64,000 nt of DNA from Chthoniobacteraceae bacterium (GTDB lineage: Bacteria; Verrucomicrobiota; Verrucomicrobiia; Chthoniobacterales; Chthoniobacteraceae): positions 41,471 to 105,470 of the forward strand of contig JANNWY010000212.1 of NCBI GenBank assembly GCA_031409335.1, read 5' to 3'. The notes under the pieces were generated by a model. It was not told the origin of the DNA. It searched no databases and was given only the letters and a program-made list of their open reading frames with translations. Shown one piece after another: positions 1-64,000 of this stretch. The position numbers and the translations under genes were made by a program. Positions within the stretch are counted from its first letter, which is position 1. Each line of letters starts with the position of its first letter.

Positions 1-159
1 AAGCGGCTGGTGGACGAGAATGAACGGCTGAAGACGGACATCGCGCTGCTCAACATGCAGAACGATTCGCTTCGCAAGCAGATCGATGAGCTGAATCAAA
101 AGCCAGTCGAGCCGCCGAAAGTGGAAGTCGTCAAGGGTGACAAGCCAGGCGAGGACTGA
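1..159 (+). CDS. 3' end of a coiled-coil hypothetical protein (partial)
   Basis: Frame 1 open from the window edge (KRLVDENERLKTDIALL...KPGED) to TGA 157-159; converges on fabH. Confidence 0.6.
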   Translation, partial: KRLVDENERLKTDIALLNMQNDSLRKQIDELNQKPVEPPKVEVVKGDKPGED

Positions 160-174
160 GGAGCGCGCCGCTTT

Positions 175-1194
175 TCACCACTGAATGACGGAACTGGCCC
201 AGGTGAGGCCGCCTCCGAAAACCACGAGCAGGACGTAATCGCCGACCTCCATCCGGCCCGTGCGATTCGCCTCATCGAGCGCGATGGCGACGGCGGCTGC
301 GCTGGTGTTGCCGTAGCGATCCAGGTTGATCATGAAGCGGTCCATCGGGATTTTCAGCCGGTGCGCGATGGCTTCGATGATGCGGAGATTTGCCTGATGC
401 GGGATGATGCAGGCGAGATCCTCGGGCTTGAGATTGGCATCGGCGAGAACGCGCTGGGTTGCCTCGAGCATGGAGGTCACGGCGTGTTTGTAAGTCTCCT
501 TGCCGTTCATTTTTATGCAGTTCAGGCGCTGGTCGGCGTTGTCCTTGTTGATCGGAAATCTGGAGCCGCCACCAGGGATGTAGAGGATGTCGCTGAGCCC
601 GCCGTCACTGCCCATGAAGGTGCTGACGACGCCGTGCCCGCCGCCGCGATGCCGGAGAATGGCCGCGCCCGCACCGTCGCCGAAGAGCACGCAGGTATTG
701 CGATCGGTCCAATCGACGATGCTGGAGAGCTTCTCGGCGCCGATGACGAGGATCGTGTCGTAAGTGTGCGAAGTGATGAACTGCTGCGCGATTTCCACCG
801 CGTAGAGAAAGCCGGAGCAGGCGGCGCTGACGTCGAAGCACGCCGCATTGGTCGCGCCGATCTTGGTTTGCACGAAGCATGCGGTGCTGGGAAAAAACAT
901 GTCGGGCGTGACAGTCGCAACGAGGATGAGGTCGATCTCGTCCGCGGTGATGCCCGCATTTTCCATCGCGGCGAGCGCAGCCTTCGCAGCCAGGTCGCTC
1001 GTGCTTTCGTCGTCCGCCGCGATCCGCCGCTCCTTGATGCCGGTGCGCGTCACGATCCACTCGTCATTGGTATCGACCATCTTTTCGAGGTCGGCATTGG
1101 TCAGCACGCGCTCCGGCACGTAGCTGCCCGTGCCGATGATGGAGACGGTGCGCTTGGACTTAACTTTGCGGAGTTGCGGCTGCGGAGGATTCAT
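175..1194 (-). CDS. fabH: 3-oxoacyl-ACP synthase III
   Basis: AACSGF (catalytic Cys), PHQAN, YGNTSAA, FGGGLTW motifs; ATG at 1194 (MNPPQ); follows plsX. Confidence 0.96.
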   Translation of the reverse strand: MNPPQPQLRKVKSKRTVSIIGTGSYVPERVLTNADLEKMVDTNDEWIVTRTGIKERRIAADDESTSDLAAKAALAAMENAGITADEIDLILVATVTPDMFFPSTACFVQTKIGATNAACFDVSAACSGFLYAVEIAQQFITSHTYDTILVIGAEKLSSIVDWTDRNTCVLFGDGAGAAILRHRGGGHGVVSTFMGSDGGLSDILYIPGGGSRFPINKDNADQRLNCIKMNGKETYKHAVTSMLEATQRVLADANLKPEDLACIIPHQANLRIIEAIAHRLKIPMDRFMINLDRYGNTSAAAVAIALDEANRTGRMEVGDYVLLVVFGGGLTWASSVIQW

Positions 1195-2185
1195 AGCGTT
1201 GCACGGCTTCGACAATGTGGGGATTGACCTGATGACGGATGGATTCGCACGCCATGCGGATGGCATTGCGGATGGCGAGCGGCGAACTGCCGCCGTGCGC
1301 GATAATGCACACGCCATTCACGCCGAGCAGCGGCATCCCGCCGTATTCGTCGGAGTTGGTTTTTTGGTGGATGCGTTTGAGCGCCGGTTTCGCGAGCAAT
1401 CCGCCGAGGCTGGTGATCACGCCCTGTTTGATCTCGTGTTTCACCCAGCGGAAAATTGCGTGGGCAATCGCCTCGCTGGTCTTGAGGACGATGTTGCCGG
1501 TGAAACCATCGGCGACGACCACCTCGACGGGGTTTTCAAAAAGATCGTGTCCCTCGACATTCCCGCGGAAATTCAGCCCGCTCGTCTTCAGCATCTCGAA
1601 AGTCTCGCGCGTGAAATCGTTGCCCTTTTCATCCTCCGTGCCGATCGACATCAGCCCGACGCGCGGATTCGAATAACCGAGCACATGACGCGAATAAACC
1701 GTCCCCATGATGGCATTCTGGAGCATCTGCAGCGGCGTCGGATCGGTGTTGGCCCCCGCGTCGATCAGCACGAAAAGATTTGTCTCCGTCGGCATCGTCG
1801 CTGCGATACCGGGCCGGTCGATGCCGGGCAGCGTGCGCAGTTTGATGGTGCTCGCCGCCACCGCCGCGCCCGTATGCCCCGCGCTCACGATCGCCTCCGC
1901 GTCGCCCTTTTTCACCAAATCGACCGCACGACTGACCGACGAATCCTTCTTCCGCCGCACCGCATCCACCGCGCTGTCGCCCATCTCGACGACCTGCGTG
2001 CAGTGGACGATTTCGACGCGACGATCCGTGCAGCCAATGCGCTTCAACTCCGCCTCGATCCGCGCGGTGTCGCCAGTCAGGAAGAGTTTTTCGATGTCGG
2101 GAAAGTCGCGCAACGCAAGCGCGGCACCCTCGACGAGTTTTGGCGGGCCGTCGTCGTGGCCCATCGCGTCGAGCGCAATCTTCAT
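1160..2185 (-). CDS. plsX: Phosphate acyltransferase
   Basis: MKIALDAMGHD, SAGHTGA, IDAGAN, DGFTGN, IAHGGS; lies between rpmF and fabH. Confidence 0.96.
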   Translation of the reverse strand: MKIALDAMGHDDGPPKLVEGAALALRDFPDIEKLFLTGDTARIEAELKRIGCTDRRVEIVHCTQVVEMGDSAVDAVRRKKDSSVSRAVDLVKKGDAEAIVSAGHTGAAVAASTIKLRTLPGIDRPGIAATMPTETNLFVLIDAGANTDPTPLQMLQNAIMGTVYSRHVLGYSNPRVGLMSIGTEDEKGNDFTRETFEMLKTSGLNFRGNVEGHDLFENPVEVVVADGFTGNIVLKTSEAIAHAIFRWVKHEIKQGVITSLGGLLAKPALKRIHQKTNSDEYGGMPLLGVNGVCIIAHGGSSPLAIRNAIRMACESIRHQVNPHIVEAVQRYESSAAATPQS

Positions 2186-2224
2186 GGGCGCATTTCGGGC
2201 GCGGTGCGGAGGATCATCAAGCGT

Positions 2225-2266
2225 AAAAACGAAAGCAGCCGCTCGCGCGCGAAGGCGGAGCGGCTG
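2225..2266 (-). terminator. Putative intrinsic terminator/attenuator after rpmF
   Basis: Stem cagccgctc/gagcggctg followed on the minus strand by ctttcgttttt. Confidence 0.5.
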
Positions 2267-2284
2267 GAATTCGGAATGAGCTAA

Positions 2285-2467
2285 CTAGGCGGACTCGATC
2301 GTCAGCACCTGGCGGCCCTTGTAGTAGCCGCAGGAAGGGCAGGCGATGTGCGCGGGGAGGGCGCTGCCGCACTGGCCGCACTTGTGGAGCATGGCGGCGT
2401 GCCAGCGGTTGGCGGCTTTGCGCGTGCGCAGCCGCATCTTGGATACTTTGCGTTTTGGGACACCCAT
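2285..2467 (-). CDS. rpmF: 50S ribosomal protein L32 (Zn-ribbon type)
   Basis: MGVPKRKVSK...CGQCG...HIACPSCGYYKGR. Confidence 0.96.
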   Translation of the reverse strand: MGVPKRKVSKMRLRTRKAANRWHAAMLHKCGQCGSALPAHIACPSCGYYKGRQVLTIESA

Positions 2468-2483
2468 TTTAGTAAGTCGTAAA

Positions 2484-2939
2484 TTATTTCAGTTTCAGTT
2501 GATCCAGCGCGCCCCAGACTTCTCGGGTGTCGGAGAGCGGCTCTTCCGGTATTTCGGTTTGCTTGCGAAACGCGGCTTTGCATTCTCTCTCGCCATCCCA
2601 GTCGCAATGCGGATGGGGCGGAAGGGCGAGCAAAGTGTCCTCCCTCACCCGCTCTGTCAAGTCCACGGTTTCGCGCCCGGTCAGTTCCATCTGGCAGGCA
2701 AAATCCGGCACTTCGAGCGTGAACGGGAAGTGTTCGAGACACGCGACGCACACGAGATCGAGCGGGACGGAGAGCGATCCCGTGGCGAAAAGCCCGCCCT
2801 CGCTGAGCCCGACATCCAGCGCATACGCGATCGGCCCGGTCGGCCGGGCGATTTCATCATTCAACTCAAGAACGCTGCTCGGCTCCTCGCCTTCGAGGTG
2901 AAGGCCTTCGGATGGGATTTGCAGGATGTGGACTTTCAT
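2484..2939 (-). CDS. YceD/DUF177 family protein
   Basis: CVACL, VREDTLLALPPHPHC, WGALDQLK; immediately upstream of rpmF. Confidence 0.88.
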   Translation of the reverse strand: MKVHILQIPSEGLHLEGEEPSSVLELNDEIARPTGPIAYALDVGLSEGGLFATGSLSVPLDLVCVACLEHFPFTLEVPDFACQMELTGRETVDLTERVREDTLLALPPHPHCDWDGERECKAAFRKQTEIPEEPLSDTREVWGALDQLKLK

Positions 2940-3074
2940 AGAACTGGTTCGGTTTTAATGGGCGGCATGGCTTTCGAACGCGAAATCGGGCTTTTGGCAA
3001 ACGCGAGATGCTTGCACAGACGCCGCCATTTTGCCAACGGCACGCGCAGTTTTGCCACCGTCGCAGCCGGAAGG

Positions 3075-4238
3075 TTACTTTCCGCCGCGTCCTTCCGCGA
3101 TCACTTCAAGGAGTGCTTCCGCCGCGCTCGTGACTTCAAACCGCGATTGAAAACTCCGCGCCGCGTCGGCCCGCATCGCTTCCTTTTGAGCGGGTGCCAG
3201 CGCGAGCCACCGCTCCAGCAGGCGCGTGGTGCCCGCTTCGTCATCGCATTCCACCACACCGGCTTCGTCTTCCGCGATCTCGCGCCAGATGTTCACTTTG
3301 TTTGAAATGAGGACCGGCGTTCCGCACGCGAGCGCTTCGGCGACGGCGATGCCAAAATTTTCCTGATGCGAGGGAAGGACGAATGCCTCGGCGAGCCGCA
3401 ACATGCCCCACTTCACGTCACCGGAAACCGTGCCAGCCCAACGGATTTGGCCGGCGACTTGCAAGCGATCGGCGAGCGCGCGGAGTTCGTTCATCCAGCC
3501 AGTTTGGTCTGGCCCGGCAAATGCGAGAAGCAGATCGGGCTTCGGTGAGTTTAGGATTTTGGCGAAGGCCTTGATGAGCAGGTCGCAGCCCTTTTTTTCG
3601 TGGATGCGACCGAGGAAAAGGAAGATGCGTTTTCCCTCAAGCTCGGGGAACCGCTCCAGCGCCGCTCGCTTTTGAGCATCGGAGTTGCCAGTCGGCGCGG
3701 CGATGCCGAAGTTCACCACCTTCTCGCGACAGCGATAGAGCCAGAACGATTCGCGGGCCATGCGTCGTTCTTCATCGCAGGTAAAGAGCACCGCCTTTGC
3801 ATCGCGCAACACGCGGTAGTCGGCCCAGGGCCAGTAGGCCCATTTTTTCAGGTGCTTGAGCGGATACGCGCGCTTGAACCACGGATCGAGCATCCCGTGC
3901 GGGAATACGAAATAGGGCGTGTCGGTGCCGCGCAGTGCGCGCCAGACGCCGAGGCCGCTGTATTGCCAGAGGCCGTTGACGATGACGGCGTCGTAGTCGC
4001 GGCGGTGCGCGGCGAGCCACGGCAGGAGCTTGGAGCTATAGCCGTAGCTGGTGCGACCGGGGCCGACGGCGTGGACTTTCACGGGGCAGGCGCGCACCCA
4101 CGCCGCCTCGGGTGCGTCGAGCGAGACGATGTCGCACTGGTGGCCTGCGGCGGCGTGGACGAGCGAGACCTGCTGGATGGCCTCGATCACTCCGCCGCCC
4201 GCGGGGTTCACGGAATGGATGGAGTGCAGGATGCGCAC
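3075..4238 (-). CDS. Glycosyltransferase family 4 (GT-B)
   Basis: FLGRIHEKKG, PSHQENFGIAVAEALACGTPV; GTG start. Confidence 0.9.
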   Translation of the reverse strand: MRILHSIHSVNPAGGGVIEAIQQVSLVHAAAGHQCDIVSLDAPEAAWVRACPVKVHAVGPGRTSYGYSSKLLPWLAAHRRDYDAVIVNGLWQYSGLGVWRALRGTDTPYFVFPHGMLDPWFKRAYPLKHLKKWAYWPWADYRVLRDAKAVLFTCDEERRMARESFWLYRCREKVVNFGIAAPTGNSDAQKRAALERFPELEGKRIFLFLGRIHEKKGCDLLIKAFAKILNSPKPDLLLAFAGPDQTGWMNELRALADRLQVAGQIRWAGTVSGDVKWGMLRLAEAFVLPSHQENFGIAVAEALACGTPVLISNKVNIWREIAEDEAGVVECDDEAGTTRLLERWLALAPAQKEAMRADAARSFQSRFEVTSAAEALLEVIAEGRGGK

Positions 4239-4244
4239 TGCTGG

Positions 4245-4724
4245 CTAGCCGCTGAATTTTTCGCGCAACGCGCGCGCCACGGATGGCGGGACGAACGCCT
4301 CCACATTGCCGCCGAGGCGCGCGATTTCCTTCACGATACGGGAGCTGAGATACGTGTATTCCTCGCGCGGGGTGAGGAAGATCGTCTCGATGGACGAATC
4401 GAGTTTGCGGTTCATCAACGCCATCTGAAATTCAAACTCGAAGTCCGAAATGGCGCGCAATCCGCGCACGACTGCGGCGGCGTTTTCGCTCTTCGCAAAC
4501 TCCACGAGCAGGCCGTCGAAGCAGGCGACGCGGATGTTTCCCGCGCCGGCGATGCTCTCGCGAATCAAAGCCATGCGCTCTTCCACGGTGAACATGCCTT
4601 TCTTCTGATCGTTGAACGCGACGGCGACGACGAGTTCGTCGAAGAGCTTTGCGGCGCGATGGATGACATCGAGATGGCCCGTGGTGATCGGGTCGAAGCT
4701 GCCGGGATAAATCGCGCGTCGCAT
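4245..4724 (-). CDS. coaD: Pantetheine-phosphate adenylyltransferase
   Basis: YPGSFDPITTGHLD, RGLRAISDFEFE, SSRIVKE. Confidence 0.97.
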   Translation of the reverse strand: MRRAIYPGSFDPITTGHLDVIHRAAKLFDELVVAVAFNDQKKGMFTVEERMALIRESIAGAGNIRVACFDGLLVEFAKSENAAAVVRGLRAISDFEFEFQMALMNRKLDSSIETIFLTPREEYTYLSSRIVKEIARLGGNVEAFVPPSVARALREKFSG

Positions 4725-4742
4725 GGCGGCCCGAAGCGTCCG

Positions 4743-5963
4743 CTAAAACGTGTGAATGAAAAGCCCGGAGCGTAACTTTGGCTCAAACCAGGTGCTTTTC
4801 GGCGGCATGATCTGGCCGGCATCCGCGATGGCCATGAGCTGCGCGACGGTGGTGGGATACATGGAAAACGCGACCGCGGCCTTTCCCGAATCGACGAGCT
4901 GGACGAGTTCGCCCGTGCCGCGGATGCCGCCGATGAAGTCGATGCGTTTGCTGGTGCGCACATCTTCGATGCCGAGCAGCGGCGCGAGCAGGCGGTCTTG
5001 CAACGCGGTGACATCGAGTTGCGAAATCGGGTCCAAATTCGCGGAAAGTCGCCACGCGAGATCGTACCACGCGCCGTCGAAATACATGCGGATTTCGCCG
5101 GGCTGCGCAGGCGTGGCGCTGCCGTTTGGCTTGAGCGAAAATGCGGCGCCGACGGCTGCAAGAAACGCTTCTTTGCTGAGTCCGTTGAGGTCTTTCACCG
5201 CGCGATTGTATGGCAAAATCTGGAGCTGGCTTGCGGGGAAAAGGACGGCGAGGAACCAGTTGTACTCCTCGCTGCCAGTGTGCGCCGGATTCGCCTCGCG
5301 ACGCTCCCGCCCGACTCGCGCGGCGCTTGCCGTGCGATGGTGACCGTCGGCGACGTAGGAGCACGGCACACTTTTGAAAAGCTCCACAAACTCCGCTCCA
5401 CCCGCGATTCGCCAAACCGTGTGCTGGATGCCATCCGGCGCGGTGAGATCGTAAAGTGGCGCGCTGTTCTGCGCGGCGGTCACGAGCGCGTCGATTTTTG
5501 CGTCATCGCGGTACGTGAGGAAAACCGGGCCGGTGTCGGCGCTGAGCGTGCCGATGAGCCGCGTGCGATCGTCCTCTTTGTCGGGGCGTGTCTTCTCGTG
5601 TTTTTTGATGATGTCCTGCTCGTAGTCCTCGATGTGGCAAACCGCCGCGAGGCCGGTCTGCACGTGGGAGCCCATGCGCTGCTGATAGAGATAAATGCAG
5701 GGCTCGGTTTCGCGGATGAGCGCGCCGTTTTTTTGAAGTGCGAGGAAGTTTTCGAGCGCCTTTGCATAGACTGCTTCCGAATACGGATCAGTCTCCGGCG
5801 GCAGGTCGATTTCCGCGCGATCGACGTGGAGAAGGCTGTGCGGTTTGCCCGCGGCGAGGGCGGCAGATTCCTCGCGATTGACAACGTCGTAAGGGACGCA
5901 GGCGACTTCGGAGACGAGTGCGGGCGCGGGCCGGAGCCCTTGAAAAGCCTTGAGGCGGAGCAT
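4743..5963 (-). CDS. DUF1015 family protein
   Basis: PYDVV, IKKHEKT, YVADGHHR, MPPKSTWFEPKLRSGL. Confidence 0.9.
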   Translation of the reverse strand: MLRLKAFQGLRPAPALVSEVACVPYDVVNREESAALAAGKPHSLLHVDRAEIDLPPETDPYSEAVYAKALENFLALQKNGALIRETEPCIYLYQQRMGSHVQTGLAAVCHIEDYEQDIIKKHEKTRPDKEDDRTRLIGTLSADTGPVFLTYRDDAKIDALVTAAQNSAPLYDLTAPDGIQHTVWRIAGGAEFVELFKSVPCSYVADGHHRTASAARVGRERREANPAHTGSEEYNWFLAVLFPASQLQILPYNRAVKDLNGLSKEAFLAAVGAAFSLKPNGSATPAQPGEIRMYFDGAWYDLAWRLSANLDPISQLDVTALQDRLLAPLLGIEDVRTSKRIDFIGGIRGTGELVQLVDSGKAAVAFSMYPTTVAQLMAIADAGQIMPPKSTWFEPKLRSGLFIHTF

Positions 5964-6012
5964 AGGCGGCAGAGGAAACGGGATTCGCCGCGGGTGCGCA
6001 AGCGATTCGTGG

Positions 6013-6047
6013 AAACAAAAACGGCGACGGTTTCGATGCCGTCGCCG
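6013..6047 (-). terminator. Intrinsic terminator of the DUF1501-PSD1 pair
   Basis: 9-bp stem cggcgacgg/ccgtcgccg followed on the minus strand by tttttgttt, just after the stop at 6073. Confidence 0.65.
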
Positions 6048-6072
6048 CTTTCAAGAATCCGCTGGAATCGCG

Positions 6073-9000
6073 TCAGTTCACGTAGGCCGACTCATTCGAG
6101 AGCAGCAGCGCCTGCACGTAGGTCTCCCACATATCGAGGGGTTTGCGTTCGATCATCGTACCCTCATTTTGAATCGCGCCCATCGTGTCATTGCCGCGAT
6201 TTTTGTTTCGCTCATAGCGTTCCTTGGCGAACTTGGTGGAGCGTTCCGAAAGCGCCTTGTTGGCATCGACCATCTGAGGCTCCTGTCGCTTTTCTTCTCC
6301 CAAAAAGGCCAGCGCGATGTCCATCTCCGCCCTTTGGCCGGTGATCGGATTGGCACCTTTTGGAGTTCGCTGAAAGAGGAGTTCGTAGATTTTGTTGATC
6401 CTGCCAAGGGCAGTGTTTTGCGCTTTCCGAACGTCTGGATTCGAGAGAAGGTTGCGCGCCGCATCGGCCGCCATCGGGCTGTTCATCAGGAAGAGCGCCT
6501 GTTGCGGGACGATCGTGGTGGATCGTTTGCTATTCGGCATGTCCGGGTCGCTGAAATCGAAATGGGACATCAACTCGGGCACATTGCCACGATCGATGTA
6601 TCCATAAACGCTGCGGCGGTAGCTGTAAGGTTCGTCCGCCAGGTTGACGGGTTGTCCGCCGACCGTGCGGTCGAGTTTTCCGGCAAATTGAAGCAGCGAA
6701 TCGCGCATCGCCTCGAAGTCGAGACGACGGATATTGGCACGCCAGAGGAAGCGATTTTCCGGATCCTTGGCGATCGAAGCCTCCTGACGATGTGCGTCGC
6801 TGGTTTGCTGATACACCTTCGAGAGCATGATCAGCTTGTGCAGCTTCTTCAGCGACCACCCTTGCTCCATGAAGTAGCTGCTCAGGTAGTCGAGCAATTC
6901 AGGATGGGTGGGCAATTCTGCCTGCGTGCCGAGGTCGTCCGGCGTCCGCACGAAACCCTCGCCGAAATGGTGCAGCCACACCCGATTCACCATCACACGG
7001 GCGGTGAGTGGATTGCTCTTGCCGGCGATGGCCTGCGCGAGTTCGAGGCGTCCGCTGCCCTGCCGGAAAGGCATGCGCTTTCCGCCCGGGGACAGCACTT
7101 CGAGGAAGCTGCGCGGGACGACATCGCCGCGCACATCCGCCTGGCCGCGAAGCATCACTGCGGAATCCATGACGCTCTTGGTGGGTTTGTCGGCGACGAC
7201 CATCGCGCGCTTTGGCGCGCCGTCGTGGGTCATCAACAGATTGTTGATCTTGCCGAAAATGAATCCCGCTTTGCCACGCATCTGTTGAGGCCATGCGTTG
7301 CTCGCGTAGCGCAATCCATCGGTCGTCATTTTCCCAGCGACCTCGATTTTGAACGGCGTATTGATCAACTGCGTGATTGCTGGTTCGAAACCGGAAATCG
7401 TTTCTTCCTTAGCGGTCGCCGCCGCTTTCAGATACTCACGGCCCTTTTCACCCACCTGGCTGAACACCCGGCCGTAGATGTCCGCGATGTCATCAAAGGA
7501 GGCAGGCGCGGAGGCGGAGAATCCGGCGGCGACGAGTGAATTGTATTTGTTGCCTTTGTTTGTCGCGATTTCAGACGCGATGACCTTCCAGCTTTCGCCA
7601 CCATCGACGAACCGCTTCAGCGGACCGAACACGGCATCGTTTCGGCCCAATTCTCCGCGAAGATCATTGATGATATCTTGCTCCAGCTTTTCGTCCTTGA
7701 TCAGCTTTTCCAAAGTCAGGAGTTCCTCTGCTGTCGCGCTGCCGCGATTGCGGTGAGCGGCCCGAATATAGGGAGCGGCTTTCGCCCAAAACATGGGGGA
7801 GTATTCACCCAGCAGCTTGTAGTAGCGGTCTCGGTTCTCCTGCTCGAGCCCCGCCATTTGTTTTTCAAAATCGACCTGCAGCGCCTTTGTCTGCGGGGCG
7901 GAAATCTGTGGCTTATCCGCAGGCTCGACGATGTTCGCGAAGATGCCGTGCATCGCATAGTAGTCCTTCGTCGGGATGGGATCGAACATGTGGTCGTGGC
8001 ACCGCGCGCACGTCACCGTCATGGCGAGGAAGCCTTTTGAAACCACGTCGATCCGATCATTGATCACGTCGTTGGCGTTTCCGAAACGCTCGCCAACGGT
8101 CAGGAATCCGAGAGCGGCGAGATTCTCAGGGCTGTTCTTCGGGACTAGATCGGCGGCGAGTTGTTGCGTAATGAACCGGTCATAAGGCATGTCCGCGTTC
8201 AGTGACTTGATCACCCAATCCCGATAGGTCCATGCGTACGGGTAACGATAGTCTCCCATGTTATTGTTGCCATCGCCGCCGATCGTGTCGGCGTAACGCG
8301 CAGAATCGAGCCAGAAGCGGCCCCAGCGTTCACCGTAGTGGGGAGAAGCAAGGAGCCGGTCGATCACTGTCGCGAAGGCGGTGGGTGAAGCGTCGTCACG
8401 GAATTTTTTGAGTTCGTCGAGCGTCGGAGGAAGACCGATCAAATCATAAGTGGCCCTGCGCAATAGAGTATCCCTGTGAGCGGTCGGCGAAGGCGTCAAA
8501 CCCATTCCCTCGATCTTCTGGAGAATGAAGCTATCAACCGGGTTGGTCTGCGGGCGCAATGCCTCGTTCTCCAGCCAGCCGCGATTCTTGAGGGCCGTCG
8601 GAACCGGGGGCTTCTTGACGGGTTGATAAGCCCAGTGATGGCGGGCTTTGTCGGTCAGCCCCGATAGCTTTGTGGCAACAGCCGCAGTCGCGGGTTTGCG
8701 CGGATCGGGCGCGCCCATTTTTACCCATGCAGTCAGATCCGCGATCTGCTGCGCAGTGAGCTTCTCGCCCTTCGGAGGCATCTGAAAGTCCGGATCCTTG
8801 TAGCCAACGGCGACGATGAGTGGACTCTTATCCGGATCACCCGGCTTCACCACGGCACCACCCTCGCCACCTTTCTGCAACCCTTCACGGGTATCGAGCG
8901 TCAGACCACCCTTTGCCTTGTTCTCCTCCAAGCTATGACACTTGTAGCAGGTTTCCTTGAAGATCGGCTGGATCTTTTTCTCGAAGAATTCGACGTGCTT

Positions 9001-9117
9001 GGGATCGAGCTTTGCAGCCGCTCCCATCATCATCGCCGGTTCTTCATCGGCCGCCCGCAGTGAAACTGCGGCAGCCAGCCCGGCAAAGCCGAGCAGCATT
9101 GCATTTCTTGTGCGCAT
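6073..9117 (-). CDS. Planctomycete cytochrome c / DUF1549 / DUF1553 (PSD1) protein
   Basis: Signal peptide, CYKCH and CARCHDH heme motifs, YGERWGRFWLD, ARVMVNRVW, PTHPELLD. Confidence 0.92.
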   Translation of the reverse strand: MRTRNAMLLGFAGLAAAVSLRAADEEPAMMMGAAAKLDPKHVEFFEKKIQPIFKETCYKCHSLEENKAKGGLTLDTREGLQKGGEGGAVVKPGDPDKSPLIVAVGYKDPDFQMPPKGEKLTAQQIADLTAWVKMGAPDPRKPATAAVATKLSGLTDKARHHWAYQPVKKPPVPTALKNRGWLENEALRPQTNPVDSFILQKIEGMGLTPSPTAHRDTLLRRATYDLIGLPPTLDELKKFRDDASPTAFATVIDRLLASPHYGERWGRFWLDSARYADTIGGDGNNNMGDYRYPYAWTYRDWVIKSLNADMPYDRFITQQLAADLVPKNSPENLAALGFLTVGERFGNANDVINDRIDVVSKGFLAMTVTCARCHDHMFDPIPTKDYYAMHGIFANIVEPADKPQISAPQTKALQVDFEKQMAGLEQENRDRYYKLLGEYSPMFWAKAAPYIRAAHRNRGSATAEELLTLEKLIKDEKLEQDIINDLRGELGRNDAVFGPLKRFVDGGESWKVIASEIATNKGNKYNSLVAAGFSASAPASFDDIADIYGRVFSQVGEKGREYLKAAATAKEETISGFEPAITQLINTPFKIEVAGKMTTDGLRYASNAWPQQMRGKAGFIFGKINNLLMTHDGAPKRAMVVADKPTKSVMDSAVMLRGQADVRGDVVPRSFLEVLSPGGKRMPFRQGSGRLELAQAIAGKSNPLTARVMVNRVWLHHFGEGFVRTPDDLGTQAELPTHPELLDYLSSYFMEQGWSLKKLHKLIMLSKVYQQTSDAHRQEASIAKDPENRFLWRANIRRLDFEAMRDSLLQFAGKLDRTVGGQPVNLADEPYSYRRSVYGYIDRGNVPELMSHFDFSDPDMPNSKRSTTIVPQQALFLMNSPMAADAARNLLSNPDVRKAQNTALGRINKIYELLFQRTPKGANPITGQRAEMDIALAFLGEEKRQEPQMVDANKALSERSTKFAKERYERNKNRGNDTMGAIQNEGTMIERKPLDMWETYVQALLLSNESAYVN

Positions 9118-9134
9118 AGATGGGAGCCTCGCGG

Positions 9135-10574
9135 TTAAGCGATGACGTCTTTGACTACGTTTCCGAAATTGTCCGTGAGGCGGAAATCCCGGCCATTGTA
9201 CTTATAAGTCAGTTTCTTGTGATCGAAGCCCATGAGCGCAAGAATTGTCGCGTGCAAGTCATGGACGTGGACCTTGTTCTCCGTGGCGCGCGAGCCGAAT
9301 TCATCGGTCGAGCCATAAGTGGTCCCGCCTTTGACGCCACCGCCGGCCATCCAGGTGCTGAATGCGCGACCATTGTGATCGCGGCCCGCCGAGGCATTCC
9401 CGTTGCGGTCTTTCACGACGGTGCGTCCGAATTCTCCACCCCAGATAATCAGCGTCGAATCGAGCATCCCGCGCTGCTTGAGATCCTTGATGAGCGCCGC
9501 CGCAGGACCGTCGATTTCGCCCGCGCGAGCTGGCAGCGCGCGCTCGAGGTCGCCGTGGTGATCCCACCCGCCCGCGCTCACTTGCACGAAACGGACACCG
9601 CGCTCGACGAGCCGCCGCGCGACCATCATACGGGCACCCATTTCGGTGTTTCCGTAGAGATCCTTCACCTCCTGCGGTTCCTTGGAAATGTCGAACGCAT
9701 CGGTCGCTTCGGTCTGCATCTTGAATGCCATCTCGAAGGACTCGATCCGCGACTCCAACTGCACGTCCTTCTGCAAAGCCGCCGCGTGCATTTTGTTAAG
9801 TTCTTTCACCAGATTGAGCTGCCGGCGCTGCCGTTCCATTGGTGTGAATTGATTGCGGATATTCAGGATCACGTCGTCCAGATTCATCCCGCGCGAATAG
9901 TTCACATTCACGCCCTGATACATCCCGGGAAGGAACGACGCCTGCCGCCACTCCGGCCTGCCGCTGAGGGTGATGAAGCCCGGCATGTTCTGATTCTCCG
10001 TGCCGAGGCCGTAAACCATCCACGAACCCATCGAAGGTTTCGGCAACTGGAGCGATCCGGTATTCATGAACCGCTGCGCGACCTCGTGCGCCGGGATGTC
10101 CGTCCACATCGAGCGGATGACGGAAATGTCATCGATCACTTCGCCGAGTTTCGGGAACACGGAGCTGACTTCGACGCCCGACTTGCCCATCTTTGTGAAT
10201 TTGAACGGCGACGGATATGCGAGACCTTCGTGGCCCGGGATCGTCTTATCGGCGTACTTTGCGAAATCAGGTTTCGGATCCCACGTGTCGATCTGCGAGG
10301 GAGCGCCCTCCGCGAAAATGTGGATGATCGACTTCGCCTTTACCGGAAAGTGCGGAGTCTTCGGGGAAAGCGGAGTCACCAGCTTTCCGGCCGTCGTTGT
10401 CGCTGCGTCCGCGTCGTAGGGATTCAGCCCGAAAAGTGATGCGAGGCTGAGCGCGCCCATGCCCATGCCGGTGCGGATGAGGAAGTCGCGCTTGGTGAAA
10501 ATGATGTCGTCAAGCGAAGGGGAGTGTTCGCGAAGATACTTGTCAGTGGTGATGTGCGGTTGTTCTGGATTCAT
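9135..10574 (-). CDS. DUF1501 family protein
   Basis: Tat-like TKRDFL, PSQIDTWDPKP, ARRLVERGVRFVQ, WDHH, GEFGRT, HVHDLHATIL. Confidence 0.92.
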   Translation of the reverse strand: MNPEQPHITTDKYLREHSPSLDDIIFTKRDFLIRTGMGMGALSLASLFGLNPYDADAATTTAGKLVTPLSPKTPHFPVKAKSIIHIFAEGAPSQIDTWDPKPDFAKYADKTIPGHEGLAYPSPFKFTKMGKSGVEVSSVFPKLGEVIDDISVIRSMWTDIPAHEVAQRFMNTGSLQLPKPSMGSWMVYGLGTENQNMPGFITLSGRPEWRQASFLPGMYQGVNVNYSRGMNLDDVILNIRNQFTPMERQRRQLNLVKELNKMHAAALQKDVQLESRIESFEMAFKMQTEATDAFDISKEPQEVKDLYGNTEMGARMMVARRLVERGVRFVQVSAGGWDHHGDLERALPARAGEIDGPAAALIKDLKQRGMLDSTLIIWGGEFGRTVVKDRNGNASAGRDHNGRAFSTWMAGGGVKGGTTYGSTDEFGSRATENKVHVHDLHATILALMGFDHKKLTYKYNGRDFRLTDNFGNVVKDVIA

Positions 10575-10713
10575 AGTATTGAAGCTGGAGGCTGGGTTTA
10601 CTGGCCCTTAAGTGCCACAAACCACGAACACGGGCAATCTTTGTTTGTTTCCAATTGCCAGCGCATTTTTCGCGGTCCGACGGGCAAATTCAGGAGCATC
10701 GCGCGAGCCACCG

Positions 10714-11205
10714 TCAGCCCGCAATGGCAGCGCGCAGCCTTTCGTAAAGAACGGCAAGCGCTTCGGGTAGCACCCGCGTTCCTGACAGCACGGGCATGAA
10801 GTTGTTGTCGCCTTCCCAGCGCGGAACGATGTGCAGATGCAGATGATCGACGACCCCAGCCCCGGCGCAGCGACCGAGGTTCAAGCCGACATTGAATCCC
10901 TGCGCACGCACCGTCGCTCGCAGGATTCGCTGCCCGAGAGCGGCGAGCGCCCAAAGTTCGAGTTGCTCGGCGTCGGTGAGTTCGGCGATTTCCGCTACTT
11001 TCCGGCAGGGGACCGCCATGAGGCGGCCGACCGCGTATGGGTAGCGGTTCATCATCAGGAAACTATGCGCCTGCCGCGCGACGACGAGGTGGGCGTGGTC
11101 ATCGGTCGCGCTGGCGGCGGCGAGGAGGAAATCGGGTTCGCTTCTTGCCGTGAAATATTCGACCCGCCACGGCGCCCAAAGTGAAGACAGCTCGTCGGCA
11201 TTCAT
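10714..11205 (-). CDS. HIT family hydrolase (Ap4A phosphorylase-like)
   Basis: LWAPWR N-terminus, GFNVGLNLG, HLHLHIVPRW triad; ATG at 11205 overlaps the SufE-like stop. Confidence 0.88.
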   Translation of the reverse strand: MNADELSSLWAPWRVEYFTARSEPDFLLAAASATDDHAHLVVARQAHSFLMMNRYPYAVGRLMAVPCRKVAEIAELTDAEQLELWALAALGQRILRATVRAQGFNVGLNLGRCAGAGVVDHLHLHIVPRWEGDNNFMPVLSGTRVLPEALAVLYERLRAAIAG

Positions 11206-11657
11206 TTGGGAAAAGAGTCCGCTTTTTTGAGGAGAAGCTCGCACGCATTTTTCACCCGCTTCAAAACGTAAAACACCGTCTGCGAACGGATGCGGACGAG
11301 GTGACTGCCGACGATTTTCCCGACGAAGTCCGGCGGAAGATTTGCGATTTCTTCAGGCCGCGCACCATTCAACCCACGGCACAAGATCGTCGCCATCGCG
11401 CGCGTCAGCGTCTGGACCTGCGGCCCGAGCGTCATGCGAAATGAAGCGCGCCCTTCGGGATCGAGTCGCAGGAAAATGCCGACTGTGTCCGTGCATTCCG
11501 CATCCTTCCGCACATCCTCGAAATCGAACGCCTCTCCGCGCCGCGGCTCGTGACGTTTCGCTTGTTCCGCGCACGCGATCAGGTTTTCCCGCTTCTCCTG
11601 CTCGGTCAGTGACTCGAAAAAAGTCACGATCTTCTGGAGTTCAGCGGGAGACTGCAT
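11202..11657 (-). CDS. SufE-family Fe-S sulfur acceptor-like protein
   Basis: Single Cys in DAECTDTVG; AILCRGLNGARPEEI resembles the SufE core. Confidence 0.7.
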   Translation of the reverse strand: MQSPAELQKIVTFFESLTEQEKRENLIACAEQAKRHEPRRGEAFDFEDVRKDAECTDTVGIFLRLDPEGRASFRMTLGPQVQTLTRAMATILCRGLNGARPEEIANLPPDFVGKIVGSHLVRIRSQTVFYVLKRVKNACELLLKKADSFPK

Positions 11658-11665
11658 GGTAGCGG

Positions 11666-12436
11666 TCAGGGATTCGGGAAAAGCGCGGCGATTTCCGCCT
11701 GCATCGCCTCTGCCGCGGCGCGCGGATCGGGCGCGTTGCGGATCGGACGCCCGACCACGATGTGATCCGCCCCGCTGCGAAACGCCTCCGCCAAAGTCAT
11801 CGTCCGCTTCTGATCATCGCTCCCGCGTTCGTCCGCCGCGCGGATTCCCGGCGTGATGATGAGCGGACCGTGACCCAGCTCCCGCCGCAGCCGCGCCGCT
11901 TCCTGGCCCGAGCAAATCAACCCGTCGATCCCCGCCGCGACCGCCTTTTTCGCGCGCAGCGAAACCAAATCCGCCACCGGCTTCGTCCACCCGATTTCCT
12001 CCAAATCACCCGCATCCATGCTCGTCAGCACCGTCACCGCGAGCAGCTTCATCGCGCCGCGCACCTTCACCGCGTCGGGATAGACCGAGGCCACCGCGTG
12101 CAGCGTGCAACACGTCGCGCCACTCCGCGCCAGATTTTCCACCGCCCCGCGCACCGTCGCCGGGACATCGTGAAATTTCAGGTCGGCAAAGACTTTTTTG
12201 CCGGTCGCGACGAGCGTTTCGAGCACCTCGAAATATTGCCCGCTCATGCAAAATTCGAGGCCGAGCTTGTAGAAAGTCACCGCGTCACCCAGCCGCTCGA
12301 TCCACGCCAGCGCATCGCTTTTCGTCGGGACATCGAGCGCCAAAATCAGCCGGTCGCGCGGGTCGATTTGTTTGGTGGAAAGCAGTTCGTTGGACATCGC
12401 AGGCGGAGTTTTGTCCGCCACACGGCCAACATTCAA
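11666..12436 (-). CDS. pyrF: Orotidine 5'-phosphate decarboxylase (start may be 12397)
   Basis: LILALD, FADLKFHDVPATV, VTVLTS, TPGIR, DDQKR, VVGRPI. Confidence 0.96.
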   Translation of the reverse strand: MNVGRVADKTPPAMSNELLSTKQIDPRDRLILALDVPTKSDALAWIERLGDAVTFYKLGLEFCMSGQYFEVLETLVATGKKVFADLKFHDVPATVRGAVENLARSGATCCTLHAVASVYPDAVKVRGAMKLLAVTVLTSMDAGDLEEIGWTKPVADLVSLRAKKAVAAGIDGLICSGQEAARLRRELGHGPLIITPGIRAADERGSDDQKRTMTLAEAFRSGADHIVVGRPIRNAPDPRAAAEAMQAEIAALFPNP

Positions 12437-12462
12437 CTTTCAAACTCACGAGCCCCGCCGAC

Positions 12463-13863
12463 TCAGTAAGTCTTCCGCATATTGCTCGGCAAAATATTCA
12501 GCTCATTCCGATACTTCGCCACCGTCCGCCGCGCGATCGGAATGCCGCGTTTGCTCAGGATTTCCACGATTTCCTTGTCGCTCAACGGAGTCTTCGCGTT
12601 CTCCGCTTTCACCAGCTCCGCGATCGCGCCCTTCACGCTCGTGTTGCTCATCGAAACGCCGTCCGCCGTCTGATAGCCGGGCGTGAAGAAATACTTCATT
12701 TCAAAAACACCGTGCGGCGTGCGGATGTATTTGCCGGAAATCGCCCGGCTCACGGTCGTCTCGTGGACGCCCACGATGTCCGCGATTTGCACCATCGTCA
12801 TCGGCTTCAACGCGCTCGGTCCGTGCTCCAGAAATTCCTGCTGCCGACCCACGATTTCATGGGAAATATTCGAGATCGTCTGCTGGCGCTGGTGGATGGA
12901 TTTGATGAGAAATTTCCCGCTGCGAATCTTGTCGCGAATGTAATCGCGCACATCCGCGCCATTGCGCTCGGACGACATCAAATCCTTGTAAGTATTGCTG
13001 ATCCGCAAATGCGGAATCTGGTCGCCATTCAGCGAAATCTGCCACTGGTCGCCGATGCGCTCGACCGTCACATCCGGCAGCACATAGTTGTTCGGATCGG
13101 CAGTGAAAATCTGGCCCGGTTTTGGATCGAGCGTCCCGATGAAATTCGCCGCGCGCTGCACCTGCTCCGCCGTCGTCCCGAGCCTGCGCGCGATCTCCGG
13201 AAACCGGCGTTTTCCCAGATCGTCGATAAAGCGATCGACGATGCGAAATTCGAGGCTCTGCTCCTTGCCGATCCGCTTGAGCTGGATGAGCAAACATTCC
13301 CGCAAATCCCGCGACGCGACGCCAATCGGATGGAACGTCTGCACCACCGCGAGCACCCTCCCGATGTCGTCGGGATCCATGCCGGTATTTTTCGCGATGT
13401 CCTCCGGCGAAGACTGGAGAAAACCCGCGTCGTCCACATTCCCGATGATCAGCTCCGCGACCTTCCGATCGCCCGGCTGCAAATCACTCGTCTCGATCTG
13501 TTCGAGCAAATGCTGCTGAAGCGTTTCCTCCTTCACCAGCGAATCGAAAAAGAACTGCCGCCGCTCCTCATCCTCCGCCGATCGGCCCGAGTAGCTCGAA
13601 CTCTGCGCCATGTAATCGCGCCACTCCTCATCCAGCTTCGCGAGCCGCTCGAATTCCTCCTGAAACTCATCGTGCTCGGCCTGCTTGTCCTCGATCGTCG
13701 GCTCGGTTTGTTCGAGCTCGATCGTCGGATTCGTTTCGATCTCCTGCTGGATGAGATTGCGCAATTCCAGCATCGGCACCTGCAATATTTGCAGGCTTTG
13801 CTGAAGCTGCGGCGCGAGAACTTGCGATTGCGAGAGGTTTTGAGATTGAGAGAGTCCGGCCAT
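12463..13863 (-). CDS. rpoN: RNA polymerase sigma-54
   Basis: Gln-rich region I, VHETTVSR HTH, RpoN box ARRTVAKYR. Confidence 0.97.
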   Translation of the reverse strand: MAGLSQSQNLSQSQVLAPQLQQSLQILQVPMLELRNLIQQEIETNPTIELEQTEPTIEDKQAEHDEFQEEFERLAKLDEEWRDYMAQSSSYSGRSAEDEERRQFFFDSLVKEETLQQHLLEQIETSDLQPGDRKVAELIIGNVDDAGFLQSSPEDIAKNTGMDPDDIGRVLAVVQTFHPIGVASRDLRECLLIQLKRIGKEQSLEFRIVDRFIDDLGKRRFPEIARRLGTTAEQVQRAANFIGTLDPKPGQIFTADPNNYVLPDVTVERIGDQWQISLNGDQIPHLRISNTYKDLMSSERNGADVRDYIRDKIRSGKFLIKSIHQRQQTISNISHEIVGRQQEFLEHGPSALKPMTMVQIADIVGVHETTVSRAISGKYIRTPHGVFEMKYFFTPGYQTADGVSMSNTSVKGAIAELVKAENAKTPLSDKEIVEILSKRGIPIARRTVAKYRNELNILPSNMRKTY

Positions 13864-13974
13864 GATTTTTTAAGAGAATATTGGGTCCGCCCGGATCGGC
13901 AAGCAGCATCCAAGCCATCGGCTGAAAATGTTTTTCAAATGGAGATCGGCACCAATCCCGCTTCACTGTGCCGC

Positions 13975-14232
13975 ATGAAACGATCACCCATGCTCTTCGC
14001 CCTCACCGGAGTGTGCGCACTCACCGGCGCATTGCTCCTTCCCCAGCCATCCAGTGGCCAGGCGCCCGCGTCCGGCGATGACGCACTCGCACAAATGCTC
14101 ACCGAAGTCGTGACTCAGCAGACCACGATTCACGAAAACCAAACCAAGATCGACGAAAAGATCGCCGTCATCGCGGAAGACATCCGCATCGCCCGCATTT
14201 TCGTCGGCCGCGGAGGCGGAAAGGCAAAGTGA
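13975..14232 (+). CDS. Small secreted coiled-coil hypothetical protein
   Basis: ATG 13975 (MKRSPMLFALTGVCALTGALLL), signal peptide then helical segment. Confidence 0.65.
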   Translation: MKRSPMLFALTGVCALTGALLLPQPSSGQAPASGDDALAQMLTEVVTQQTTIHENQTKIDEKIAVIAEDIRIARIFVGRGGGKAK

Positions 14233-14453
14233 TGAAAACGCTCGCACTCTTCATCTGGGGCATCGCCGCCATCATCGCGCTGAACGGCCCGCTGCACTCT
14301 CAAAACGCTCCGGCGAAATCTCCGCTCGAAATCTTGCGCGAAATGAAAATCAAAAACGCGGCCCTGCTCGAAAAGCAGGCGGCCACTTTGCTAAAACTCG
14401 ACGAAGTCGCCAAGGAAGCACAGCAGATCAAATTCCTCGGCAAACGCTCGTAG
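14229..14453 (+). CDS. Small secreted coiled-coil hypothetical protein
   Basis: Start overlaps the upstream stop; MKTLALFIWGIAAIIAL signal then helical segment. Confidence 0.65.
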   Translation: MMKTLALFIWGIAAIIALNGPLHSQNAPAKSPLEILREMKIKNAALLEKQAATLLKLDEVAKEAQQIKFLGKRS

Positions 14454-14467
14454 CGCCAAAAAATAAA

Positions 14468-14566
14468 GCCGAAGGCCCTTGGACTGCGGTGATTCCTTCA
14501 CCGCTTTTGCAAGGCGCGTGTTCTCCAGAGCGGTGAAGGAATCACCGCAGTCCAAGAGCCTTCGGC
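14468..14566. repeat. REP/REPIN-like inverted doublet (family A, copy 1)
   Basis: 38-bp arms 14468-14505 and 14529-14566 with 1 mismatch; each arm has the internal hairpin gcggtga-ttcct-tcaccgc; related copy at 57607-57743. Confidence 0.85.
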
Positions 14567-14596
14567 GTTCTCCCGGCCACCTTTGTAGAAATCGTC

Positions 14597-15976
14597 CTAC
14601 ACCTTCTCCGCCGCCGCCTTTTTCACATCCAGCTTCCGGTAAAGCGTGGCCATGCTGATGCCGAGCATCTTCGCCGCCTTCTCGCGCGAGCCCGCGTTGA
14701 ATCTGATCGTTTCGTCGATGTAGCGGCGCTCCACGTCGCGCGTGTATTCGTCGAGCGTTTGGCCCACGGGAAGGGTGCTGCTGCCTTCCGCCGCGGGCGC
14801 GTTGGCTTGGCGGACGACTTGCGGCGGGAGGTCGGAAACGCGGATCACTCCGTCGTCGCACAGCGCGCAGGCGCGTTCGATGGCGTTTTCGAGTTCACGC
14901 ACGTTGCCCTGCCAGCGGTATTGCTGGAGCGTTTCGACGGCTTTGTTGTCGATCTTCTTCGGCTCGGTCGCGGTTTGCGCGGCGTTCTTCGCGAGGAAAT
15001 GGTGGACCAGCAGCGGGATGTCATCGAGCCGCTCGCGGAGCGCCGGCATTTCGATCGGGATGACGCAGAGCCGGTAGTAAAGATCCTCGCGGAACTGCCC
15101 GGTCTTGATTTTTTCGTGCAGCGATTCGTTCGTCGCCGCGAGCACGCGCACATTGATGGACTGGCTCTTCGTGTCGCCCACCCGCCGGAGCTGGCGCTCT
15201 TGCAGCACGCGCAGGAGTTTCGTCTGGAGCGAGAGCGCCATCGAATTCACCTCATCGAGGAAAATCGTGCCCTGTTCGGCTTCCTCGAAAAGTCCGATCT
15301 TGTCGGAAGTCGCGCCGGTGAACGAACCCTTGCGATGGCCGAACAATTCGGATTCCAGCAGATTCTCGGGAAGTGCCGAGCAATTGATCGCGACGAAAGG
15401 CTGATGCTGGCGATTGGAATTGAAATGCAGCGCCCGCGCCACGAGTTCCTTGCCCGTGCCGCTCTCGCCTTGAATCAGGATGGTCGAATCCGTATCCGCG
15501 ACCTTCGCGATCAGGTTGTAAATATCCTGCATTCGCTGCGACGTGCCGATGATGTTTTCAAAGCGGAACTTCTCCTTCACCGCCCGCCGCAAATTCAAAA
15601 TCTCGCGCCGATCCGCCTGATGATCGAGCGCCCGCTGGATCGTGAGCTGCAGCTCATCCACCTTGAACGGCTTCGTGATGTAATCGTACGCACCGAGCTT
15701 CATCGCCTCCAGCGCGCTTTCCACTTTTGCATAAGCCGTGATCATGATGACCGGCGTCTGCGGCAGCACCTGCCGACTCTCGCGCAGGATGTCGAGCCCG
15801 TTCACCTTGTCCATTTTCAGGTCGGTGATGATGAGCTGCGGATTTTGCGTCACGAGATTCTCCAGCGCCTTCTGCCCGGAGCTGTAGGATTCCGTCTGGT
15901 GGCCACGCTCGTGGCAGATTTCGGAAATTACCGACACCATAGCGGGGTCGTCGTCGATGATGAGAATTCGGGCCAT
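14597..15976 (-). CDS. Sigma-54-dependent response regulator (NtrC/AtoC family)
   Basis: Receiver (IIDDD, TDLKM, KPF), GESGTGKE, GSFTGA, FLDEV, GNVRELEN, Fis-type HTH. Confidence 0.95.
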   Translation of the reverse strand: MARILIIDDDPAMVSVISEICHERGHQTESYSSGQKALENLVTQNPQLIITDLKMDKVNGLDILRESRQVLPQTPVIMITAYAKVESALEAMKLGAYDYITKPFKVDELQLTIQRALDHQADRREILNLRRAVKEKFRFENIIGTSQRMQDIYNLIAKVADTDSTILIQGESGTGKELVARALHFNSNRQHQPFVAINCSALPENLLESELFGHRKGSFTGATSDKIGLFEEAEQGTIFLDEVNSMALSLQTKLLRVLQERQLRRVGDTKSQSINVRVLAATNESLHEKIKTGQFREDLYYRLCVIPIEMPALRERLDDIPLLVHHFLAKNAAQTATEPKKIDNKAVETLQQYRWQGNVRELENAIERACALCDDGVIRVSDLPPQVVRQANAPAAEGSSTLPVGQTLDEYTRDVERRYIDETIRFNAGSREKAAKMLGISMATLYRKLDVKKAAAEKV

Positions 15977-16074
15977 AAAATTAGAGAATCGGTTTCGCGG
16001 TTTTGCGATTTATCAAGGATGAGAGCCCCAATGTCCAGCAATAATACCGACAGCTTCGCGCTCCATTTCCCCAC

Positions 16075-17001
16075 TCAGGGCTGCGACGCCGTCTGACGCC
16101 GCGCGGGGAATTCGGCTGGCTTTCCGTCCGCCGGATGATCGAATCCATACGTCAGCAGCAGCTTGCTATCCTCCCAAATCCCCGGCTTGTCCGAGTGCAT
16201 AATCACCGCGATCACCTCGCGATTTTCCCGCAGCGCCGCGCTCGCCAGCACCTGTTGCGCGGGGCGCGTGTAGCCCGTTTTCACCCCGATGCAGCCGGGG
16301 AATTGCGTCAGCAGCCGGTTGTGATTTCGCAGCGGATGCGAGGAAAAACTCGTCACCCACGGATGCTCCATCGTCGCCACGATGCGGCGGAAATACGGCT
16401 GCTGCATCGCCGCGCGCGCGATCAGCACGAGATCGCGCGGCGTGGTGAAATGATCCTTGTCGTGCAGCCCATGCGGATTGCGGAAACTCGTCCCCGTCGC
16501 GCCCAGTTCCCGCGCGCGCACCGTCATCTTTAGCCCAAATGCCTCGACGCTTCCCGCGTTATCACGACCCAGCGAATGCGCCACATCGTTCGCACTTTTC
16601 AGCATCAAACCGTAAAGCATCTGCCGCCGCGTATAACGTTCGCCGGGGCGAATGTTCAGACTGCTTTCGCCAACGTTCGCGTCCTCATCGGTGATCTCCA
16701 CCTCGCGATCCAGATCGCCCGCCTCGATCACCAGCAGCGCCGTCATGATCTTCGTCGTGCTGGCCGGATACTGCGGTTCGTCCGCGTTTTTTTCGTAAAG
16801 CGAGCGGCCCGTCAGACTGTCCATCACGATCGCGCCCTTCGCCGCGAGCGGCAGTTCGCCAGGAGCGAGTTGGTGAAAATTGCGCGTCGGGATCGCGGGC
16901 TTCGGCGTCGCCTTCGGCACCGCTTTTTTCGGCGGAGCCGCGCCACACGTCGCCGCGCAGATCAACAGGATGGTCGCGACGCTACGAAACGACATTCCCA
17001 T
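16075..17001 (-). CDS. D-alanyl-D-alanine carboxypeptidase (peptidase S11)
   Basis: ASTTKIM (SxxK), SAND (SxN), KTG, NPHGL; signal peptide. Confidence 0.92.
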   Translation of the reverse strand: MGMSFRSVATILLICAATCGAAPPKKAVPKATPKPAIPTRNFHQLAPGELPLAAKGAIVMDSLTGRSLYEKNADEPQYPASTTKIMTALLVIEAGDLDREVEITDEDANVGESSLNIRPGERYTRRQMLYGLMLKSANDVAHSLGRDNAGSVEAFGLKMTVRARELGATGTSFRNPHGLHDKDHFTTPRDLVLIARAAMQQPYFRRIVATMEHPWVTSFSSHPLRNHNRLLTQFPGCIGVKTGYTRPAQQVLASAALRENREVIAVIMHSDKPGIWEDSKLLLTYGFDHPADGKPAEFPARRQTASQP

Positions 17002-18205
17002 CGATCATCATCCACGGCACAGGCCGCGTGTAAGAAATGATTTCCTCATGCAAGGTCGCGACGCTACCGGACACCGGAATCGCGATCAAGTCGGCCAGCG
17101 CACCCGGCGCGATTTTTCCCAGATCATTTCCCAAATGCAGCGCGCGCGCCGGATTCACCGTCACCGTCCGCAGCAATTGCTCCGGCGTCAGCCACGGATT
17201 CGTCTTTTGCAAACCGCGCAGCTCGTCCAGCAGGCTCAGCGAATTCGTGCTCGCGAGACTGTCCGTCGCCACGCAGATATTCACCCCGAGATCGTGCAGT
17301 CGGCGATATTGGAAAGGCGTGTGCTGGAAATAGCGATGGCTGCCCGGACAATGGACGATGTGCGGCCCGCTGCCGCGCGGCAGACTCCCTAGAATGTCGA
17401 AATCCTCATCCACGAGTTCATTCATGTGGACCAAAATCCACGACGCATCGATCGCCCCGCTGCGCCACAAATAGCTGAACGGCGAATGCCCCCCGCAATC
17501 CGCCATCGGTCGCTGCAACCCCTCCAAAAACTCGAACAACGGCCCCGATTTATCGCTGAACATTTCAAACTCCTCGCGCGACTCCGCCACATGCGTCGTC
17601 AGCGGCATCGCCAGCTGCGCCGAGCACTCCCGCGCCAGCCGGTATAGCGTCGCCGAAGCCGTGTAAGGCGCGTGCGGACTCAGCCCAAAAAAATCCAGCG
17701 CCCGCGTCCGCGCCGCGAAAAAACTCAGCGCCCCCGCCAGCGCGCGCTCGGTCGGCAGGCGGTGGCGGATGTCGATCATCTCGTGAAACCACCACGTCCG
17801 CAGCGGCGACGGCGGCAGCCGCAGCATCAACTCGGGAAACGATTCGATATTCCCAATCGTCGTCGTCCCCCACTTCTTCGACTCCGCAAAACCTTTCCCA
17901 ATCGCCGCCAGATAATCGTCATCATCCAGACTCCGCTTCAGCGCATTGATCCGCTTCACCCAGGCCGTGAAACTCTTCGGCGGATCAATCGCATGCCGCA
18001 TCATGGAGTAGTCGAGATGGCAATGCGCATTGATGAGCCCCGGCAGCAAAACCACCTCGCCGAGATCGGTGACCTCCCCCGGATGCTCCGCCCGGATCTC
18101 CGCCACCCCGCCTACCGCCACGATCCGATTCGCCTCCATCACGACCGCGCCATCTTCGATCGGCGGGCCTTCGATGGGCAAAACAGTGCGTGCGCGGAAA
18201 ATCAT
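16982..18205 (-). CDS. Metal-dependent amidohydrolase (deaminase-like)
   Basis: PGLINAHCHLD, SPHAPY, THVAES, HCPGS, ATDSLAS, GKIAPGALAD. Confidence 0.88.
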   Translation of the reverse strand: MIFRARTVLPIEGPPIEDGAVVMEANRIVAVGGVAEIRAEHPGEVTDLGEVVLLPGLINAHCHLDYSMMRHAIDPPKSFTAWVKRINALKRSLDDDDYLAAIGKGFAESKKWGTTTIGNIESFPELMLRLPPSPLRTWWFHEMIDIRHRLPTERALAGALSFFAARTRALDFFGLSPHAPYTASATLYRLARECSAQLAMPLTTHVAESREEFEMFSDKSGPLFEFLEGLQRPMADCGGHSPFSYLWRSGAIDASWILVHMNELVDEDFDILGSLPRGSGPHIVHCPGSHRYFQHTPFQYRRLHDLGVNICVATDSLASTNSLSLLDELRGLQKTNPWLTPEQLLRTVTVNPARALHLGNDLGKIAPGALADLIAIPVSGSVATLHEEIISYTRPVPWMMIDGNVVS

Positions 18206-18361
18206 GCCGGGGAATGAACGGGAAAGATTCGCGAATGGCCAGTGAGCAATGAACCGCGCGCCTGACGAACCTGCTTCCGAACGCGAAGACGCAAAGACGC
18301 AAGTTCCTTTCGTCAGGCAGTGGATTCCTTTCGCGAGGAGTCCGATTCCTCGTGTCTTGAG

Positions 18362-21259
18362 CTAAGGGCCGTGGATCGTCAGCCCCGGCCGCGCCGCCCG
18401 CAGCACCGCCACCCCCTCCTGGCTCACTCCCGTACAGCCGTCGAGCCAGAGCTCTTGCAGAGAAGCCAGCGCGAACAGCGGCTGAAGGTCGCTCACGCTC
18501 GTGCAGAAGCGGAGGTCGAGCCATCCCCATCCCAGTGAAGCCAGCATACGCAGTGGGCCGAGGTCGCGCACTTCTGTGCAGCCGGCGAGGTCGAGCCCTT
18601 GCAGGGAAGCCAGGGCACTCAGCGGATGGAGGTCACTCACCCCCGTGCAGCCGGAAAGGGAAAGATCTCGCAGGGAAGCCAGCGCGTGCAACGGATGGAG
18701 ATGGTTCACACCCGTGCAGCCGGTGAGGTGGATTCTCTCCGGACGGAGTGCAGCGGCGGCTTCGAGGGCGGGGGTCCGATACACGCTGCCGGCGACGATG
18801 AGGGACCGGGCGATGTTCCAGTTTCCACTAAACGCCGCGATGTGGGCCTTCCACAGGCTGCTCCAAATCTTTGCGCGCTGCGTGTCGTCGAGGGTCACTT
18901 CCTGGTCGATCGAGATGCCGGCGAGGAGTCGCGCGGCGGTGATGGGCATCCACTGCTTGCCTTTCTTCGGCTCGGTGGCGAGTTGGGGGAAGGTCCAGCG
19001 CAGGATGGTGAGGGTGTCGGGCGGGCTGTGGCGCAGCTTTTCCACGAGGAAGAGCAGCGGCTCGTGCCACACGGGCAGCGCGGCCATCGCGGCGAACATC
19101 TTCTCCTCATCCTCCTTTGCGGGGACGGCGGGCGCGCCGAAGAAGCCGTCCGCAGTCCCCTGCGCCTTGTCATTCAGGATGCGGCGGAAGTCCCGCTCGA
19201 GATGGCAGGCGGCGTAGTATTCCTGAAAGGAGAGGTGGGCGAAGCCGAAGACGCCCTCGCCGAGCGGGAGCAGCAGGCCGGTGCGGTTCGCGATGTGATC
19301 GAGGAAACGGTGCAGCTCGGCGCAGGCGGCAGCGTCCTGCGCCCCGCCGAAGCGCGGGCCGAGCCATTCCTCAAGCTCCGCGCGGGTGACGAGGATTTCG
19401 GTCTTCGCCTCCTCCTCCTGCGCGCCGCGCAGCTCCTGCATCCGCATGGCGGCGATGGCTACGAAAAGCGCCCCGGGGTTGTGCGGGTCGAGCAATACCT
19501 GACGCTGCGCGTGGGCGGCGCGCGTTTTCCCTGATCTGGCGAGCAAGTCTTTCGGCAAAATTGCCCGCTGCTCCTGCATCCGCATGGCGACGATCGAGAG
19601 CAGTTCCTCCTTTTCCTCGGGCTTCCACGCGACGACGAGGGAATCCGGCAGGCGCTTATTGATGTCGATCGCGCCAAGGTAGGCGTCGGAGATGGCGGCA
19701 TAGACGAGCGCGCGTCCGTTGGGCAGATGGGCCTTGTGGCGATAGAGCAGGGCGAGGAGGTAAAGGAGATTCGGCACGCGCCCGATGACGCGCGTGTGCG
19801 CATGCCGGTGGACGGCGTTGATGAAGTCTTCCGCCCGCTGCGTGCCCGCCGCTTCGCCGAGGCGGGGGCAAAACCAGTTCCCGGCGAAGGCGCGCTGCTG
19901 CGGGTCGTCAAGGGGGGTGAGGTGGAGGAGGGTGGCTTTTTCGAAGCCGTTGTGTCTTTCCATCCGGCCGTCCACGATCTTCGTGAGAAAAATGGTGGGG
20001 CGACCTTTCTCATCGGGTTCGCGGTCGTCGCGTATGAATCTACGATGCACCTCCGCCTGCTCATACCCCACAACCCGCGAGGTGACGAGCCACCGCCCCT
20101 CGGGATACTTTTCAAACCCCTCCCAGATCGCATCCCGGATGGCGGTGCGGCGCTGCGGGTCGCCGATCTCGTCGAGGCCGTCGATGAGGAAGAAGGCGCG
20201 GCCCGAGGCGAGGGTGGCGCGGAAAAGCGCGTCGTCCGCCGTGAGCGGGGCGGCGAGGGGCGCGCCCTTGCCACGATGCCGCCAATGCCGGAAGGCGGCG
20301 ACGAGGGCGTCCCAAGTCCACTCCTTCACCTCCGCCGGCATGGCGGAGACGAGGTCGCGGAGGATGAAGGGCAGCGGCACCGCCCCGCGCAGCGCCTCCG
20401 CGCCGGGCGGGACGGCTTCATCGGCGAGGGTGGCGATGAGATACTGGATGACGGTGCTCTTTCCCATGCCCGGATCGGCGAGGAGGACGACGCGGGCCTT
20501 CTCCCCGGCGAGGAGCGGGAGTAGCGGCCGCGCGGGGTTTTTCTCCCGCCACACGGCATCGAACGCCTCGGGCGTGAAGTGCGCATCGGTGCAGGCGGGC
20601 TCGACGAAGAGCTTGCGGATGAGGACGGGCCGGTCCTGCTCGCCGTCCCGCACGTCGCGATCGGGGACGGGGAGGCCGAGGTTTTCGTAGGTGGCGAACT
20701 GCTCGCGGAGGTTCGCGAAGTAGCGGTGGAGCGCGTGCGACGGATCATGTCCTCCACCCGTTCCCAGCTCCTCATCTAAAACCTTGTCCGCCGCGACGAG
20801 TGCCTTCACGTTCGGCAAGTTTTTCATCTGCTTGAGCAGATCAGCCAAGTCCCAGCACTCGATTTCCGGGCCACCCGCCGCTTGCGCGAACTTCTTCGGC
20901 ATTCCGGGTTTCCGGGGAAGCAGGAAGAAGATGATGAGCCGGTCGAAGTCGTCACCAAGGCGGTGCTCGAACGCCTTATCCTTTGTGCCGGCGATCTTCC
21001 GAGCGGTCGCTTCATTGGTGACCAGCATGGCGATGCGATGCCCGCGATCACCGAGGTCGGCGGCTGGGAAATCGGCTTGCTCCGCATTGAGGTCCACGAG
21101 GTTCCAGCCCAGCAAAGCATTGAAGAACCGCGCCATGACGAACTCGAGGGTGATATTCGAGTCAGTGAAGCTCGCGCGCGTCTGCGTCTTCAACTGGTCC
21201 GCGAGGACGTTCAGCCGGCGGGCGATGTTCTTGGCGAGAGTCTCACGCTCGAAGGGCAT
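18362..21259 (-). CDS. SMEK-like domain + NACHT NTPase + C-terminal LRR (NLR-like) protein
   Basis: N-terminal DLNAEQADFPAADLGD..IAMLVT; Walker A DPGMGKST; FLIDGLDEI; VTSR; FAHLSFQEYYAA; ~23-aa LRRs LxxLxLxGCTGVSD. Confidence 0.85.
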   Translation of the reverse strand: MPFERETLAKNIARRLNVLADQLKTQTRASFTDSNITLEFVMARFFNALLGWNLVDLNAEQADFPAADLGDRGHRIAMLVTNEATARKIAGTKDKAFEHRLGDDFDRLIIFFLLPRKPGMPKKFAQAAGGPEIECWDLADLLKQMKNLPNVKALVAADKVLDEELGTGGGHDPSHALHRYFANLREQFATYENLGLPVPDRDVRDGEQDRPVLIRKLFVEPACTDAHFTPEAFDAVWREKNPARPLLPLLAGEKARVVLLADPGMGKSTVIQYLIATLADEAVPPGAEALRGAVPLPFILRDLVSAMPAEVKEWTWDALVAAFRHWRHRGKGAPLAAPLTADDALFRATLASGRAFFLIDGLDEIGDPQRRTAIRDAIWEGFEKYPEGRWLVTSRVVGYEQAEVHRRFIRDDREPDEKGRPTIFLTKIVDGRMERHNGFEKATLLHLTPLDDPQQRAFAGNWFCPRLGEAAGTQRAEDFINAVHRHAHTRVIGRVPNLLYLLALLYRHKAHLPNGRALVYAAISDAYLGAIDINKRLPDSLVVAWKPEEKEELLSIVAMRMQEQRAILPKDLLARSGKTRAAHAQRQVLLDPHNPGALFVAIAAMRMQELRGAQEEEAKTEILVTRAELEEWLGPRFGGAQDAAACAELHRFLDHIANRTGLLLPLGEGVFGFAHLSFQEYYAACHLERDFRRILNDKAQGTADGFFGAPAVPAKEDEEKMFAAMAALPVWHEPLLFLVEKLRHSPPDTLTILRWTFPQLATEPKKGKQWMPITAARLLAGISIDQEVTLDDTQRAKIWSSLWKAHIAAFSGNWNIARSLIVAGSVYRTPALEAAAALRPERIHLTGCTGVNHLHPLHALASLRDLSLSGCTGVSDLHPLSALASLQGLDLAGCTEVRDLGPLRMLASLGWGWLDLRFCTSVSDLQPLFALASLQELWLDGCTGVSQEGVAVLRAARPGLTIHGP

Positions 21260-21368
21260 GGAGAAAGGGAGGTTGGTGCGAGCTTAGCGGGCGAAGCGAA
21301 AACCGCAGCTCGCCGTCAGGTAGGCTCATCCTGCGCGCCGTCTTAACAGGCGGCGGCTGCGCGGCCAA

Positions 21369-21953
21369 TCATTCCTTGCTCGCCTCCGCCTTCACTACCT
21401 TGCGCGCCTGCGCGACGAGGAGGTTGCACGCTTCGTGGCAGAACAGGGGAATGTTGCCCGCGTCGTCTGGCGGCGTCTGCCCATCCCAGAGGCGGCACTT
21501 TAGACAACCTGCGCAGAACGAGTCGATCATCGTTCGCGCCTGCTCGTCGGTGATCTTTTGCGTGATGCGATACATGCCGGTCTGGCGGTCCAGCGTTTCG
21601 CGGAAAGGCACGGGGCGCAGCGCGCCGAGCAACTGGCTTTGCCACACCGCGGTCATCGCCGGATAGAAATAGTCGAGCGCCCGCCGCAGCTCATCGACGT
21701 CGCGCAAAACCAGTCGCCAGCCGTGGCGCAGATTTGGCGCGGTTTTCAGCGGGCGATAGGCTTCCGCGTCGTCGAGACTTGCGAGGTGCCGCGCCGCGTT
21801 GGCATCGTCGTGGCGCGCGAGATCGGCGCGGGAAAGATCATCCGCGTGCCGCAACTCCCAGCCGTCCGCCGTTTCCAAAACCACGATCTGCCCGATCCGG
21901 GTGCGCCCGCTTTCCAGCCACGCGGCGAGCGATTGCGTCAGCGTCTGTTTCAC
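21369..21953 (-). CDS. DR2241-family Fe-S-associated protein (CbiX partner)
   Basis: YRPLKTAPNLRHGW, ALDYFYP, RQTGMY, CAGCLK..C...CHEAC Cys cluster; overlaps the CbiX-like gene. Confidence 0.75.
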   Translation of the reverse strand: MKQTLTQSLAAWLESGRTRIGQIVVLETADGWELRHADDLSRADLARHDDANAARHLASLDDAEAYRPLKTAPNLRHGWRLVLRDVDELRRALDYFYPAMTAVWQSQLLGALRPVPFRETLDRQTGMYRITQKITDEQARTMIDSFCAGCLKCRLWDGQTPPDDAGNIPLFCHEACNLLVAQARKVVKAEASKE

Positions 21954-22762
21954 GCGGCGTGCAGGGCGTCAAAGGCCGCGACTTGATCAAGCACGATCTC
22001 GGCGAAGAGCGCCTCGGTGCCGATCGCGCTCGCGTAGAACAGCGTGCGCCCGCGCCGCGCATACGGATTGCCGCGAAACACTGCCGCACGATCACGACTC
22101 GCCGCACCTGGCGACTCGTCCGCGATGCCGAGCAGCACCGGGATGTCCTCATAGCTATGCAGCCCGTCGGCGATGAAGAATGGCACGACGACGACATTCG
22201 GCTGCGTGGAAAGCGCGTCCCATTTCGCGATCAGCGGCTCCTCTTCCATGTAGGAACTCAGCACCTCGCCGTAGATGCCGCGCTCGCGAATCCGCTCCAC
22301 TTCGCGCTTCGCGGCCGCGGCGGAGTTGTCGTTGAGATTCGTGCCGTGCCCGACGATGAAGAGGCTCGTCTCGCGCGGCGGAACGCCGGGAGCAATCTGC
22401 GCGGCGCGGTGCAGCAGCAGCTCCGTCATCCGCGCATGATTTCCGGCGGGCTCGCAATACTTGATGGTGCGCGCGCCGCGTCGCGTGACCGGGCCTTCCA
22501 GCTCTAGTTCGCGCGGTATGACGGTGCGCGTGAAGTAGCCTTCGCTGATGAAATTTGGCACCACATAAATGTCGTCGCGATCCACCATGTGCAGCACCTG
22601 CCGGAGACTCGGCTCCTCTTTCCAAAACGCGCAATGCACCTCGCCAAACTTCCCACGCCGCAAAATCTCTTCCGCGTGGTCGAAAGTCGGCGCGCTCGAA
22701 TCGGGATTCACCGTCGAGCCGTGGCCGACGAGGATGAGCGCGCTGTCAGGTTTGGAAAACAT
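21950..22762 (-). CDS. CbiX/SirB family chelatase-like protein
   Basis: Two GHG(S/T) motifs, AFWKEEP, VVPFFIADGLH. Confidence 0.82.
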   Translation of the reverse strand: MFSKPDSALILVGHGSTVNPDSSAPTFDHAEEILRRGKFGEVHCAFWKEEPSLRQVLHMVDRDDIYVVPNFISEGYFTRTVIPRELELEGPVTRRGARTIKYCEPAGNHARMTELLLHRAAQIAPGVPPRETSLFIVGHGTNLNDNSAAAAKREVERIRERGIYGEVLSSYMEEEPLIAKWDALSTQPNVVVVPFFIADGLHSYEDIPVLLGIADESPGAASRDRAAVFRGNPYARRGRTLFYASAIGTEALFAEIVLDQVAAFDALHAA

Positions 22763-22830
22763 GTGTCTGTTGGCCTAACTCTTACGCATCACGAAGTCGA
22801 ACGGTTTCCCCGGCGGGCGCAGGCGCAGCA

Positions 22831-22927
22831 TAAACACAGAGCCACAGACGACACAGAGATTCACAGAGACGGATTTTCCTGATTTTCCCCTCTGTGTATC
22901 TCCGTGTTCTTCGTGCCTCTGTGTTTA
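22831..22927. repeat. Imperfect palindrome of CACAGAG/CTCTGTG units (family D)
   Basis: taaacacagag...ctctgtgttta ends with ~4 cacaga(g/c) units facing complementary units; intergenic. Confidence 0.7.
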
Positions 22928-22939
22928 AGTCCGCCCGCA

Positions 22940-24760
22940 TCACCGCGCGGGCGTGCGCCGCAAGATCGCGATCCGCGCGCGCGATTCCCCGTCGTGCACA
23001 TCGAGTTCCGCCGCCTCGGTGAAAGCGGCAATCGCGCGCGGATCGTCGCGCTCCTTTGCCAGCAGATCGCCAAGCATCGCCCATGATTCGGCGCGGAAGG
23101 ACTGGCGGTCGAGGAATCCGCTCAGTTCGCGGATCGCATCGACGCGGCGCTCGGCGCGATCAAGTTCGCCGATGTAACGCCGCCAGGTCGGCCAGTGATT
23201 CTGCGCGGCGACGGCCGCGTCGCGCAGCATCGGCGTGATGTCCGCGCCGGTTTTGATCCGCGCGAGCGACGCGCGCAGCAGGCGCCAATCGCTCACGACG
23301 ACGGGATGCGTCTCCGCTTTCGCCAGCAGCGATTCCGCGGCGTCGAGTTGATTTAGGCGGATGAGCACCGCCGCCGCGCCGAGCTGTGCGAAGGGCTGAT
23401 CCGGCGCGAGCGCGAGCGCCTTTTTCATTTCCTCCAGCGCGAGGTCGTCGCGCTTTTCCGATGATTCCAGTTGCCCGAGATTCACCCGCATCCGCGCGCT
23501 GTCGCCGCCGTTCGCGATGTTGCGTTCGAGAAAAGTGCGCTGGTCTTTCCAGTCCGGCTGGCGCTGCCAGGTCCGCGCGCCGAGCCATGCGGCCCATGGG
23601 ACGAAGGCGACCAATGCGAGCCTGGCGATGCGCGGATATTCGGAAAGCGTCGCGGCGCTCGCGATGAAGAGAAACGCCAGCGGCACATACAGCCAGTGCT
23701 CCGCCACGCTCGCGTTCAGCGCGAAAATATTGCTCACCGGCAAATACGCCACCAGCCCTGCGATCAAGGCCAGCGCAGCTACCGGCGCGTGCCGCCGCGA
23801 CCAGCGCCACCAAACGACGCAGCCCGCGATCAGCGCCAAACCCAGCAGCGTCTGCCACTCGCGCCGCTGCGCGATCGCATCGCGCTCCGCCGGCGGACCG
23901 ACGCCCGAACTCACATCCCGCTCCATCCGCAAATTCACCGGAGCCACGATCAGCCCTGCGTATTCCGCCACTGCGCGCGCCGCGAGGATCGGGCGCACAC
24001 TCGCTGGCGGCACATCCTGCTTTGGCGGCGGAATGTTTTCCGCGGTAAAACGCAGCGCGCAATAAACCGCGATCACCGCCGCTCCGAGCGCGATCCATTT
24101 TCCCCAAACCGCGCGCGGCACGCGATGCCACGCGAGCATCGCAAACCAAATCAGTAGCGCCGCCGCGCCCGCTTCCTTCGACAAAAGCGCGCCCAAAAAA
24201 CAAACCGCCGCAGCAGCGCTCCACCACCGGGGACGCCGCACTTCGAGGCTTTTCAGCGCCAGCGTCAGTCCCAAAAATCCGAACAGCGCCTGCAACGGAT
24301 CGGCCCGCCCGGCGATGTAAGTCACCGCCGAAGTATGCAGCGGATGAATCGCCCAGAGCACCGCGATCCCGCCCGCCCAGCCGCGATGCGCGGTCAGTTT
24401 TTCCGCAAGGAAAAACAGCGCAATCGCCGCCGCGAGATGCACGTAGATACTCGTGAGATGCCAGCCGTGTGCGCTGCGATCCCATAGCGCGTAGTCCGCC
24501 GTGAAGGACACGCGCTGGAGCGGGCGGTAGAAATTGGAAGCCGTCGCGTCGATGAACAGAAAATGCCGGAAGCCCTCGGGAATCAGCCGCCAGCTTCGGA
24601 TCAGCGGATCGCGCTGCACGAGCGCGGTGTCATCCCAGACAAATCCGTTGCGCTGCGCTGGCCAGTACACGAAAAGCGTCGCCACGATGATGAACAAAAT
24701 TGCCCCGGCGCGCTGGAGATTTTTCAAGGTGACGATGATGCGAAGCTCACGCCGGGCCAT
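22940..24760 (-). CDS. TMTC-like membrane glycosyltransferase with C-terminal TPR
   Basis: FVWDD, FYRPL, HPLHTSAVTYIAGRAD, LLSKE, AEHWLYVP; many TM segments then TPR-like helices; ATG 24760. Confidence 0.82.
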   Translation of the reverse strand: MARRELRIIVTLKNLQRAGAILFIIVATLFVYWPAQRNGFVWDDTALVQRDPLIRSWRLIPEGFRHFLFIDATASNFYRPLQRVSFTADYALWDRSAHGWHLTSIYVHLAAAIALFFLAEKLTAHRGWAGGIAVLWAIHPLHTSAVTYIAGRADPLQALFGFLGLTLALKSLEVRRPRWWSAAAAVCFLGALLSKEAGAAALLIWFAMLAWHRVPRAVWGKWIALGAAVIAVYCALRFTAENIPPPKQDVPPASVRPILAARAVAEYAGLIVAPVNLRMERDVSSGVGPPAERDAIAQRREWQTLLGLALIAGCVVWWRWSRRHAPVAALALIAGLVAYLPVSNIFALNASVAEHWLYVPLAFLFIASAATLSEYPRIARLALVAFVPWAAWLGARTWQRQPDWKDQRTFLERNIANGGDSARMRVNLGQLESSEKRDDLALEEMKKALALAPDQPFAQLGAAAVLIRLNQLDAAESLLAKAETHPVVVSDWRLLRASLARIKTGADITPMLRDAAVAAQNHWPTWRRYIGELDRAERRVDAIRELSGFLDRQSFRAESWAMLGDLLAKERDDPRAIAAFTEAAELDVHDGESRARIAILRRTPAR

Positions 24761-24770
24761 CAAGTCTGCC

Positions 24771-25613
24771 GTGGTTCTTGCGGGCAAGTGGCGCAGCCGC
24801 CCCGGCTGCCGGCCAGTCCTGCGATCGACCCGACCGCAGTCGGCAGGCGAGGCGCCCGCCGGACGGCTCACAGCCGGGGCGGCTGCGCTACTCCTCGCCT
24901 TGCCCCCCGCCGCGCCCGCGGGCGAACTCGATGGCGCGAAACAACTCATCGTCAGCATCGCGCCGACGTGGAATGCGACCACGGGCCGGCTGCAATGCTT
25001 TGAGCGGAGCGGTTCCGGCTGGAAACCCGTGACGAATGCGTGGCCCGTGCTTTACGGAAAAAGCGGCCTCGCGTGGGGTCGCGGCGTGCTCGGGCAAAGT
25101 GAGTCCGGCTTGAAAAAAACCGAGCGCGACAAACGCGCGCCGGCAGGTGTCTTTCGCATCGGAAAAATCTACACCTACGACTCCGCGCTTCCGGGCGGGG
25201 CGGACTATCCGTTTCACACCGTCTCCACCGCCGACGCGTGGATCGACGATGCCGCGCATCCGCAATACAACCAGCATGTCGTGATCGATCCGCAAAACCC
25301 GCCGCCGTGGTTCGCGAAACAAAAGATGCGGCACGGCGATTTCGCCTACCGCTGGCTGCTGGAAATCCGGCACAACTCCGACCCGCCGCAGCCCGGCGCG
25401 GGCAGCGCGATTTTCTTCCACATCCGCCGCGGCGTGGATCGCCCGAGCGCGGGCTGCACGACGATGGCCGAGGAAAATCTGGTGAAACTGATCCGCACCC
25501 TCCGCCCCGAGGCGCGCCCACACTACGCGCTGCTCCCGCGCGGCGAATACGAGGCGAAATGGAAAGCGTGGGGACTGCCATCGCCGCCGGAAGCGGCAGC
25601 GCTTTTGCCGTAA
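24771..25613 (+). CDS. YkuD / L,D-transpeptidase-fold secreted protein (start uncertain)
   Basis: ERDKRAPAGVF, GSAIFFHI...SAGC (His...Cys catalytic motif); in-frame GTG 24771 or ATG 24735/24738. Confidence 0.8.
   Translation: MVLAGKWRSRPGCRPVLRSTRPQSAGEAPAGRLTAGAAALLLALPPAAPAGELDGAKQLIVSIAPTWNATTGRLQCFERSGSGWKPVTNAWPVLYGKSGLAWGRGVLGQSESGLKKTERDKRAPAGVFRIGKIYTYDSALPGGADYPFHTVSTADAWIDDAAHPQYNQHVVIDPQNPPPWFAKQKMRHGDFAYRWLLEIRHNSDPPQPGAGSAIFFHIRRGVDRPSAGCTTMAEENLVKLIRTLRPEARPHYALLPRGEYEAKWKAWGLPSPPEAAALLP
24787..24892. repeat. 106-bp REP-like element (family B, copy 1)
   Basis: Terminal inverted repeats gcagccgccccggctg/cagccggggcggctgc; ungapped match to 59105-59210 with 18 mismatches by hand count. 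Confidence 0.85.
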
Positions 25614-25616
25614 AAA

Positions 25617-27644
<2,028 letters not shown>

Positions 27645-27792
27645 GCTGCCTGCGCAGTCCTCTTCCTTCAGGATGGAGGAATTTGGGAGGATGATTGCTG
27701 ATGAGACGCCAGCTCGCCTCTGCCGCCGTCCGTTGGATGGGTCGCGCTGACCGCTTGGCGCGGACGGCTGGGTGAGCCATGCTCACTTTCCA

Positions 27793-28557
27793 ATGCCGAC
27801 TGCCCTTTCCGAAATCCCCGCGCTGCCGGGAAACGCGTCGCGTGAACCGCAACGCGAGCCGCTCTTCGTCGCGCGCGGACTCGAGAAGGTCTATCACACC
27901 GGCGAGGTCGATGTGCGCGCGCTGGATGGCGTGGACCTTGATCTTTATCCAGGCGAACTCATCGTCCTGCTCGGCGCGTCCGGCTCGGGAAAATCCACGC
28001 TGCTCAATATCCTCGGCGGACTCGATGTGCCGAGCGCGGGTTCGCTGACTTATCGAGGGCGCGACATCACAGATGCGGATGAGGATGAACTCACGCGCTT
28101 CCGCCGGGATTCGGTCGGGTTCATTTTTCAATTTTACAACCTGATCCCGAGCCTCACCGGACGGGAAAACGTCGCACTCATCACCGAGATCGCGCGCGAT
28201 CCGATGACGCCGGAGGAGGCGCTCGCGCTCGTCGAACTCACCGACCGCATGGACCATTTCCCGTCGCAGATGTCCGGCGGCCAGCAGCAGCGCGTGGCCA
28301 TCGCGCGGGCGATCGCGAAGCGGCCCGAGGTCTTGCTTTGCGATGAACCGACTGGGGCGCTCGACGTGAAAACGGGGATCGCCGTGCTGGAAGCGATCGA
28401 GCATGTGAATCTCGAAATCGGTACGCTCACCGTCGTCATCACGCACAATGCGGTGATCGCGGAAATGGCGGATCGCGTGATCCACCTGCGCGACGGACGC
28501 ATCGCAAATATCACGCGCAACGAAACGCGGCGGCCCGTGCGCGAATTGGAATGGTGA
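27793..28557 (+). CDS. ABC transporter ATP-binding protein (LolD/MacB type)
   Basis: [31 protein letters not shown]. Confidence 0.93.
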
Positions 28558-30137
28558 TGCCGCGCTCGATATTTTTCCGCGCCCTCGCCGCGTTTTTCGC
28601 CATCGCGGCGGCTCAGGCGGAAGAGCCGGCGTACGATTTCGTGCTGCGCGGCGGGCGCATCATCGATGGCTCGGGCAATCCCGCCTTTCACGGCGATCTC
28701 GCGGTGAAAGGCGGATGCATCGCCGCCATCGGGAAAATCGTGGGCGCGGGCAAACGCGAAATCGCCGTCGCCGGAATGATCGTCGCGCCTGGATTCATCG
28801 ACGTCCACACCCACGCGGAGGACATCGAAGAGCAGCCGCTCGGGGAGAACTTCCTGCGCATGGGCGTCACGACCATCGTGCTGGGGAATTGCGGAAGTTC
28901 GGTGCTCAACGTCGGCGAATTTTTCCAGCGGATCGAGACGGCCGCTTTTTCACCGAACGTCGCCACGCTCGTCGGCCACGGCACGGTGCGGCGCGCGGCG
29001 ATGCACGGCTCGTTCGACCGCCTGCCGACCGAGCCGGAACTCACGCAGATGCGCGCGCTCGTGCGGCGCGGGATGGAAGACGGCGCGGTAGGGCTCGCGA
29101 CGGGATTGATCTATCTGCCGGGCACTTTCGCGAAGACGGAGGAACTCATCGACATGGCGAAGGTGGCCGCGGAGTTCGGCGGGATTTACGCGACACATCA
29201 GCGGAGCGAGTCGGCGGAAATTTTCCAATCGCTCGACGAAATCTTCCGCATCGGGCGGGAGGCCCGCCTGCGCGTGGAAATCTCGCACTTGAAACTCTCC
29301 GGCCCATCAAACTGGGGCAAGGCCGCGCAGGTACTCGCGGCGATCGAAAAGGCGCGCGCCGAAGGGCTCGACATCACGCAGGATCAATACGCCTACACCG
29401 CGTCGAGTACGGGCATCAGCCAGCTCGTGCCGGAGGCGATGCGCGAGGGGGGCGACGCGAAATTTCGCGAGCGGCTGGATGATGCGGAGACGAAGGCGAA
29501 ATACATCGCGGAGATGAAGCGCACGCTGGAGAAGCGAGGCAGCGCGGACTACGCGTACGCCGTCATCGCAGCCTACAAAATCGACCCGACATTGAACGGG
29601 CTGAACATCGCGACGGCGGCGGGAAAAGTGCGCTCGTCGCAGACGCTGGACGAGCAGATCGAGCTGATTTTCGACATCGTGCAAAATGGCGGGGCGACGG
29701 GCGTTTTCCACGGCATGAGCGAGGCGGATCTCGCGGTCTTCATGCAGCATCCTAATACGATGTTTGCCAGCGACAGCGGGGTGCGTCGTTTCCAGGAAGA
29801 CGTGCCGCATCCGCGCGGCTACGGGAACAACGCGCGCGTGCTCGCCGAATACGTGCGGGAGAAAAAAATCCTGCGCATCGAAGACGCCGTGCGGCGGATG
29901 ACTTCGCTGCCGGCGCGCACGTTTCATTTCGCGGAGCGCGGAGAATTACTGCCTGGAAACTGGGCGGACATCACCGTCTTCGATCCTGAAAAAGTCGCCG
30001 ACCCATCGACTTATGCCGACCCGCACCACTACTCGACTGGCTTCCGCTTTGTCTTCGTGAACGGGGTGCTCGTGGTGGAAAGCGACACGCACACCGGAGC
30101 GCGTTCGGGCCAAGTGCTGCGCCGGGCGACTCCATAA
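28557..30137 (+). CDS. N-acyl-D-amino-acid deacylase (D-aminoacylase) family, secreted
   Basis: Signal peptide; PGFIDVHTH, GVTTIVLGNCG, ISHLK, ASDSG, PHPRGYG. Confidence 0.88.
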   Translation: MPRSIFFRALAAFFAIAAAQAEEPAYDFVLRGGRIIDGSGNPAFHGDLAVKGGCIAAIGKIVGAGKREIAVAGMIVAPGFIDVHTHAEDIEEQPLGENFLRMGVTTIVLGNCGSSVLNVGEFFQRIETAAFSPNVATLVGHGTVRRAAMHGSFDRLPTEPELTQMRALVRRGMEDGAVGLATGLIYLPGTFAKTEELIDMAKVAAEFGGIYATHQRSESAEIFQSLDEIFRIGREARLRVEISHLKLSGPSNWGKAAQVLAAIEKARAEGLDITQDQYAYTASSTGISQLVPEAMREGGDAKFRERLDDAETKAKYIAEMKRTLEKRGSADYAYAVIAAYKIDPTLNGLNIATAAGKVRSSQTLDEQIELIFDIVQNGGATGVFHGMSEADLAVFMQHPNTMFASDSGVRRFQEDVPHPRGYGNNARVLAEYVREKKILRIEDAVRRMTSLPARTFHFAERGELLPGNWADITVFDPEKVADPSTYADPHHYSTGFRFVFVNGVLVVESDTHTGARSGQVLRRATP

Positions 30138-30192
30138 AATTCCGCTGAAAATCTCACCACTCAATCTCAAACTGCTCCGCGATGCCGGGCGG

Positions 30193-32514
30193 ATGAAAGG
30201 GCAGATGTTCGCCGTGGGCATCGTGATGGCGTGCGGGCTGGCGATGATGATCATGGCGCGCAGCCTCATTTTTTCACTCGAATCCACGCGCGACGCGTAC
30301 TACGAGCGCAATCGGTTCGCCGATGTTTTCAGCAGCCTAAAACGCGCGCCGAATTCGCTGCGGTCGCGGCTCGCGGAAATCCCCGGGGTCGCCGCCGCCG
30401 AGACGCGCGTGGTGGGAAGTCTGACGCTCGATTTACCGGGTCTCGCGGAGCCCGCGGATGGCACGATCCTCTCGCTTCCCGAAGATCGGCCACCGCAATT
30501 GAACCGGCTCTACCTGCGGCGCGGGCGTCTCCCGGAAGCGGGGAGCCAAAACGAAATCGTCGCGGGCGAAGCGTTCGCGCTCGCGCATGGATTCGAGCCG
30601 GGGAATACCATCGAGGCAACGATCTACGGTGCGCGGCAGACGTTAAAAATCGTCGGCATCGCGCTCTCGCCGGAATACGTCTTCGAGGCGCGCGCGGGCG
30701 AGACGCTGCCGGACAACCGGCGCTTCGGCGTCTTCTGGATGAACGAGCGCGAACTCGCGACCGCGCTCGATCTCGATGGCGCATTCAACAACGTGCTGCT
30801 CGATGTCGCGCCCGGCGGTGATCGCGTTGGCGTGATCAAGGAACTCGATCGACTGCTCGCGCCATACGGCGGGCTCGTCGCGTACGACCGGCGCGATCAT
30901 CCATCCGCGCTCCGGCTCAATGACGAAATCGGCGTCCTCCGCGCACTCTCCGTCGTGTTCCCGATCGTCTTCCTGAGCATCGCCGCATTCATGACGAGCG
31001 CGGTGCTCACCCGGCTGATCCGGCTCCAGCGCGAGCAGATCGCGCAGCTCAAGGCGCTCGGCTATTCGTCGCGCGAAGTGGGGATGCACTACATCAAATT
31101 TGGCCTCTTCATCGTGGCGATCGGCACGGTCATCGGCGGCATCGCGGGCATGTGGCTCGGGAGTGCGGTCGTCGGCGTTTATCACCAGTTCTTCCGCTTC
31201 CCGTCGCTCACGTTTCACCCGAATTACCCCGCCGTCGGCATCGCGCTGCTCGTGAGCTGCGGCGCGGCGCTCGTGGGTGTGCTCGGCGCGGTCGGGCAGG
31301 CGATGCGGCTCCCGCCCGCGGAGGCGATGCGGCCCGAGCCGCCTGCGGATTTCAAGGAGTCGCTCGCCGAGCGCATCGGCCTGGCAAACCTGGTCTCGCC
31401 AGCATTCCGCATGGCTTTGAGAAATTTGGAGCGCAAGCCGTGGCAAGCCGTCTTCACCACGCTCGGCCTCGCGCTCGCGACCGGAATTCCCATCGTCCCC
31501 GGCGCGATGCGCGATGGCATCAATCATCTGCTCGGCTTCCAGTGGGATCAGGCGCAGCGGCAGAATGTGACCGTGAATTTCATCGAGCCCGGCTCCGCAT
31601 CGTCACTCACCGATTTGGTGAATCTACCCGGTGTGATGATCGCCGAGCCTTTCCGCAATGTGCCCGCGCGGCTGCGTTTCGGCCATCGCTCGCGTCGGCT
31701 CGGCGTCACCGGGCGGCCTTTGAATGCGACGTTGAGCCGCGTGCTCGACGCGAAAGGAAATCCGCTTTCGCTTTCACCCGGTGGCCTGCTCATCTCGGCG
31801 AAGCTTGCCGAAATCCTCGGCGCAAAACCGGGCGACCGCATTTCTCTGGAAATCCAGGAAGGCCGCCGGCCCACCGTCGAGGCCACGATCGACGGGCTCA
31901 TCACCGACTACACCGGCATCATCGCCGTCATGGAGATCGGCGCGCTGCACCGGCTGCTGCGCGAAGGCGGCAGCATCAGCGGCGCGCATCTCGCAGTCGA
32001 TGCCGCGCAGTGGCCGCGCTTTCTGGGAAAGGTGAAAGAAGCCCCGCGCATCGGCAGCCTCGGCATCAAGGAAGCGTCGCGCGCGAGCTTTCGGAAAACG
32101 ACGGCGGAATCCATCGGCATGATCCAGACCCTGTATTTCAGCTTCGCGACGGTCGTGGCATTTGGCGTCGTGTACAACAGCGCGCGCATCGCCCTGAGCG
32201 AACGCAGCCGCGACCTCGCCACGCTGCGCGTCATCGGCTTCACCCACCGCGAAGTCGCGTCCGTGCTCGTCGGCGAACTCGCGCTCCTCACGCTCCTCGC
32301 GCTCCCCGTCGGCCTCGCGATCGGCAGCGGCCTCGCCTACGGGATCGTCACCGCCGCCAGCACGGAAACCGTCCGCCTTCCCCTCGTGCTGAGCAGCCGC
32401 AGCTACTCGACCGCCGTGCTCATCGTGCTGCTTTCCTCCGCCGCATCGTTCGCAGTCGTGAGCCTGCGCCTGCACAAGCTCGACCTACTCGGCGTCTTGA
32501 AAGCGCACGAGTGA
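30193..32514 (+). CDS. ABC exporter permease (FtsX-like, duplicated); true start may be upstream (~30145)
   Basis: QREQIAQLKALGY and ERSRDLATLRVIGF permease motifs, multiple TMs. Confidence 0.9.
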   Translation: MKGQMFAVGIVMACGLAMMIMARSLIFSLESTRDAYYERNRFADVFSSLKRAPNSLRSRLAEIPGVAAAETRVVGSLTLDLPGLAEPADGTILSLPEDRPPQLNRLYLRRGRLPEAGSQNEIVAGEAFALAHGFEPGNTIEATIYGARQTLKIVGIALSPEYVFEARAGETLPDNRRFGVFWMNERELATALDLDGAFNNVLLDVAPGGDRVGVIKELDRLLAPYGGLVAYDRRDHPSALRLNDEIGVLRALSVVFPIVFLSIAAFMTSAVLTRLIRLQREQIAQLKALGYSSREVGMHYIKFGLFIVAIGTVIGGIAGMWLGSAVVGVYHQFFRFPSLTFHPNYPAVGIALLVSCGAALVGVLGAVGQAMRLPPAEAMRPEPPADFKESLAERIGLANLVSPAFRMALRNLERKPWQAVFTTLGLALATGIPIVPGAMRDGINHLLGFQWDQAQRQNVTVNFIEPGSASSLTDLVNLPGVMIAEPFRNVPARLRFGHRSRRLGVTGRPLNATLSRVLDAKGNPLSLSPGGLLISAKLAEILGAKPGDRISLEIQEGRRPTVEATIDGLITDYTGIIAVMEIGALHRLLREGGSISGAHLAVDAAQWPRFLGKVKEAPRIGSLGIKEASRASFRKTTAESIGMIQTLYFSFATVVAFGVVYNSARIALSERSRDLATLRVIGFTHREVASVLVGELALLTLLALPVGLAIGSGLAYGIVTAASTETVRLPLVLSSRSYSTAVLIVLLSSAASFAVVSLRLHKLDLLGVLKAHE

Positions 32515-32555
32515 ATCCATTTGCCGACGCGGAGCTTAAGCGGCTTACTTTTCGC

Positions 32556-32879
32556 ATGGTTTCCATGACGGACATCCAGACCTATTGCGACGCCATCGGG
32601 GCGGCGTTCAAGCCTCATCGGATCATCCTTTTCGGCTCCCATGCCTATGGAAAGCCGCACGCGGATTCCGACGTGGACGTGTTTGTAATGATGCCGAAAT
32701 CGCGACAGCTTGGTCGGCGCGCTTCGCTGAAAATCCGGGAAAAAGTGAACGCTGATTTTCCGGTGGATATCGTCGTGCGCGATCCCGCGTTTGTCGCGGA
32801 GCGGCTGCGCGAGGGGGATACGTTCCTGGAAGAAATTACCGTCAAAGGCCGCGTGATGTATGAAGGCGGCGACGCGTGA
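32556..32879 (+). CDS. Minimal nucleotidyltransferase (MNT) antitoxin-like
   Basis: IILFGSHAYG...DSDVD motif; ATG 32556 or 32565; overlaps the HEPN gene. Confidence 0.88.
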   Translation: MVSMTDIQTYCDAIGAAFKPHRIILFGSHAYGKPHADSDVDVFVMMPKSRQLGRRASLKIREKVNADFPVDIVVRDPAFVAERLREGDTFLEEITVKGRVMYEGGDA

Positions 32880-33240
32880 CTGGATTCGGAAGGCGGAGGG
32901 CGACTACCTCGCGGCGGTCGCGTTGTCGCGCCGGAGAAAAGTCCCGCTGCACGATCAGGTGTGTTTTCACTGCCAGCAGAGCGCGGAAAAATATCTCAAG
33001 GCGCGACTCGAAGAAGCCGGGATTCCTTCGCCAAAAACTCATGATTTGGAAAAACTGCTTATTCTTGTGACGCACGTCGAACCACTTTGGTCGGCGCTCG
33101 GATTGCATCTGAAACGTCTCACGGATTACGCGGTTAATTTCAGATATCCCGGGAGCGAAGCGACCGCCCGGGAAGCCAAAACAGCGCTGGCGGATTGCAA
33201 AGCGATGCGAAAAGAAGCGCGAATCGCCCTTCACCTGTAG
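32860..33240 (+). CDS. HEPN domain protein
   Basis: WIRKAEGD, CFHCQQSAEKYLKA, KTHDL, FRYPG. Confidence 0.88.
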   Translation: MKAATRDWIRKAEGDYLAAVALSRRRKVPLHDQVCFHCQQSAEKYLKARLEEAGIPSPKTHDLEKLLILVTHVEPLWSALGLHLKRLTDYAVNFRYPGSEATAREAKTALADCKAMRKEARIALHL

Positions 33241-33243
33241 GAT

Positions 33244-34506
33244 TTGAAAATGCCATCCGCCGCATCGTCAGCCCGCGCCGAGTCGCAGCTTGCAAAGAGT
33301 CGCCAGCGCAAGAATGGCGCGTGGCGGAAGCTCGTGCCCTACGCGCTGGCCGCCGCGCTGCTCGCCGCGATCGTTTACGGGTTTTTGCCAAAGCCGATCG
33401 AAGTCGAGATCGCGTCCGTGACCACGGGGCCGCTCACGGTTTCCGTGCTGGAGGAAGGCAAGACGCGCATCCGGCATCGCTACACGATTTCGCCGCCGAT
33501 CGCTGGATTTCTCAATCGCGTGGAGCTGCGCGCGGGCGCTCCGATTGAAAAAGGCAGGACGGTGCTCGCCACGATGCAGCCGCAACTCGCGAGCTTTCTC
33601 GATCCGCGTTCGCGGGCCGAGGCGGAGGCGCGGGTGAAAGGCGCGGAGGCGGCGAAGATGCGCGCGCAGGCGGAAGTGGAGCGCGCCCGCGATTCGCTGG
33701 GGCTGGCGGAGAAGGAGCGCGTGCGCGCGGTGGATTTGAAGAAAAAGGGGGTCGCGTCGCAAAAGGAATTCGACATCGCGGAAGCGCAGGCAGCGATGAG
33801 CGGGCGCGAATTGCGCGCGGCGGAATTTGCGCTGGAAGTCGCGGGATTCGAAAAGACCCAGGCAGATGCCGCGCTGATGCAGACGCAATCGCCGGGCGAG
33901 GTCGCCGCGAAACCGGTCGAGATCATCGCGCCGGTGAACGGTTTTGTGCTCACCGTTTTCGAGGAAAGCGCGCGCGTCGTGGCGCAGGGCACGCCGATCA
34001 TGGAAGTGGGCGATCCGGCGGATCTCGAGGCGGAGATCGAACTGCTTTCCAGCGATGCCGTGGGTGTGCAGCCGGGCGCGGAAGTTTCCATCGAGCAATG
34101 GGGCGGCGGGAAACCGTTGCGCGGAACGGTGACGCTGATCGAGCCCGGCGGCTTCACGAAAATCTCCGCGCTCGGAGTCGAGGAGCAGCGCGTGAAGGTG
34201 CGCGTGAATTTTGCCGAACCCATCCCGCCCGAGCACCCGCTCGGCGATCGCTTCCGAGTCGAGGCGCGCATCGTCACTTGGAAAAGCGAGCGCGTTCTCC
34301 AAGTGCCGACTGGCGCGCTTTTCCGCCGGGGCGGTGACTGGATGGCGTTCCTCTTCGACGGTGGAAAAGCGCGCATCACGAAAGTCGAAATCGCCCACAA
34401 CAACGGCGTCGCCGCCGAAGTCGTGAGCGGCCTGAGCGAAGGCCAGCGCGTCCTGCTTCATCCGCCGGATACCGTGGCCGACGGTGCGGCGGTGAAGCCG
34501 CGTTGA
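33244..34506 (+). CDS. Membrane fusion / periplasmic adaptor (HlyD family)
   Basis: N-terminal TM, EEGKTR, coiled coil, APVNG, KISALGVEEQRV. Confidence 0.9.
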   Translation: MKMPSAASSARAESQLAKSRQRKNGAWRKLVPYALAAALLAAIVYGFLPKPIEVEIASVTTGPLTVSVLEEGKTRIRHRYTISPPIAGFLNRVELRAGAPIEKGRTVLATMQPQLASFLDPRSRAEAEARVKGAEAAKMRAQAEVERARDSLGLAEKERVRAVDLKKKGVASQKEFDIAEAQAAMSGRELRAAEFALEVAGFEKTQADAALMQTQSPGEVAAKPVEIIAPVNGFVLTVFEESARVVAQGTPIMEVGDPADLEAEIELLSSDAVGVQPGAEVSIEQWGGGKPLRGTVTLIEPGGFTKISALGVEEQRVKVRVNFAEPIPPEHPLGDRFRVEARIVTWKSERVLQVPTGALFRRGGDWMAFLFDGGKARITKVEIAHNNGVAAEVVSGLSEGQRVLLHPPDTVADGAAVKPR

Positions 34507-34573
34507 AGACTTGTTTCGCGCCGCCGCCGTCGCTTAAGTGCCGCTCTTCAAATTTCCCAAACCGACTTTCCCA

Positions 34574-35815
34574 ATGCCCATCTACATCGAAATGCCGAAG
34601 CTCAGCGATACCATGACCGAGGGCACGCTCCTCAAGTGGATCAAACAGGTGGGCGATAAAGTGGAGAGCGGTGATGTGGTGGCCGAGGTCGAGACGGATA
34701 AGGCGACGATGGAAATGGAGGCGTTTGACGATGGCATTTTGCACAAGCATCTTGTCGCGCCTGGCGCAAAAGTGGCGATTGGCGGAAGAATCGCGCTGCT
34801 TTTGCAAAAGGGCGAAAAGGCTCCCGCGGAAGGCGAGGCGATTCCTGAAAGCCCGCGGAACATCGCCGCGAAAGCGGACACGACTGCGCCGCCGGTGCAG
34901 GCAAAGGCTCCCGCTGCCACAGGGGCGGCTGCGAGTGGTGCGCGGGTGAAGGTCTCGCCGCTGGCGAAAAAGATCGCGGCTTCAAAAGGCGTGGAGCTTT
35001 CCAACGTCAGCGGCACAGGCCCCGGCGGGCGGATCGTGGCGAAGGATGTCGAGAGCGCGGGAACGTCCAACGTTCAACGTTCAACTTCCAACGTCCAAAT
35101 CCCTGCCACGCCGGCGGGCGCGGGCGATCAGCGTTTGCCGCTCAGCGGGATGCGCCGGATCATCGCCGAACGACTCCTCACCAGCAAAACGACCATCCCG
35201 CATTTCTATCTCCACATCGAAGTCGATGCCGGGCCACTGATGAAGGCGCGCGCTGCGTTGAACGCGGTGACCGAGGCCTCTGGCGGACCGAAATTTACAG
35301 TCAACGATTTCATCCTGAAAGCGGTCGTGAGCGCGGCGGTGAAAGTGCCCGCGGTGAATGCCAGCTTTGCGGGCGACGCCATCATTCAATACGGCAGCGT
35401 GAATCTCAGCGTCGCGGTCGCGGTCGAGGACGGACTCGTCACGCCCGTCATCCGCGATGCGCAGAAAAAATCGCTGCGCGAAATCAGCGAAGGCGTGAAA
35501 GACCTCGCGACCCGCGCGCGTGGCAAAAAGCTAAAACCCGAGGAATACGCAGGCGGCACCATCACCGTTTCGAATCTCGGCGCGTACGGCATCGAATCCT
35601 TCAGCGCGATCATCAATCCGCCGCAGGCCATGATCCTCGCCATCGGTGCGATCGTGAAAAAGCCGGTGGTGAATGACGAAGGGCAGATCGTCGTGGGCCA
35701 GCGCATGAGCGTCGGCCTGAGCGCGGATCACCGCGTGGTCGATGGCGCAGTCGGTGCGACCTATCTCGCGGAATTGCGGAAGCTCATCGAGCATCCGACG
35801 CTGATGCTGCTGTAG
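34574..35815 (+). CDS. pdhC: Pyruvate dehydrogenase E2 (dihydrolipoamide acetyltransferase)
   Basis: Lipoyl domain VETDKATME, E3-binding SPLAKK..GTGPGGRI, catalytic DHRVVDGA. Confidence 0.93.
   Translation: MPIYIEMPKLSDTMTEGTLLKWIKQVGDKVESGDVVAEVETDKATMEMEAFDDGILHKHLVAPGAKVAIGGRIALLLQKGEKAPAEGEAIPESPRNIAAKADTTAPPVQAKAPAATGAAASGARVKVSPLAKKIAASKGVELSNVSGTGPGGRIVAKDVESAGTSNVQRSTSNVQIPATPAGAGDQRLPLSGMRRIIAERLLTSKTTIPHFYLHIEVDAGPLMKARAALNAVTEASGGPKFTVNDFILKAVVSAAVKVPAVNASFAGDAIIQYGSVNLSVAVAVEDGLVTPVIRDAQKKSLREISEGVKDLATRARGKKLKPEEYAGGTITVSNLGAYGIESFSAIINPPQAMILAIGAIVKKPVVNDEGQIVVGQRMSVGLSADHRVVDGAVGATYLAELRKLIEHPTLMLL
35062..35098 (+). repeat. Heptamer tandem repeat inside the pdhC linker
   Basis: aacgtcc aacgttc aacgttc aacttcc aacgtcc aa, read as TSNVQRSTSNVQ. 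Confidence 0.75.
35753..35815 (+). repeat. pdhC 3'-end direct repeat, copy 1 (functional)
   Basis: Encodes GATYLAELRKLIEHPTLMLL*. Confidence 0.9.
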
Positions 35816-35857
35816 GCGTGGGTTGCCTTTCCGCGAGCGTTGCGTCATCGTCTCGGA

Positions 35858-36511
35858 ATGGTCGTTCAGACGCCAACGCCGAAACCCGCCCGCAATGGAG
35901 GGGCGTCGCGCATCACCTTCGGCCCGCTTGCCGACCGGTTCGGAGTGTCGCTGCCGCGGGCGATGTCGGAGGATGAATTTTTCAACTTCTGCCAGGCCAA
36001 CGATCCCATGCGCATCGAGCGCACTCACGAAGGAGAAATCATCATGATGGCACCGACCGGCGGCGAATCCGGAAATCAAAGCGGAGAAACTTTTGGCCAA
36101 CTTCGAGACTGGGCTCGCCGCGATGGCGATGGCATAGCTTTCGACTCTTCGGCAGGCTTCGTTCTCCCGAACGGAGCCATGCGCGCGCCCGACGTGGCGT
36201 GGGTGCGCCGCAAACGGCTCGCGACATTGACCGCGGAACAGAAGCGCAAATTTCTCCCACTCTGCCCCGACTTCGTGATCGAAGTGCGCTCCCCCACCGA
36301 TCGCATCGCCAAGCTCAAGGAAAAGATGGCCGAATACCTCGCCAACGGCGCGCAACTCGGCTGGCTGATCGAGCCCGACCAGCGCCGGGTCCACGTCTAT
36401 TCGCCCGACGGTCGCGTCGAGATTCTCAAAAATCCGCGAAGCATCTCGGGCGATCCGTTGCTCCCCGGTTTCACGCTCGATCTCCAGCCGATTTGGGAAC
36501 CGGGCTGGTAG
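35858..36511 (+). CDS. Uma2 family PD-(D/E)XK endonuclease
   Basis: GEIIMMAP, RAPDVAWV, PDFVIEVRSPTD, KMAEYLANGAQLGWLI. Confidence 0.92.
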   Translation: MVVQTPTPKPARNGGASRITFGPLADRFGVSLPRAMSEDEFFNFCQANDPMRIERTHEGEIIMMAPTGGESGNQSGETFGQLRDWARRDGDGIAFDSSAGFVLPNGAMRAPDVAWVRRKRLATLTAEQKRKFLPLCPDFVIEVRSPTDRIAKLKEKMAEYLANGAQLGWLIEPDQRRVHVYSPDGRVEILKNPRSISGDPLLPGFTLDLQPIWEPGW

Positions 36512-36534
36512 GCGGCGTGCGTCGCAGATTGACC

Positions 36535-36597
36535 GGCGCGACCTACCTCGCGGAACTGCGGAAGCTGATCGAGAATCCGACGCTGATGTTGTTGTAA
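36535..36597 (+). repeat. pdhC 3'-end direct repeat, copy 2
   Basis: Encodes GATYLAELRKLIENPTLMLL*; 55/63 nt identical to copy 1. Confidence 0.9.
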
Positions 36598-36620
36598 GTC
36601 TGTTGTCGGTTGGACGCGTT

Positions 36621-38117
36621 TTACTGTCCGTTTAGTTTCCCGCGACTGATTTTGAGAGTCGATTTCAGGTTCTTTTGAGTCGCGGGGTTGGAGGTTTCCA
36701 CGGTTTTCTTGGTCAAAGCTTCATAGATATTCACCTTTAAGTCCCCCGCCCAGCCATTGGTGTACGCGTTGCTCACGCCGATTTCCATGCCTGGCCCGCT
36801 CGGAACTTTCAGGACCACCGTTGCTTCCACCTGACTCGGCGAGCGGTCGATGACCGTCTTTTCAAAGCCGAAAGCGCGCTCGCTTTTAACAAAGCCAATA
36901 TCGTCACGATCCCAACCGCTTACAAAATGTGGCGGCACGATGAGCTTGGCGACGGCCTCGGCTGTGCTCGGAAAGGTCAGTTCGCATACTGCGGACGGAC
37001 CCGAAAAGCTGATCAAAAGGGATGCGGTCAGTTCTTTGGTTGGCATCCCAGCCTTTCCTTCGCGAAAGGAAGCTTCCCAATCGTTGAGTTCGATGCACGC
37101 AATTTTCCAACGGGGGATGAGCACTGGCTGACCCAGCCCCGACTTTAGCCGGACAGAGTATTCATCCATGCTAAGCATCCGGCCCGTCACTAACTGGTAG
37201 TCCAGGAGGAATATCCTCGCTTCCGTCGTGTCTTTCGGTGACGAGGGAGAAGGTTGGGGAGGCAAAGTCCTGACATTGGGAACGATGACCTCATTGCACG
37301 AAACACAGTCCACCTTATACGGTTGCAGGCTGGCTTTCAGCTTTGCCAGCGGCACTTCGAACCGGCTCCAAAATTCCTTGATCGGCTTTTTCAATGCCAC
37401 CAACTCCTTACCATCCGTTGGATTGAGAAAGCGGATATTGAACGATCCGGCAAAACCATTTGCCCGATTGCAAAGCACTTCGCATTCGAGCAGATCGATA
37501 GCCGGGATCAGGAGCGTGACGTCCGCGGAGAGACTGGTTACTGAACGATCATTGCCTCCTTTTTCGAACCACACGCTCGTTCGATCAGTCCCGGCCTTGT
37601 CGTCCGTATCCTGTCCCGCGGTGAATTTTGGTTGCCCATCCACCTTGGAAATGATCGTGCCCCGGGTGAAGAGGATCGTCGCCGCCTCCGCCTCGCCCTC
37701 GCAGACGATCCGAACCTTTACTTCTTGTTTATCCTGCCGCTTCTCAGGCGAAAGCCAGTCCGTTAGCTGCATCAGGCTGACCTCGGCCCTTTGAAAGGTC
37801 TGCGTCTGCCCACCCATGTCAAAACCAACGGTCGTCGCGTCGATCTTCGTCACCCGTCCGTTGATCCATCCACGATTGACGAGGAACAGGCGATCAACTC
37901 CTTCCTGTGCAGGTTCGCTCTTGAGCCCCGTTTGCCACGACATCTCCGCTGGTATGGGGTCAGCATAGCCATTGGCTGAAAGCAGTAACAGGCAGCATCC
38001 AGCCAAAGTTATCCGCTTGATTGTCTGGATCTCGGATCCCGAAGTCGAGCGGGCGAGAACCGCCGTTTTGGTGAACGCGGCCAGGAATGGTTGCGAGCGA
38101 AGTATGTTTTGTTTCAT
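36621..38117 (-). CDS. Hypothetical exported protein with an internal two-fold duplication
   Basis: ATG 38117; hydrophobic LAGCCLLLLSANGYA; two similar halves; A/T-richer than the backbone. Confidence 0.65.
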   Translation of the reverse strand: MKQNILRSQPFLAAFTKTAVLARSTSGSEIQTIKRITLAGCCLLLLSANGYADPIPAEMSWQTGLKSEPAQEGVDRLFLVNRGWINGRVTKIDATTVGFDMGGQTQTFQRAEVSLMQLTDWLSPEKRQDKQEVKVRIVCEGEAEAATILFTRGTIISKVDGQPKFTAGQDTDDKAGTDRTSVWFEKGGNDRSVTSLSADVTLLIPAIDLLECEVLCNRANGFAGSFNIRFLNPTDGKELVALKKPIKEFWSRFEVPLAKLKASLQPYKVDCVSCNEVIVPNVRTLPPQPSPSSPKDTTEARIFLLDYQLVTGRMLSMDEYSVRLKSGLGQPVLIPRWKIACIELNDWEASFREGKAGMPTKELTASLLISFSGPSAVCELTFPSTAEAVAKLIVPPHFVSGWDRDDIGFVKSERAFGFEKTVIDRSPSQVEATVVLKVPSGPGMEIGVSNAYTNGWAGDLKVNIYEALTKKTVETSNPATQKNLKSTLKISRGKLNGQ

Positions 38118-38155
38118 AATAAGTATTTGTTGAGCACGAATAGATGGCTTGCCTT

Positions 38156-39157
38156 TCATAAACCGGGTGGATGGCGCAAAACAAAGTTGGCAGCGTAACG
38201 CGGGGACGTGCTCCACCGTGGACCGGATTCACCAATACCGCGGTGGCCGCCGGTATCGAAGCGCAATCCGCACACGGTCATGAAGACGTGGCCCCGGCCG
38301 GCGTAGATCGTGATCCAGCGACCGGGCCCAGGTTGCCCATACGACCCGAAGCTGCTCGAGGTCAGAGCCCCGGCGAGAAGCCCGGCCTTCCGCAGCACGT
38401 AGGAAACGCTGCCGGAACAATCGTAACCTGAGTCTTCCATTTGACGATGGCCGCCACCCCACTTGTACGGCTTGTTCTGGAGCATGTTTCCCGCGGCGAT
38501 GGCGCGCTGCACTTCATGGGGAGCTTCGGTCGGCACGGCGACAAAGCGCCCCAGCGGCAACCGGAACGGCGGCAGCACCTCCCGGACTGCCTCAGGCGCG
38601 CTTGGCGAAAAACCCGCGGCCACCAATTCCTCAGCCAGGACCAGCGGCCAGCGCTCGTTCTGAAAGAACCCGCGATTGATGGCAAGATGGCGCCGGACGC
38701 GGGCGATGAATTCGCCGTGAAAAGCCGAACCCGCGCTGGCCAGGGCGGGATACCGCTGCATCGCTTCGGTCTGCGCCGGTTTGGAGGCATCCAAGAGAAC
38801 AGCCGACTCCGCCGCGGAGTCGCCGGACTTGGGCGCGGAAACGTCGGAGGGCACACCCGCCGCTGCGACTTCTGCTGCCAGCAAGAGGGGCCACCGCTCA
38901 TTTTGCAAGAACGCCACATTTTCCACCCGGTATTTCTCCGCGCGCGCGAGAAATTCGCGATGGAAAGGCGACCCCGCGCGGCTCAGTTGCGGATACTTTG
39001 CGATCGCCTCGGCTTGGGCGGATATCGCGGCACGCAGCGCCGCGCGCGGCGCATTCGGCGGCAGCACGACCGCCTCTTCCGCGACGAGCCTCGCGGCTAC
39101 GGCGAAGAATAACGTGAGGCAGGACTTCGAGCCGTATTGTTGGTGGCTGATTTTCAT
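38156..39157 (-). CDS. NlpC/P60 peptidoglycan endopeptidase with two N-terminal unnamed repeats
   Basis: PYKWGGGH, GYDCSGSVSY (catalytic Cys), GHVFM. Confidence 0.85.
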   Translation of the reverse strand: MKISHQQYGSKSCLTLFFAVAARLVAEEAVVLPPNAPRAALRAAISAQAEAIAKYPQLSRAGSPFHREFLARAEKYRVENVAFLQNERWPLLLAAEVAAAGVPSDVSAPKSGDSAAESAVLLDASKPAQTEAMQRYPALASAGSAFHGEFIARVRRHLAINRGFFQNERWPLVLAEELVAAGFSPSAPEAVREVLPPFRLPLGRFVAVPTEAPHEVQRAIAAGNMLQNKPYKWGGGHRQMEDSGYDCSGSVSYVLRKAGLLAGALTSSSFGSYGQPGPGRWITIYAGRGHVFMTVCGLRFDTGGHRGIGESGPRWSTSPRYAANFVLRHPPGL

Positions 39158-39208
39158 ATTGAGTTCCTTCGATCGGATGCTTGGGATTTTAGTGCGGATG
39201 GATTCGCG

Positions 39209-40267
39209 TCAGTTTTGGGCGGTCAGCCGGCCAGCTCCGAGCAGCCGGAAGCTCACTGGAATCGCGAGTTTGTTTCTCCGGATGTCTTCCAGCGAAATGC
39301 CCAGAGCGAGACAGGCTGCGGGGGTGAGGTCGATTCCCGCAGGCACCAAATCGTTGACCGCCGGGGCCGAGGGGCCGTTGTCGATCAACTGGACCAGCAC
39401 CGACCTTCCTTTGTAGGTGACCACGACCGGGGAAAACCAGGGCAGGCCCGAAATCCGCGCAAATGGAGAACCCAAGGTGGACCGGCGGGCACTGCTCACG
39501 GGTAACGCACAGCCCAGGATTCCGGGATTGTCCCGAGTGTGGCACCCGCTGGCGCACTTGCCATTGTCGTTGGGGTCGCGCACGCGCAGCTTCGGATCCC
39601 AGCCGAAGACCGTCGCGATCGCGTGGGGCACGACGAGGTCGCTGCCCTCCCGATAGGTTCTCAGAAACCGCCATTCCGGCGCCGACGACAGCGGCGTTCC
39701 GCGAGAAGCGGTGGCTTGCGAATCCACACGGCCTGGTTTCCCCATTGACGGAAATCCCGCTGCGACGACCTCCTCAGCCAGAGCCAAGGGCCAGCGGTCA
39801 TCCTTAAAAAAGGCGCTGTCCTGGGCCAATCGGCGTTGCACTCTTGCGATGAACTCCCCGTGGAAGGCCGATCCCTGCTTTGCCAGTTCAGGATGGCGGA
39901 GCATCGCCTCAATTTGCGCCGGTTTGGAGGCGGCAAACAGTTCCCGCGGGGTGGCGGAACCGCTTCCTTCATTCGCGGAATCATACGGATTCAAGCCTGC
40001 CGCGGCGATCTCGTCCGCCAGTACCACCGGCCATTGGACGTTCTGAAACAAGGCGCTGTTCGCAACTCTGTACTGCCTGGCGCGCGCGAAAAATTCCCGA
40101 TGGAAGGCCGACGCGGCGACTCCCAGAGCCGGATACCTTCTCACCGCCTCCGCCTGCGCAGCCGCACTGGCCGCGGGCAGTGGTGAGATGTCCCCGGCTT
40201 GGGCCGCAGCGATGGCGGTGGCGACGAGGGCGGCGGCGACGGAGCGGGCAAGGAGTTGGAGTTTCAT
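39209..40267 (-). CDS. RlpA-like double-psi beta-barrel protein with two N-terminal unnamed repeats
   Basis: Signal peptide; VVVTYKGRSVLVQLIDNGP...GIDLTPAACLALG. Confidence 0.72.
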   Translation of the reverse strand: MKLQLLARSVAAALVATAIAAAQAGDISPLPAASAAAQAEAVRRYPALGVAASAFHREFFARARQYRVANSALFQNVQWPVVLADEIAAAGLNPYDSANEGSGSATPRELFAASKPAQIEAMLRHPELAKQGSAFHGEFIARVQRRLAQDSAFFKDDRWPLALAEEVVAAGFPSMGKPGRVDSQATASRGTPLSSAPEWRFLRTYREGSDLVVPHAIATVFGWDPKLRVRDPNDNGKCASGCHTRDNPGILGCALPVSSARRSTLGSPFARISGLPWFSPVVVTYKGRSVLVQLIDNGPSAPAVNDLVPAGIDLTPAACLALGISLEDIRRNKLAIPVSFRLLGAGRLTAQN

Positions 40268-40350
40268 GAGCGGGGTGGTGCTGCTCTGTCCTTGGGAAAC
40301 TCCTGCCCGACGATTCGCGAAAAGTTCGCGAAACCAAAAAAAAACTGCCG

Positions 40351-42348
40351 CTACTTCGCTGGCGGTTCCGGCCCTGACCCGTTTTGTCGCGTCGCCGCCA
40401 ACTGCGTGCGGACCGCATTCACCGCCGCGACGTCCGCCGACTTGCCTGCGAGGCTCCCTGCCAAGGTGGCCAGCGCCGCGTCGTATTGATCGTAGATCGG
40501 CTTGAGCTGCGCCGCGCGCTGGGCTGCCGCTGCCTTCGCCCCCGCGCGATACCCGGCGCGCAACGTCGCCAGCGCCGCCACCATTCCCGCCGCATCCGCC
40601 TCTGGGATGGGCTGCCCGCTTTTCAGCAGCCGCATCTCTTCCTGGAGCGCGCCAAAACCCGCCTGATCACTCGCTCGTTGCGCCACCTCGCTCCCGCGCT
40701 GCACCGCCGCGAGATGCTTCGCCCGCACCGCCTGTATCGCCTGGACAAAAGAGGGTTCGATTTTGGCACAAGCGGCTTGGTGCCATGCTTCGAGTTGCGC
40801 GAGCTTCGCCTTCGTCTCCGCGCTCACCGGCGAGGCCAGCAGCTTCGGCTCCGCCCAGATCGAGTGATCGTCCGTCGTGTTTCCCGCATTGTCGGTTTTG
40901 AGGGTGATCATTTTCGTCCCCACCGGAAGCTCCGCCTCGATCTTCACTTCGTGGTTGGGATACGTGCCCAGATTCTCGCTGCGGAAAACTTCCCTCCCAT
41001 CCGCCAGCACCTGATAGTTCCACGAAAAGTTGCGCCGACTGGCCTGTGTCGGCGCGATGCCGACCGCGGTGAACTTCGAGTACCCCGGCGGCACCTCGAA
41101 AGACACCTCGCTTGGCGCATGGGCGAAGAGAAAATGCTGGCACGTGTTTCCGCCGACGAGGATGCGTGCCCCGCGGTCTTCCGCCGCCTTGGCGTAGCGG
41201 TTCACGCGATACGATCCAAAGCCCACTCGTTGCGCCGTCGGGATGAGATCGTCCAAACGCAACTCCAACGGAAACGACGATCCGGCCACTGCCTTGGCAC
41301 TCGAAAAGAGAACTTCCCACTCTAAAATGCCTGCCGATCTATCGCCGGTGAACTGTGCCGCGATTCTCAGCCCCATCGTTTTCACGGGCGTAAAGAGGGA
41401 GGTATTCCATTCGTTCAATGCCGGAGGGCCCGGCTGCGTATCCACCGGCATCCACGCCCCATCCTCCGCCAGATACAGCATCTTCCAATAGTGCGGCAGC
41501 TTCACTTGGCTATTATCTTGGTACCAATACACCGAGCTGCCCTCGACTGTCTGCGGGGTCGCGAATCGGTACTCCACCCACTCGAATGTTCCCTTGCGCG
41601 GACGCCACGTGAACCGCGGGATCAATGCATCCTCCGAGGAGGAGGGTCGCTTCCCGTCGTTGAGCGCCGCCACGGTATCACTCACGCAGCAGTGCGACGC
41701 TGAGGGCGAGGCCGGGGTTGGCTTTCCGGTCGTGCCGGCTTTCGCCGGAGTCGAAGCCGTCGCGGCTGGGGCCATGGGCAAAGCGGGCGTTTTCGCGATG
41801 GCGGCGACGGGCGCGGCGGCTGGCGCGTTTTTCGGCGTGATCACGATTTTGCCGTTCGCGGTCGTGTATTGCGCACCAGCCGAATCGCAGATGCTTTTTA
41901 GAATTTCCGCTACCGTGGCTTGGTGCGGCCACGAAGAGTACGACACGCGGACTTTGGAAAGGCTCCCCGTCGCATCTTGAATCTCGAACGGATTCGGCCA
42001 GCGCGAAGTTCGGTAGCGCACCACGAGGGAATCCACGGCATCGACCAACTTGTAGTCCCTAAACCCACCCTCCACGGTGGCGGCCATCACCTGCTCAAGC
42101 AGATGCGCGGGCATTTTTTTCTCGATTTCCGCCTTCGCCGTTTGGGCTGCGGCATTCCCGCCGTCGATGCGGAGCGCGAGGTCGTAGCAATTCGCCGCCG
42201 CCACCAGGTCGCCGCGTTTCTCAGCGGCTGCGGCCCGGGCCAGAAAGGCCCTCGCCTGCTCCTGCGGCGTGAGCGCATGGCTGTGGGCGAGGGAAAGCAG
42301 GAGCAGCGCGGCGAAAAGGAGCGCACGTGGGATGGGGATTGTTTTCAT
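40351..42348 (-). CDS. Secreted multidomain protein (TPR-like, discoidin/F5-8C-like, NPCBM/NEW2-like)
   Basis: Signal peptide; ALNDGK..EWVEYRF..SSVYW..GILEWEV; FAHAPSEVSFEVP..DHSIWAEPKL. Confidence 0.7.
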   Translation of the reverse strand: MKTIPIPRALLFAALLLLSLAHSHALTPQEQARAFLARAAAAEKRGDLVAAANCYDLALRIDGGNAAAQTAKAEIEKKMPAHLLEQVMAATVEGGFRDYKLVDAVDSLVVRYRTSRWPNPFEIQDATGSLSKVRVSYSSWPHQATVAEILKSICDSAGAQYTTANGKIVITPKNAPAAAPVAAIAKTPALPMAPAATASTPAKAGTTGKPTPASPSASHCCVSDTVAALNDGKRPSSSEDALIPRFTWRPRKGTFEWVEYRFATPQTVEGSSVYWYQDNSQVKLPHYWKMLYLAEDGAWMPVDTQPGPPALNEWNTSLFTPVKTMGLRIAAQFTGDRSAGILEWEVLFSSAKAVAGSSFPLELRLDDLIPTAQRVGFGSYRVNRYAKAAEDRGARILVGGNTCQHFLFAHAPSEVSFEVPPGYSKFTAVGIAPTQASRRNFSWNYQVLADGREVFRSENLGTYPNHEVKIEAELPVGTKMITLKTDNAGNTTDDHSIWAEPKLLASPVSAETKAKLAQLEAWHQAACAKIEPSFVQAIQAVRAKHLAAVQRGSEVAQRASDQAGFGALQEEMRLLKSGQPIPEADAAGMVAALATLRAGYRAGAKAAAAQRAAQLKPIYDQYDAALATLAGSLAGKSADVAAVNAVRTQLAATRQNGSGPEPPAK

Positions 42349-42367
42349 CGGTTGGCGTTCGGTGGCG

Positions 42368-45300
42368 TTATCGGTTGAGCCGTGCGTAACCCCATTTGGG
42401 AACGTCTTCGATCACGACGAGGCCGTGTTGAAAGGTGTGATTGGTTTTGAGGGTTGTGCCTCCGAAGCGCGCGATGCGCCGCTTTTCGTCGTCGCGAAAA
42501 ATCCAGTCGCCTTTCGTATCGATCAAACCGCCGGACTCCTTTGTCCACACCGCGGCGACACCGGGAGCGATCCATGCGATGCGATCGAATTGTGGTGGCA
42601 GCGCCGTGGTGCCGTCCCGATGCAGCAGGCCGTATTTTTGCCGTGCATCGCGGGCGGTGATGAGACCGCCGCTGCGTGGGTCGGTCTCACGATCGCGCCA
42701 CGGCTCCGCCCACACCGCCGCAGTCAACGGGCGGCCAGCCTCGTCGATGAGCAACCACGGCGCGCCCTTGCCGGCAGCCGCGTCCGCACGTCGCCATCCC
42801 CGCGTGGCGGTTGCTGCGACCGCATTGCCCCACGCGCGAGGCACCACGGCGGCACCCTCGCCTTTCCGCATCACGATCAGCGCGTCTTTCTCGACAAGCA
42901 TCGCACCGACGGAGAAGTTCATCCACCGGTGCGCGGGATCGATCAACAAGGCACCGGTGCGATCGATCAGCGCGGCCTCAATGCCGATCGTCACCCGTGC
43001 GACATCCATCGACACCGGTGCACCATCGTCCGCGGGATCACCGTGCCATTCCCAAAAGTCGCGGGCCGAATCCCACACCGGCTCGATCGCCACCTTGCCC
43101 TGCGGGTCGAGGTAGCCCCATCGCCCGTCCTTTTGCACCGCCGCGAGGCCGCGGCTGAAATCCATCACTGCATCCCACACCTGCGGGACTGCGACCTTTC
43201 CATCCAACGCGATGAAGCCCCACTTCCCCTCGCGCTGCACCGCCGCGCGGCCTTCGAAAAAATCGTGCGTCGCCTGCCACTTGTCGGGCGAGATGGGCTT
43301 TACCTCAGTATCGACGACCACCCACCCATCCGGCTGGTGCAGCGCGGCGCGGCCCTCGACGAAACCCCAGCCATCCGGCTTTTCCTCCAGCGGCTGCGAG
43401 TGCTGGAAGTCGTGGCCATCGCGACCCATCAGCCGCCAGCGCGAGGTCGCCTTGTCGCGTATCCAGAGCAGGCCGTGGCTGGCCTGCTCCCAGTTCCAGC
43501 GCAGGGCGGCGGCCTCGGGAAAGCGCGTCTGCTTTCCGGTCGCCGACTCGATCAGGCTGAGGACGAAGCCGCCCTGCCCGTCCGGCTGTTTAATGACGAC
43601 ATGCGCCGGGCCGTAAAAATCCACGTAGGTCGCGTCGGGCAGCGTTTCGGGGATGGCCGGCTGCCCATTGATTTGCAAAATCTTTGTCGTCGCGCCGTCC
43701 TTCACGCGCACCCACGGCGAGAGGAAGCGTTTGCCGCCCCAGCCGAGGAGGATGGTCTTGCCGTCTTTGGCGAGCGTCGCCCACTCCACGAGCAGCACGT
43801 CCAGCGCATCCCACACCGGCGCGATGAGCACCTTCCCCGTCCGATCGGCCAGCCCGATTTTCTCATCCTGGCGAAACCACACCCACTCGGGCGAAAGGAT
43901 GTGCGCCTCATCCCAAGTCGGCTCGACCAGCGTCTTCCCGGTCGCGTCGATCACCCCATACTTCGGCGGCGTGGTGCGGGGAATAAAATCGTCGAGCACG
44001 GTCGATCCCGGTGCGACCGCATCGACGACTTTAGCGCCGCTGCCATCGAGAATCGCGGCGGCCCGTCCGCCGTCGTAGGAGTCCGTGCCTTGATAGCCAA
44101 ACGGATGATTACCGTAGCCACCCGACAGCGGGTTCTCGGTGCGCAAACCCATGAGTCCCGGCTTGCCCTCCGGTGCCGCACTCTCCTCCCCTTTGAGATT
44201 GAGCCCCCTTCCTTGAACGACCCGATTCGTAGAATCCAATTGTTCAAGCTTCAGAAATCCATTCCGAAACTGAGGCGCTTCGTTAGCAACACCTCGCCAA
44301 AAAAGCTTCCACGTCTTGCCGCCAAATGCCGCTTTCCCGTTCTTCTCCACGAAGGAGGTCGTTAAGAATGCGTAAAGTCGTACAGGGTCAGAGGTAACTG
44401 CGGCTAAGCCTTCCGAGAAACCCCCGATCATTGTCCAGGCAGGTTCCGCGATGTGCTCTCCATCCGGCCCGACCAATCCCCATTTGAAGCCTCGTCTGAC
44501 GGACGCGACCCCATCCCGAAAATCCCGCACCTCATCCCACTCGGGCTTCGCAACGACATTGCCGCTGCGATTGATGAAGCCCCAGAGGTTACCCCGCCGA
44601 ACGGCGGCGAAACCGTCGCTAAAATCCCGCACTTCATCCCACTCGTTCTTGATCACGATTTTCCCTGCCCGATCAATGAAGCCCCACTTCCTGCTTTTTG
44701 ATAGGCAAGGAGCCAATCCCTCAGAAAATCGACGGATTGTCGTAAACTGATGAGGACGGACCACCCACTCGCCCTTGCGATCTGCCAAGCCCATGGTTTC
44801 TGCTTCCCGCAGGAGAACATGCACTAACTCATTGGATTCCCATCGAAATTCGCCTGCCACCGTTCCTAACTTCTGTCCATTGGCACCGATCAACCGCGTC
44901 CTCTCGGGAGAGGAGCAGTAAAAGAAATCGTTCCGCATGATCGTAGACTTGCAACGCGACTCCGGGACTTCCTTGCCGTAAAGATCGAGCAACGCGCTAT
45001 ACCGTTCCTCCGGGCGGTCGCTTAGCCCGTAATACAGCCTCAGCAAGCCAAGATCGAATCGGCGGTCGGGCCTCCAGTTGATGCTGCAATTCGGTTCACA
45101 GAGCAATTGCCCGGCTGTATCGACAAGCCCCCAACCCGCGCCCCGCCGCACCATGCCGACTCCCTCCTTCGCAAAATTCACCGCCCCGTCCCACACCGGC
45201 TCTACGATCACTTTGCCGGCCTTGTCGATGAACCCGCGCTTTCCATCGCGCGTCACCACCGCGAAGCCTTCGGGCGAAAAGCGCCAGGCGTCGTCCCAGT

Positions 45301-46207
45301 CGCAGGGGATCGTCAGCTTTCCGCTGGCATCCAGATAGCCCCACTTGCCGTCCTTTTGCACCGGGATGAAGCCGTTGATGAAGTGCTGCACGTCCTCCCA
45401 CTCGGGCGCTGCCACCAACTTGCCGGCGCGGTCGAGCAGGCCCCACTTGCCGCCCTGGCTCACGCGCGCGGAGCCTTGCTCCCCGAAAGGCTCGATCGTG
45501 TCGAAAGTGGGCGGCTGCACGACCGCGCCCGCTTCGTCGATCACGCCCCACGCTTTCCCTGCGCGCACCCGCGCCAGTCCCCAGCGCGAGAAGGGCGTGA
45601 CCTCATCGAACTGCGGCTGGATCGTCCACGACCAGCCCTTGTTTTTCCAAGTCTCCGTGCGCGGCCAGCGGAGGAAAACCTGGCGCGGCGGTGAAGAAAC
45701 CGCGTCATCGGCCTTCGTTGTCGTCACCGCGAGCACGTCCGGGCAATCGATGACTTTCGTCGCGAGATTGTCGCGCACCCAGACGGTCGAACCTTGTTGT
45801 GCAGGGTAGGTGTCGGTGAGCCAGCCGGTGAGTTCTTTCCGGCTTTTCTGCGCGGTCACGGCGATGTCGAGGATTTCCGCACCGGTGCGCTCGGCGAGTT
45901 CGCGTGCCTCGCCGAGGGTGAGTTTTTTCCGGCTCAGGCCGATGAACCCCGAGGCGTAAGGATCAATTTGCCCGATCTCTTTGATGAGCAGATCCTTGGT
46001 GGTCGCGCCGCTGGCGACGAGGCTGGTGAAGTAGGTGTTGTTGAACGTGCGCTTGCGGTCGAGCTCGCGCTTTTTGATGACATCGCCGATCTGCCGCCAG
46101 GCAATGAAGACGGCGAGCCCTCCGAGCAGCAGCAGCGCGACGGTGCCGAGGATGCGCAGGTTGCGATTGAGGCCGAGGTAGGCGGTGAGCAGTCGATTCG
46201 GTTTCAT
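42368..46207 (-). CDS. Membrane-anchored WG-repeat protein
   Basis: Many GKWG(F/Y)ID..G..V..P.WD...F.EG units; N-terminal TM. Confidence 0.9.
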   Translation of the reverse strand: MKPNRLLTAYLGLNRNLRILGTVALLLLGGLAVFIAWRQIGDVIKKRELDRKRTFNNTYFTSLVASGATTKDLLIKEIGQIDPYASGFIGLSRKKLTLGEARELAERTGAEILDIAVTAQKSRKELTGWLTDTYPAQQGSTVWVRDNLATKVIDCPDVLAVTTTKADDAVSSPPRQVFLRWPRTETWKNKGWSWTIQPQFDEVTPFSRWGLARVRAGKAWGVIDEAGAVVQPPTFDTIEPFGEQGSARVSQGGKWGLLDRAGKLVAAPEWEDVQHFINGFIPVQKDGKWGYLDASGKLTIPCDWDDAWRFSPEGFAVVTRDGKRGFIDKAGKVIVEPVWDGAVNFAKEGVGMVRRGAGWGLVDTAGQLLCEPNCSINWRPDRRFDLGLLRLYYGLSDRPEERYSALLDLYGKEVPESRCKSTIMRNDFFYCSSPERTRLIGANGQKLGTVAGEFRWESNELVHVLLREAETMGLADRKGEWVVRPHQFTTIRRFSEGLAPCLSKSRKWGFIDRAGKIVIKNEWDEVRDFSDGFAAVRRGNLWGFINRSGNVVAKPEWDEVRDFRDGVASVRRGFKWGLVGPDGEHIAEPAWTMIGGFSEGLAAVTSDPVRLYAFLTTSFVEKNGKAAFGGKTWKLFWRGVANEAPQFRNGFLKLEQLDSTNRVVQGRGLNLKGEESAAPEGKPGLMGLRTENPLSGGYGNHPFGYQGTDSYDGGRAAAILDGSGAKVVDAVAPGSTVLDDFIPRTTPPKYGVIDATGKTLVEPTWDEAHILSPEWVWFRQDEKIGLADRTGKVLIAPVWDALDVLLVEWATLAKDGKTILLGWGGKRFLSPWVRVKDGATTKILQINGQPAIPETLPDATYVDFYGPAHVVIKQPDGQGGFVLSLIESATGKQTRFPEAAALRWNWEQASHGLLWIRDKATSRWRLMGRDGHDFQHSQPLEEKPDGWGFVEGRAALHQPDGWVVVDTEVKPISPDKWQATHDFFEGRAAVQREGKWGFIALDGKVAVPQVWDAVMDFSRGLAAVQKDGRWGYLDPQGKVAIEPVWDSARDFWEWHGDPADDGAPVSMDVARVTIGIEAALIDRTGALLIDPAHRWMNFSVGAMLVEKDALIVMRKGEGAAVVPRAWGNAVAATATRGWRRADAAAGKGAPWLLIDEAGRPLTAAVWAEPWRDRETDPRSGGLITARDARQKYGLLHRDGTTALPPQFDRIAWIAPGVAAVWTKESGGLIDTKGDWIFRDDEKRRIARFGGTTLKTNHTFQHGLVVIEDVPKWGYARLNR

Positions 46208-46244
46208 GGGATCAGGGCAGAGAGGTCAACGGAACGCGAAGCGC

Positions 46245-46381
46245 GGTGGATGGCGCGCTCCGCCGCGCCATAAGAAAACAATCCGCCGCAGGCGCACTTT
46301 CGCTGTCCGGGCGTCCGGGAAAAAGTTGGCTCGCTGCACTCGATTGGCTTTGGCATGGCGCGGCGGAGCGCGCCATCCACC
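46245..46381. repeat. REPIN-like element (family C)
   Basis: Perfect 27-bp inverted arms 46245-46271 / 46355-46381; GTGG then hairpin atggcgcg-ctccgc-cgcgccat. Confidence 0.85.
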
Positions 46382-46394
46382 TTGGGTTGCGTGT

Positions 46395-48044
46395 TCATCG
46401 GGCGGGAGGGTTGGCGGCGGGGGCACGGTCGCCGGCGACGATCGTGGTCGGGTAGAGCTTCAGGACTTTCGTGGCCCAGCTCTGCTTGTCGAAAAGGCCG
46501 ATGTTGCTGGTGAAAGTGTATTTGCCTGGCAGGCGCGGCGCATAGGCTATGAGATCGAAAGTGATCTCGCCTGCGCCGTTCACGCTCTCGTAGCCGGGGC
46601 GCGATTCGGTGTCGAAATGCCAGGTCGCTGCGTGGTTCGCGCTCAACTCCGCGAGGAATTCCGGCGGGAGAATGTTGGCGTCTTTCATCAGGAGATTCGA
46701 CGCGAGTTTCGTGGGGTCCGGTGCTTTGTAGCGGGCGGTGACGTTGAGCGTGAACTTTTCGCCCGCTTTGGCCGGGATGGTGATTTCCTTCGCCAGCGAA
46801 AGCGTCGCGGGCGGGCGGACGGAGGTGATCTCGATCTCATAACGCGGGTCCCATCCCCAAATCATCGAAATCGGCTGCATCGTTGTGGCGACCGTTTCGC
46901 CTTTGGCCGCCTCCCTCATCTCGATCTTCAACTCGTCGGCCTCAACTGCGTCGATGCACAGAAAACTGACCTCAGCGTCGCCCTTGCCTACTGGATACGT
47001 CCTGGTGTCTCGAGTGCGAGGATGGCCCACCACTTCCCCGTCCTTTCGCGGTGTTGCCCAGAGGCGAACATCGCTTGGGCCGGGGTTATTGTATTCGACC
47101 ACAGCTTTCAGCGTGTCACCGATTACCATAGAGGTCGCAGGCTTGGGTTCGACTGCTTTGATCCTTACCCAGGCGTGATCCTTGTCGTTCCGCAGCGGGT
47201 ACCAGTTGAAAAGCGCGGTCCGCCGGCGGTCGAGCGTCGTCACGGGATTAACGTCCGGCCCGTCGAGCACGCGCGGCTCGCCGGCTTCCATCGCCCACGT
47301 CGTCGTGCCGAGCAGCTCGGGGTAGGCGGCGGCGACGGCCTCGATCACCGGCTGGCGCATGGCTACTCCCGGCGGTTCGATCGTGAGGACGTGGGAGCCG
47401 GTCTTCTTCGCGAGCGCCTGCGCCTGCACCCATGTGAGTTTTTCCCGGCTCACGCCGAGGAAAGTGACGCCCATCGGCTGGATGTTTGTCACTTGCTGCA
47501 GGTCGGCCGCCGTCGTCGCGCCGGACGCGATCAACTCTTGGAAAAACTTGTTGTTGATCACTTCGATTCTCTCGTCGCGCTTAATGTTCAATGTCGTGGG
47601 GACTTTCCGTGTCGCGAGGAAAATGCCCAGTCCGCCGAGCAAAAGCAGCGCTGTCGCGCCGAGGATCACGAGGTTGCGATTCGACTGCCGGAGGCGGGTC
47701 GCCAGCACCGTGAAAACGCCCGGCTTTTCCGCCAGAGGAGCGGCGGGAACAGCCGGTGCGGCGGCGCGGCTGCCGGGAACGGGCACGGGGCTGCCGCAGG
47801 TGGGGCAGTCGAAATGCGAACTGTCCTGGAGCGAGCGCAGGGTTTCCAAGTCGATCTCGATCGCCACCGCGCAGGCGGGACATGGGATTTGGATGCCTTT
47901 GATCCCCGGCGCGGCAACTGGCGCTGGTACTGGGACATTCCCTTTGCATGTCGGGCACTCGAACTCCGTCGCGCCGTCGAGGGCGGCGAGCGTTTCGGCG
48001 TCCAGTTCGAGGGCTTGGGTGCAATGCGGGCAGGTCGTTTCCAT
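46395..48044 (-). CDS. Membrane protein with two Zn-ribbons, TM and lectin-like module
   Basis: ATG 48044; CPHC..CPTC and CPAC..CPTC; TM ILGATALLLLGGLGIFL. Confidence 0.75.
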   Translation of the reverse strand: METTCPHCTQALELDAETLAALDGATEFECPTCKGNVPVPAPVAAPGIKGIQIPCPACAVAIEIDLETLRSLQDSSHFDCPTCGSPVPVPGSRAAAPAVPAAPLAEKPGVFTVLATRLRQSNRNLVILGATALLLLGGLGIFLATRKVPTTLNIKRDERIEVINNKFFQELIASGATTAADLQQVTNIQPMGVTFLGVSREKLTWVQAQALAKKTGSHVLTIEPPGVAMRQPVIEAVAAAYPELLGTTTWAMEAGEPRVLDGPDVNPVTTLDRRRTALFNWYPLRNDKDHAWVRIKAVEPKPATSMVIGDTLKAVVEYNNPGPSDVRLWATPRKDGEVVGHPRTRDTRTYPVGKGDAEVSFLCIDAVEADELKIEMREAAKGETVATTMQPISMIWGWDPRYEIEITSVRPPATLSLAKEITIPAKAGEKFTLNVTARYKAPDPTKLASNLLMKDANILPPEFLAELSANHAATWHFDTESRPGYESVNGAGEITFDLIAYAPRLPGKYTFTSNIGLFDKQSWATKVLKLYPTTIVAGDRAPAANPPAR

Positions 48045-48046
48045 GG

Positions 48047-49759
48047 CTATTGAGGTGGAGTTTTGGGTGCGGAGATTTCCGGGGCAGGGAGCCATTGGAC
48101 GATGGCTTTCCGCGGACGATCGGGGTCGGTCGCGGGCAGTAGTTTTCTTCCGTCAAACAGCAGACCTTCGCCTTTTCGACGAACCCACACGCCTTCCGCC
48201 AAATCGGCAGGGAACGTGGGAAGCAGCCATTCGAGCAGCCGCTGCGGTGAGACGGTGTCATCCTGCTCGATGGCAAGGATGCTGCCGCCGGTGCGCGCGG
48301 CGAGATCGCCCGCTTGGGCGAAGGTGAAAGGCTCGCGGCTGATGCCGACGTAGCTGACGCCGAAGTGGTGGATTTCCGCGAAGGATTCCAACTCTCTGGC
48401 ACCGGGACCAGTGGTGAAGAGTTGGGTAACGTAGCTGTTGTTCGTCTCGGTGCTGGTGGTGGAGGTTTCCGAGTTGTGGGTGTCGCCTGTCTTGCGATGC
48501 GCGAGGATAAAAGCGAGGCCACCGATGGTCAGCAGCGCGACCAGCCCGAGGATGAGCGTGGTCGTGTTCAGCCCGCGCGTCGTCTCGAGAATCAGTTCCG
48601 TGGATTGCGCGTCGTACTGGAGCGTTGCCGGTTTTTCCTCCCGAATCGCGGGCGTTTGTCGGCGGCGCGCGAGCGGGCCGCCCGCGAGACTCGAGGGCAG
48701 CGGCTCGGGCTCGACGCCGGCGGGCAGCGGGCAGCCGCCGGAAGTGACTTTGATCCAATCCACGTCGAGCATGAATTCGGACGCCGACTGGTAACGCTCG
48801 GCGGGATTTTCCTGGAGCGCGCGGAGGACGACTTCATCGAGCCGCGCGTCGATCTCGACCTTCTGGCTCGGCGGCGACCACGCTCCGTGCGGCAGGGTGC
48901 CGGTGAGGAATTCGTAGAGCATCACTCCGAGCGAATAAAGGTCCGCGCGGTGGTCCACCCGCCGACCATCGCGCTGCTCAGGAGCCATGTATTCGGGCGT
49001 GCCCACGGTGCCGCCGGGGCGGGTCAGCGTCGGGTTCATCCTTGGGCGCGATTTCGTGCCGACGATCCGCGCGAGACCGAAATCGGCGACCTTCGCCCGC
49101 CCGTCGCCGGTCACGAGGATGTTCGACGGTTTGATGTCGCGGTGAACGATGCCCGCGCCGTGCGCGTAGTGCAAAGCGGAGCAAACCTGCGAGATCAGTT
49201 CGAGCGCTCCGGCCAGGGTCAACTGCCCGTTTTCGCGCAGCGCACCGATGTGGGCGCCGTCCACCAGTTCCATGACGAAGTACACGTAACCCCCGGCGGT
49301 TTTTCCAAAGTCGTGGACCTTTGCGATGTGCGGATGATCGAGCGCGGCCATCGCCCGGGCCTCCTGCTCGAAGCGAGCGAGCGCATCGGGGTGGCCGCCA
49401 TTTTCGACGGGCAGGATTTTGACGGCGATCTCACGGTGCAAGCGCGTGTCCAGCCCGTGATAAACCGCGCCCATTCCGCCGCGGCCGAGGAGCGCGGTGA
49501 TCCGGTAGCGGCCCTCGAAAGAGCCATCGAGTTCCTCCGGCGCGGGCGCTTCCCATTCGCCGTCCGCCGGTTGCGGGGTCTCGAAGCCGCGCATCAGCAG
49601 ATGGCCGGCCTCCAGTCCATCGAGAGAATCCGCGGCAGCCGGGACCGGGACGGGCTGCGAGCACGAGGGACACTCGAAATCGGCGCGGCCTTGCAGCGAC
49701 GCCTTGGCCTCCGCGTCGATGGCGATCTTCTGGGCGCAATGTGGGCAACTCACTTTCAT
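48047..49759 (-). CDS. Hanks-type Ser/Thr kinase (Zn-ribbon, kinase, TM, extracellular module)
   Basis: GRGGMGAVY, IAVK, HRDIKPSN, DFGLA, GTPEYMAPE, DLYSLG. Confidence 0.95.
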   Translation of the reverse strand: MKVSCPHCAQKIAIDAEAKASLQGRADFECPSCSQPVPVPAAADSLDGLEAGHLLMRGFETPQPADGEWEAPAPEELDGSFEGRYRITALLGRGGMGAVYHGLDTRLHREIAVKILPVENGGHPDALARFEQEARAMAALDHPHIAKVHDFGKTAGGYVYFVMELVDGAHIGALRENGQLTLAGALELISQVCSALHYAHGAGIVHRDIKPSNILVTGDGRAKVADFGLARIVGTKSRPRMNPTLTRPGGTVGTPEYMAPEQRDGRRVDHRADLYSLGVMLYEFLTGTLPHGAWSPPSQKVEIDARLDEVVLRALQENPAERYQSASEFMLDVDWIKVTSGGCPLPAGVEPEPLPSSLAGGPLARRRQTPAIREEKPATLQYDAQSTELILETTRGLNTTTLILGLVALLTIGGLAFILAHRKTGDTHNSETSTTSTETNNSYVTQLFTTGPGARELESFAEIHHFGVSYVGISREPFTFAQAGDLAARTGGSILAIEQDDTVSPQRLLEWLLPTFPADLAEGVWVRRKGEGLLFDGRKLLPATDPDRPRKAIVQWLPAPEISAPKTPPQ

Positions 49760-49830
49760 GGAAATGATTTCTCGCTACCTCCTGCTTCGGTATTGCCGGA
49801 AAATGGTTTCGCGGGAAGCATCGAATTGTG
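49738..49830. repeat. 93-bp direct repeat, copy A (kinase 5' end and upstream DNA)
   Basis: Ungapped match to 50675-50767, 82/93 identical by hand count. Confidence 0.9.
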
Positions 49831-49868
49831 GGAACAAAATCGCGGTGGCGTGTTCGCGCGATCCGCGG

Positions 49869-50696
49869 CTAACGCACGACGAACGCGAAGTCCTGCGTGG
49901 CCAGCAGGTGAAAGTGGGGACAGCCGCAGGGGTGCGCGCCGCAGCCCAGATGGGTGTAGTTCGCGCGCAGGATATTGGCGCGATGGCCCGGCGATTTCAT
50001 CCACTGCGCCACGACGGCCCGCGCATAGCCCCAATAGGTGTAACCGCCGGCGCCGAGGCTCGAAATGTTTTCACCCGCCGCCATGTTTTTCGCACCCGCC
50101 GCGTCGAGCCGCAGGAAGGGACTGGCTTTGGCGGGATCGCGAGGATTTCCATGCGAGAAAAACCCGCCGAGCGCCATGTCCCGCGAATGTCCCCAAGCCG
50201 CCTCGCGCAGGGCCGGCAGCGGGATGAGCGGGCGCAGTTTTTGAGACCGCCGCGCCGCGTTGGTGGCGTGAAAAATGGCGGCGCTGAGGAAGGCATGGTC
50301 GAGCGCCTCCCGATCGAGCTTTTGCCGCGCGAGTGGGAGCTGGCTGAAGGTTTCCGCCGTGTGGCCGGAATACCAATCCGCCAGCGGGTTCGGCGTTGGC
50401 GTGTCCGCCGGCGGCAGTGCGCGGGCGATTTCATCCGCGAGAGCGAGCGGCCACGCGGGGTCGTCGAAAAGACTGGGATTCTCGGCGCGGGCTTTTTGCA
50501 CCCCGGCGAGGAATTCGCGATTGAACGCGGAGCCGGCCACGCCCAGCGGCGGATATTTTTTCACCGCTTCCGCCTGCGCGACCGCGCTGGCCGGGGGTGG
50601 TGCGGGCGCCTCTTGCGCTGGCGCGAACGATCCGGGCAGAGCCAGGCACGCGGCCAGGACGATGAAGGGGAGGGAATGCGGGCAACTCGTTTTCAT
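49869..50696 (-). CDS. CAP/SCP domain secreted protein with one unnamed N-terminal repeat
   Basis: ATG 50696 (MKTSCPHS); TNAARR, HSRDMA, GENI, WMKSPGHRANIL, TQDF. Confidence 0.88.
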   Translation of the reverse strand: MKTSCPHSLPFIVLAACLALPGSFAPAQEAPAPPPASAVAQAEAVKKYPPLGVAGSAFNREFLAGVQKARAENPSLFDDPAWPLALADEIARALPPADTPTPNPLADWYSGHTAETFSQLPLARQKLDREALDHAFLSAAIFHATNAARRSQKLRPLIPLPALREAAWGHSRDMALGGFFSHGNPRDPAKASPFLRLDAAGAKNMAAGENISSLGAGGYTYWGYARAVVAQWMKSPGHRANILRANYTHLGCGAHPCGCPHFHLLATQDFAFVVR

Positions 50697-50767
50697 AGGC
50701 ATGATTTCTCGCTGCCTGCTACTTCGGTATTGCCGGAAAATGGTTTCGCGGAAAGCATCGAATCGTG
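50675..50767. repeat. 93-bp direct repeat, copy B (CAP 5' end and divergent promoter region)
   Basis: Matches 49738-49830. Confidence 0.9.
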
Positions 50768-51496
50768 AAAAAGACCCACGAACCCGCCGCGCATGGATTT
50801 CCCGCCACGCGGTGGAGCCTTGTCCGGAAGGCGTGCGATTCCGGTGAAAGGGAGGCGGACTTGGACGCGCTCCAGCAGGTCTGCCTGGATTACTGGTTTC
50901 CACTCTATGCCTGGGCGCGGCATTCGCGCCGGTCGCAGGAGGATGCCGAGGATTTGATCCAGAGCTTTTTCGAGCAGTTGCTCGAAAAGGAATTTCTTCA
51001 ACGCGCCGATCGGGAAAAGGGACGCTTGCGGACTTTCCTGCTGACGTGTCTCAAACGCCACGCCGCGGATCTCACGGACAAGGCGCACGCGGCGCGGCGC
51101 GATGCGCGGAAAACCATCTCGCTCGATTTCGAGTGGGCCGAGGGCCGCTACCACGATCACCAGCAGGATTCCAACGGCCCGGACAAACTCTACGACCAGC
51201 GCTGGGCGCACGCCCTGTTGCAATATGCGCTGGCGGCTTTGCGCGAGGAACTGGAAGCCGATGGTCGCGCGACGGAATACGCCATCTTAAAGTCGTTTCT
51301 CGGTTTCGATGCCGACGAACAAACGTCGTCGAAGGATGCTGCCGCAAGCCTGGGCATCGGTGAGGCCGCGTTGAAATCGCGAGTGTTCCGGTTGCGAAAG
51401 CGATTTCACGAAATCGTGAAGAATCACGTCGCGCAAACGGTCGGCAGCGATTTGAAGGCGAAGGACGAATTGATGGAATTGATGAGCGTCATTTGA
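50765..51496 (+). CDS. ECF sigma factor (PVC kinase-associated type)
   Basis: FPATRWSLV, YWFPLYAWAR, DAEDLIQSFF, GRLRTFLL, region 4 AASLGIGEAALKSRVFRLRKR. Confidence 0.9.
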   Translation: MKKTHEPAAHGFPATRWSLVRKACDSGEREADLDALQQVCLDYWFPLYAWARHSRRSQEDAEDLIQSFFEQLLEKEFLQRADREKGRLRTFLLTCLKRHAADLTDKAHAARRDARKTISLDFEWAEGRYHDHQQDSNGPDKLYDQRWAHALLQYALAALREELEADGRATEYAILKSFLGFDADEQTSSKDAAASLGIGEAALKSRVFRLRKRFHEIVKNHVAQTVGSDLKAKDELMELMSVI

Positions 51497-51498
51497 CC

Positions 51499-51561
51499 CG
51501 CGCGACCTGTCTGGTGGAATTGCGGAAGCTCATCGAGAATCCGTCGCTGATGCTGCTGTGA
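51499..51561 (+). repeat. pdhC 3'-end direct repeat, copy 3 (decaying)
   Basis: Encodes RATCLVELRKLIENPSLMLL*; 54/63 nt identical to copy 1. Confidence 0.88.
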
Positions 51562-53506
51562 CGGCGCGCGGATTTTTCATCCGGTAAAAGCGGCCGTCTT
51601 CGGCGCCGCCGAGGAAGTCGGGAATGCCATCGCCGTCGAAATCGACGACCGCCGGGCTTACGTCGTGGCCCTCGATATTCTTCGCCGCGAGGGTGCCCGC
51701 GTTCTTGAAAATCCATGCGCCGTCGCGTTCGCCGACTTGCTGGAGAAAGTCGGCGTTCGTCGAGTTGAGCAGGAAGTCGAACTTTCCATCGCCATCCCAA
51801 TCGGTGACGCAAAGTTTGCGGCGCCCGCTCGCTCCCGCGGTCTTCGGGTTTAAGCGCAGCGGCGCACCGGACTCGTCGATGAAGGCGCGGCGCGGTGCTT
51901 TCAGCAGCAGGTTTCCGGCGCGTTTTTGCCGCTCGAAAAATGCGAGGTAGCCTTCGTGGTCGAGCATCGCGAGGTCGGGCAGGCCGTCTTTGTTGAAATC
52001 GAAAACGACGGGCGTCGTGCGCCATTGCGTGAGCAGCGCCGCGCCTTGCGGTTTGCGCCAGCCCCACTCCAGCACGGGTTGCGCGCCGGACCATGCGACT
52101 TCGATCGGTTGCGGAGCGGCCAGCTTCGGCGCGGTGCGCGTGCCGACATTTTGCAGCCACACCACGTCGCCGAGGATGCTGTTGAGCACGATGTCCGGCA
52201 GCGTGTCGCCGTCCCAGTCCGCGACGCTGAAAGTCGTGTAGCCCCACTTCGCTTCGGCGGGGCCTTGGATGCTGCCGTTCGGCCCGGCCATGACTCGAAA
52301 GGGTTTTTCGTTCACTTCCAGTCGGCGCGGTGCGGCCCATTTCGGCGGGTCCACATTCGGCCCGCTGAGATTCTCGAAGAACTCAATGTAGCCCGCGGTA
52401 TTGCCGCTCACGATGTCGGTGTCGCCATCGCCGTCCCAGTCCGCGCCCGTCGGCGTCGCGAGCGTGCCGCATTTGAGCATGTCCGCTTCCTGTTTGAAAT
52501 AGATGGGCTGCGCGAACACGGGCACCTCCCCGCCCTTCACTTCGCCGAGATTTTCCACGAAGGCCACGCGTCCGTCTTCATCGCCGACGATGAGATCCGC
52601 GTCGCCATCCCGGTCCCAGTCGAATGCGATCGGGACGATCATTTCCAAATCCATCCGCACTTCCGCGCCCGCGCGATCCTTCACCCGCCGACCCGCGGCG
52701 TAGCGTGGCTCGGAACTCGTCCCGATGTTTTCAAAATACGTGAACCCATCGAGGAACTCGCCGCAGAGCAGATCGAGATCATCGTCGTCGTCGCAGTTCA
52801 CAAAGTTCGGCGACGGGCAGCCGAAGGTGTCGAGTGGCCGGCCATCCGCCTGCACCTGGAACGGCTCGACATAATGCGGCGCGTCGGCGGTGCCGGCATT
52901 GCGGAAGACATGCACGAAGCCGTGCAGCGGACCATTCTGCCAGACGCCGCGCGCGTCCCACGCATCGTCCCAACCGTAAAAACTCCAGTCCTCAATCCCC
53001 ACGATCAGATCCTGCCGGCCGTCGCCATCGTAGTCCGCGTAGCGCCATTGATTGTGCCGCACTTTCGGACCTTTCGGCTGTTTTCCCTGCGCTTTGTAAA
53101 AGCCCGCCTTCACCGGCAGCGGCACTTTTTCCGCGAGTCCGGTGCGTTCGAAATTCGGATGCTCCGCGCCGGGCGTGAGGACGCGCAATTTTCCATCCAC
53201 ATAGCTCGGCATCACGTAACGCTCCGTGCTGCTGAGGCGGCGCGCCGCTTTGAAAACCGGCAGTTTATTTTTCGCAGTGTCGCCGCTCGTGTTTTCAAAA
53301 AGGTACACACCGTTCGACGGCTTGTCGGGGCACGACACGATGAGATCGAAATCGCCATCGCCATCCGCGTCACACGGCACCGGCCACGCCCACAGTCCGA
53401 CACCGAGATCCACGACGAGGCCGGGATGATTATACGGAAGCCGTTCCAGCGCCTGTGCCGTCGCGGCGGCCAGCAGGATTGCGGCGAGTATTTTCACTTT
53501 GGCCAT
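51530..53506 (-). CDS. Secreted FG-GAP/VCBS repeat protein
   Basis: Repeated D(W/Y/F)DGDG..D(L/I) motifs; signal peptide (ATG 53506 or GTG 53497). Confidence 0.88.
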   Translation of the reverse strand: MAKVKILAAILLAAATAQALERLPYNHPGLVVDLGVGLWAWPVPCDADGDGDFDLIVSCPDKPSNGVYLFENTSGDTAKNKLPVFKAARRLSSTERYVMPSYVDGKLRVLTPGAEHPNFERTGLAEKVPLPVKAGFYKAQGKQPKGPKVRHNQWRYADYDGDGRQDLIVGIEDWSFYGWDDAWDARGVWQNGPLHGFVHVFRNAGTADAPHYVEPFQVQADGRPLDTFGCPSPNFVNCDDDDDLDLLCGEFLDGFTYFENIGTSSEPRYAAGRRVKDRAGAEVRMDLEMIVPIAFDWDRDGDADLIVGDEDGRVAFVENLGEVKGGEVPVFAQPIYFKQEADMLKCGTLATPTGADWDGDGDTDIVSGNTAGYIEFFENLSGPNVDPPKWAAPRRLEVNEKPFRVMAGPNGSIQGPAEAKWGYTTFSVADWDGDTLPDIVLNSILGDVVWLQNVGTRTAPKLAAPQPIEVAWSGAQPVLEWGWRKPQGAALLTQWRTTPVVFDFNKDGLPDLAMLDHEGYLAFFERQKRAGNLLLKAPRRAFIDESGAPLRLNPKTAGASGRRKLCVTDWDGDGKFDFLLNSTNADFLQQVGERDGAWIFKNAGTLAAKNIEGHDVSPAVVDFDGDGIPDFLGGAEDGRFYRMKNPRAVTAASATDSR

Positions 53507-54573
53507 TCGCCGTTCACCATTGCGCTTGCTTCGAGTTTCGCCGGGTCCACGACGGCGTGCCGGATCTTTTTTCGCTGCCATGTGTAGGTGATGTGAACGA
53601 GCCCGTCGCCCGTCTGGATCACTGCCGGGTAGCTGTATTCGCCCGGCTCGCTTTCCAACACGAGCGCCGCCTGCCACGCGCGGCCATCGCGCGACACCGC
53701 GAGATTTAGCGGCGTCCGTTTGCCGCCCCATTCGCGCGGGATTCCCGGCACATGATTGTACACGAGCAGGTGCCGTCCGTCCTTGAGCGTCACCGCGTCG
53801 GTGCCTGAGTTCGGATTTGGCAAAGTGCCGAGCGTCATCGCGCCCCACGTCTTCCCGCCATCGTCGGAGGCCACCTCGAAAATTTTGTGCTGCCGCGTGC
53901 GCCCCAGCGCCAGCAGTTTTTCTCCACCGAGGAAAAGGAGGCTCGGCTGGATGCCGTGGATCGCCACGCCGTCATTCACTGGCCCGATCCGCTCCCAGGT
54001 TTTTCCGAGATCACTCGTGCGCTCAAAATGCACCGCCCACTTGTCCGGGGCGTCCGATGTTTCCGTGCTCGATCCGCACAGGATGTCGCCGTTCGCGAGC
54101 TGCACCGGTTTGTTTTTCACTGGTCCGAGGATGCCCTCGGGCAAACGCCGCGGCTCGGTCCACGTGCGTCCGTCATCCGTCGAAGTCGTGAGCATTCCCC
54201 ACCAGAAATCCGGTGAAGGTCCGGCTTTGTAGAAGAGCAGCAGCGGCCCGGTCTTCGGTTGAAAAAGCACGGGATTCCAAGTCGGGTGGCGCACCACCGC
54301 GCCGTCAGGTTTTCGATATTGCACGCCGTTCGCGACTTCGACTGGTGCGATCCATTTCCCGCTTTCCACGCGTGAAATCCAGATGCCGACATCCGGCGCT
54401 TTTTCCCGCTGTCCGCCAAACCACGCGGCGATCAGTCCCGATTTCGTCTCTGCGATCGTGGATGCGTGGCACGAGGGGAAAGGCGCGGTTTCGTAGATGA
54501 ACTCGGAGAGCACGAGCGGGTCGGCGGCGTGGGATGCGGCGAGCATGGCGAGGAGCGCGATGGCGGTGTTCAT
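53494..54573 (-). CDS. Sialidase-like BNR/Asp-box protein
   Basis: SCHASTI, AWFGG, WNPVL, STDDGRTW / SDLGKTW / SDDGGKTW Asp boxes, YSYP. Confidence 0.88.
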   Translation of the reverse strand: MNTAIALLAMLAASHAADPLVLSEFIYETAPFPSCHASTIAETKSGLIAAWFGGQREKAPDVGIWISRVESGKWIAPVEVANGVQYRKPDGAVVRHPTWNPVLFQPKTGPLLLFYKAGPSPDFWWGMLTTSTDDGRTWTEPRRLPEGILGPVKNKPVQLANGDILCGSSTETSDAPDKWAVHFERTSDLGKTWERIGPVNDGVAIHGIQPSLLFLGGEKLLALGRTRQHKIFEVASDDGGKTWGAMTLGTLPNPNSGTDAVTLKDGRHLLVYNHVPGIPREWGGKRTPLNLAVSRDGRAWQAALVLESEPGEYSYPAVIQTGDGLVHITYTWQRKKIRHAVVDPAKLEASAMVNGEWPK

Positions 54574-54719
54574 GGAAAGGAAGTGAAGACGGTGTAGCGC
54601 GTTCGCGGGTGGTCGCGCGAGCAGCGATTCAGCGACCGTGCCAGGCCGAACGCGTGGTGTTGAGCCGCCGCGATTTCGTTGCTAAGGGACATTCATAGCT
54701 CACGCTTACTTTCACGCCG

Positions 54720-57605
54720 ATGAATCAGCTCCTGCTCCGCACTTTATCGCTGTTTGCCTTCACGGGATTGGTCGGAAGCGCTGCGGCGGAAGAGGCGCGG
54801 TTTTTCCGCGGAGTGGTGCTGAATGGCCCGGCGCTGACGATCGATGGGAATGTGTGGGACGGAAAGGATGCGAAGGATTTTTCCGCGACGGGAAAGGAGT
54901 TCGAGAATCAAAGTGTGACGCTCAAACCCGCGACGGACACGGCGCGCGCGCGGATGATTCGCGCGAGCCGCTGGGGCGACAAGGTGGACGTCACGATCGC
55001 GAACGTGCCGCCCGCCGCGTATCAGGTTTTCCTCTACGTGTGGGAGGACACGCTCAGCGAGCGCTTCAAGCTGCTCGTGAATGATCGCGTGGTCGTGGAG
55101 GAATTCCACAGCGGCAGCGCGGGCATGTGGAAGCGGCTCGGGCCGTGGCCGGCGGAGAGCGCGGGCGGGACGATCAAGATTTCGGCGCGCGCAGCGAGTC
55201 ATGGCGCGGCGAATCTTTCGGGCGTGGAGATTTGGCGCGGGAGCGGGGCGATCCTGGCGGTGCGCGGCGCGGAGTTTGTGAGTGCGCCGACGGCGGAGCA
55301 GGTCGCGTTTTTTGAAAGTAAAATCCGGCCCGTGCTGGTGGAGCAGTGTTACAAATGTCACAGCGCGCAAGCGGAGAAAATCAAAGGCGGGCTCGTGCTG
55401 GATTCGCGCGCGGGTGTGGTGAAAGGCGGCGACACCGGCGCGGCCATCGCGCCTGGCGATCCCGATGCGAGCCTGCTCATCCAGGCCGTGCGCCATCTGG
55501 ATGAAAATGTCGCGATGCCGCCAAAGAAAAAGCTGCCGCCCGAGCAAATCGCGGCTCTGGAAGAGTGGGTGAAGATGGGCGCGCCCGATCCGCGCACGGA
55601 CGACACAGTGGCCGCAGTTCAGGCGAAGACCGCGATCGACTGGACGAAGGCGCGCAAGTGGTGGGCCTTCCGCCCGCTGGCCGCGCCGCCCGCGCCAGAG
55701 GTGAAAGACGCCGCATGGCCTGCGAACGAGGTGGACCGTTTCATCCTCGCGCGCATCGCGGCGGCGGGCCTGGAACCCAGCGCCGATGCGGAGGCGCGCA
55801 CCTTCATCCGCCGCGCCACTTACGACCTCACCGGCCTGCCGCCGACTCCCGAGGAAGTGGAGGCTTTCGCAAATGAGTCGCATGGGTCGCATGGGTCCTA
55901 TGAAAAGCTCATCGACCGCCTGCTCGCCTCGCCCGCATATGGCGAACGCTGGGGCCGTCACTGGCTCGACGTGGTGCGCTACGCCGACACCGCTGGCGAC
56001 AACTCCGACTTCCCCATCCCGCAGATGCACAAGTATCGCGATTGGGTCATCGCAGCCCTCAACCGCGACCTGCCCTACGACCAGTTCGTTCGCGCGCAAA
56101 TCGCGGGCGATCTGCTGCCCGCGCGCACGCCGGAGCAAATCATCGCGACCGGCTACATCGCGAACTCGCGCCGTTTCGGATCGCGCGTCGAGGATTACCC
56201 GCAGCATCTCACGATCGAGGACACGCTCGATAATTTCGGACGCGCCTTTCTCGGCCTCACGATCAATTGCGCGCGCTGCCACGATCACAAATTCGATCCC
56301 ATCACCGCGCAGGATTACTACGCGCTTTACGGCATCTTCCACAGCACGCGCTACCCGTGGCCCGGCATCGAGCTGGAGCAAAAGCAGCGCGACTTCGTGC
56401 CGCTCGTCGCGCCGGAAAAACTCGCCGAAGCCGAGGCCGCCAAAAAGGATCGCGACACCGAGTTGAGCAAGCTGGAGAAGGAAGTGCAGAAGCTGAAGGA
56501 CTCGCTGAAAAACACCGCCGACCCGGAGAAAAAAAACGTCGAAGCACAAATCAAGGATGCGGAAAAAGCCGCTTCGGATTTTAAGAAAAAACCGCTGCCC
56601 TACGAACTCGCCTACGCCGTCGCGGATGCAAAGCGCACCGGCGATGTGCCCGTGCAAATGAAAGGCGATCCCGCCAAACCGGGCGAAGTCGTGCGCCGGC
56701 ATTTCCTCACCGTGCTCGGCGGCGCGGAGTTGCCGCCCGACGATGTATCGAGCGGCCGACTGCGTCTCGCCGACTGGCTTTTGGATCCATCGAATCCGCT
56801 CCCTGCGCGCGTGATGGTGAACCGGATTTGGCAGCAGCATTTCGGCAAAGGGCTCGTGCCGACGCCGAACGATTTCGGCAAACAAGGCAAGCCACCCACG
56901 CATCCCGAACTGCTCGACTGGCTCGCCACGCGCTTCATCGCGGAAGGCTGGTCGGCGAAAAAGATGCACCGCGTCATCATGCTCTCGCACACCTACCGCC
57001 TCGCCAGCACGCGCGACGCGGACGCGCTCGCGAAGGATCCGAACAACACGCTGCTCGCAGCCTTCCCCCGCCGCCGGCTCGATGCCGAAAGCATCCGCGA
57101 CACTCTGCTCGCGCTCGGTGGCGCGCTCGATCGCACGCCCGCTGGCGCGCATCCGTTCCCGCCTGAGAGCGATTGGAAATTCACGCAGCACAATCCTTTC
57201 AAAGCCACCTACGAGACAAACAAACGCAGCGTGTATCTGATGACGCAACGCATCCAACGGCATCCCTACCTCGCCATCTTCGACGGAGCCGACCCCAGCA
57301 CCAGCACCCCCGCGCGCCCCGCGAGCACCACCCCGCTGCAAGCGCTCTTCCTGCTCAACGACCCGCTCGTCCACGAGCAGTCCAAATGCTTTGCCGCCCG
57401 ACTTTGCGCCGAAGCGCCCGATGTCGTGGTGCGCATCCAGCGCGCCCACGCGCTCCTCTTCGCCCGCCCTGCGTCGGAAGACGAAGTGATCGACGCTCAG
57501 GGTTTCCTCGAGAATGTCCGCGCGAAAACCGGCGATGAATCCGAAGCGTGGCGCGCCTACGTGCGCGTGCTGTTCCGCTTGAATGAGTTTGTGTACATCG
57601 ACTGA
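54720..57605 (+). CDS. Planctomycete cytochrome c / DUF1549 / DUF1553 protein with an N-terminal beta domain
   Basis: CYKCH, CARCHDH, YGERWGRHWLD, ARVMVNRIW, PTHPELLD. Confidence 0.92.
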   Translation: MNQLLLRTLSLFAFTGLVGSAAAEEARFFRGVVLNGPALTIDGNVWDGKDAKDFSATGKEFENQSVTLKPATDTARARMIRASRWGDKVDVTIANVPPAAYQVFLYVWEDTLSERFKLLVNDRVVVEEFHSGSAGMWKRLGPWPAESAGGTIKISARAASHGAANLSGVEIWRGSGAILAVRGAEFVSAPTAEQVAFFESKIRPVLVEQCYKCHSAQAEKIKGGLVLDSRAGVVKGGDTGAAIAPGDPDASLLIQAVRHLDENVAMPPKKKLPPEQIAALEEWVKMGAPDPRTDDTVAAVQAKTAIDWTKARKWWAFRPLAAPPAPEVKDAAWPANEVDRFILARIAAAGLEPSADAEARTFIRRATYDLTGLPPTPEEVEAFANESHGSHGSYEKLIDRLLASPAYGERWGRHWLDVVRYADTAGDNSDFPIPQMHKYRDWVIAALNRDLPYDQFVRAQIAGDLLPARTPEQIIATGYIANSRRFGSRVEDYPQHLTIEDTLDNFGRAFLGLTINCARCHDHKFDPITAQDYYALYGIFHSTRYPWPGIELEQKQRDFVPLVAPEKLAEAEAAKKDRDTELSKLEKEVQKLKDSLKNTADPEKKNVEAQIKDAEKAASDFKKKPLPYELAYAVADAKRTGDVPVQMKGDPAKPGEVVRRHFLTVLGGAELPPDDVSSGRLRLADWLLDPSNPLPARVMVNRIWQQHFGKGLVPTPNDFGKQGKPPTHPELLDWLATRFIAEGWSAKKMHRVIMLSHTYRLASTRDADALAKDPNNTLLAAFPRRRLDAESIRDTLLALGGALDRTPAGAHPFPPESDWKFTQHNPFKATYETNKRSVYLMTQRIQRHPYLAIFDGADPSTSTPARPASTTPLQALFLLNDPLVHEQSKCFAARLCAEAPDVVVRIQRAHALLFARPASEDEVIDAQGFLENVRAKTGDESEAWRAYVRVLFRLNEFVYID

Positions 57606-57606
57606 C

Positions 57607-57743
57607 GCCGAAGGCTCTGGGACTGCTGCGGTTCCTCCGCAGCTTTTCCGAAAGCGAATCGGTAATCCAAACACCATGGCCCGCACCTATCCATCCACTT
57701 CCCAAAGCGGCGAAGGAATCGCCGCAGTCCCAGGGCGCTTCGC
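57607..57743. repeat. REP-like doublet (family A, copy 2) overlapping the DUF1501 start
   Basis: Left arm gccgaaggctctgggact-gctgcgg-ttcct-ccgcagc-tttt; right arm aaagcggcga-aggaa-tcgccgcagtccc; related to 14468-14566. Confidence 0.8.
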
Positions 57744-59097
57744 GCGGCGAGAATTCATCCGCTCCTTGGTCGGCGGCTCGCTGTTGCTGCCGGGGCTTGT
57801 TTCGCAATTGCTTGCCGAAGCGGATGATCCGCTTTCGCCCAAGGCATCGCATTTTCCCGCGCGGGCGAAGCGCGTCATTTTCATTTTCTCGAATGGCGGC
57901 GTGTCGCACATGGACACGTTCGATCACAAACCGAAGCTCTTCGCCGCGGATGGCAAGACGATGGGCATCGGCGGCGGGCTCTCGAATCAGCAGCGCGTGC
58001 TGCTGAAGCCGGGCTGGGAGTTTCGGCCCGGTGGAAAATCCGGCACGCTCGTGAGTGATCTGTTTCCACACCTGCGCGAGTGCATGGATGACGTGTGCCT
58101 CATCCGCTCGATGAAAAGCGACGACAACGAGCACTACAACGCAACGCTCGGAATTCATTGCGGCTCGTTCTTTTTCTCGCGGCCCAGCATCGGCTCATGG
58201 GTGAGCCACGGGCTGGGAACGTTGAACCAAAATCTACCGTCGTTCGTCGTGCTCGCGGCGGCGATGCCGTACGCCGGGACGCAGATTTTTAACAACGATT
58301 TTCTGCCCGCGTATCATCAGGGCGTGCGCGTGATTCCGGGCAAGGAACCGATCGCGAATCTCGATCGCCGCACCGCGCAAAGCGGCGTGCAGGAAATGGA
58401 ACTCGGGCTCGCCGACGCGTACAATCGCCGCCACTTGCAGGCGCGGGAAAACGACAGCGATCTCGCCGCGCGCATCCGCACTTTCGAGACGGCGTTTCAC
58501 ATGCAGACGGAGGCGCGCGAGGTGTTCGATCTCGCGAAGGAATCCGACAGCACGCTCGCGCTTTACGGCACGAAGCGCGGGCAGAGCGATGGCTTTGGCT
58601 GGCAATGCCTGGTCGCGCGGCGACTCGCGGAACGTGGCGTGCGCTTCATCGAACTCGTCGATGGCAGCTCGTCGAACAACTGGGATCAGCACGGCGACAT
58701 GGCCGAGCACGCCGGCCACGCGCGGAACATCGACCAGCCGATCGCCGGCCTGCTGCGCGATCTGAAACAGCGCGGGATGCTCGACGACACACTCGTGGTG
58801 TGGACGACGGAATTCGGCCGCACGCCTGGCGTCGATGGCACCAAAGGCCGCGGCCATCACAGCGCATGCTTTTCCTCATGGCTCGCCGGTGCGGGAGTGA
58901 AAGGCGGGCTGACCTACGGCGCGACGGATGAAATCGGCTCCACGGTTGTGGAAAACAAAGTCCACGTTCACGACTTCCACGCGACGATCCTGCACCTGCT
59001 CGGCATGGATCACACGCGGCTTACCTACCGCCACGGCGGCCGCGACTATCGGCTCACGGATGTGCATGGAAATGTGGTGAAGGACATCCTCGCGTAA
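57676..59097 (+). CDS. DUF1501 family protein (Tat signal)
   Basis: ARREFI, SHMDTFDHKP, ARRLAERGVRF, WDQH, TEFGRTP, HVHDFHATIL. Confidence 0.92.
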   Translation: MARTYPSTSQSGEGIAAVPGRFARREFIRSLVGGSLLLPGLVSQLLAEADDPLSPKASHFPARAKRVIFIFSNGGVSHMDTFDHKPKLFAADGKTMGIGGGLSNQQRVLLKPGWEFRPGGKSGTLVSDLFPHLRECMDDVCLIRSMKSDDNEHYNATLGIHCGSFFFSRPSIGSWVSHGLGTLNQNLPSFVVLAAAMPYAGTQIFNNDFLPAYHQGVRVIPGKEPIANLDRRTAQSGVQEMELGLADAYNRRHLQARENDSDLAARIRTFETAFHMQTEAREVFDLAKESDSTLALYGTKRGQSDGFGWQCLVARRLAERGVRFIELVDGSSSNNWDQHGDMAEHAGHARNIDQPIAGLLRDLKQRGMLDDTLVVWTTEFGRTPGVDGTKGRGHHSACFSSWLAGAGVKGGLTYGATDEIGSTVVENKVHVHDFHATILHLLGMDHTRLTYRHGGRDYRLTDVHGNVVKDILA

Positions 59098-59104
59098 GGC
59101 GCGA

Positions 59105-59210
59105 AGTAGGGCAGCCGCCCCGGCCGCCGGAAAGTCCCGCGGGCGCCCCGCCCGCAGTAGGCAGGCGGGGCACCCGCCCGACTTTTCACAGCCGAGGCGG
59201 CTGCGCTACT
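59105..59210. repeat. 106-bp REP-like element (family B, copy 2)
   Basis: Begins aGTAG, ends CTACt; ungapped match to 24787-24892. Confidence 0.85.
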
Positions 59211-59282
59211 TTTGCAGTTTTCTGCTTCCCGGAAAACGCGGTGCGAATCATCGTCGCCAACCGCCGCGCGCATTTCACCGCC

Positions 59283-60575
59283 ATGTATCTTCAGGAACTC
59301 AAAATCCAAAACCTCCGCGTCTTTGCCGACGCGGGTGCCACCTTCCAGTATCCGGGGCGCGGACCCGGCACGGGTGAGCGCGCGGTGACTTATCCGAATC
59401 TGAACCTCATCCTCGGCAACAACGGCGCGGGAAAATCCTCGCTCCTCAAAGGCATCGCGCTTGCGTGCCTGGGGCCGCTGGCGATGAAATTCTCGCCTTA
59501 CATGCTCGTCCGCCGCGCGGGCGTGCCCGCGAAGAAAAGGAGTGGCGGAAAACCATTGGAGAACACGGCGACGATCGCGGCGAGCGCGCGGCTGACCTGG
59601 CAGGATCGGGGAAGGAAGAATCCCGAAAGCGAACAGTTGGCGGCGCACTGGGAAACAAACGTCTTTCGCAACGAGGACGAGGAAAGCGTCAATTTCATCG
59701 AAACGCGCGACCCGGCCGTTTCTGAAAGGAACTATCCGAATTGGACGCTGATCCATCAGCAAAAGTCCCCCGCTTTTCTCGCCGTCGGCTATGGCGCGAC
59801 GCGGCGTGTGGATTCCGAGCCGGGCAGCGCGACCACTGGCCAGCGGCTGAAGACTATCCCGCTGCGCCACCAGCGCATCCAGAGTTTGTTCACCGAAGGC
59901 TACACGCTGATCCCGCTCGGCCAGTGGCTGCCCGCGCTGAAAGCCACCAATCCCGGCCGCTTCAAACAAGTCTGCGACCGCATCAACGACCTGCTGCCCG
60001 ACGGCATCGAATTCACCAAGCGCACCGATTCCAGCGGCGAATATCTTTTCGCGCAGCGTGGCGCGCATGTGCCTTTCGCGGCGCTCTCGGATGGCTGCCG
60101 CGCCTTCATCGGCTGGGTCGCCGATCTGCTTTACCACATCTGCTTCGGCTGCCCCTCGGGCGTGAAACTCGTGGACAATTGCGGCATCGTTTTGGTGGAC
60201 GAGATCGACCTTCACCTGCACCCCGAATGGCAGCGCACCATCCTCCCGCGACTCGCCGCCACATTTCCCCGGCTCCAATTCATCGTCACCTCCCACAGCC
60301 CCATCGTCGTCGGTACGCTCCAGCGCGAGAATCTGTGGGTCTGCGAACCCGCGCCGGATGGCAACGGCTCGGTCCTCGCGCAAAAAGAAGCGGGCGTGCA
60401 TGGCCTGAACTCCGATCAAATCCTGCTCACGGAATACTTCGGACTGAAAAGCTCGCGCGCTCCGGCCAAGGTGCGGCAGCTCGATAAAATCGCCGCCGCC
60501 GAGCGCAAAACCGCGGGCCAGGCCTCCGCCTTCCTACGCTCGCTCGTCACCCCGATGGAAGACAGCCGTGACTAG
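59283..60575 (+). CDS. ABC/AAA_21-type ATPase (PtuA-like)
   Basis: MYLQELKIQN, GNNGAGKSS, YGATR, LSDG, VLVDEIDLHLHPEWQ, TSHSP. Confidence 0.88.
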   Translation: MYLQELKIQNLRVFADAGATFQYPGRGPGTGERAVTYPNLNLILGNNGAGKSSLLKGIALACLGPLAMKFSPYMLVRRAGVPAKKRSGGKPLENTATIAASARLTWQDRGRKNPESEQLAAHWETNVFRNEDEESVNFIETRDPAVSERNYPNWTLIHQQKSPAFLAVGYGATRRVDSEPGSATTGQRLKTIPLRHQRIQSLFTEGYTLIPLGQWLPALKATNPGRFKQVCDRINDLLPDGIEFTKRTDSSGEYLFAQRGAHVPFAALSDGCRAFIGWVADLLYHICFGCPSGVKLVDNCGIVLVDEIDLHLHPEWQRTILPRLAATFPRLQFIVTSHSPIVVGTLQRENLWVCEPAPDGNGSVLAQKEAGVHGLNSDQILLTEYFGLKSSRAPAKVRQLDKIAAAERKTAGQASAFLRSLVTPMEDSRD

Positions 60576-61530
60576 CTACCCCTTCACCCACGCCGAAATG
60601 CTCGACGGCATCCGCGCGCTCGATGCCGCATGGCTCGGCAAAGCTGCGGACGCCACCGCCGGGTGCGTGGCCGCGGGGCACTACGTGAAAGTGAACGCTG
60701 CCGGGAAAGAAATCGACGGCCTCTGGGGCGACATCAAGGAAGTCTTCATCAAGCGCCAACACAGCAAATGCTGCTACTGCGAGCGGCTGCTCGAATCGCC
60801 CGCTTTTGGTAAAATCGAGCACGACGTGGAGCACTACCGGCCCAAGAGCCGCGTCAAAAACTGGTTCACGGCCGAGGTCAAAAGCGACTTCCCCGACTGG
60901 CCCGCCGCGCTGCGCCAGAGCGGCGCGAGCGCCAAAGGCTACCACCGCCTCGCCTTCGATCCGCGCAATTACGCGACCTCCTGCAAGACCTGCAATTCGA
61001 CGCTCAAGAGCGATTACTTTCCCGTCGCCGGCACGCCGAAACTCACCGCCGCCAGCCCCGCCGGTGCGCGCAGCGAAAAGCCCTACGTCATCTTCCCCGT
61101 CGGCGATGGCGACGAGCGCGCGGAGAGCCTCATTCAGTTCGACGGCATCCTCGCCCAGCCCGTGCAGGATGCCGCCGCCGACCCCTTCCGGCACTGGCGC
61201 GCGCGGGTCACCATCCGCTTCTTTCGCCTGAACCGCGCCGCGCCCGAAGGCACCGCCGCGCCCGGCGAGGAAGGCCGCGAAAACTTGTACCGGGGCCGCG
61301 CGGAAGCCATCCGCGCGCTCGCCGACTGCCTCGATGCCATCGAGACATCGAGCAACGCCGCCGCCCGCGAAACGCGCAAAGCCACCGTCAAACGCCTCAC
61401 CGCCGTGAAGAGTCCGCACGCGAATTGTTGCAACTCTTTCCTCCGCCTCTGGGCCGCGCCCGCCACGCGCGCCGCCGCCATCCAGCACTGGATGGCTGCG
61501 GAGACCTATCTGCAAAGCGAAGGCGGCTGA
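60568..61530 (+). CDS. HNH endonuclease (PtuB-like)
   Basis: KCCYCE...DVEHYRPKS...YHRLAFDPRNY..SCKTCN..K..YFP; overlaps the ATPase stop. Confidence 0.82.
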   Translation: MTSYPFTHAEMLDGIRALDAAWLGKAADATAGCVAAGHYVKVNAAGKEIDGLWGDIKEVFIKRQHSKCCYCERLLESPAFGKIEHDVEHYRPKSRVKNWFTAEVKSDFPDWPAALRQSGASAKGYHRLAFDPRNYATSCKTCNSTLKSDYFPVAGTPKLTAASPAGARSEKPYVIFPVGDGDERAESLIQFDGILAQPVQDAAADPFRHWRARVTIRFFRLNRAAPEGTAAPGEEGRENLYRGRAEAIRALADCLDAIETSSNAAARETRKATVKRLTAVKSPHANCCNSFLRLWAAPATRAAAIQHWMAAETYLQSEGG

Positions 61531-61613
61531 AGCGCCGACCGCGATGGCGACCGCGTCATCGTCACAAAATCCGCGCCTTCCCTTTCCCCACCGACCCGCT
61601 ACACCGATCGCGC

Positions 61614-63308
61614 ATGTCGAAGACCTTCGCCTGGATCGTCTATCTCCTTACCACCGCATTCTTCGGCGCGTTTTTCATCTGGCCGATCAGCGCCACGATC
61701 GGCGGGGCGTTTTTTGATGCGGATGGAAAATGGACGCTTGAATTCATTGCCGAAGTTTTCCGCAACCGGATTTACCTCGAGGGCCTGCGCAATGCCTTCC
61801 TCCTCGCGGTGTGCAGCACGGTCGCGACGCTGGCCATCGCGCTCCCGCTCGCGATCATCGCCGACCGCTACGAATTCCCCGCGAAGAAATTCCTCTCCGC
61901 GATCATCCTCGTCCCGATGATCCTGCCGCCGTTCGTCGGCGCGATTGGCATTCGCCAAATGCTCGGGCAGTACGGCTCGCTCAATGCGGTGCTCGCGCAT
62001 CTCGGCGTCCTCGGCGAAAGCCAGACGATCGACTGGCTCGGCGAAGGCCGCTTCTGGGGCGTCGTTGCGCTCAATGCGCTGCACCTCTACCCGATCCTCT
62101 TTTTGAACATCGCCGCCGCGCTCGCGAACGTGGACCCCGCGATGGAGGAAGCCGCGCAAAACCTCGGCTGCACTGGCTTCCGCCGCTTCCGGCGAATCAC
62201 GCTCCCGCTTATCATGCCGGGACTTTTCGCGGGCGGCACGATCGTCTTCATCTTCTCCTTCACGGAACTCGGCGTGCCGCTGATCTTCGATTTCTCGCGC
62301 GTCACGAGCGTGCAGATTTTCGATGGCATCAAGGAGATCGCGGGCAATCCGTTTCCATTCGCGCTGGTCGTCGTGATGCTCGTTTCGACAGTGCTGCTCT
62401 ATGCGCTGAGCAAGACGGTTTTCGGCGGCGGCGGTCACGCGATGATGGCGAAGGCGACCACGGCGGGCGGGGCGCGCACGATCAGTCCGCTCGGTGGAAT
62501 CTTGTGTGCGTCAGTGTTCGCGGGCATCACGCTGCTCGCGCTGCTGCCACACGCGGGCGTGGTGCTCGTATCGTTCGCCAGTGAGTGGTATCGCACCGTG
62601 CTGCCTTCGCAATGGACGACGGAGCATTTTGAAATCGCGCTCGGCCACGGCCTCACGGTGCCCTCGATCATGAACAGTTTGAAATACGCGAGCGCCTCGA
62701 CGGTCGTCGATGTCATCCTCGGCGTCGCCATCGCCTACGTCGTCGTCCGCACGAATCTCCCTGGACGCGGTTTGCTCGACGCGATGGCAATGCTCCCGCT
62801 CGCCGTGCCCGGCCTCGTGCTCGCCTTTGGCTACATCTCGATGACGCAAGACGGGCGCATCTTCGACTTCCTAAATCCCGCGAAAGATCCCACTGGCCTG
62901 CTCATCATCGCCTACGCCGTGCGCCGCCTGCCGTACGTGGTGCGGGCAGCAGTCGCGGGCCTTCAGCAGACGAGCGTGACGCTGGAGGAAGCCGCGCAAA
63001 ATCTCGGCTGCCCGCCGCTGCGCACGCTGCGCCGCATCACTTTTCCGCTCATCGCTGCCAACGTGCTCGCCGGCGGCCTGCTCGCGTTTTCCTTCGCCAT
63101 GCTCGAAGTCTCCGACTCGCTCATCCTTGCCGTGCAGCAGACGCATTACCCGATCACGAAAGCGATCTACGAACTCTTCCAGCTCCTCGGCGAAGGCCGC
63201 TTCGTCGCCAGCGCGCTCGGCGTGTGGGCGATGGTTTTCCTCGGCCTCACGATCTTCGCGACGAGCCGGATTCTCGGGAAGAAAATGGGCGCGCTGTTCC
63301 GGGTGTGA
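61614..63308 (+). CDS. Fe(III)-type ABC transporter permease (FbpB-like)
   Basis: Two EEAAQNLG EAA loops, many TM segments; ATG 61614. Confidence 0.88.
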   Translation: MSKTFAWIVYLLTTAFFGAFFIWPISATIGGAFFDADGKWTLEFIAEVFRNRIYLEGLRNAFLLAVCSTVATLAIALPLAIIADRYEFPAKKFLSAIILVPMILPPFVGAIGIRQMLGQYGSLNAVLAHLGVLGESQTIDWLGEGRFWGVVALNALHLYPILFLNIAAALANVDPAMEEAAQNLGCTGFRRFRRITLPLIMPGLFAGGTIVFIFSFTELGVPLIFDFSRVTSVQIFDGIKEIAGNPFPFALVVVMLVSTVLLYALSKTVFGGGGHAMMAKATTAGGARTISPLGGILCASVFAGITLLALLPHAGVVLVSFASEWYRTVLPSQWTTEHFEIALGHGLTVPSIMNSLKYASASTVVDVILGVAIAYVVVRTNLPGRGLLDAMAMLPLAVPGLVLAFGYISMTQDGRIFDFLNPAKDPTGLLIIAYAVRRLPYVVRAAVAGLQQTSVTLEEAAQNLGCPPLRTLRRITFPLIAANVLAGGLLAFSFAMLEVSDSLILAVQQTHYPITKAIYELFQLLGEGRFVASALGVWAMVFLGLTIFATSRILGKKMGALFRV

Positions 63309-63396
63309 TGAAAAGTGGTGCAAGCTGGCCAGGAGGCAGCCTTCCAACGTTCAAAGGCTCCCGCCGGGCTGCCTTGCACCACTTTCAATCACACCC
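63301..63396. repeat. REP-like inverted repeat / possible terminator after the permease
   Basis: 24-nt arms gggtgtgatgaaaagtggtgcaag / cttgcaccactttcaatcacaccc, 2 mismatches. Confidence 0.65.
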
Positions 63397-63474
63397 CTGC
63401 CGGAGTATCGCGCTATTTTCTTTGATGGAAATGCGGGCATCGGAGTTATCTCTTTGCACATCCACTCCACCGCC

Positions 63475-64000
63475 ATGAATACCGATCCACGCTCCATCCT
63501 TTGCTCTGATTGCGCCGGTTCCTCCCGTCGCGATTTCCTAAAGACCACACTCGTCACTGCGGCCGCCACCACGTTCGGCAGCATCCCGATCATCGGTCGC
63601 GCTGCCGATGAAATCGCGAAGCCTAAATCTGAAACGCTTGTTGCGACGCTTTACAAATCCCTGAACGAGCCGCAGCGGAAGGCGCTTTGTTTTCCGTGGG
63701 ATCACTTGCTGCGCACCGAGGTGGATAACAACTGGCACGTCACCGAGCAGCACATCGGCAGTTTTCTCGATGCGGATCAGCAACAGATGGTGCGAGAGAT
63801 TTTCCTCGGTCTGCACAGTCCCGAGTATGCGCAGAAAGTCCTGAAGCAAGTGCAGGACGACAGCGGTGCGGCGGGCTTTGGCGACTCTTCAGTAGCGCTG
63901 TTCGGCGAGCCTGGGACGGGCAAGTTTGAGTTCGTGCTGACGGGCAGGCATTGCACGCGGCGCTGCGATGGCGATTCCACGGAAGGCGCGGCGTTCGGTG
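63475..64000 (+). CDS. Tat-exported DUF3500-like protein (partial, runs off the window)
   Basis: MNTDPRSILCSDCAGSSRRDFLK; LYKSLNEPQRKALCFPWDH; FEFVLTGRHCTRRCDG; open to the window end. Confidence 0.72.
   Translation, partial: MNTDPRSILCSDCAGSSRRDFLKTTLVTAAATTFGSIPIIGRAADEIAKPKSETLVATLYKSLNEPQRKALCFPWDHLLRTEVDNNWHVTEQHIGSFLDADQQQMVREIFLGLHSPEYAQKVLKQVQDDSGAAGFGDSSVALFGEPGTGKFEFVLTGRHCTRRCDGDSTEGAAFG

Follow-up and report, generated by a model that had tools for sequence, protein, structure and literature searches.

Orphan pdhC gene ends in a Chthoniobacteraceae genome as probable scars of integrase-free, homology-anchored capture

The last 63 nucleotides (nts) of the pyruvate dehydrogenase E2 gene pdhC, comprising 21 codons, recur twice in direct orientation behind the intact gene in a 64,000-nt stretch of a Chthoniobacteraceae contig, hereafter the window (Table 1). 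These orphan tails are probably the scars of two successive integrase-free captures of DNA from diverged relatives. They are best read as belonging to a known kind, namely insertions accompanied by a long duplication of the target, or the single crossover of a circularised fragment. This reading draws on the repeats themselves, the allele pattern that they carry, breakpoints that vary among genomes, the many genes that serve as targets, and inserts that contain no recombinase. In particular, similar scars behind about a dozen other genes, together with differing pdhC breakpoints in relatives, make ordinary homology-driven capture the most likely origin.

Table 1. Features of the pdhC locus, in positions of the window
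Feature	Position	Strand	Basis
pdhC, pyruvate dehydrogenase E2, intact	34574..35815	+	TIGR01349 445.5 bits, cut-off 445; Pfam
Live 63-nt pdhC tail (GATYLAELRKLIEHPTLMLL*)	35753..35815	+	Sequence comparison
Cassette 1, a full-length Uma2 putative endonuclease	35858..36511	+	Five closest homologues share the same end residues
Junction 5' of copy 2, GCGTC-N5-TTGACC	36519..36534	+	Sequence; hairpin z -1.0, not significant
Orphan tail copy 2: peptide intact, synonymous pattern foreign-like	36535..36597	+	
Cassette 2, 14.9 kb, without recombinase	36598..51498	.	ORF and domain searches
ECF sigma factor	50765..51496	+	Last codon and stop (ATT TGA) give the TTGA of the copy-3 hexamer
Junction 5' of copy 3, GCGTC-N2-TTGACC	51486..51498	+	Sequence
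Orphan tail copy 3: decayed, near the live allele at synonymous sites	51499..51561	+	
FG-GAP gene, own stop lost, its frame extending 11 codons into copy 3 antisense	51530..53506	-	

The three tail copies reported in a preliminary description of this DNA are exact, and no other copy exists in the 7.9-Mb assembly (blastn E-values of ~1e-16 for the copies and 0.06 for the next match). As was also reported, copy 2 differs from the live tail at eight positions, seven of them synonymous, including TAG/TAA. The remaining change is an H/N exchange; the probability of at least seven synonymous changes in eight under neutral change is 5.6e-4. Copy 3 carries nine differences that change five residues. 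The proposal of a pdhC allele translated until recently as the source of copy 2 is thereby strengthened, with the refinement that the allele is foreign: diverged copies with a synonymous bias point to a foreign homologue, not to a copied target. Only one synonymous codon separates copy 3 from the live tail versus six for copy 2, such that copy 3 resembles an older resident tail. This agrees with the earlier suggestion that the oldest tail lies outermost and that cassettes entered successively, the site having acquired cargo more than once. In a comparison with three genomes (G002-G004), no mosaic boundary within live pdhC is discernible at the resolution of 63-nt windows.

The locus was assembled from a metagenome, and the runs also contain related organisms, so that strain variants might conceivably have been joined in error. 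However, in run X1, possibly the source of the assembly, one contig (35606-41189) spans the live tail together with copy 2 and another (49115-52769) spans copy 3, each with 0 differences. In run X2, another sample of the same study, contigs again span copy 2 (36227-37519) and copy 3 (49117-52766). Depth is flat along the cargo. Each junction thus lies within a single contig, those of copies 2 and 3 in two samples, and the arrangement is real; misassembly is vanishingly improbable. A check for excision found no clean skip among the joints listed, which come from contigs only, and contigs drop rare forms.

Both inserts are shorter than 20 kb, at 719 bp and 14.9 kb, and are flanked by 63-nt direct repeats unique in the genome. 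The uma2 gene, the sole gene of cassette 1, is one of 28 matches to Uma2 genome-wide. Cassette 2 carries on the minus strand an unknown ORF, NlpC/P60-like, unknown secreted, NPCBM and WG-repeat genes, a zinc-ribbon protein, a zinc-ribbon Ser/Thr kinase, and a CAP protein, with the ECF sigma factor divergent from them. Restriction-modification genes are absent from both cassettes, Uma2, a putative endonuclease, being the nearest thing. Beyond copy 3, the lost stop of the FG-GAP gene is apparent from 12 homologous loci: ten stop at KNPR or no more than two residues away, and the remaining two run on for 4 and 11 residues. Neither a tRNA nor a tmRNA was found, Rfam has no match in 34000-54000, and the GC anomaly is weak (0.55-0.59 just 3' of copy 2, host-like elsewhere).

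The two orphan junctions resemble each other. TTGACC precedes both orphan tails, as previously noted, with GCAGTC at the equivalent place in pdhC. The accompanying statement that both orphans begin at the same codon holds to within 1-2 nts and not exactly, since the first codon of copy 3 is CGC and its homology begins at tail position 2. Copies 2 and 3 thus break at most 2 nts apart, with TTGAC in register and an upstream GCGTC common to both junctions; the chance of such a shared TTGAC in register is 0.264^5 = 1.3e-3, a post hoc figure. Independent random joints do not predict the common register and the GCGTC…TTGAC pattern. As these features are unaccounted for by capture, a site-specific alternative stays alive.

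The same kind of scar occurs throughout the genome, as the preliminary description had suggested might be sought at other core genes. Gene-tail copies were searched for within 20 kb at a score of at least 18, with internal anchors as control. Orphan tails lie behind 13/5155 genes versus 0/5155 internal anchors (Fisher p 2.4e-4); as one of the 13 matches is a mirror of the pdhC repeat, the independent genes number 12, pdhC itself and 11 others. This count leaves out the ends of paralogues (C304) and repeats with long flanks (C324, C49). Targets include argF, dxr, ubiD, an mqnA-like gene, a glycosyltransferase, and a hybrid kinase, and the insert at dxr splits its operon with rseP. Repeat length varies from ~21 to 121 nts at the 12 genes and reaches 194 nts at lepA. 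Two of the inserts have a final cargo gene that continues directly into the orphan tail. Synonymous versus other changes number 10/2 in argF and, by crude counts, 3/19 in dxr, 7/17 in ubiD, and 12/13 in the mqnA-like orphan; the synonymous bias is clear only at pdhC copy 2, argF and lepA, the dxr, ubiD and mqnA-like orphans having decayed. Several sites carry cargo with links to restriction-modification or nucleases (Uma2, BsuBI/PstI, C5 methylase with Vsr, GmrSD), and much of the cargo overall contains no nuclease.

At argF, the orphan tail is joined back-to-back to a 194-nt lepA end that is 93% identical, with 13 synonymous and 0 other changes, and the joint falls in a 6-nt microhomology, TCGGCG, common to both genes. 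Such a fusion would be expected if a fragment of donor chromosome had been trimmed. The joint, which ends inside an unrelated donor gene, is of the type expected from homology-facilitated illegitimate recombination (HFIR) or from a circularised fragment with a single crossover; those at pdhC are unreadable without donor sequence. No argF orphan was found in relatives, with five candidates scored per genome.

Relatives carry pdhC scars of their own. Orphan pdhC tails of ~48 nts (G101), ~40 nts (G115), and ~53 nts (G171) occur in three genomes, all of other genera, with different breakpoints and cargo and without TTGACC. These speak against the earlier notion of one fixed crossover, and TTGACC followed by the tail was not found among 400 other genomes, a single pattern match in G273 being unrelated DNA. 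The sequence after pdhC does vary among relatives, as that notion had anticipated. In one survey the 106 foreign loci that could be used, many with short downstream DNA, were all free of a tail copy (110 examined, minus the locus itself, two without a stop and one in the wrong frame; some genomes count twice); further surveys detected one in 2/44 loci and in 0/20 loci on the same contig. Across 118 loci of relatives, orphan tails follow 0 of ~1258 non-pdhC genes versus two for pdhC (p 0.007), implying that pdhC is favoured over its neighbours. The gene lpdA lies within 400 nts of pdhC in 27/141 loci and farther downstream in 15, and in the same-genus genome G003 pdhC adjoins lpdA, not FG-GAP. 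No empty site with a pdhC–FG-GAP junction was found, nor any donor in which cassette 2 follows pdhC. Contigs 85-89% identical in runs X2 and X3 have the end of pdhC connected to the leader of Uma2, and this lineage is possibly that of the donor. Elsewhere, a lepA orphan in G092 is shortened by an internal deletion and lies behind a toxin-antitoxin-like pair, and in G116 the second tail begins at the contig edge. Two further candidates, G106 and G017, were rejected, as each carries two whole genes, and a metagenome pattern scan gave four loci, each of them a live gene with little DNA downstream.

The inserts are devoid of recombinases. None is encoded among the 28 window ORFs scanned, in accordance with the preliminary description, and tblastn searches using 20 of the 21 recombinase stretches in this genome yielded a sole match on the whole 105-kb contig, of 40 aa (E 6e-4) inside FG-GAP. 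The genome's 18 tyrosine and 3 serine recombinase matches, including an integron integrase on another contig, all fall outside the orphan-tail inserts. As for a possible integron cassette, no inverse core was seen by eye after Uma2. A recombinase linked to pdhC, which the preliminary description proposed to look for in relatives, was not seen in 109 loci with at least 3 kb downstream; matches there comprise an Xer-like gene (two loci) and an integron-integrase-like fragment (two loci).

The principal alternative is site-specific tandem accretion, in which an unseen integrase family would recognise pdhC codon 394 as attB, with GCGTC…TTGACC as a P-arm, and two elements would have entered in turn, the integrase then being lost, as in a CIME, or acting in trans. 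The register and hexamer common to both junctions speak for it, as do the allele order (a decayed resident copy 3, an intact foreign copy 2), the recombinases available in the genome, and precedent in CIMEs (PMC5704250) and in e14 in icd with its icdC pseudogene (PMC13626634). On the other side, the TTGA at copy 3 is the natural end of the ECF gene, the end of its last codon plus the stop, and this end residue is the same in 12/12 of the closest homologues fetched. TTGAC occurs at 2/14 junctions examined, both at pdhC, and is missing from the other 12. The motif with tail was found in none of the 400 other genomes apart from the one unrelated match, three relatives break elsewhere, and the 109 loci hold no pdhC-linked integrase. 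The junctions have no inverted core symmetry and no significant hairpin (z -1.0, +0.9, -1.5). The pdhC tail is absent from the viral contigs and phage records searched, and plasmids gave weak whole-gene matches only. Site-specific accretion is accordingly unlikely. Quite unlikely is its bolder version, that an undescribed trans-acting recombinase captures cassettes at codon 394 via GCGTC-N2-5-TTGACC, the arm doubling as cargo stop, which would amount to integron-like stacking at a metabolic gene tail superimposed on genome-wide integrase-free scars. The pdhC-specific, trans-mobilised element of the preliminary description fares poorly against the same scar at unrelated genes, and open-licence publications, which do not imply absence from print, held nothing relevant on a pdhC-targeting element.

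The shared register might also stem from a single integrase-free capture whose junction was reused, copy 2's junction descending from that of copy 3. The cassette would have been duplicated when copy 3 crossed over unequally with the live tail, and Uma2 would then have replaced the first copy, leaving ~16 nts of the ECF end. Indeed, 12/16 nts ahead of copy 2 are alignable to the ECF end that precedes copy 3; an early crossover would yield TTGACC plus the then-translated allele, as observed; and amplification between such repeats is cited in PMC2853133. The scheme nevertheless requires a deletion ending within ~16 nts of the junction plus a later replacement of the live tail, and cassette 1 holds no further remnant of cassette 2, rendering it decidedly unlikely. 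A true target-site duplication by a nuclease or transposase, with identical copies diverging afterwards, would suit the sites with restriction-modification or nuclease cargo, as in the same source. However, an orphan so formed would drift neutrally, yet copy 2 (7/8), argF and lepA are synonymously biased, which largely refutes the idea, and much cargo lacks a nuclease; it is very improbable.

Under the preferred reading of homology-anchored capture, the donor would be a chromosomal fragment of a diverged relative, bearing the 3' part of pdhC and that relative's downstream genes. The fragment would recombine into pdhC by homologous recombination, its far end joining at a short microhomology; it may have been trimmed and circularised before a single crossover, or entered linearly with an illegitimate joint inside the tail, and the data fit both. 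Each event would keep pdhC intact, place cargo behind it, and displace the older tail outward. Copy 3 is then likely the old resident tail, and copy 2 an allele brought with cassette 2 or Uma2. The repeats predicted to persist are the short or diverged ones alone, since between long identical copies the cargo would be looped out again; subsequent deletion may also shorten longer duplications, lepA in G092 being a case. Repeated targeting of pdhC probably reflects its very conserved 3' end and a dispensable, variable pdhC–lpdA slot. ComEC and DprA are present, which is necessary for, and not proof of, competence.

Insertions with long target duplication, originally reported in 2000 in H. pylori, share much with these scars as described by Furuta, Abe, and Kobayashi (2010, PMC2853133): inserts below 20 kb, variable direct repeats over 30 bp, no mobility genes, repeats across starts or stops, an intact target gene, nuclease-type cargo, and split operons. 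They are described there for restriction-modification cargo, whereas much cargo here is other, the copies are diverged alleles with a synonymous bias, and two events are stacked at pdhC. In PMC3240628, trimmed, re-circularised DNA with one crossover produced target duplications of 109-950 bp in E. coli (mostly 40-200 bp here), and HFIR joints had 3-10 bp of microhomology, classical HFIR usually deleting, not duplicating. The common elements are one homology anchor, one microhomology joint, partial target duplication, and no integrase; those systems were demonstrated experimentally, in E. coli conjugation and competent species. In rhs/T6SS effector-immunity arrays (PMC5361080), successive integrase-free insertions likewise displace older 3' parts, which are variable and selected there but a conserved housekeeping-gene end here. 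CIMEs (PMC5704250) and e14/icdC (PMC13626634) also show a replacement tail at a metabolic gene's 3' end, an orphan tail with synonymous differences, and stacked elements, but with a known integrase and an att site fixed across strains, neither of which was found at pdhC, where breakpoints vary among genomes.

If capture is correct, a large share of small accessory genes, such as toxin-antitoxin pairs, nucleases, and secreted proteins, enters these bacteria with no mobile-element enzyme involved, conserved gene ends serving as the handles, and among Chthoniobacterales pdhC is a new slot at which such insertions recur. Orphan tails would then record the donor allele, such that allele comparison can test the mechanism of insertion with long target duplication, and a duplicated gene end by itself would be no evidence for an att site. 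Were the site-specific alternative true, pdhC would represent a new integration target and cassette system. An ECF/kinase/NlpC-like module similar to that of cassette 2 occurs in G145, there away from pdhC, and a mirror scan of the genome found an upstream copy of the gene's own start in 8/5158 genes.

The last 63 nt of the intact pdhC gene recur twice downstream, exactly where the preliminary description placed them, and no further copy is present in the 7.9-Mb assembly. The first orphan tail (copy 2) differs from the live tail at 8 positions, 7 of them synonymous, against a neutral expectation of 50 synonymous among 189 possible single changes (p = 5.6e-4); its source was therefore a translated allele, as had been claimed. 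The second (copy 3) has 9 differences, which change 5 residues. Counted at synonymous codons, a single step separates copy 3 from the live tail, against six for copy 2; by this measure copy 3 resembles a resident tail that has decayed, and copy 2 a foreign tail. The hexamer TTGACC indeed directly precedes both orphans, and the two junctions share a common register, TTGAC and GCGTC; the TTGAC match has a post hoc chance probability of 1.3e-3, and no hairpin accounting for the common sequence was found at these junctions. Misassembly, which would have undone all this, is unlikely, because assembled contigs of two metagenome runs, X1 (possibly the source run) and X2 (a different sample of the same study), cross the junctions with 0 differences and at flat depth.

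Coordinates of the gene tails and related features
Feature	Location	Remark
Live pdhC tail	window 35753-35815	last 63 nt of pdhC
Orphan tail copy 2	window 36535-36597	recurrence of pdhC last 63 nt
Orphan tail copy 3	window 51499-51561	recurrence of pdhC last 63 nt
argF end + lepA end	G000:C325:61669-61932 (L155 1170-1433)	back-to-back fusion, source genome
lepA orphan	G092:C58:99140-100301 (L217)	another genome
lpdA	G000:C146:24604-25989	source genome

Between the live tail and copy 2, cassette 1 is a single full-length Uma2 gene; short contigs in two runs, 85–89% identical, join a pdhC end to the Uma2 leader, and a diverged lineage with that adjacency therefore exists. Cassette 2, which extends to copy 3, comprises eight minus-strand genes (among them NlpC/P60-like, NPCBM, WG-repeat, Zn-ribbon kinase and CAP genes) and one divergent ECF sigma factor; another genome, G145, carries a similar ECF/kinase/NlpC-like module well away from pdhC. 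Consistent with the initial claim, no recombinase, and likewise no tRNA or Rfam element, was found at the locus with both cassettes. The ECF gene ends in ATT TGA, and each of the 12 closest homologues retrieved terminates at the same residue; since this natural end is conserved, four letters of the copy-3 hexamer are part of the cargo gene. Past copy 3, the original stop of an FG-GAP gene is gone, and its reading frame runs on to finish within the antisense of copy 3 (window 51530-51561). The usual pdhC neighbor, lpdA, lies at most 400 nt away in 27 of 141 loci and further away in 15, and adjoins pdhC in the same-genus genome G003; in the source genome it is found on a different contig, where no remains of pdhC precede it.

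The pdhC loci of about 150 family genomes (names mostly Chthoniobacteraceae, Chthoniobacter or Verrucomicrobia) and more distant ones do not bear out one fixed crossover. No tail copy occurs in 106 usable foreign loci, and 2 of 44 further loci have one: G101 (orphan about 48 nt, insert 2.4 kb) and G115 (about 40 nt, insert 0.96 kb with a toxin–antitoxin-like pair). A third orphan, of about 53 nt and on a separate contig, turned up in G171 through a pattern scan with matches in 78 of 151 genomes. The anticipated orphans with other cargo exist in relatives but the anticipated TTGACC does not precede any of these three; across 401 genomes, TTGACC plus tail occurs only in the source genome and one unrelated place. 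Among 109 loci that offer 3 kb or more of sequence after pdhC, the recombinase matches in that sequence amount to a gene in 2 loci that, by its size and 79–80% identity, is probably a conserved Xer-like one, and an integron-integrase-like fragment in 2 with identical coordinates. Nonetheless pdhC is favored over neighboring genes as an orphan-tail site (2/118 loci vs. 0/about 1258). Beyond the G101 orphan, small genes (L115 5138-6326) look phage- or island-like and include, by eye, a helix–turn–helix excisionase-like ORF; the 19.7-kb locus gave no integrase match.

A check for duplicated tails of other genes in the source genome was positive. An anchored scan of our own gene calls (score at least 18), from which ends of paralogues and repeats with extended common flanks had been filtered, found orphan tails for 13/5155 genes versus 0/5155 internal anchors, or 12 genes including pdhC, given that one entry is the pdhC repeat seen in mirror image. 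Targets include argF, dxr, ubiD, an mqnA-like gene, a glycosyltransferase and a hybrid kinase, and cargo includes restriction–modification genes, secreted proteins and an acyltransferase; an earlier, looser scan gave a few additional tails, one with a 38-kb insert. None of the genome's 21 recombinase matches falls in these inserts, and TTGAC precedes the orphan at 2 of 14 junctions, both pdhC. Synonymous changes strongly outnumber others in the argF (10/2) and lepA (13/0) orphans, a bias absent from the decayed dxr, ubiD and mqnA-like ones.

The orphan tails are probably products of homology-anchored capture without an integrase. Trimmed, re-circularized DNA could enter via one crossover, which in Escherichia coli duplicates 109–950 bp of target, or a joint could form at microhomology by homology-facilitated illegitimate recombination, whose joints show 3–10 bp of microhomology with deletion the usual outcome (both from PMC3240628); by either route pdhC would stay whole and a tail be displaced. 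A need for RecA and uptake of DNA are our inferences, as are the donors; ComEC and DprA are present. The convergent lepA and argF enclose two cargo blocks parted by back-to-back orphan ends, in which 194 nt of lepA meets argF at TCGGCG, a hexamer found in both genes. Such a fusion would be the expected remnant of a relative's chromosomal fragment, about 93% identical, cut inside both core genes, while an att-based element ending inside a second housekeeping gene would not be expected. In G092 the lepA orphan, which follows a toxin–antitoxin-like pair, consists of a fragment from inside lepA and the final 99 nt of the gene; it is a longer duplication that a deletion has shortened, so a present-day breakpoint need not be the crossover site.

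The coincidence of the two pdhC junctions stays outside homology-anchored capture and, with its common register, TTGAC and GCGTC, counts against it. Chance may explain it; descent of one junction from the other is quite improbable. A real recombinase arm would account for it, and the layout is that of CIME accretion (tandem stacking of integrative elements; PMC5704250) and e14/icdC (PMC13626634), yet at pdhC neither a linked integrase (109 loci) nor a conserved arm (401 genomes) was found, and a recombinase arm is unlikely. No excised circle or empty site appears among the listed contig joints, although contigs drop rare forms. The pdhC scars work like displacement arrays (PMC5361080) and like insertion with long target duplication (PMC2853133), which the inserts match in size, repeat and lack of mobility genes, but not in restriction–modification cargo. 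The pdhC orphan tails are accordingly a real scar of an ordinary kind, pdhC as a recurrent site being the new part; nothing relevant on a pdhC-targeting element was found in the openly licensed literature.

Several further features deserve mention. Upstream copies of a gene's own start occur for 8/5158 genes, among them four at G000:C170 near 56845, C252 near 33641 (counted from the minus-strand start), C107 near 31702 and C57; by first residues, two of these four look like prfC and cas1. An integron integrase above the TIGR02249 cut-off sits at a contig end (G000:C166:399-1334). A nucleotidyltransferase/HEPN pair splits an FtsX–HlyD transporter operon (window 32565-33240) with no tail copy. 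Finally, a 119-nt leader, 81% identical, lies over the kinase and CAP gene starts (window 49712-49830 and 50649-50767). By eye, the matching G145 module (L214) has a similar leader ahead of its kinase and NlpC-like genes, so this sequence may represent not a scar but a common promoter for the divergent ECF factor.
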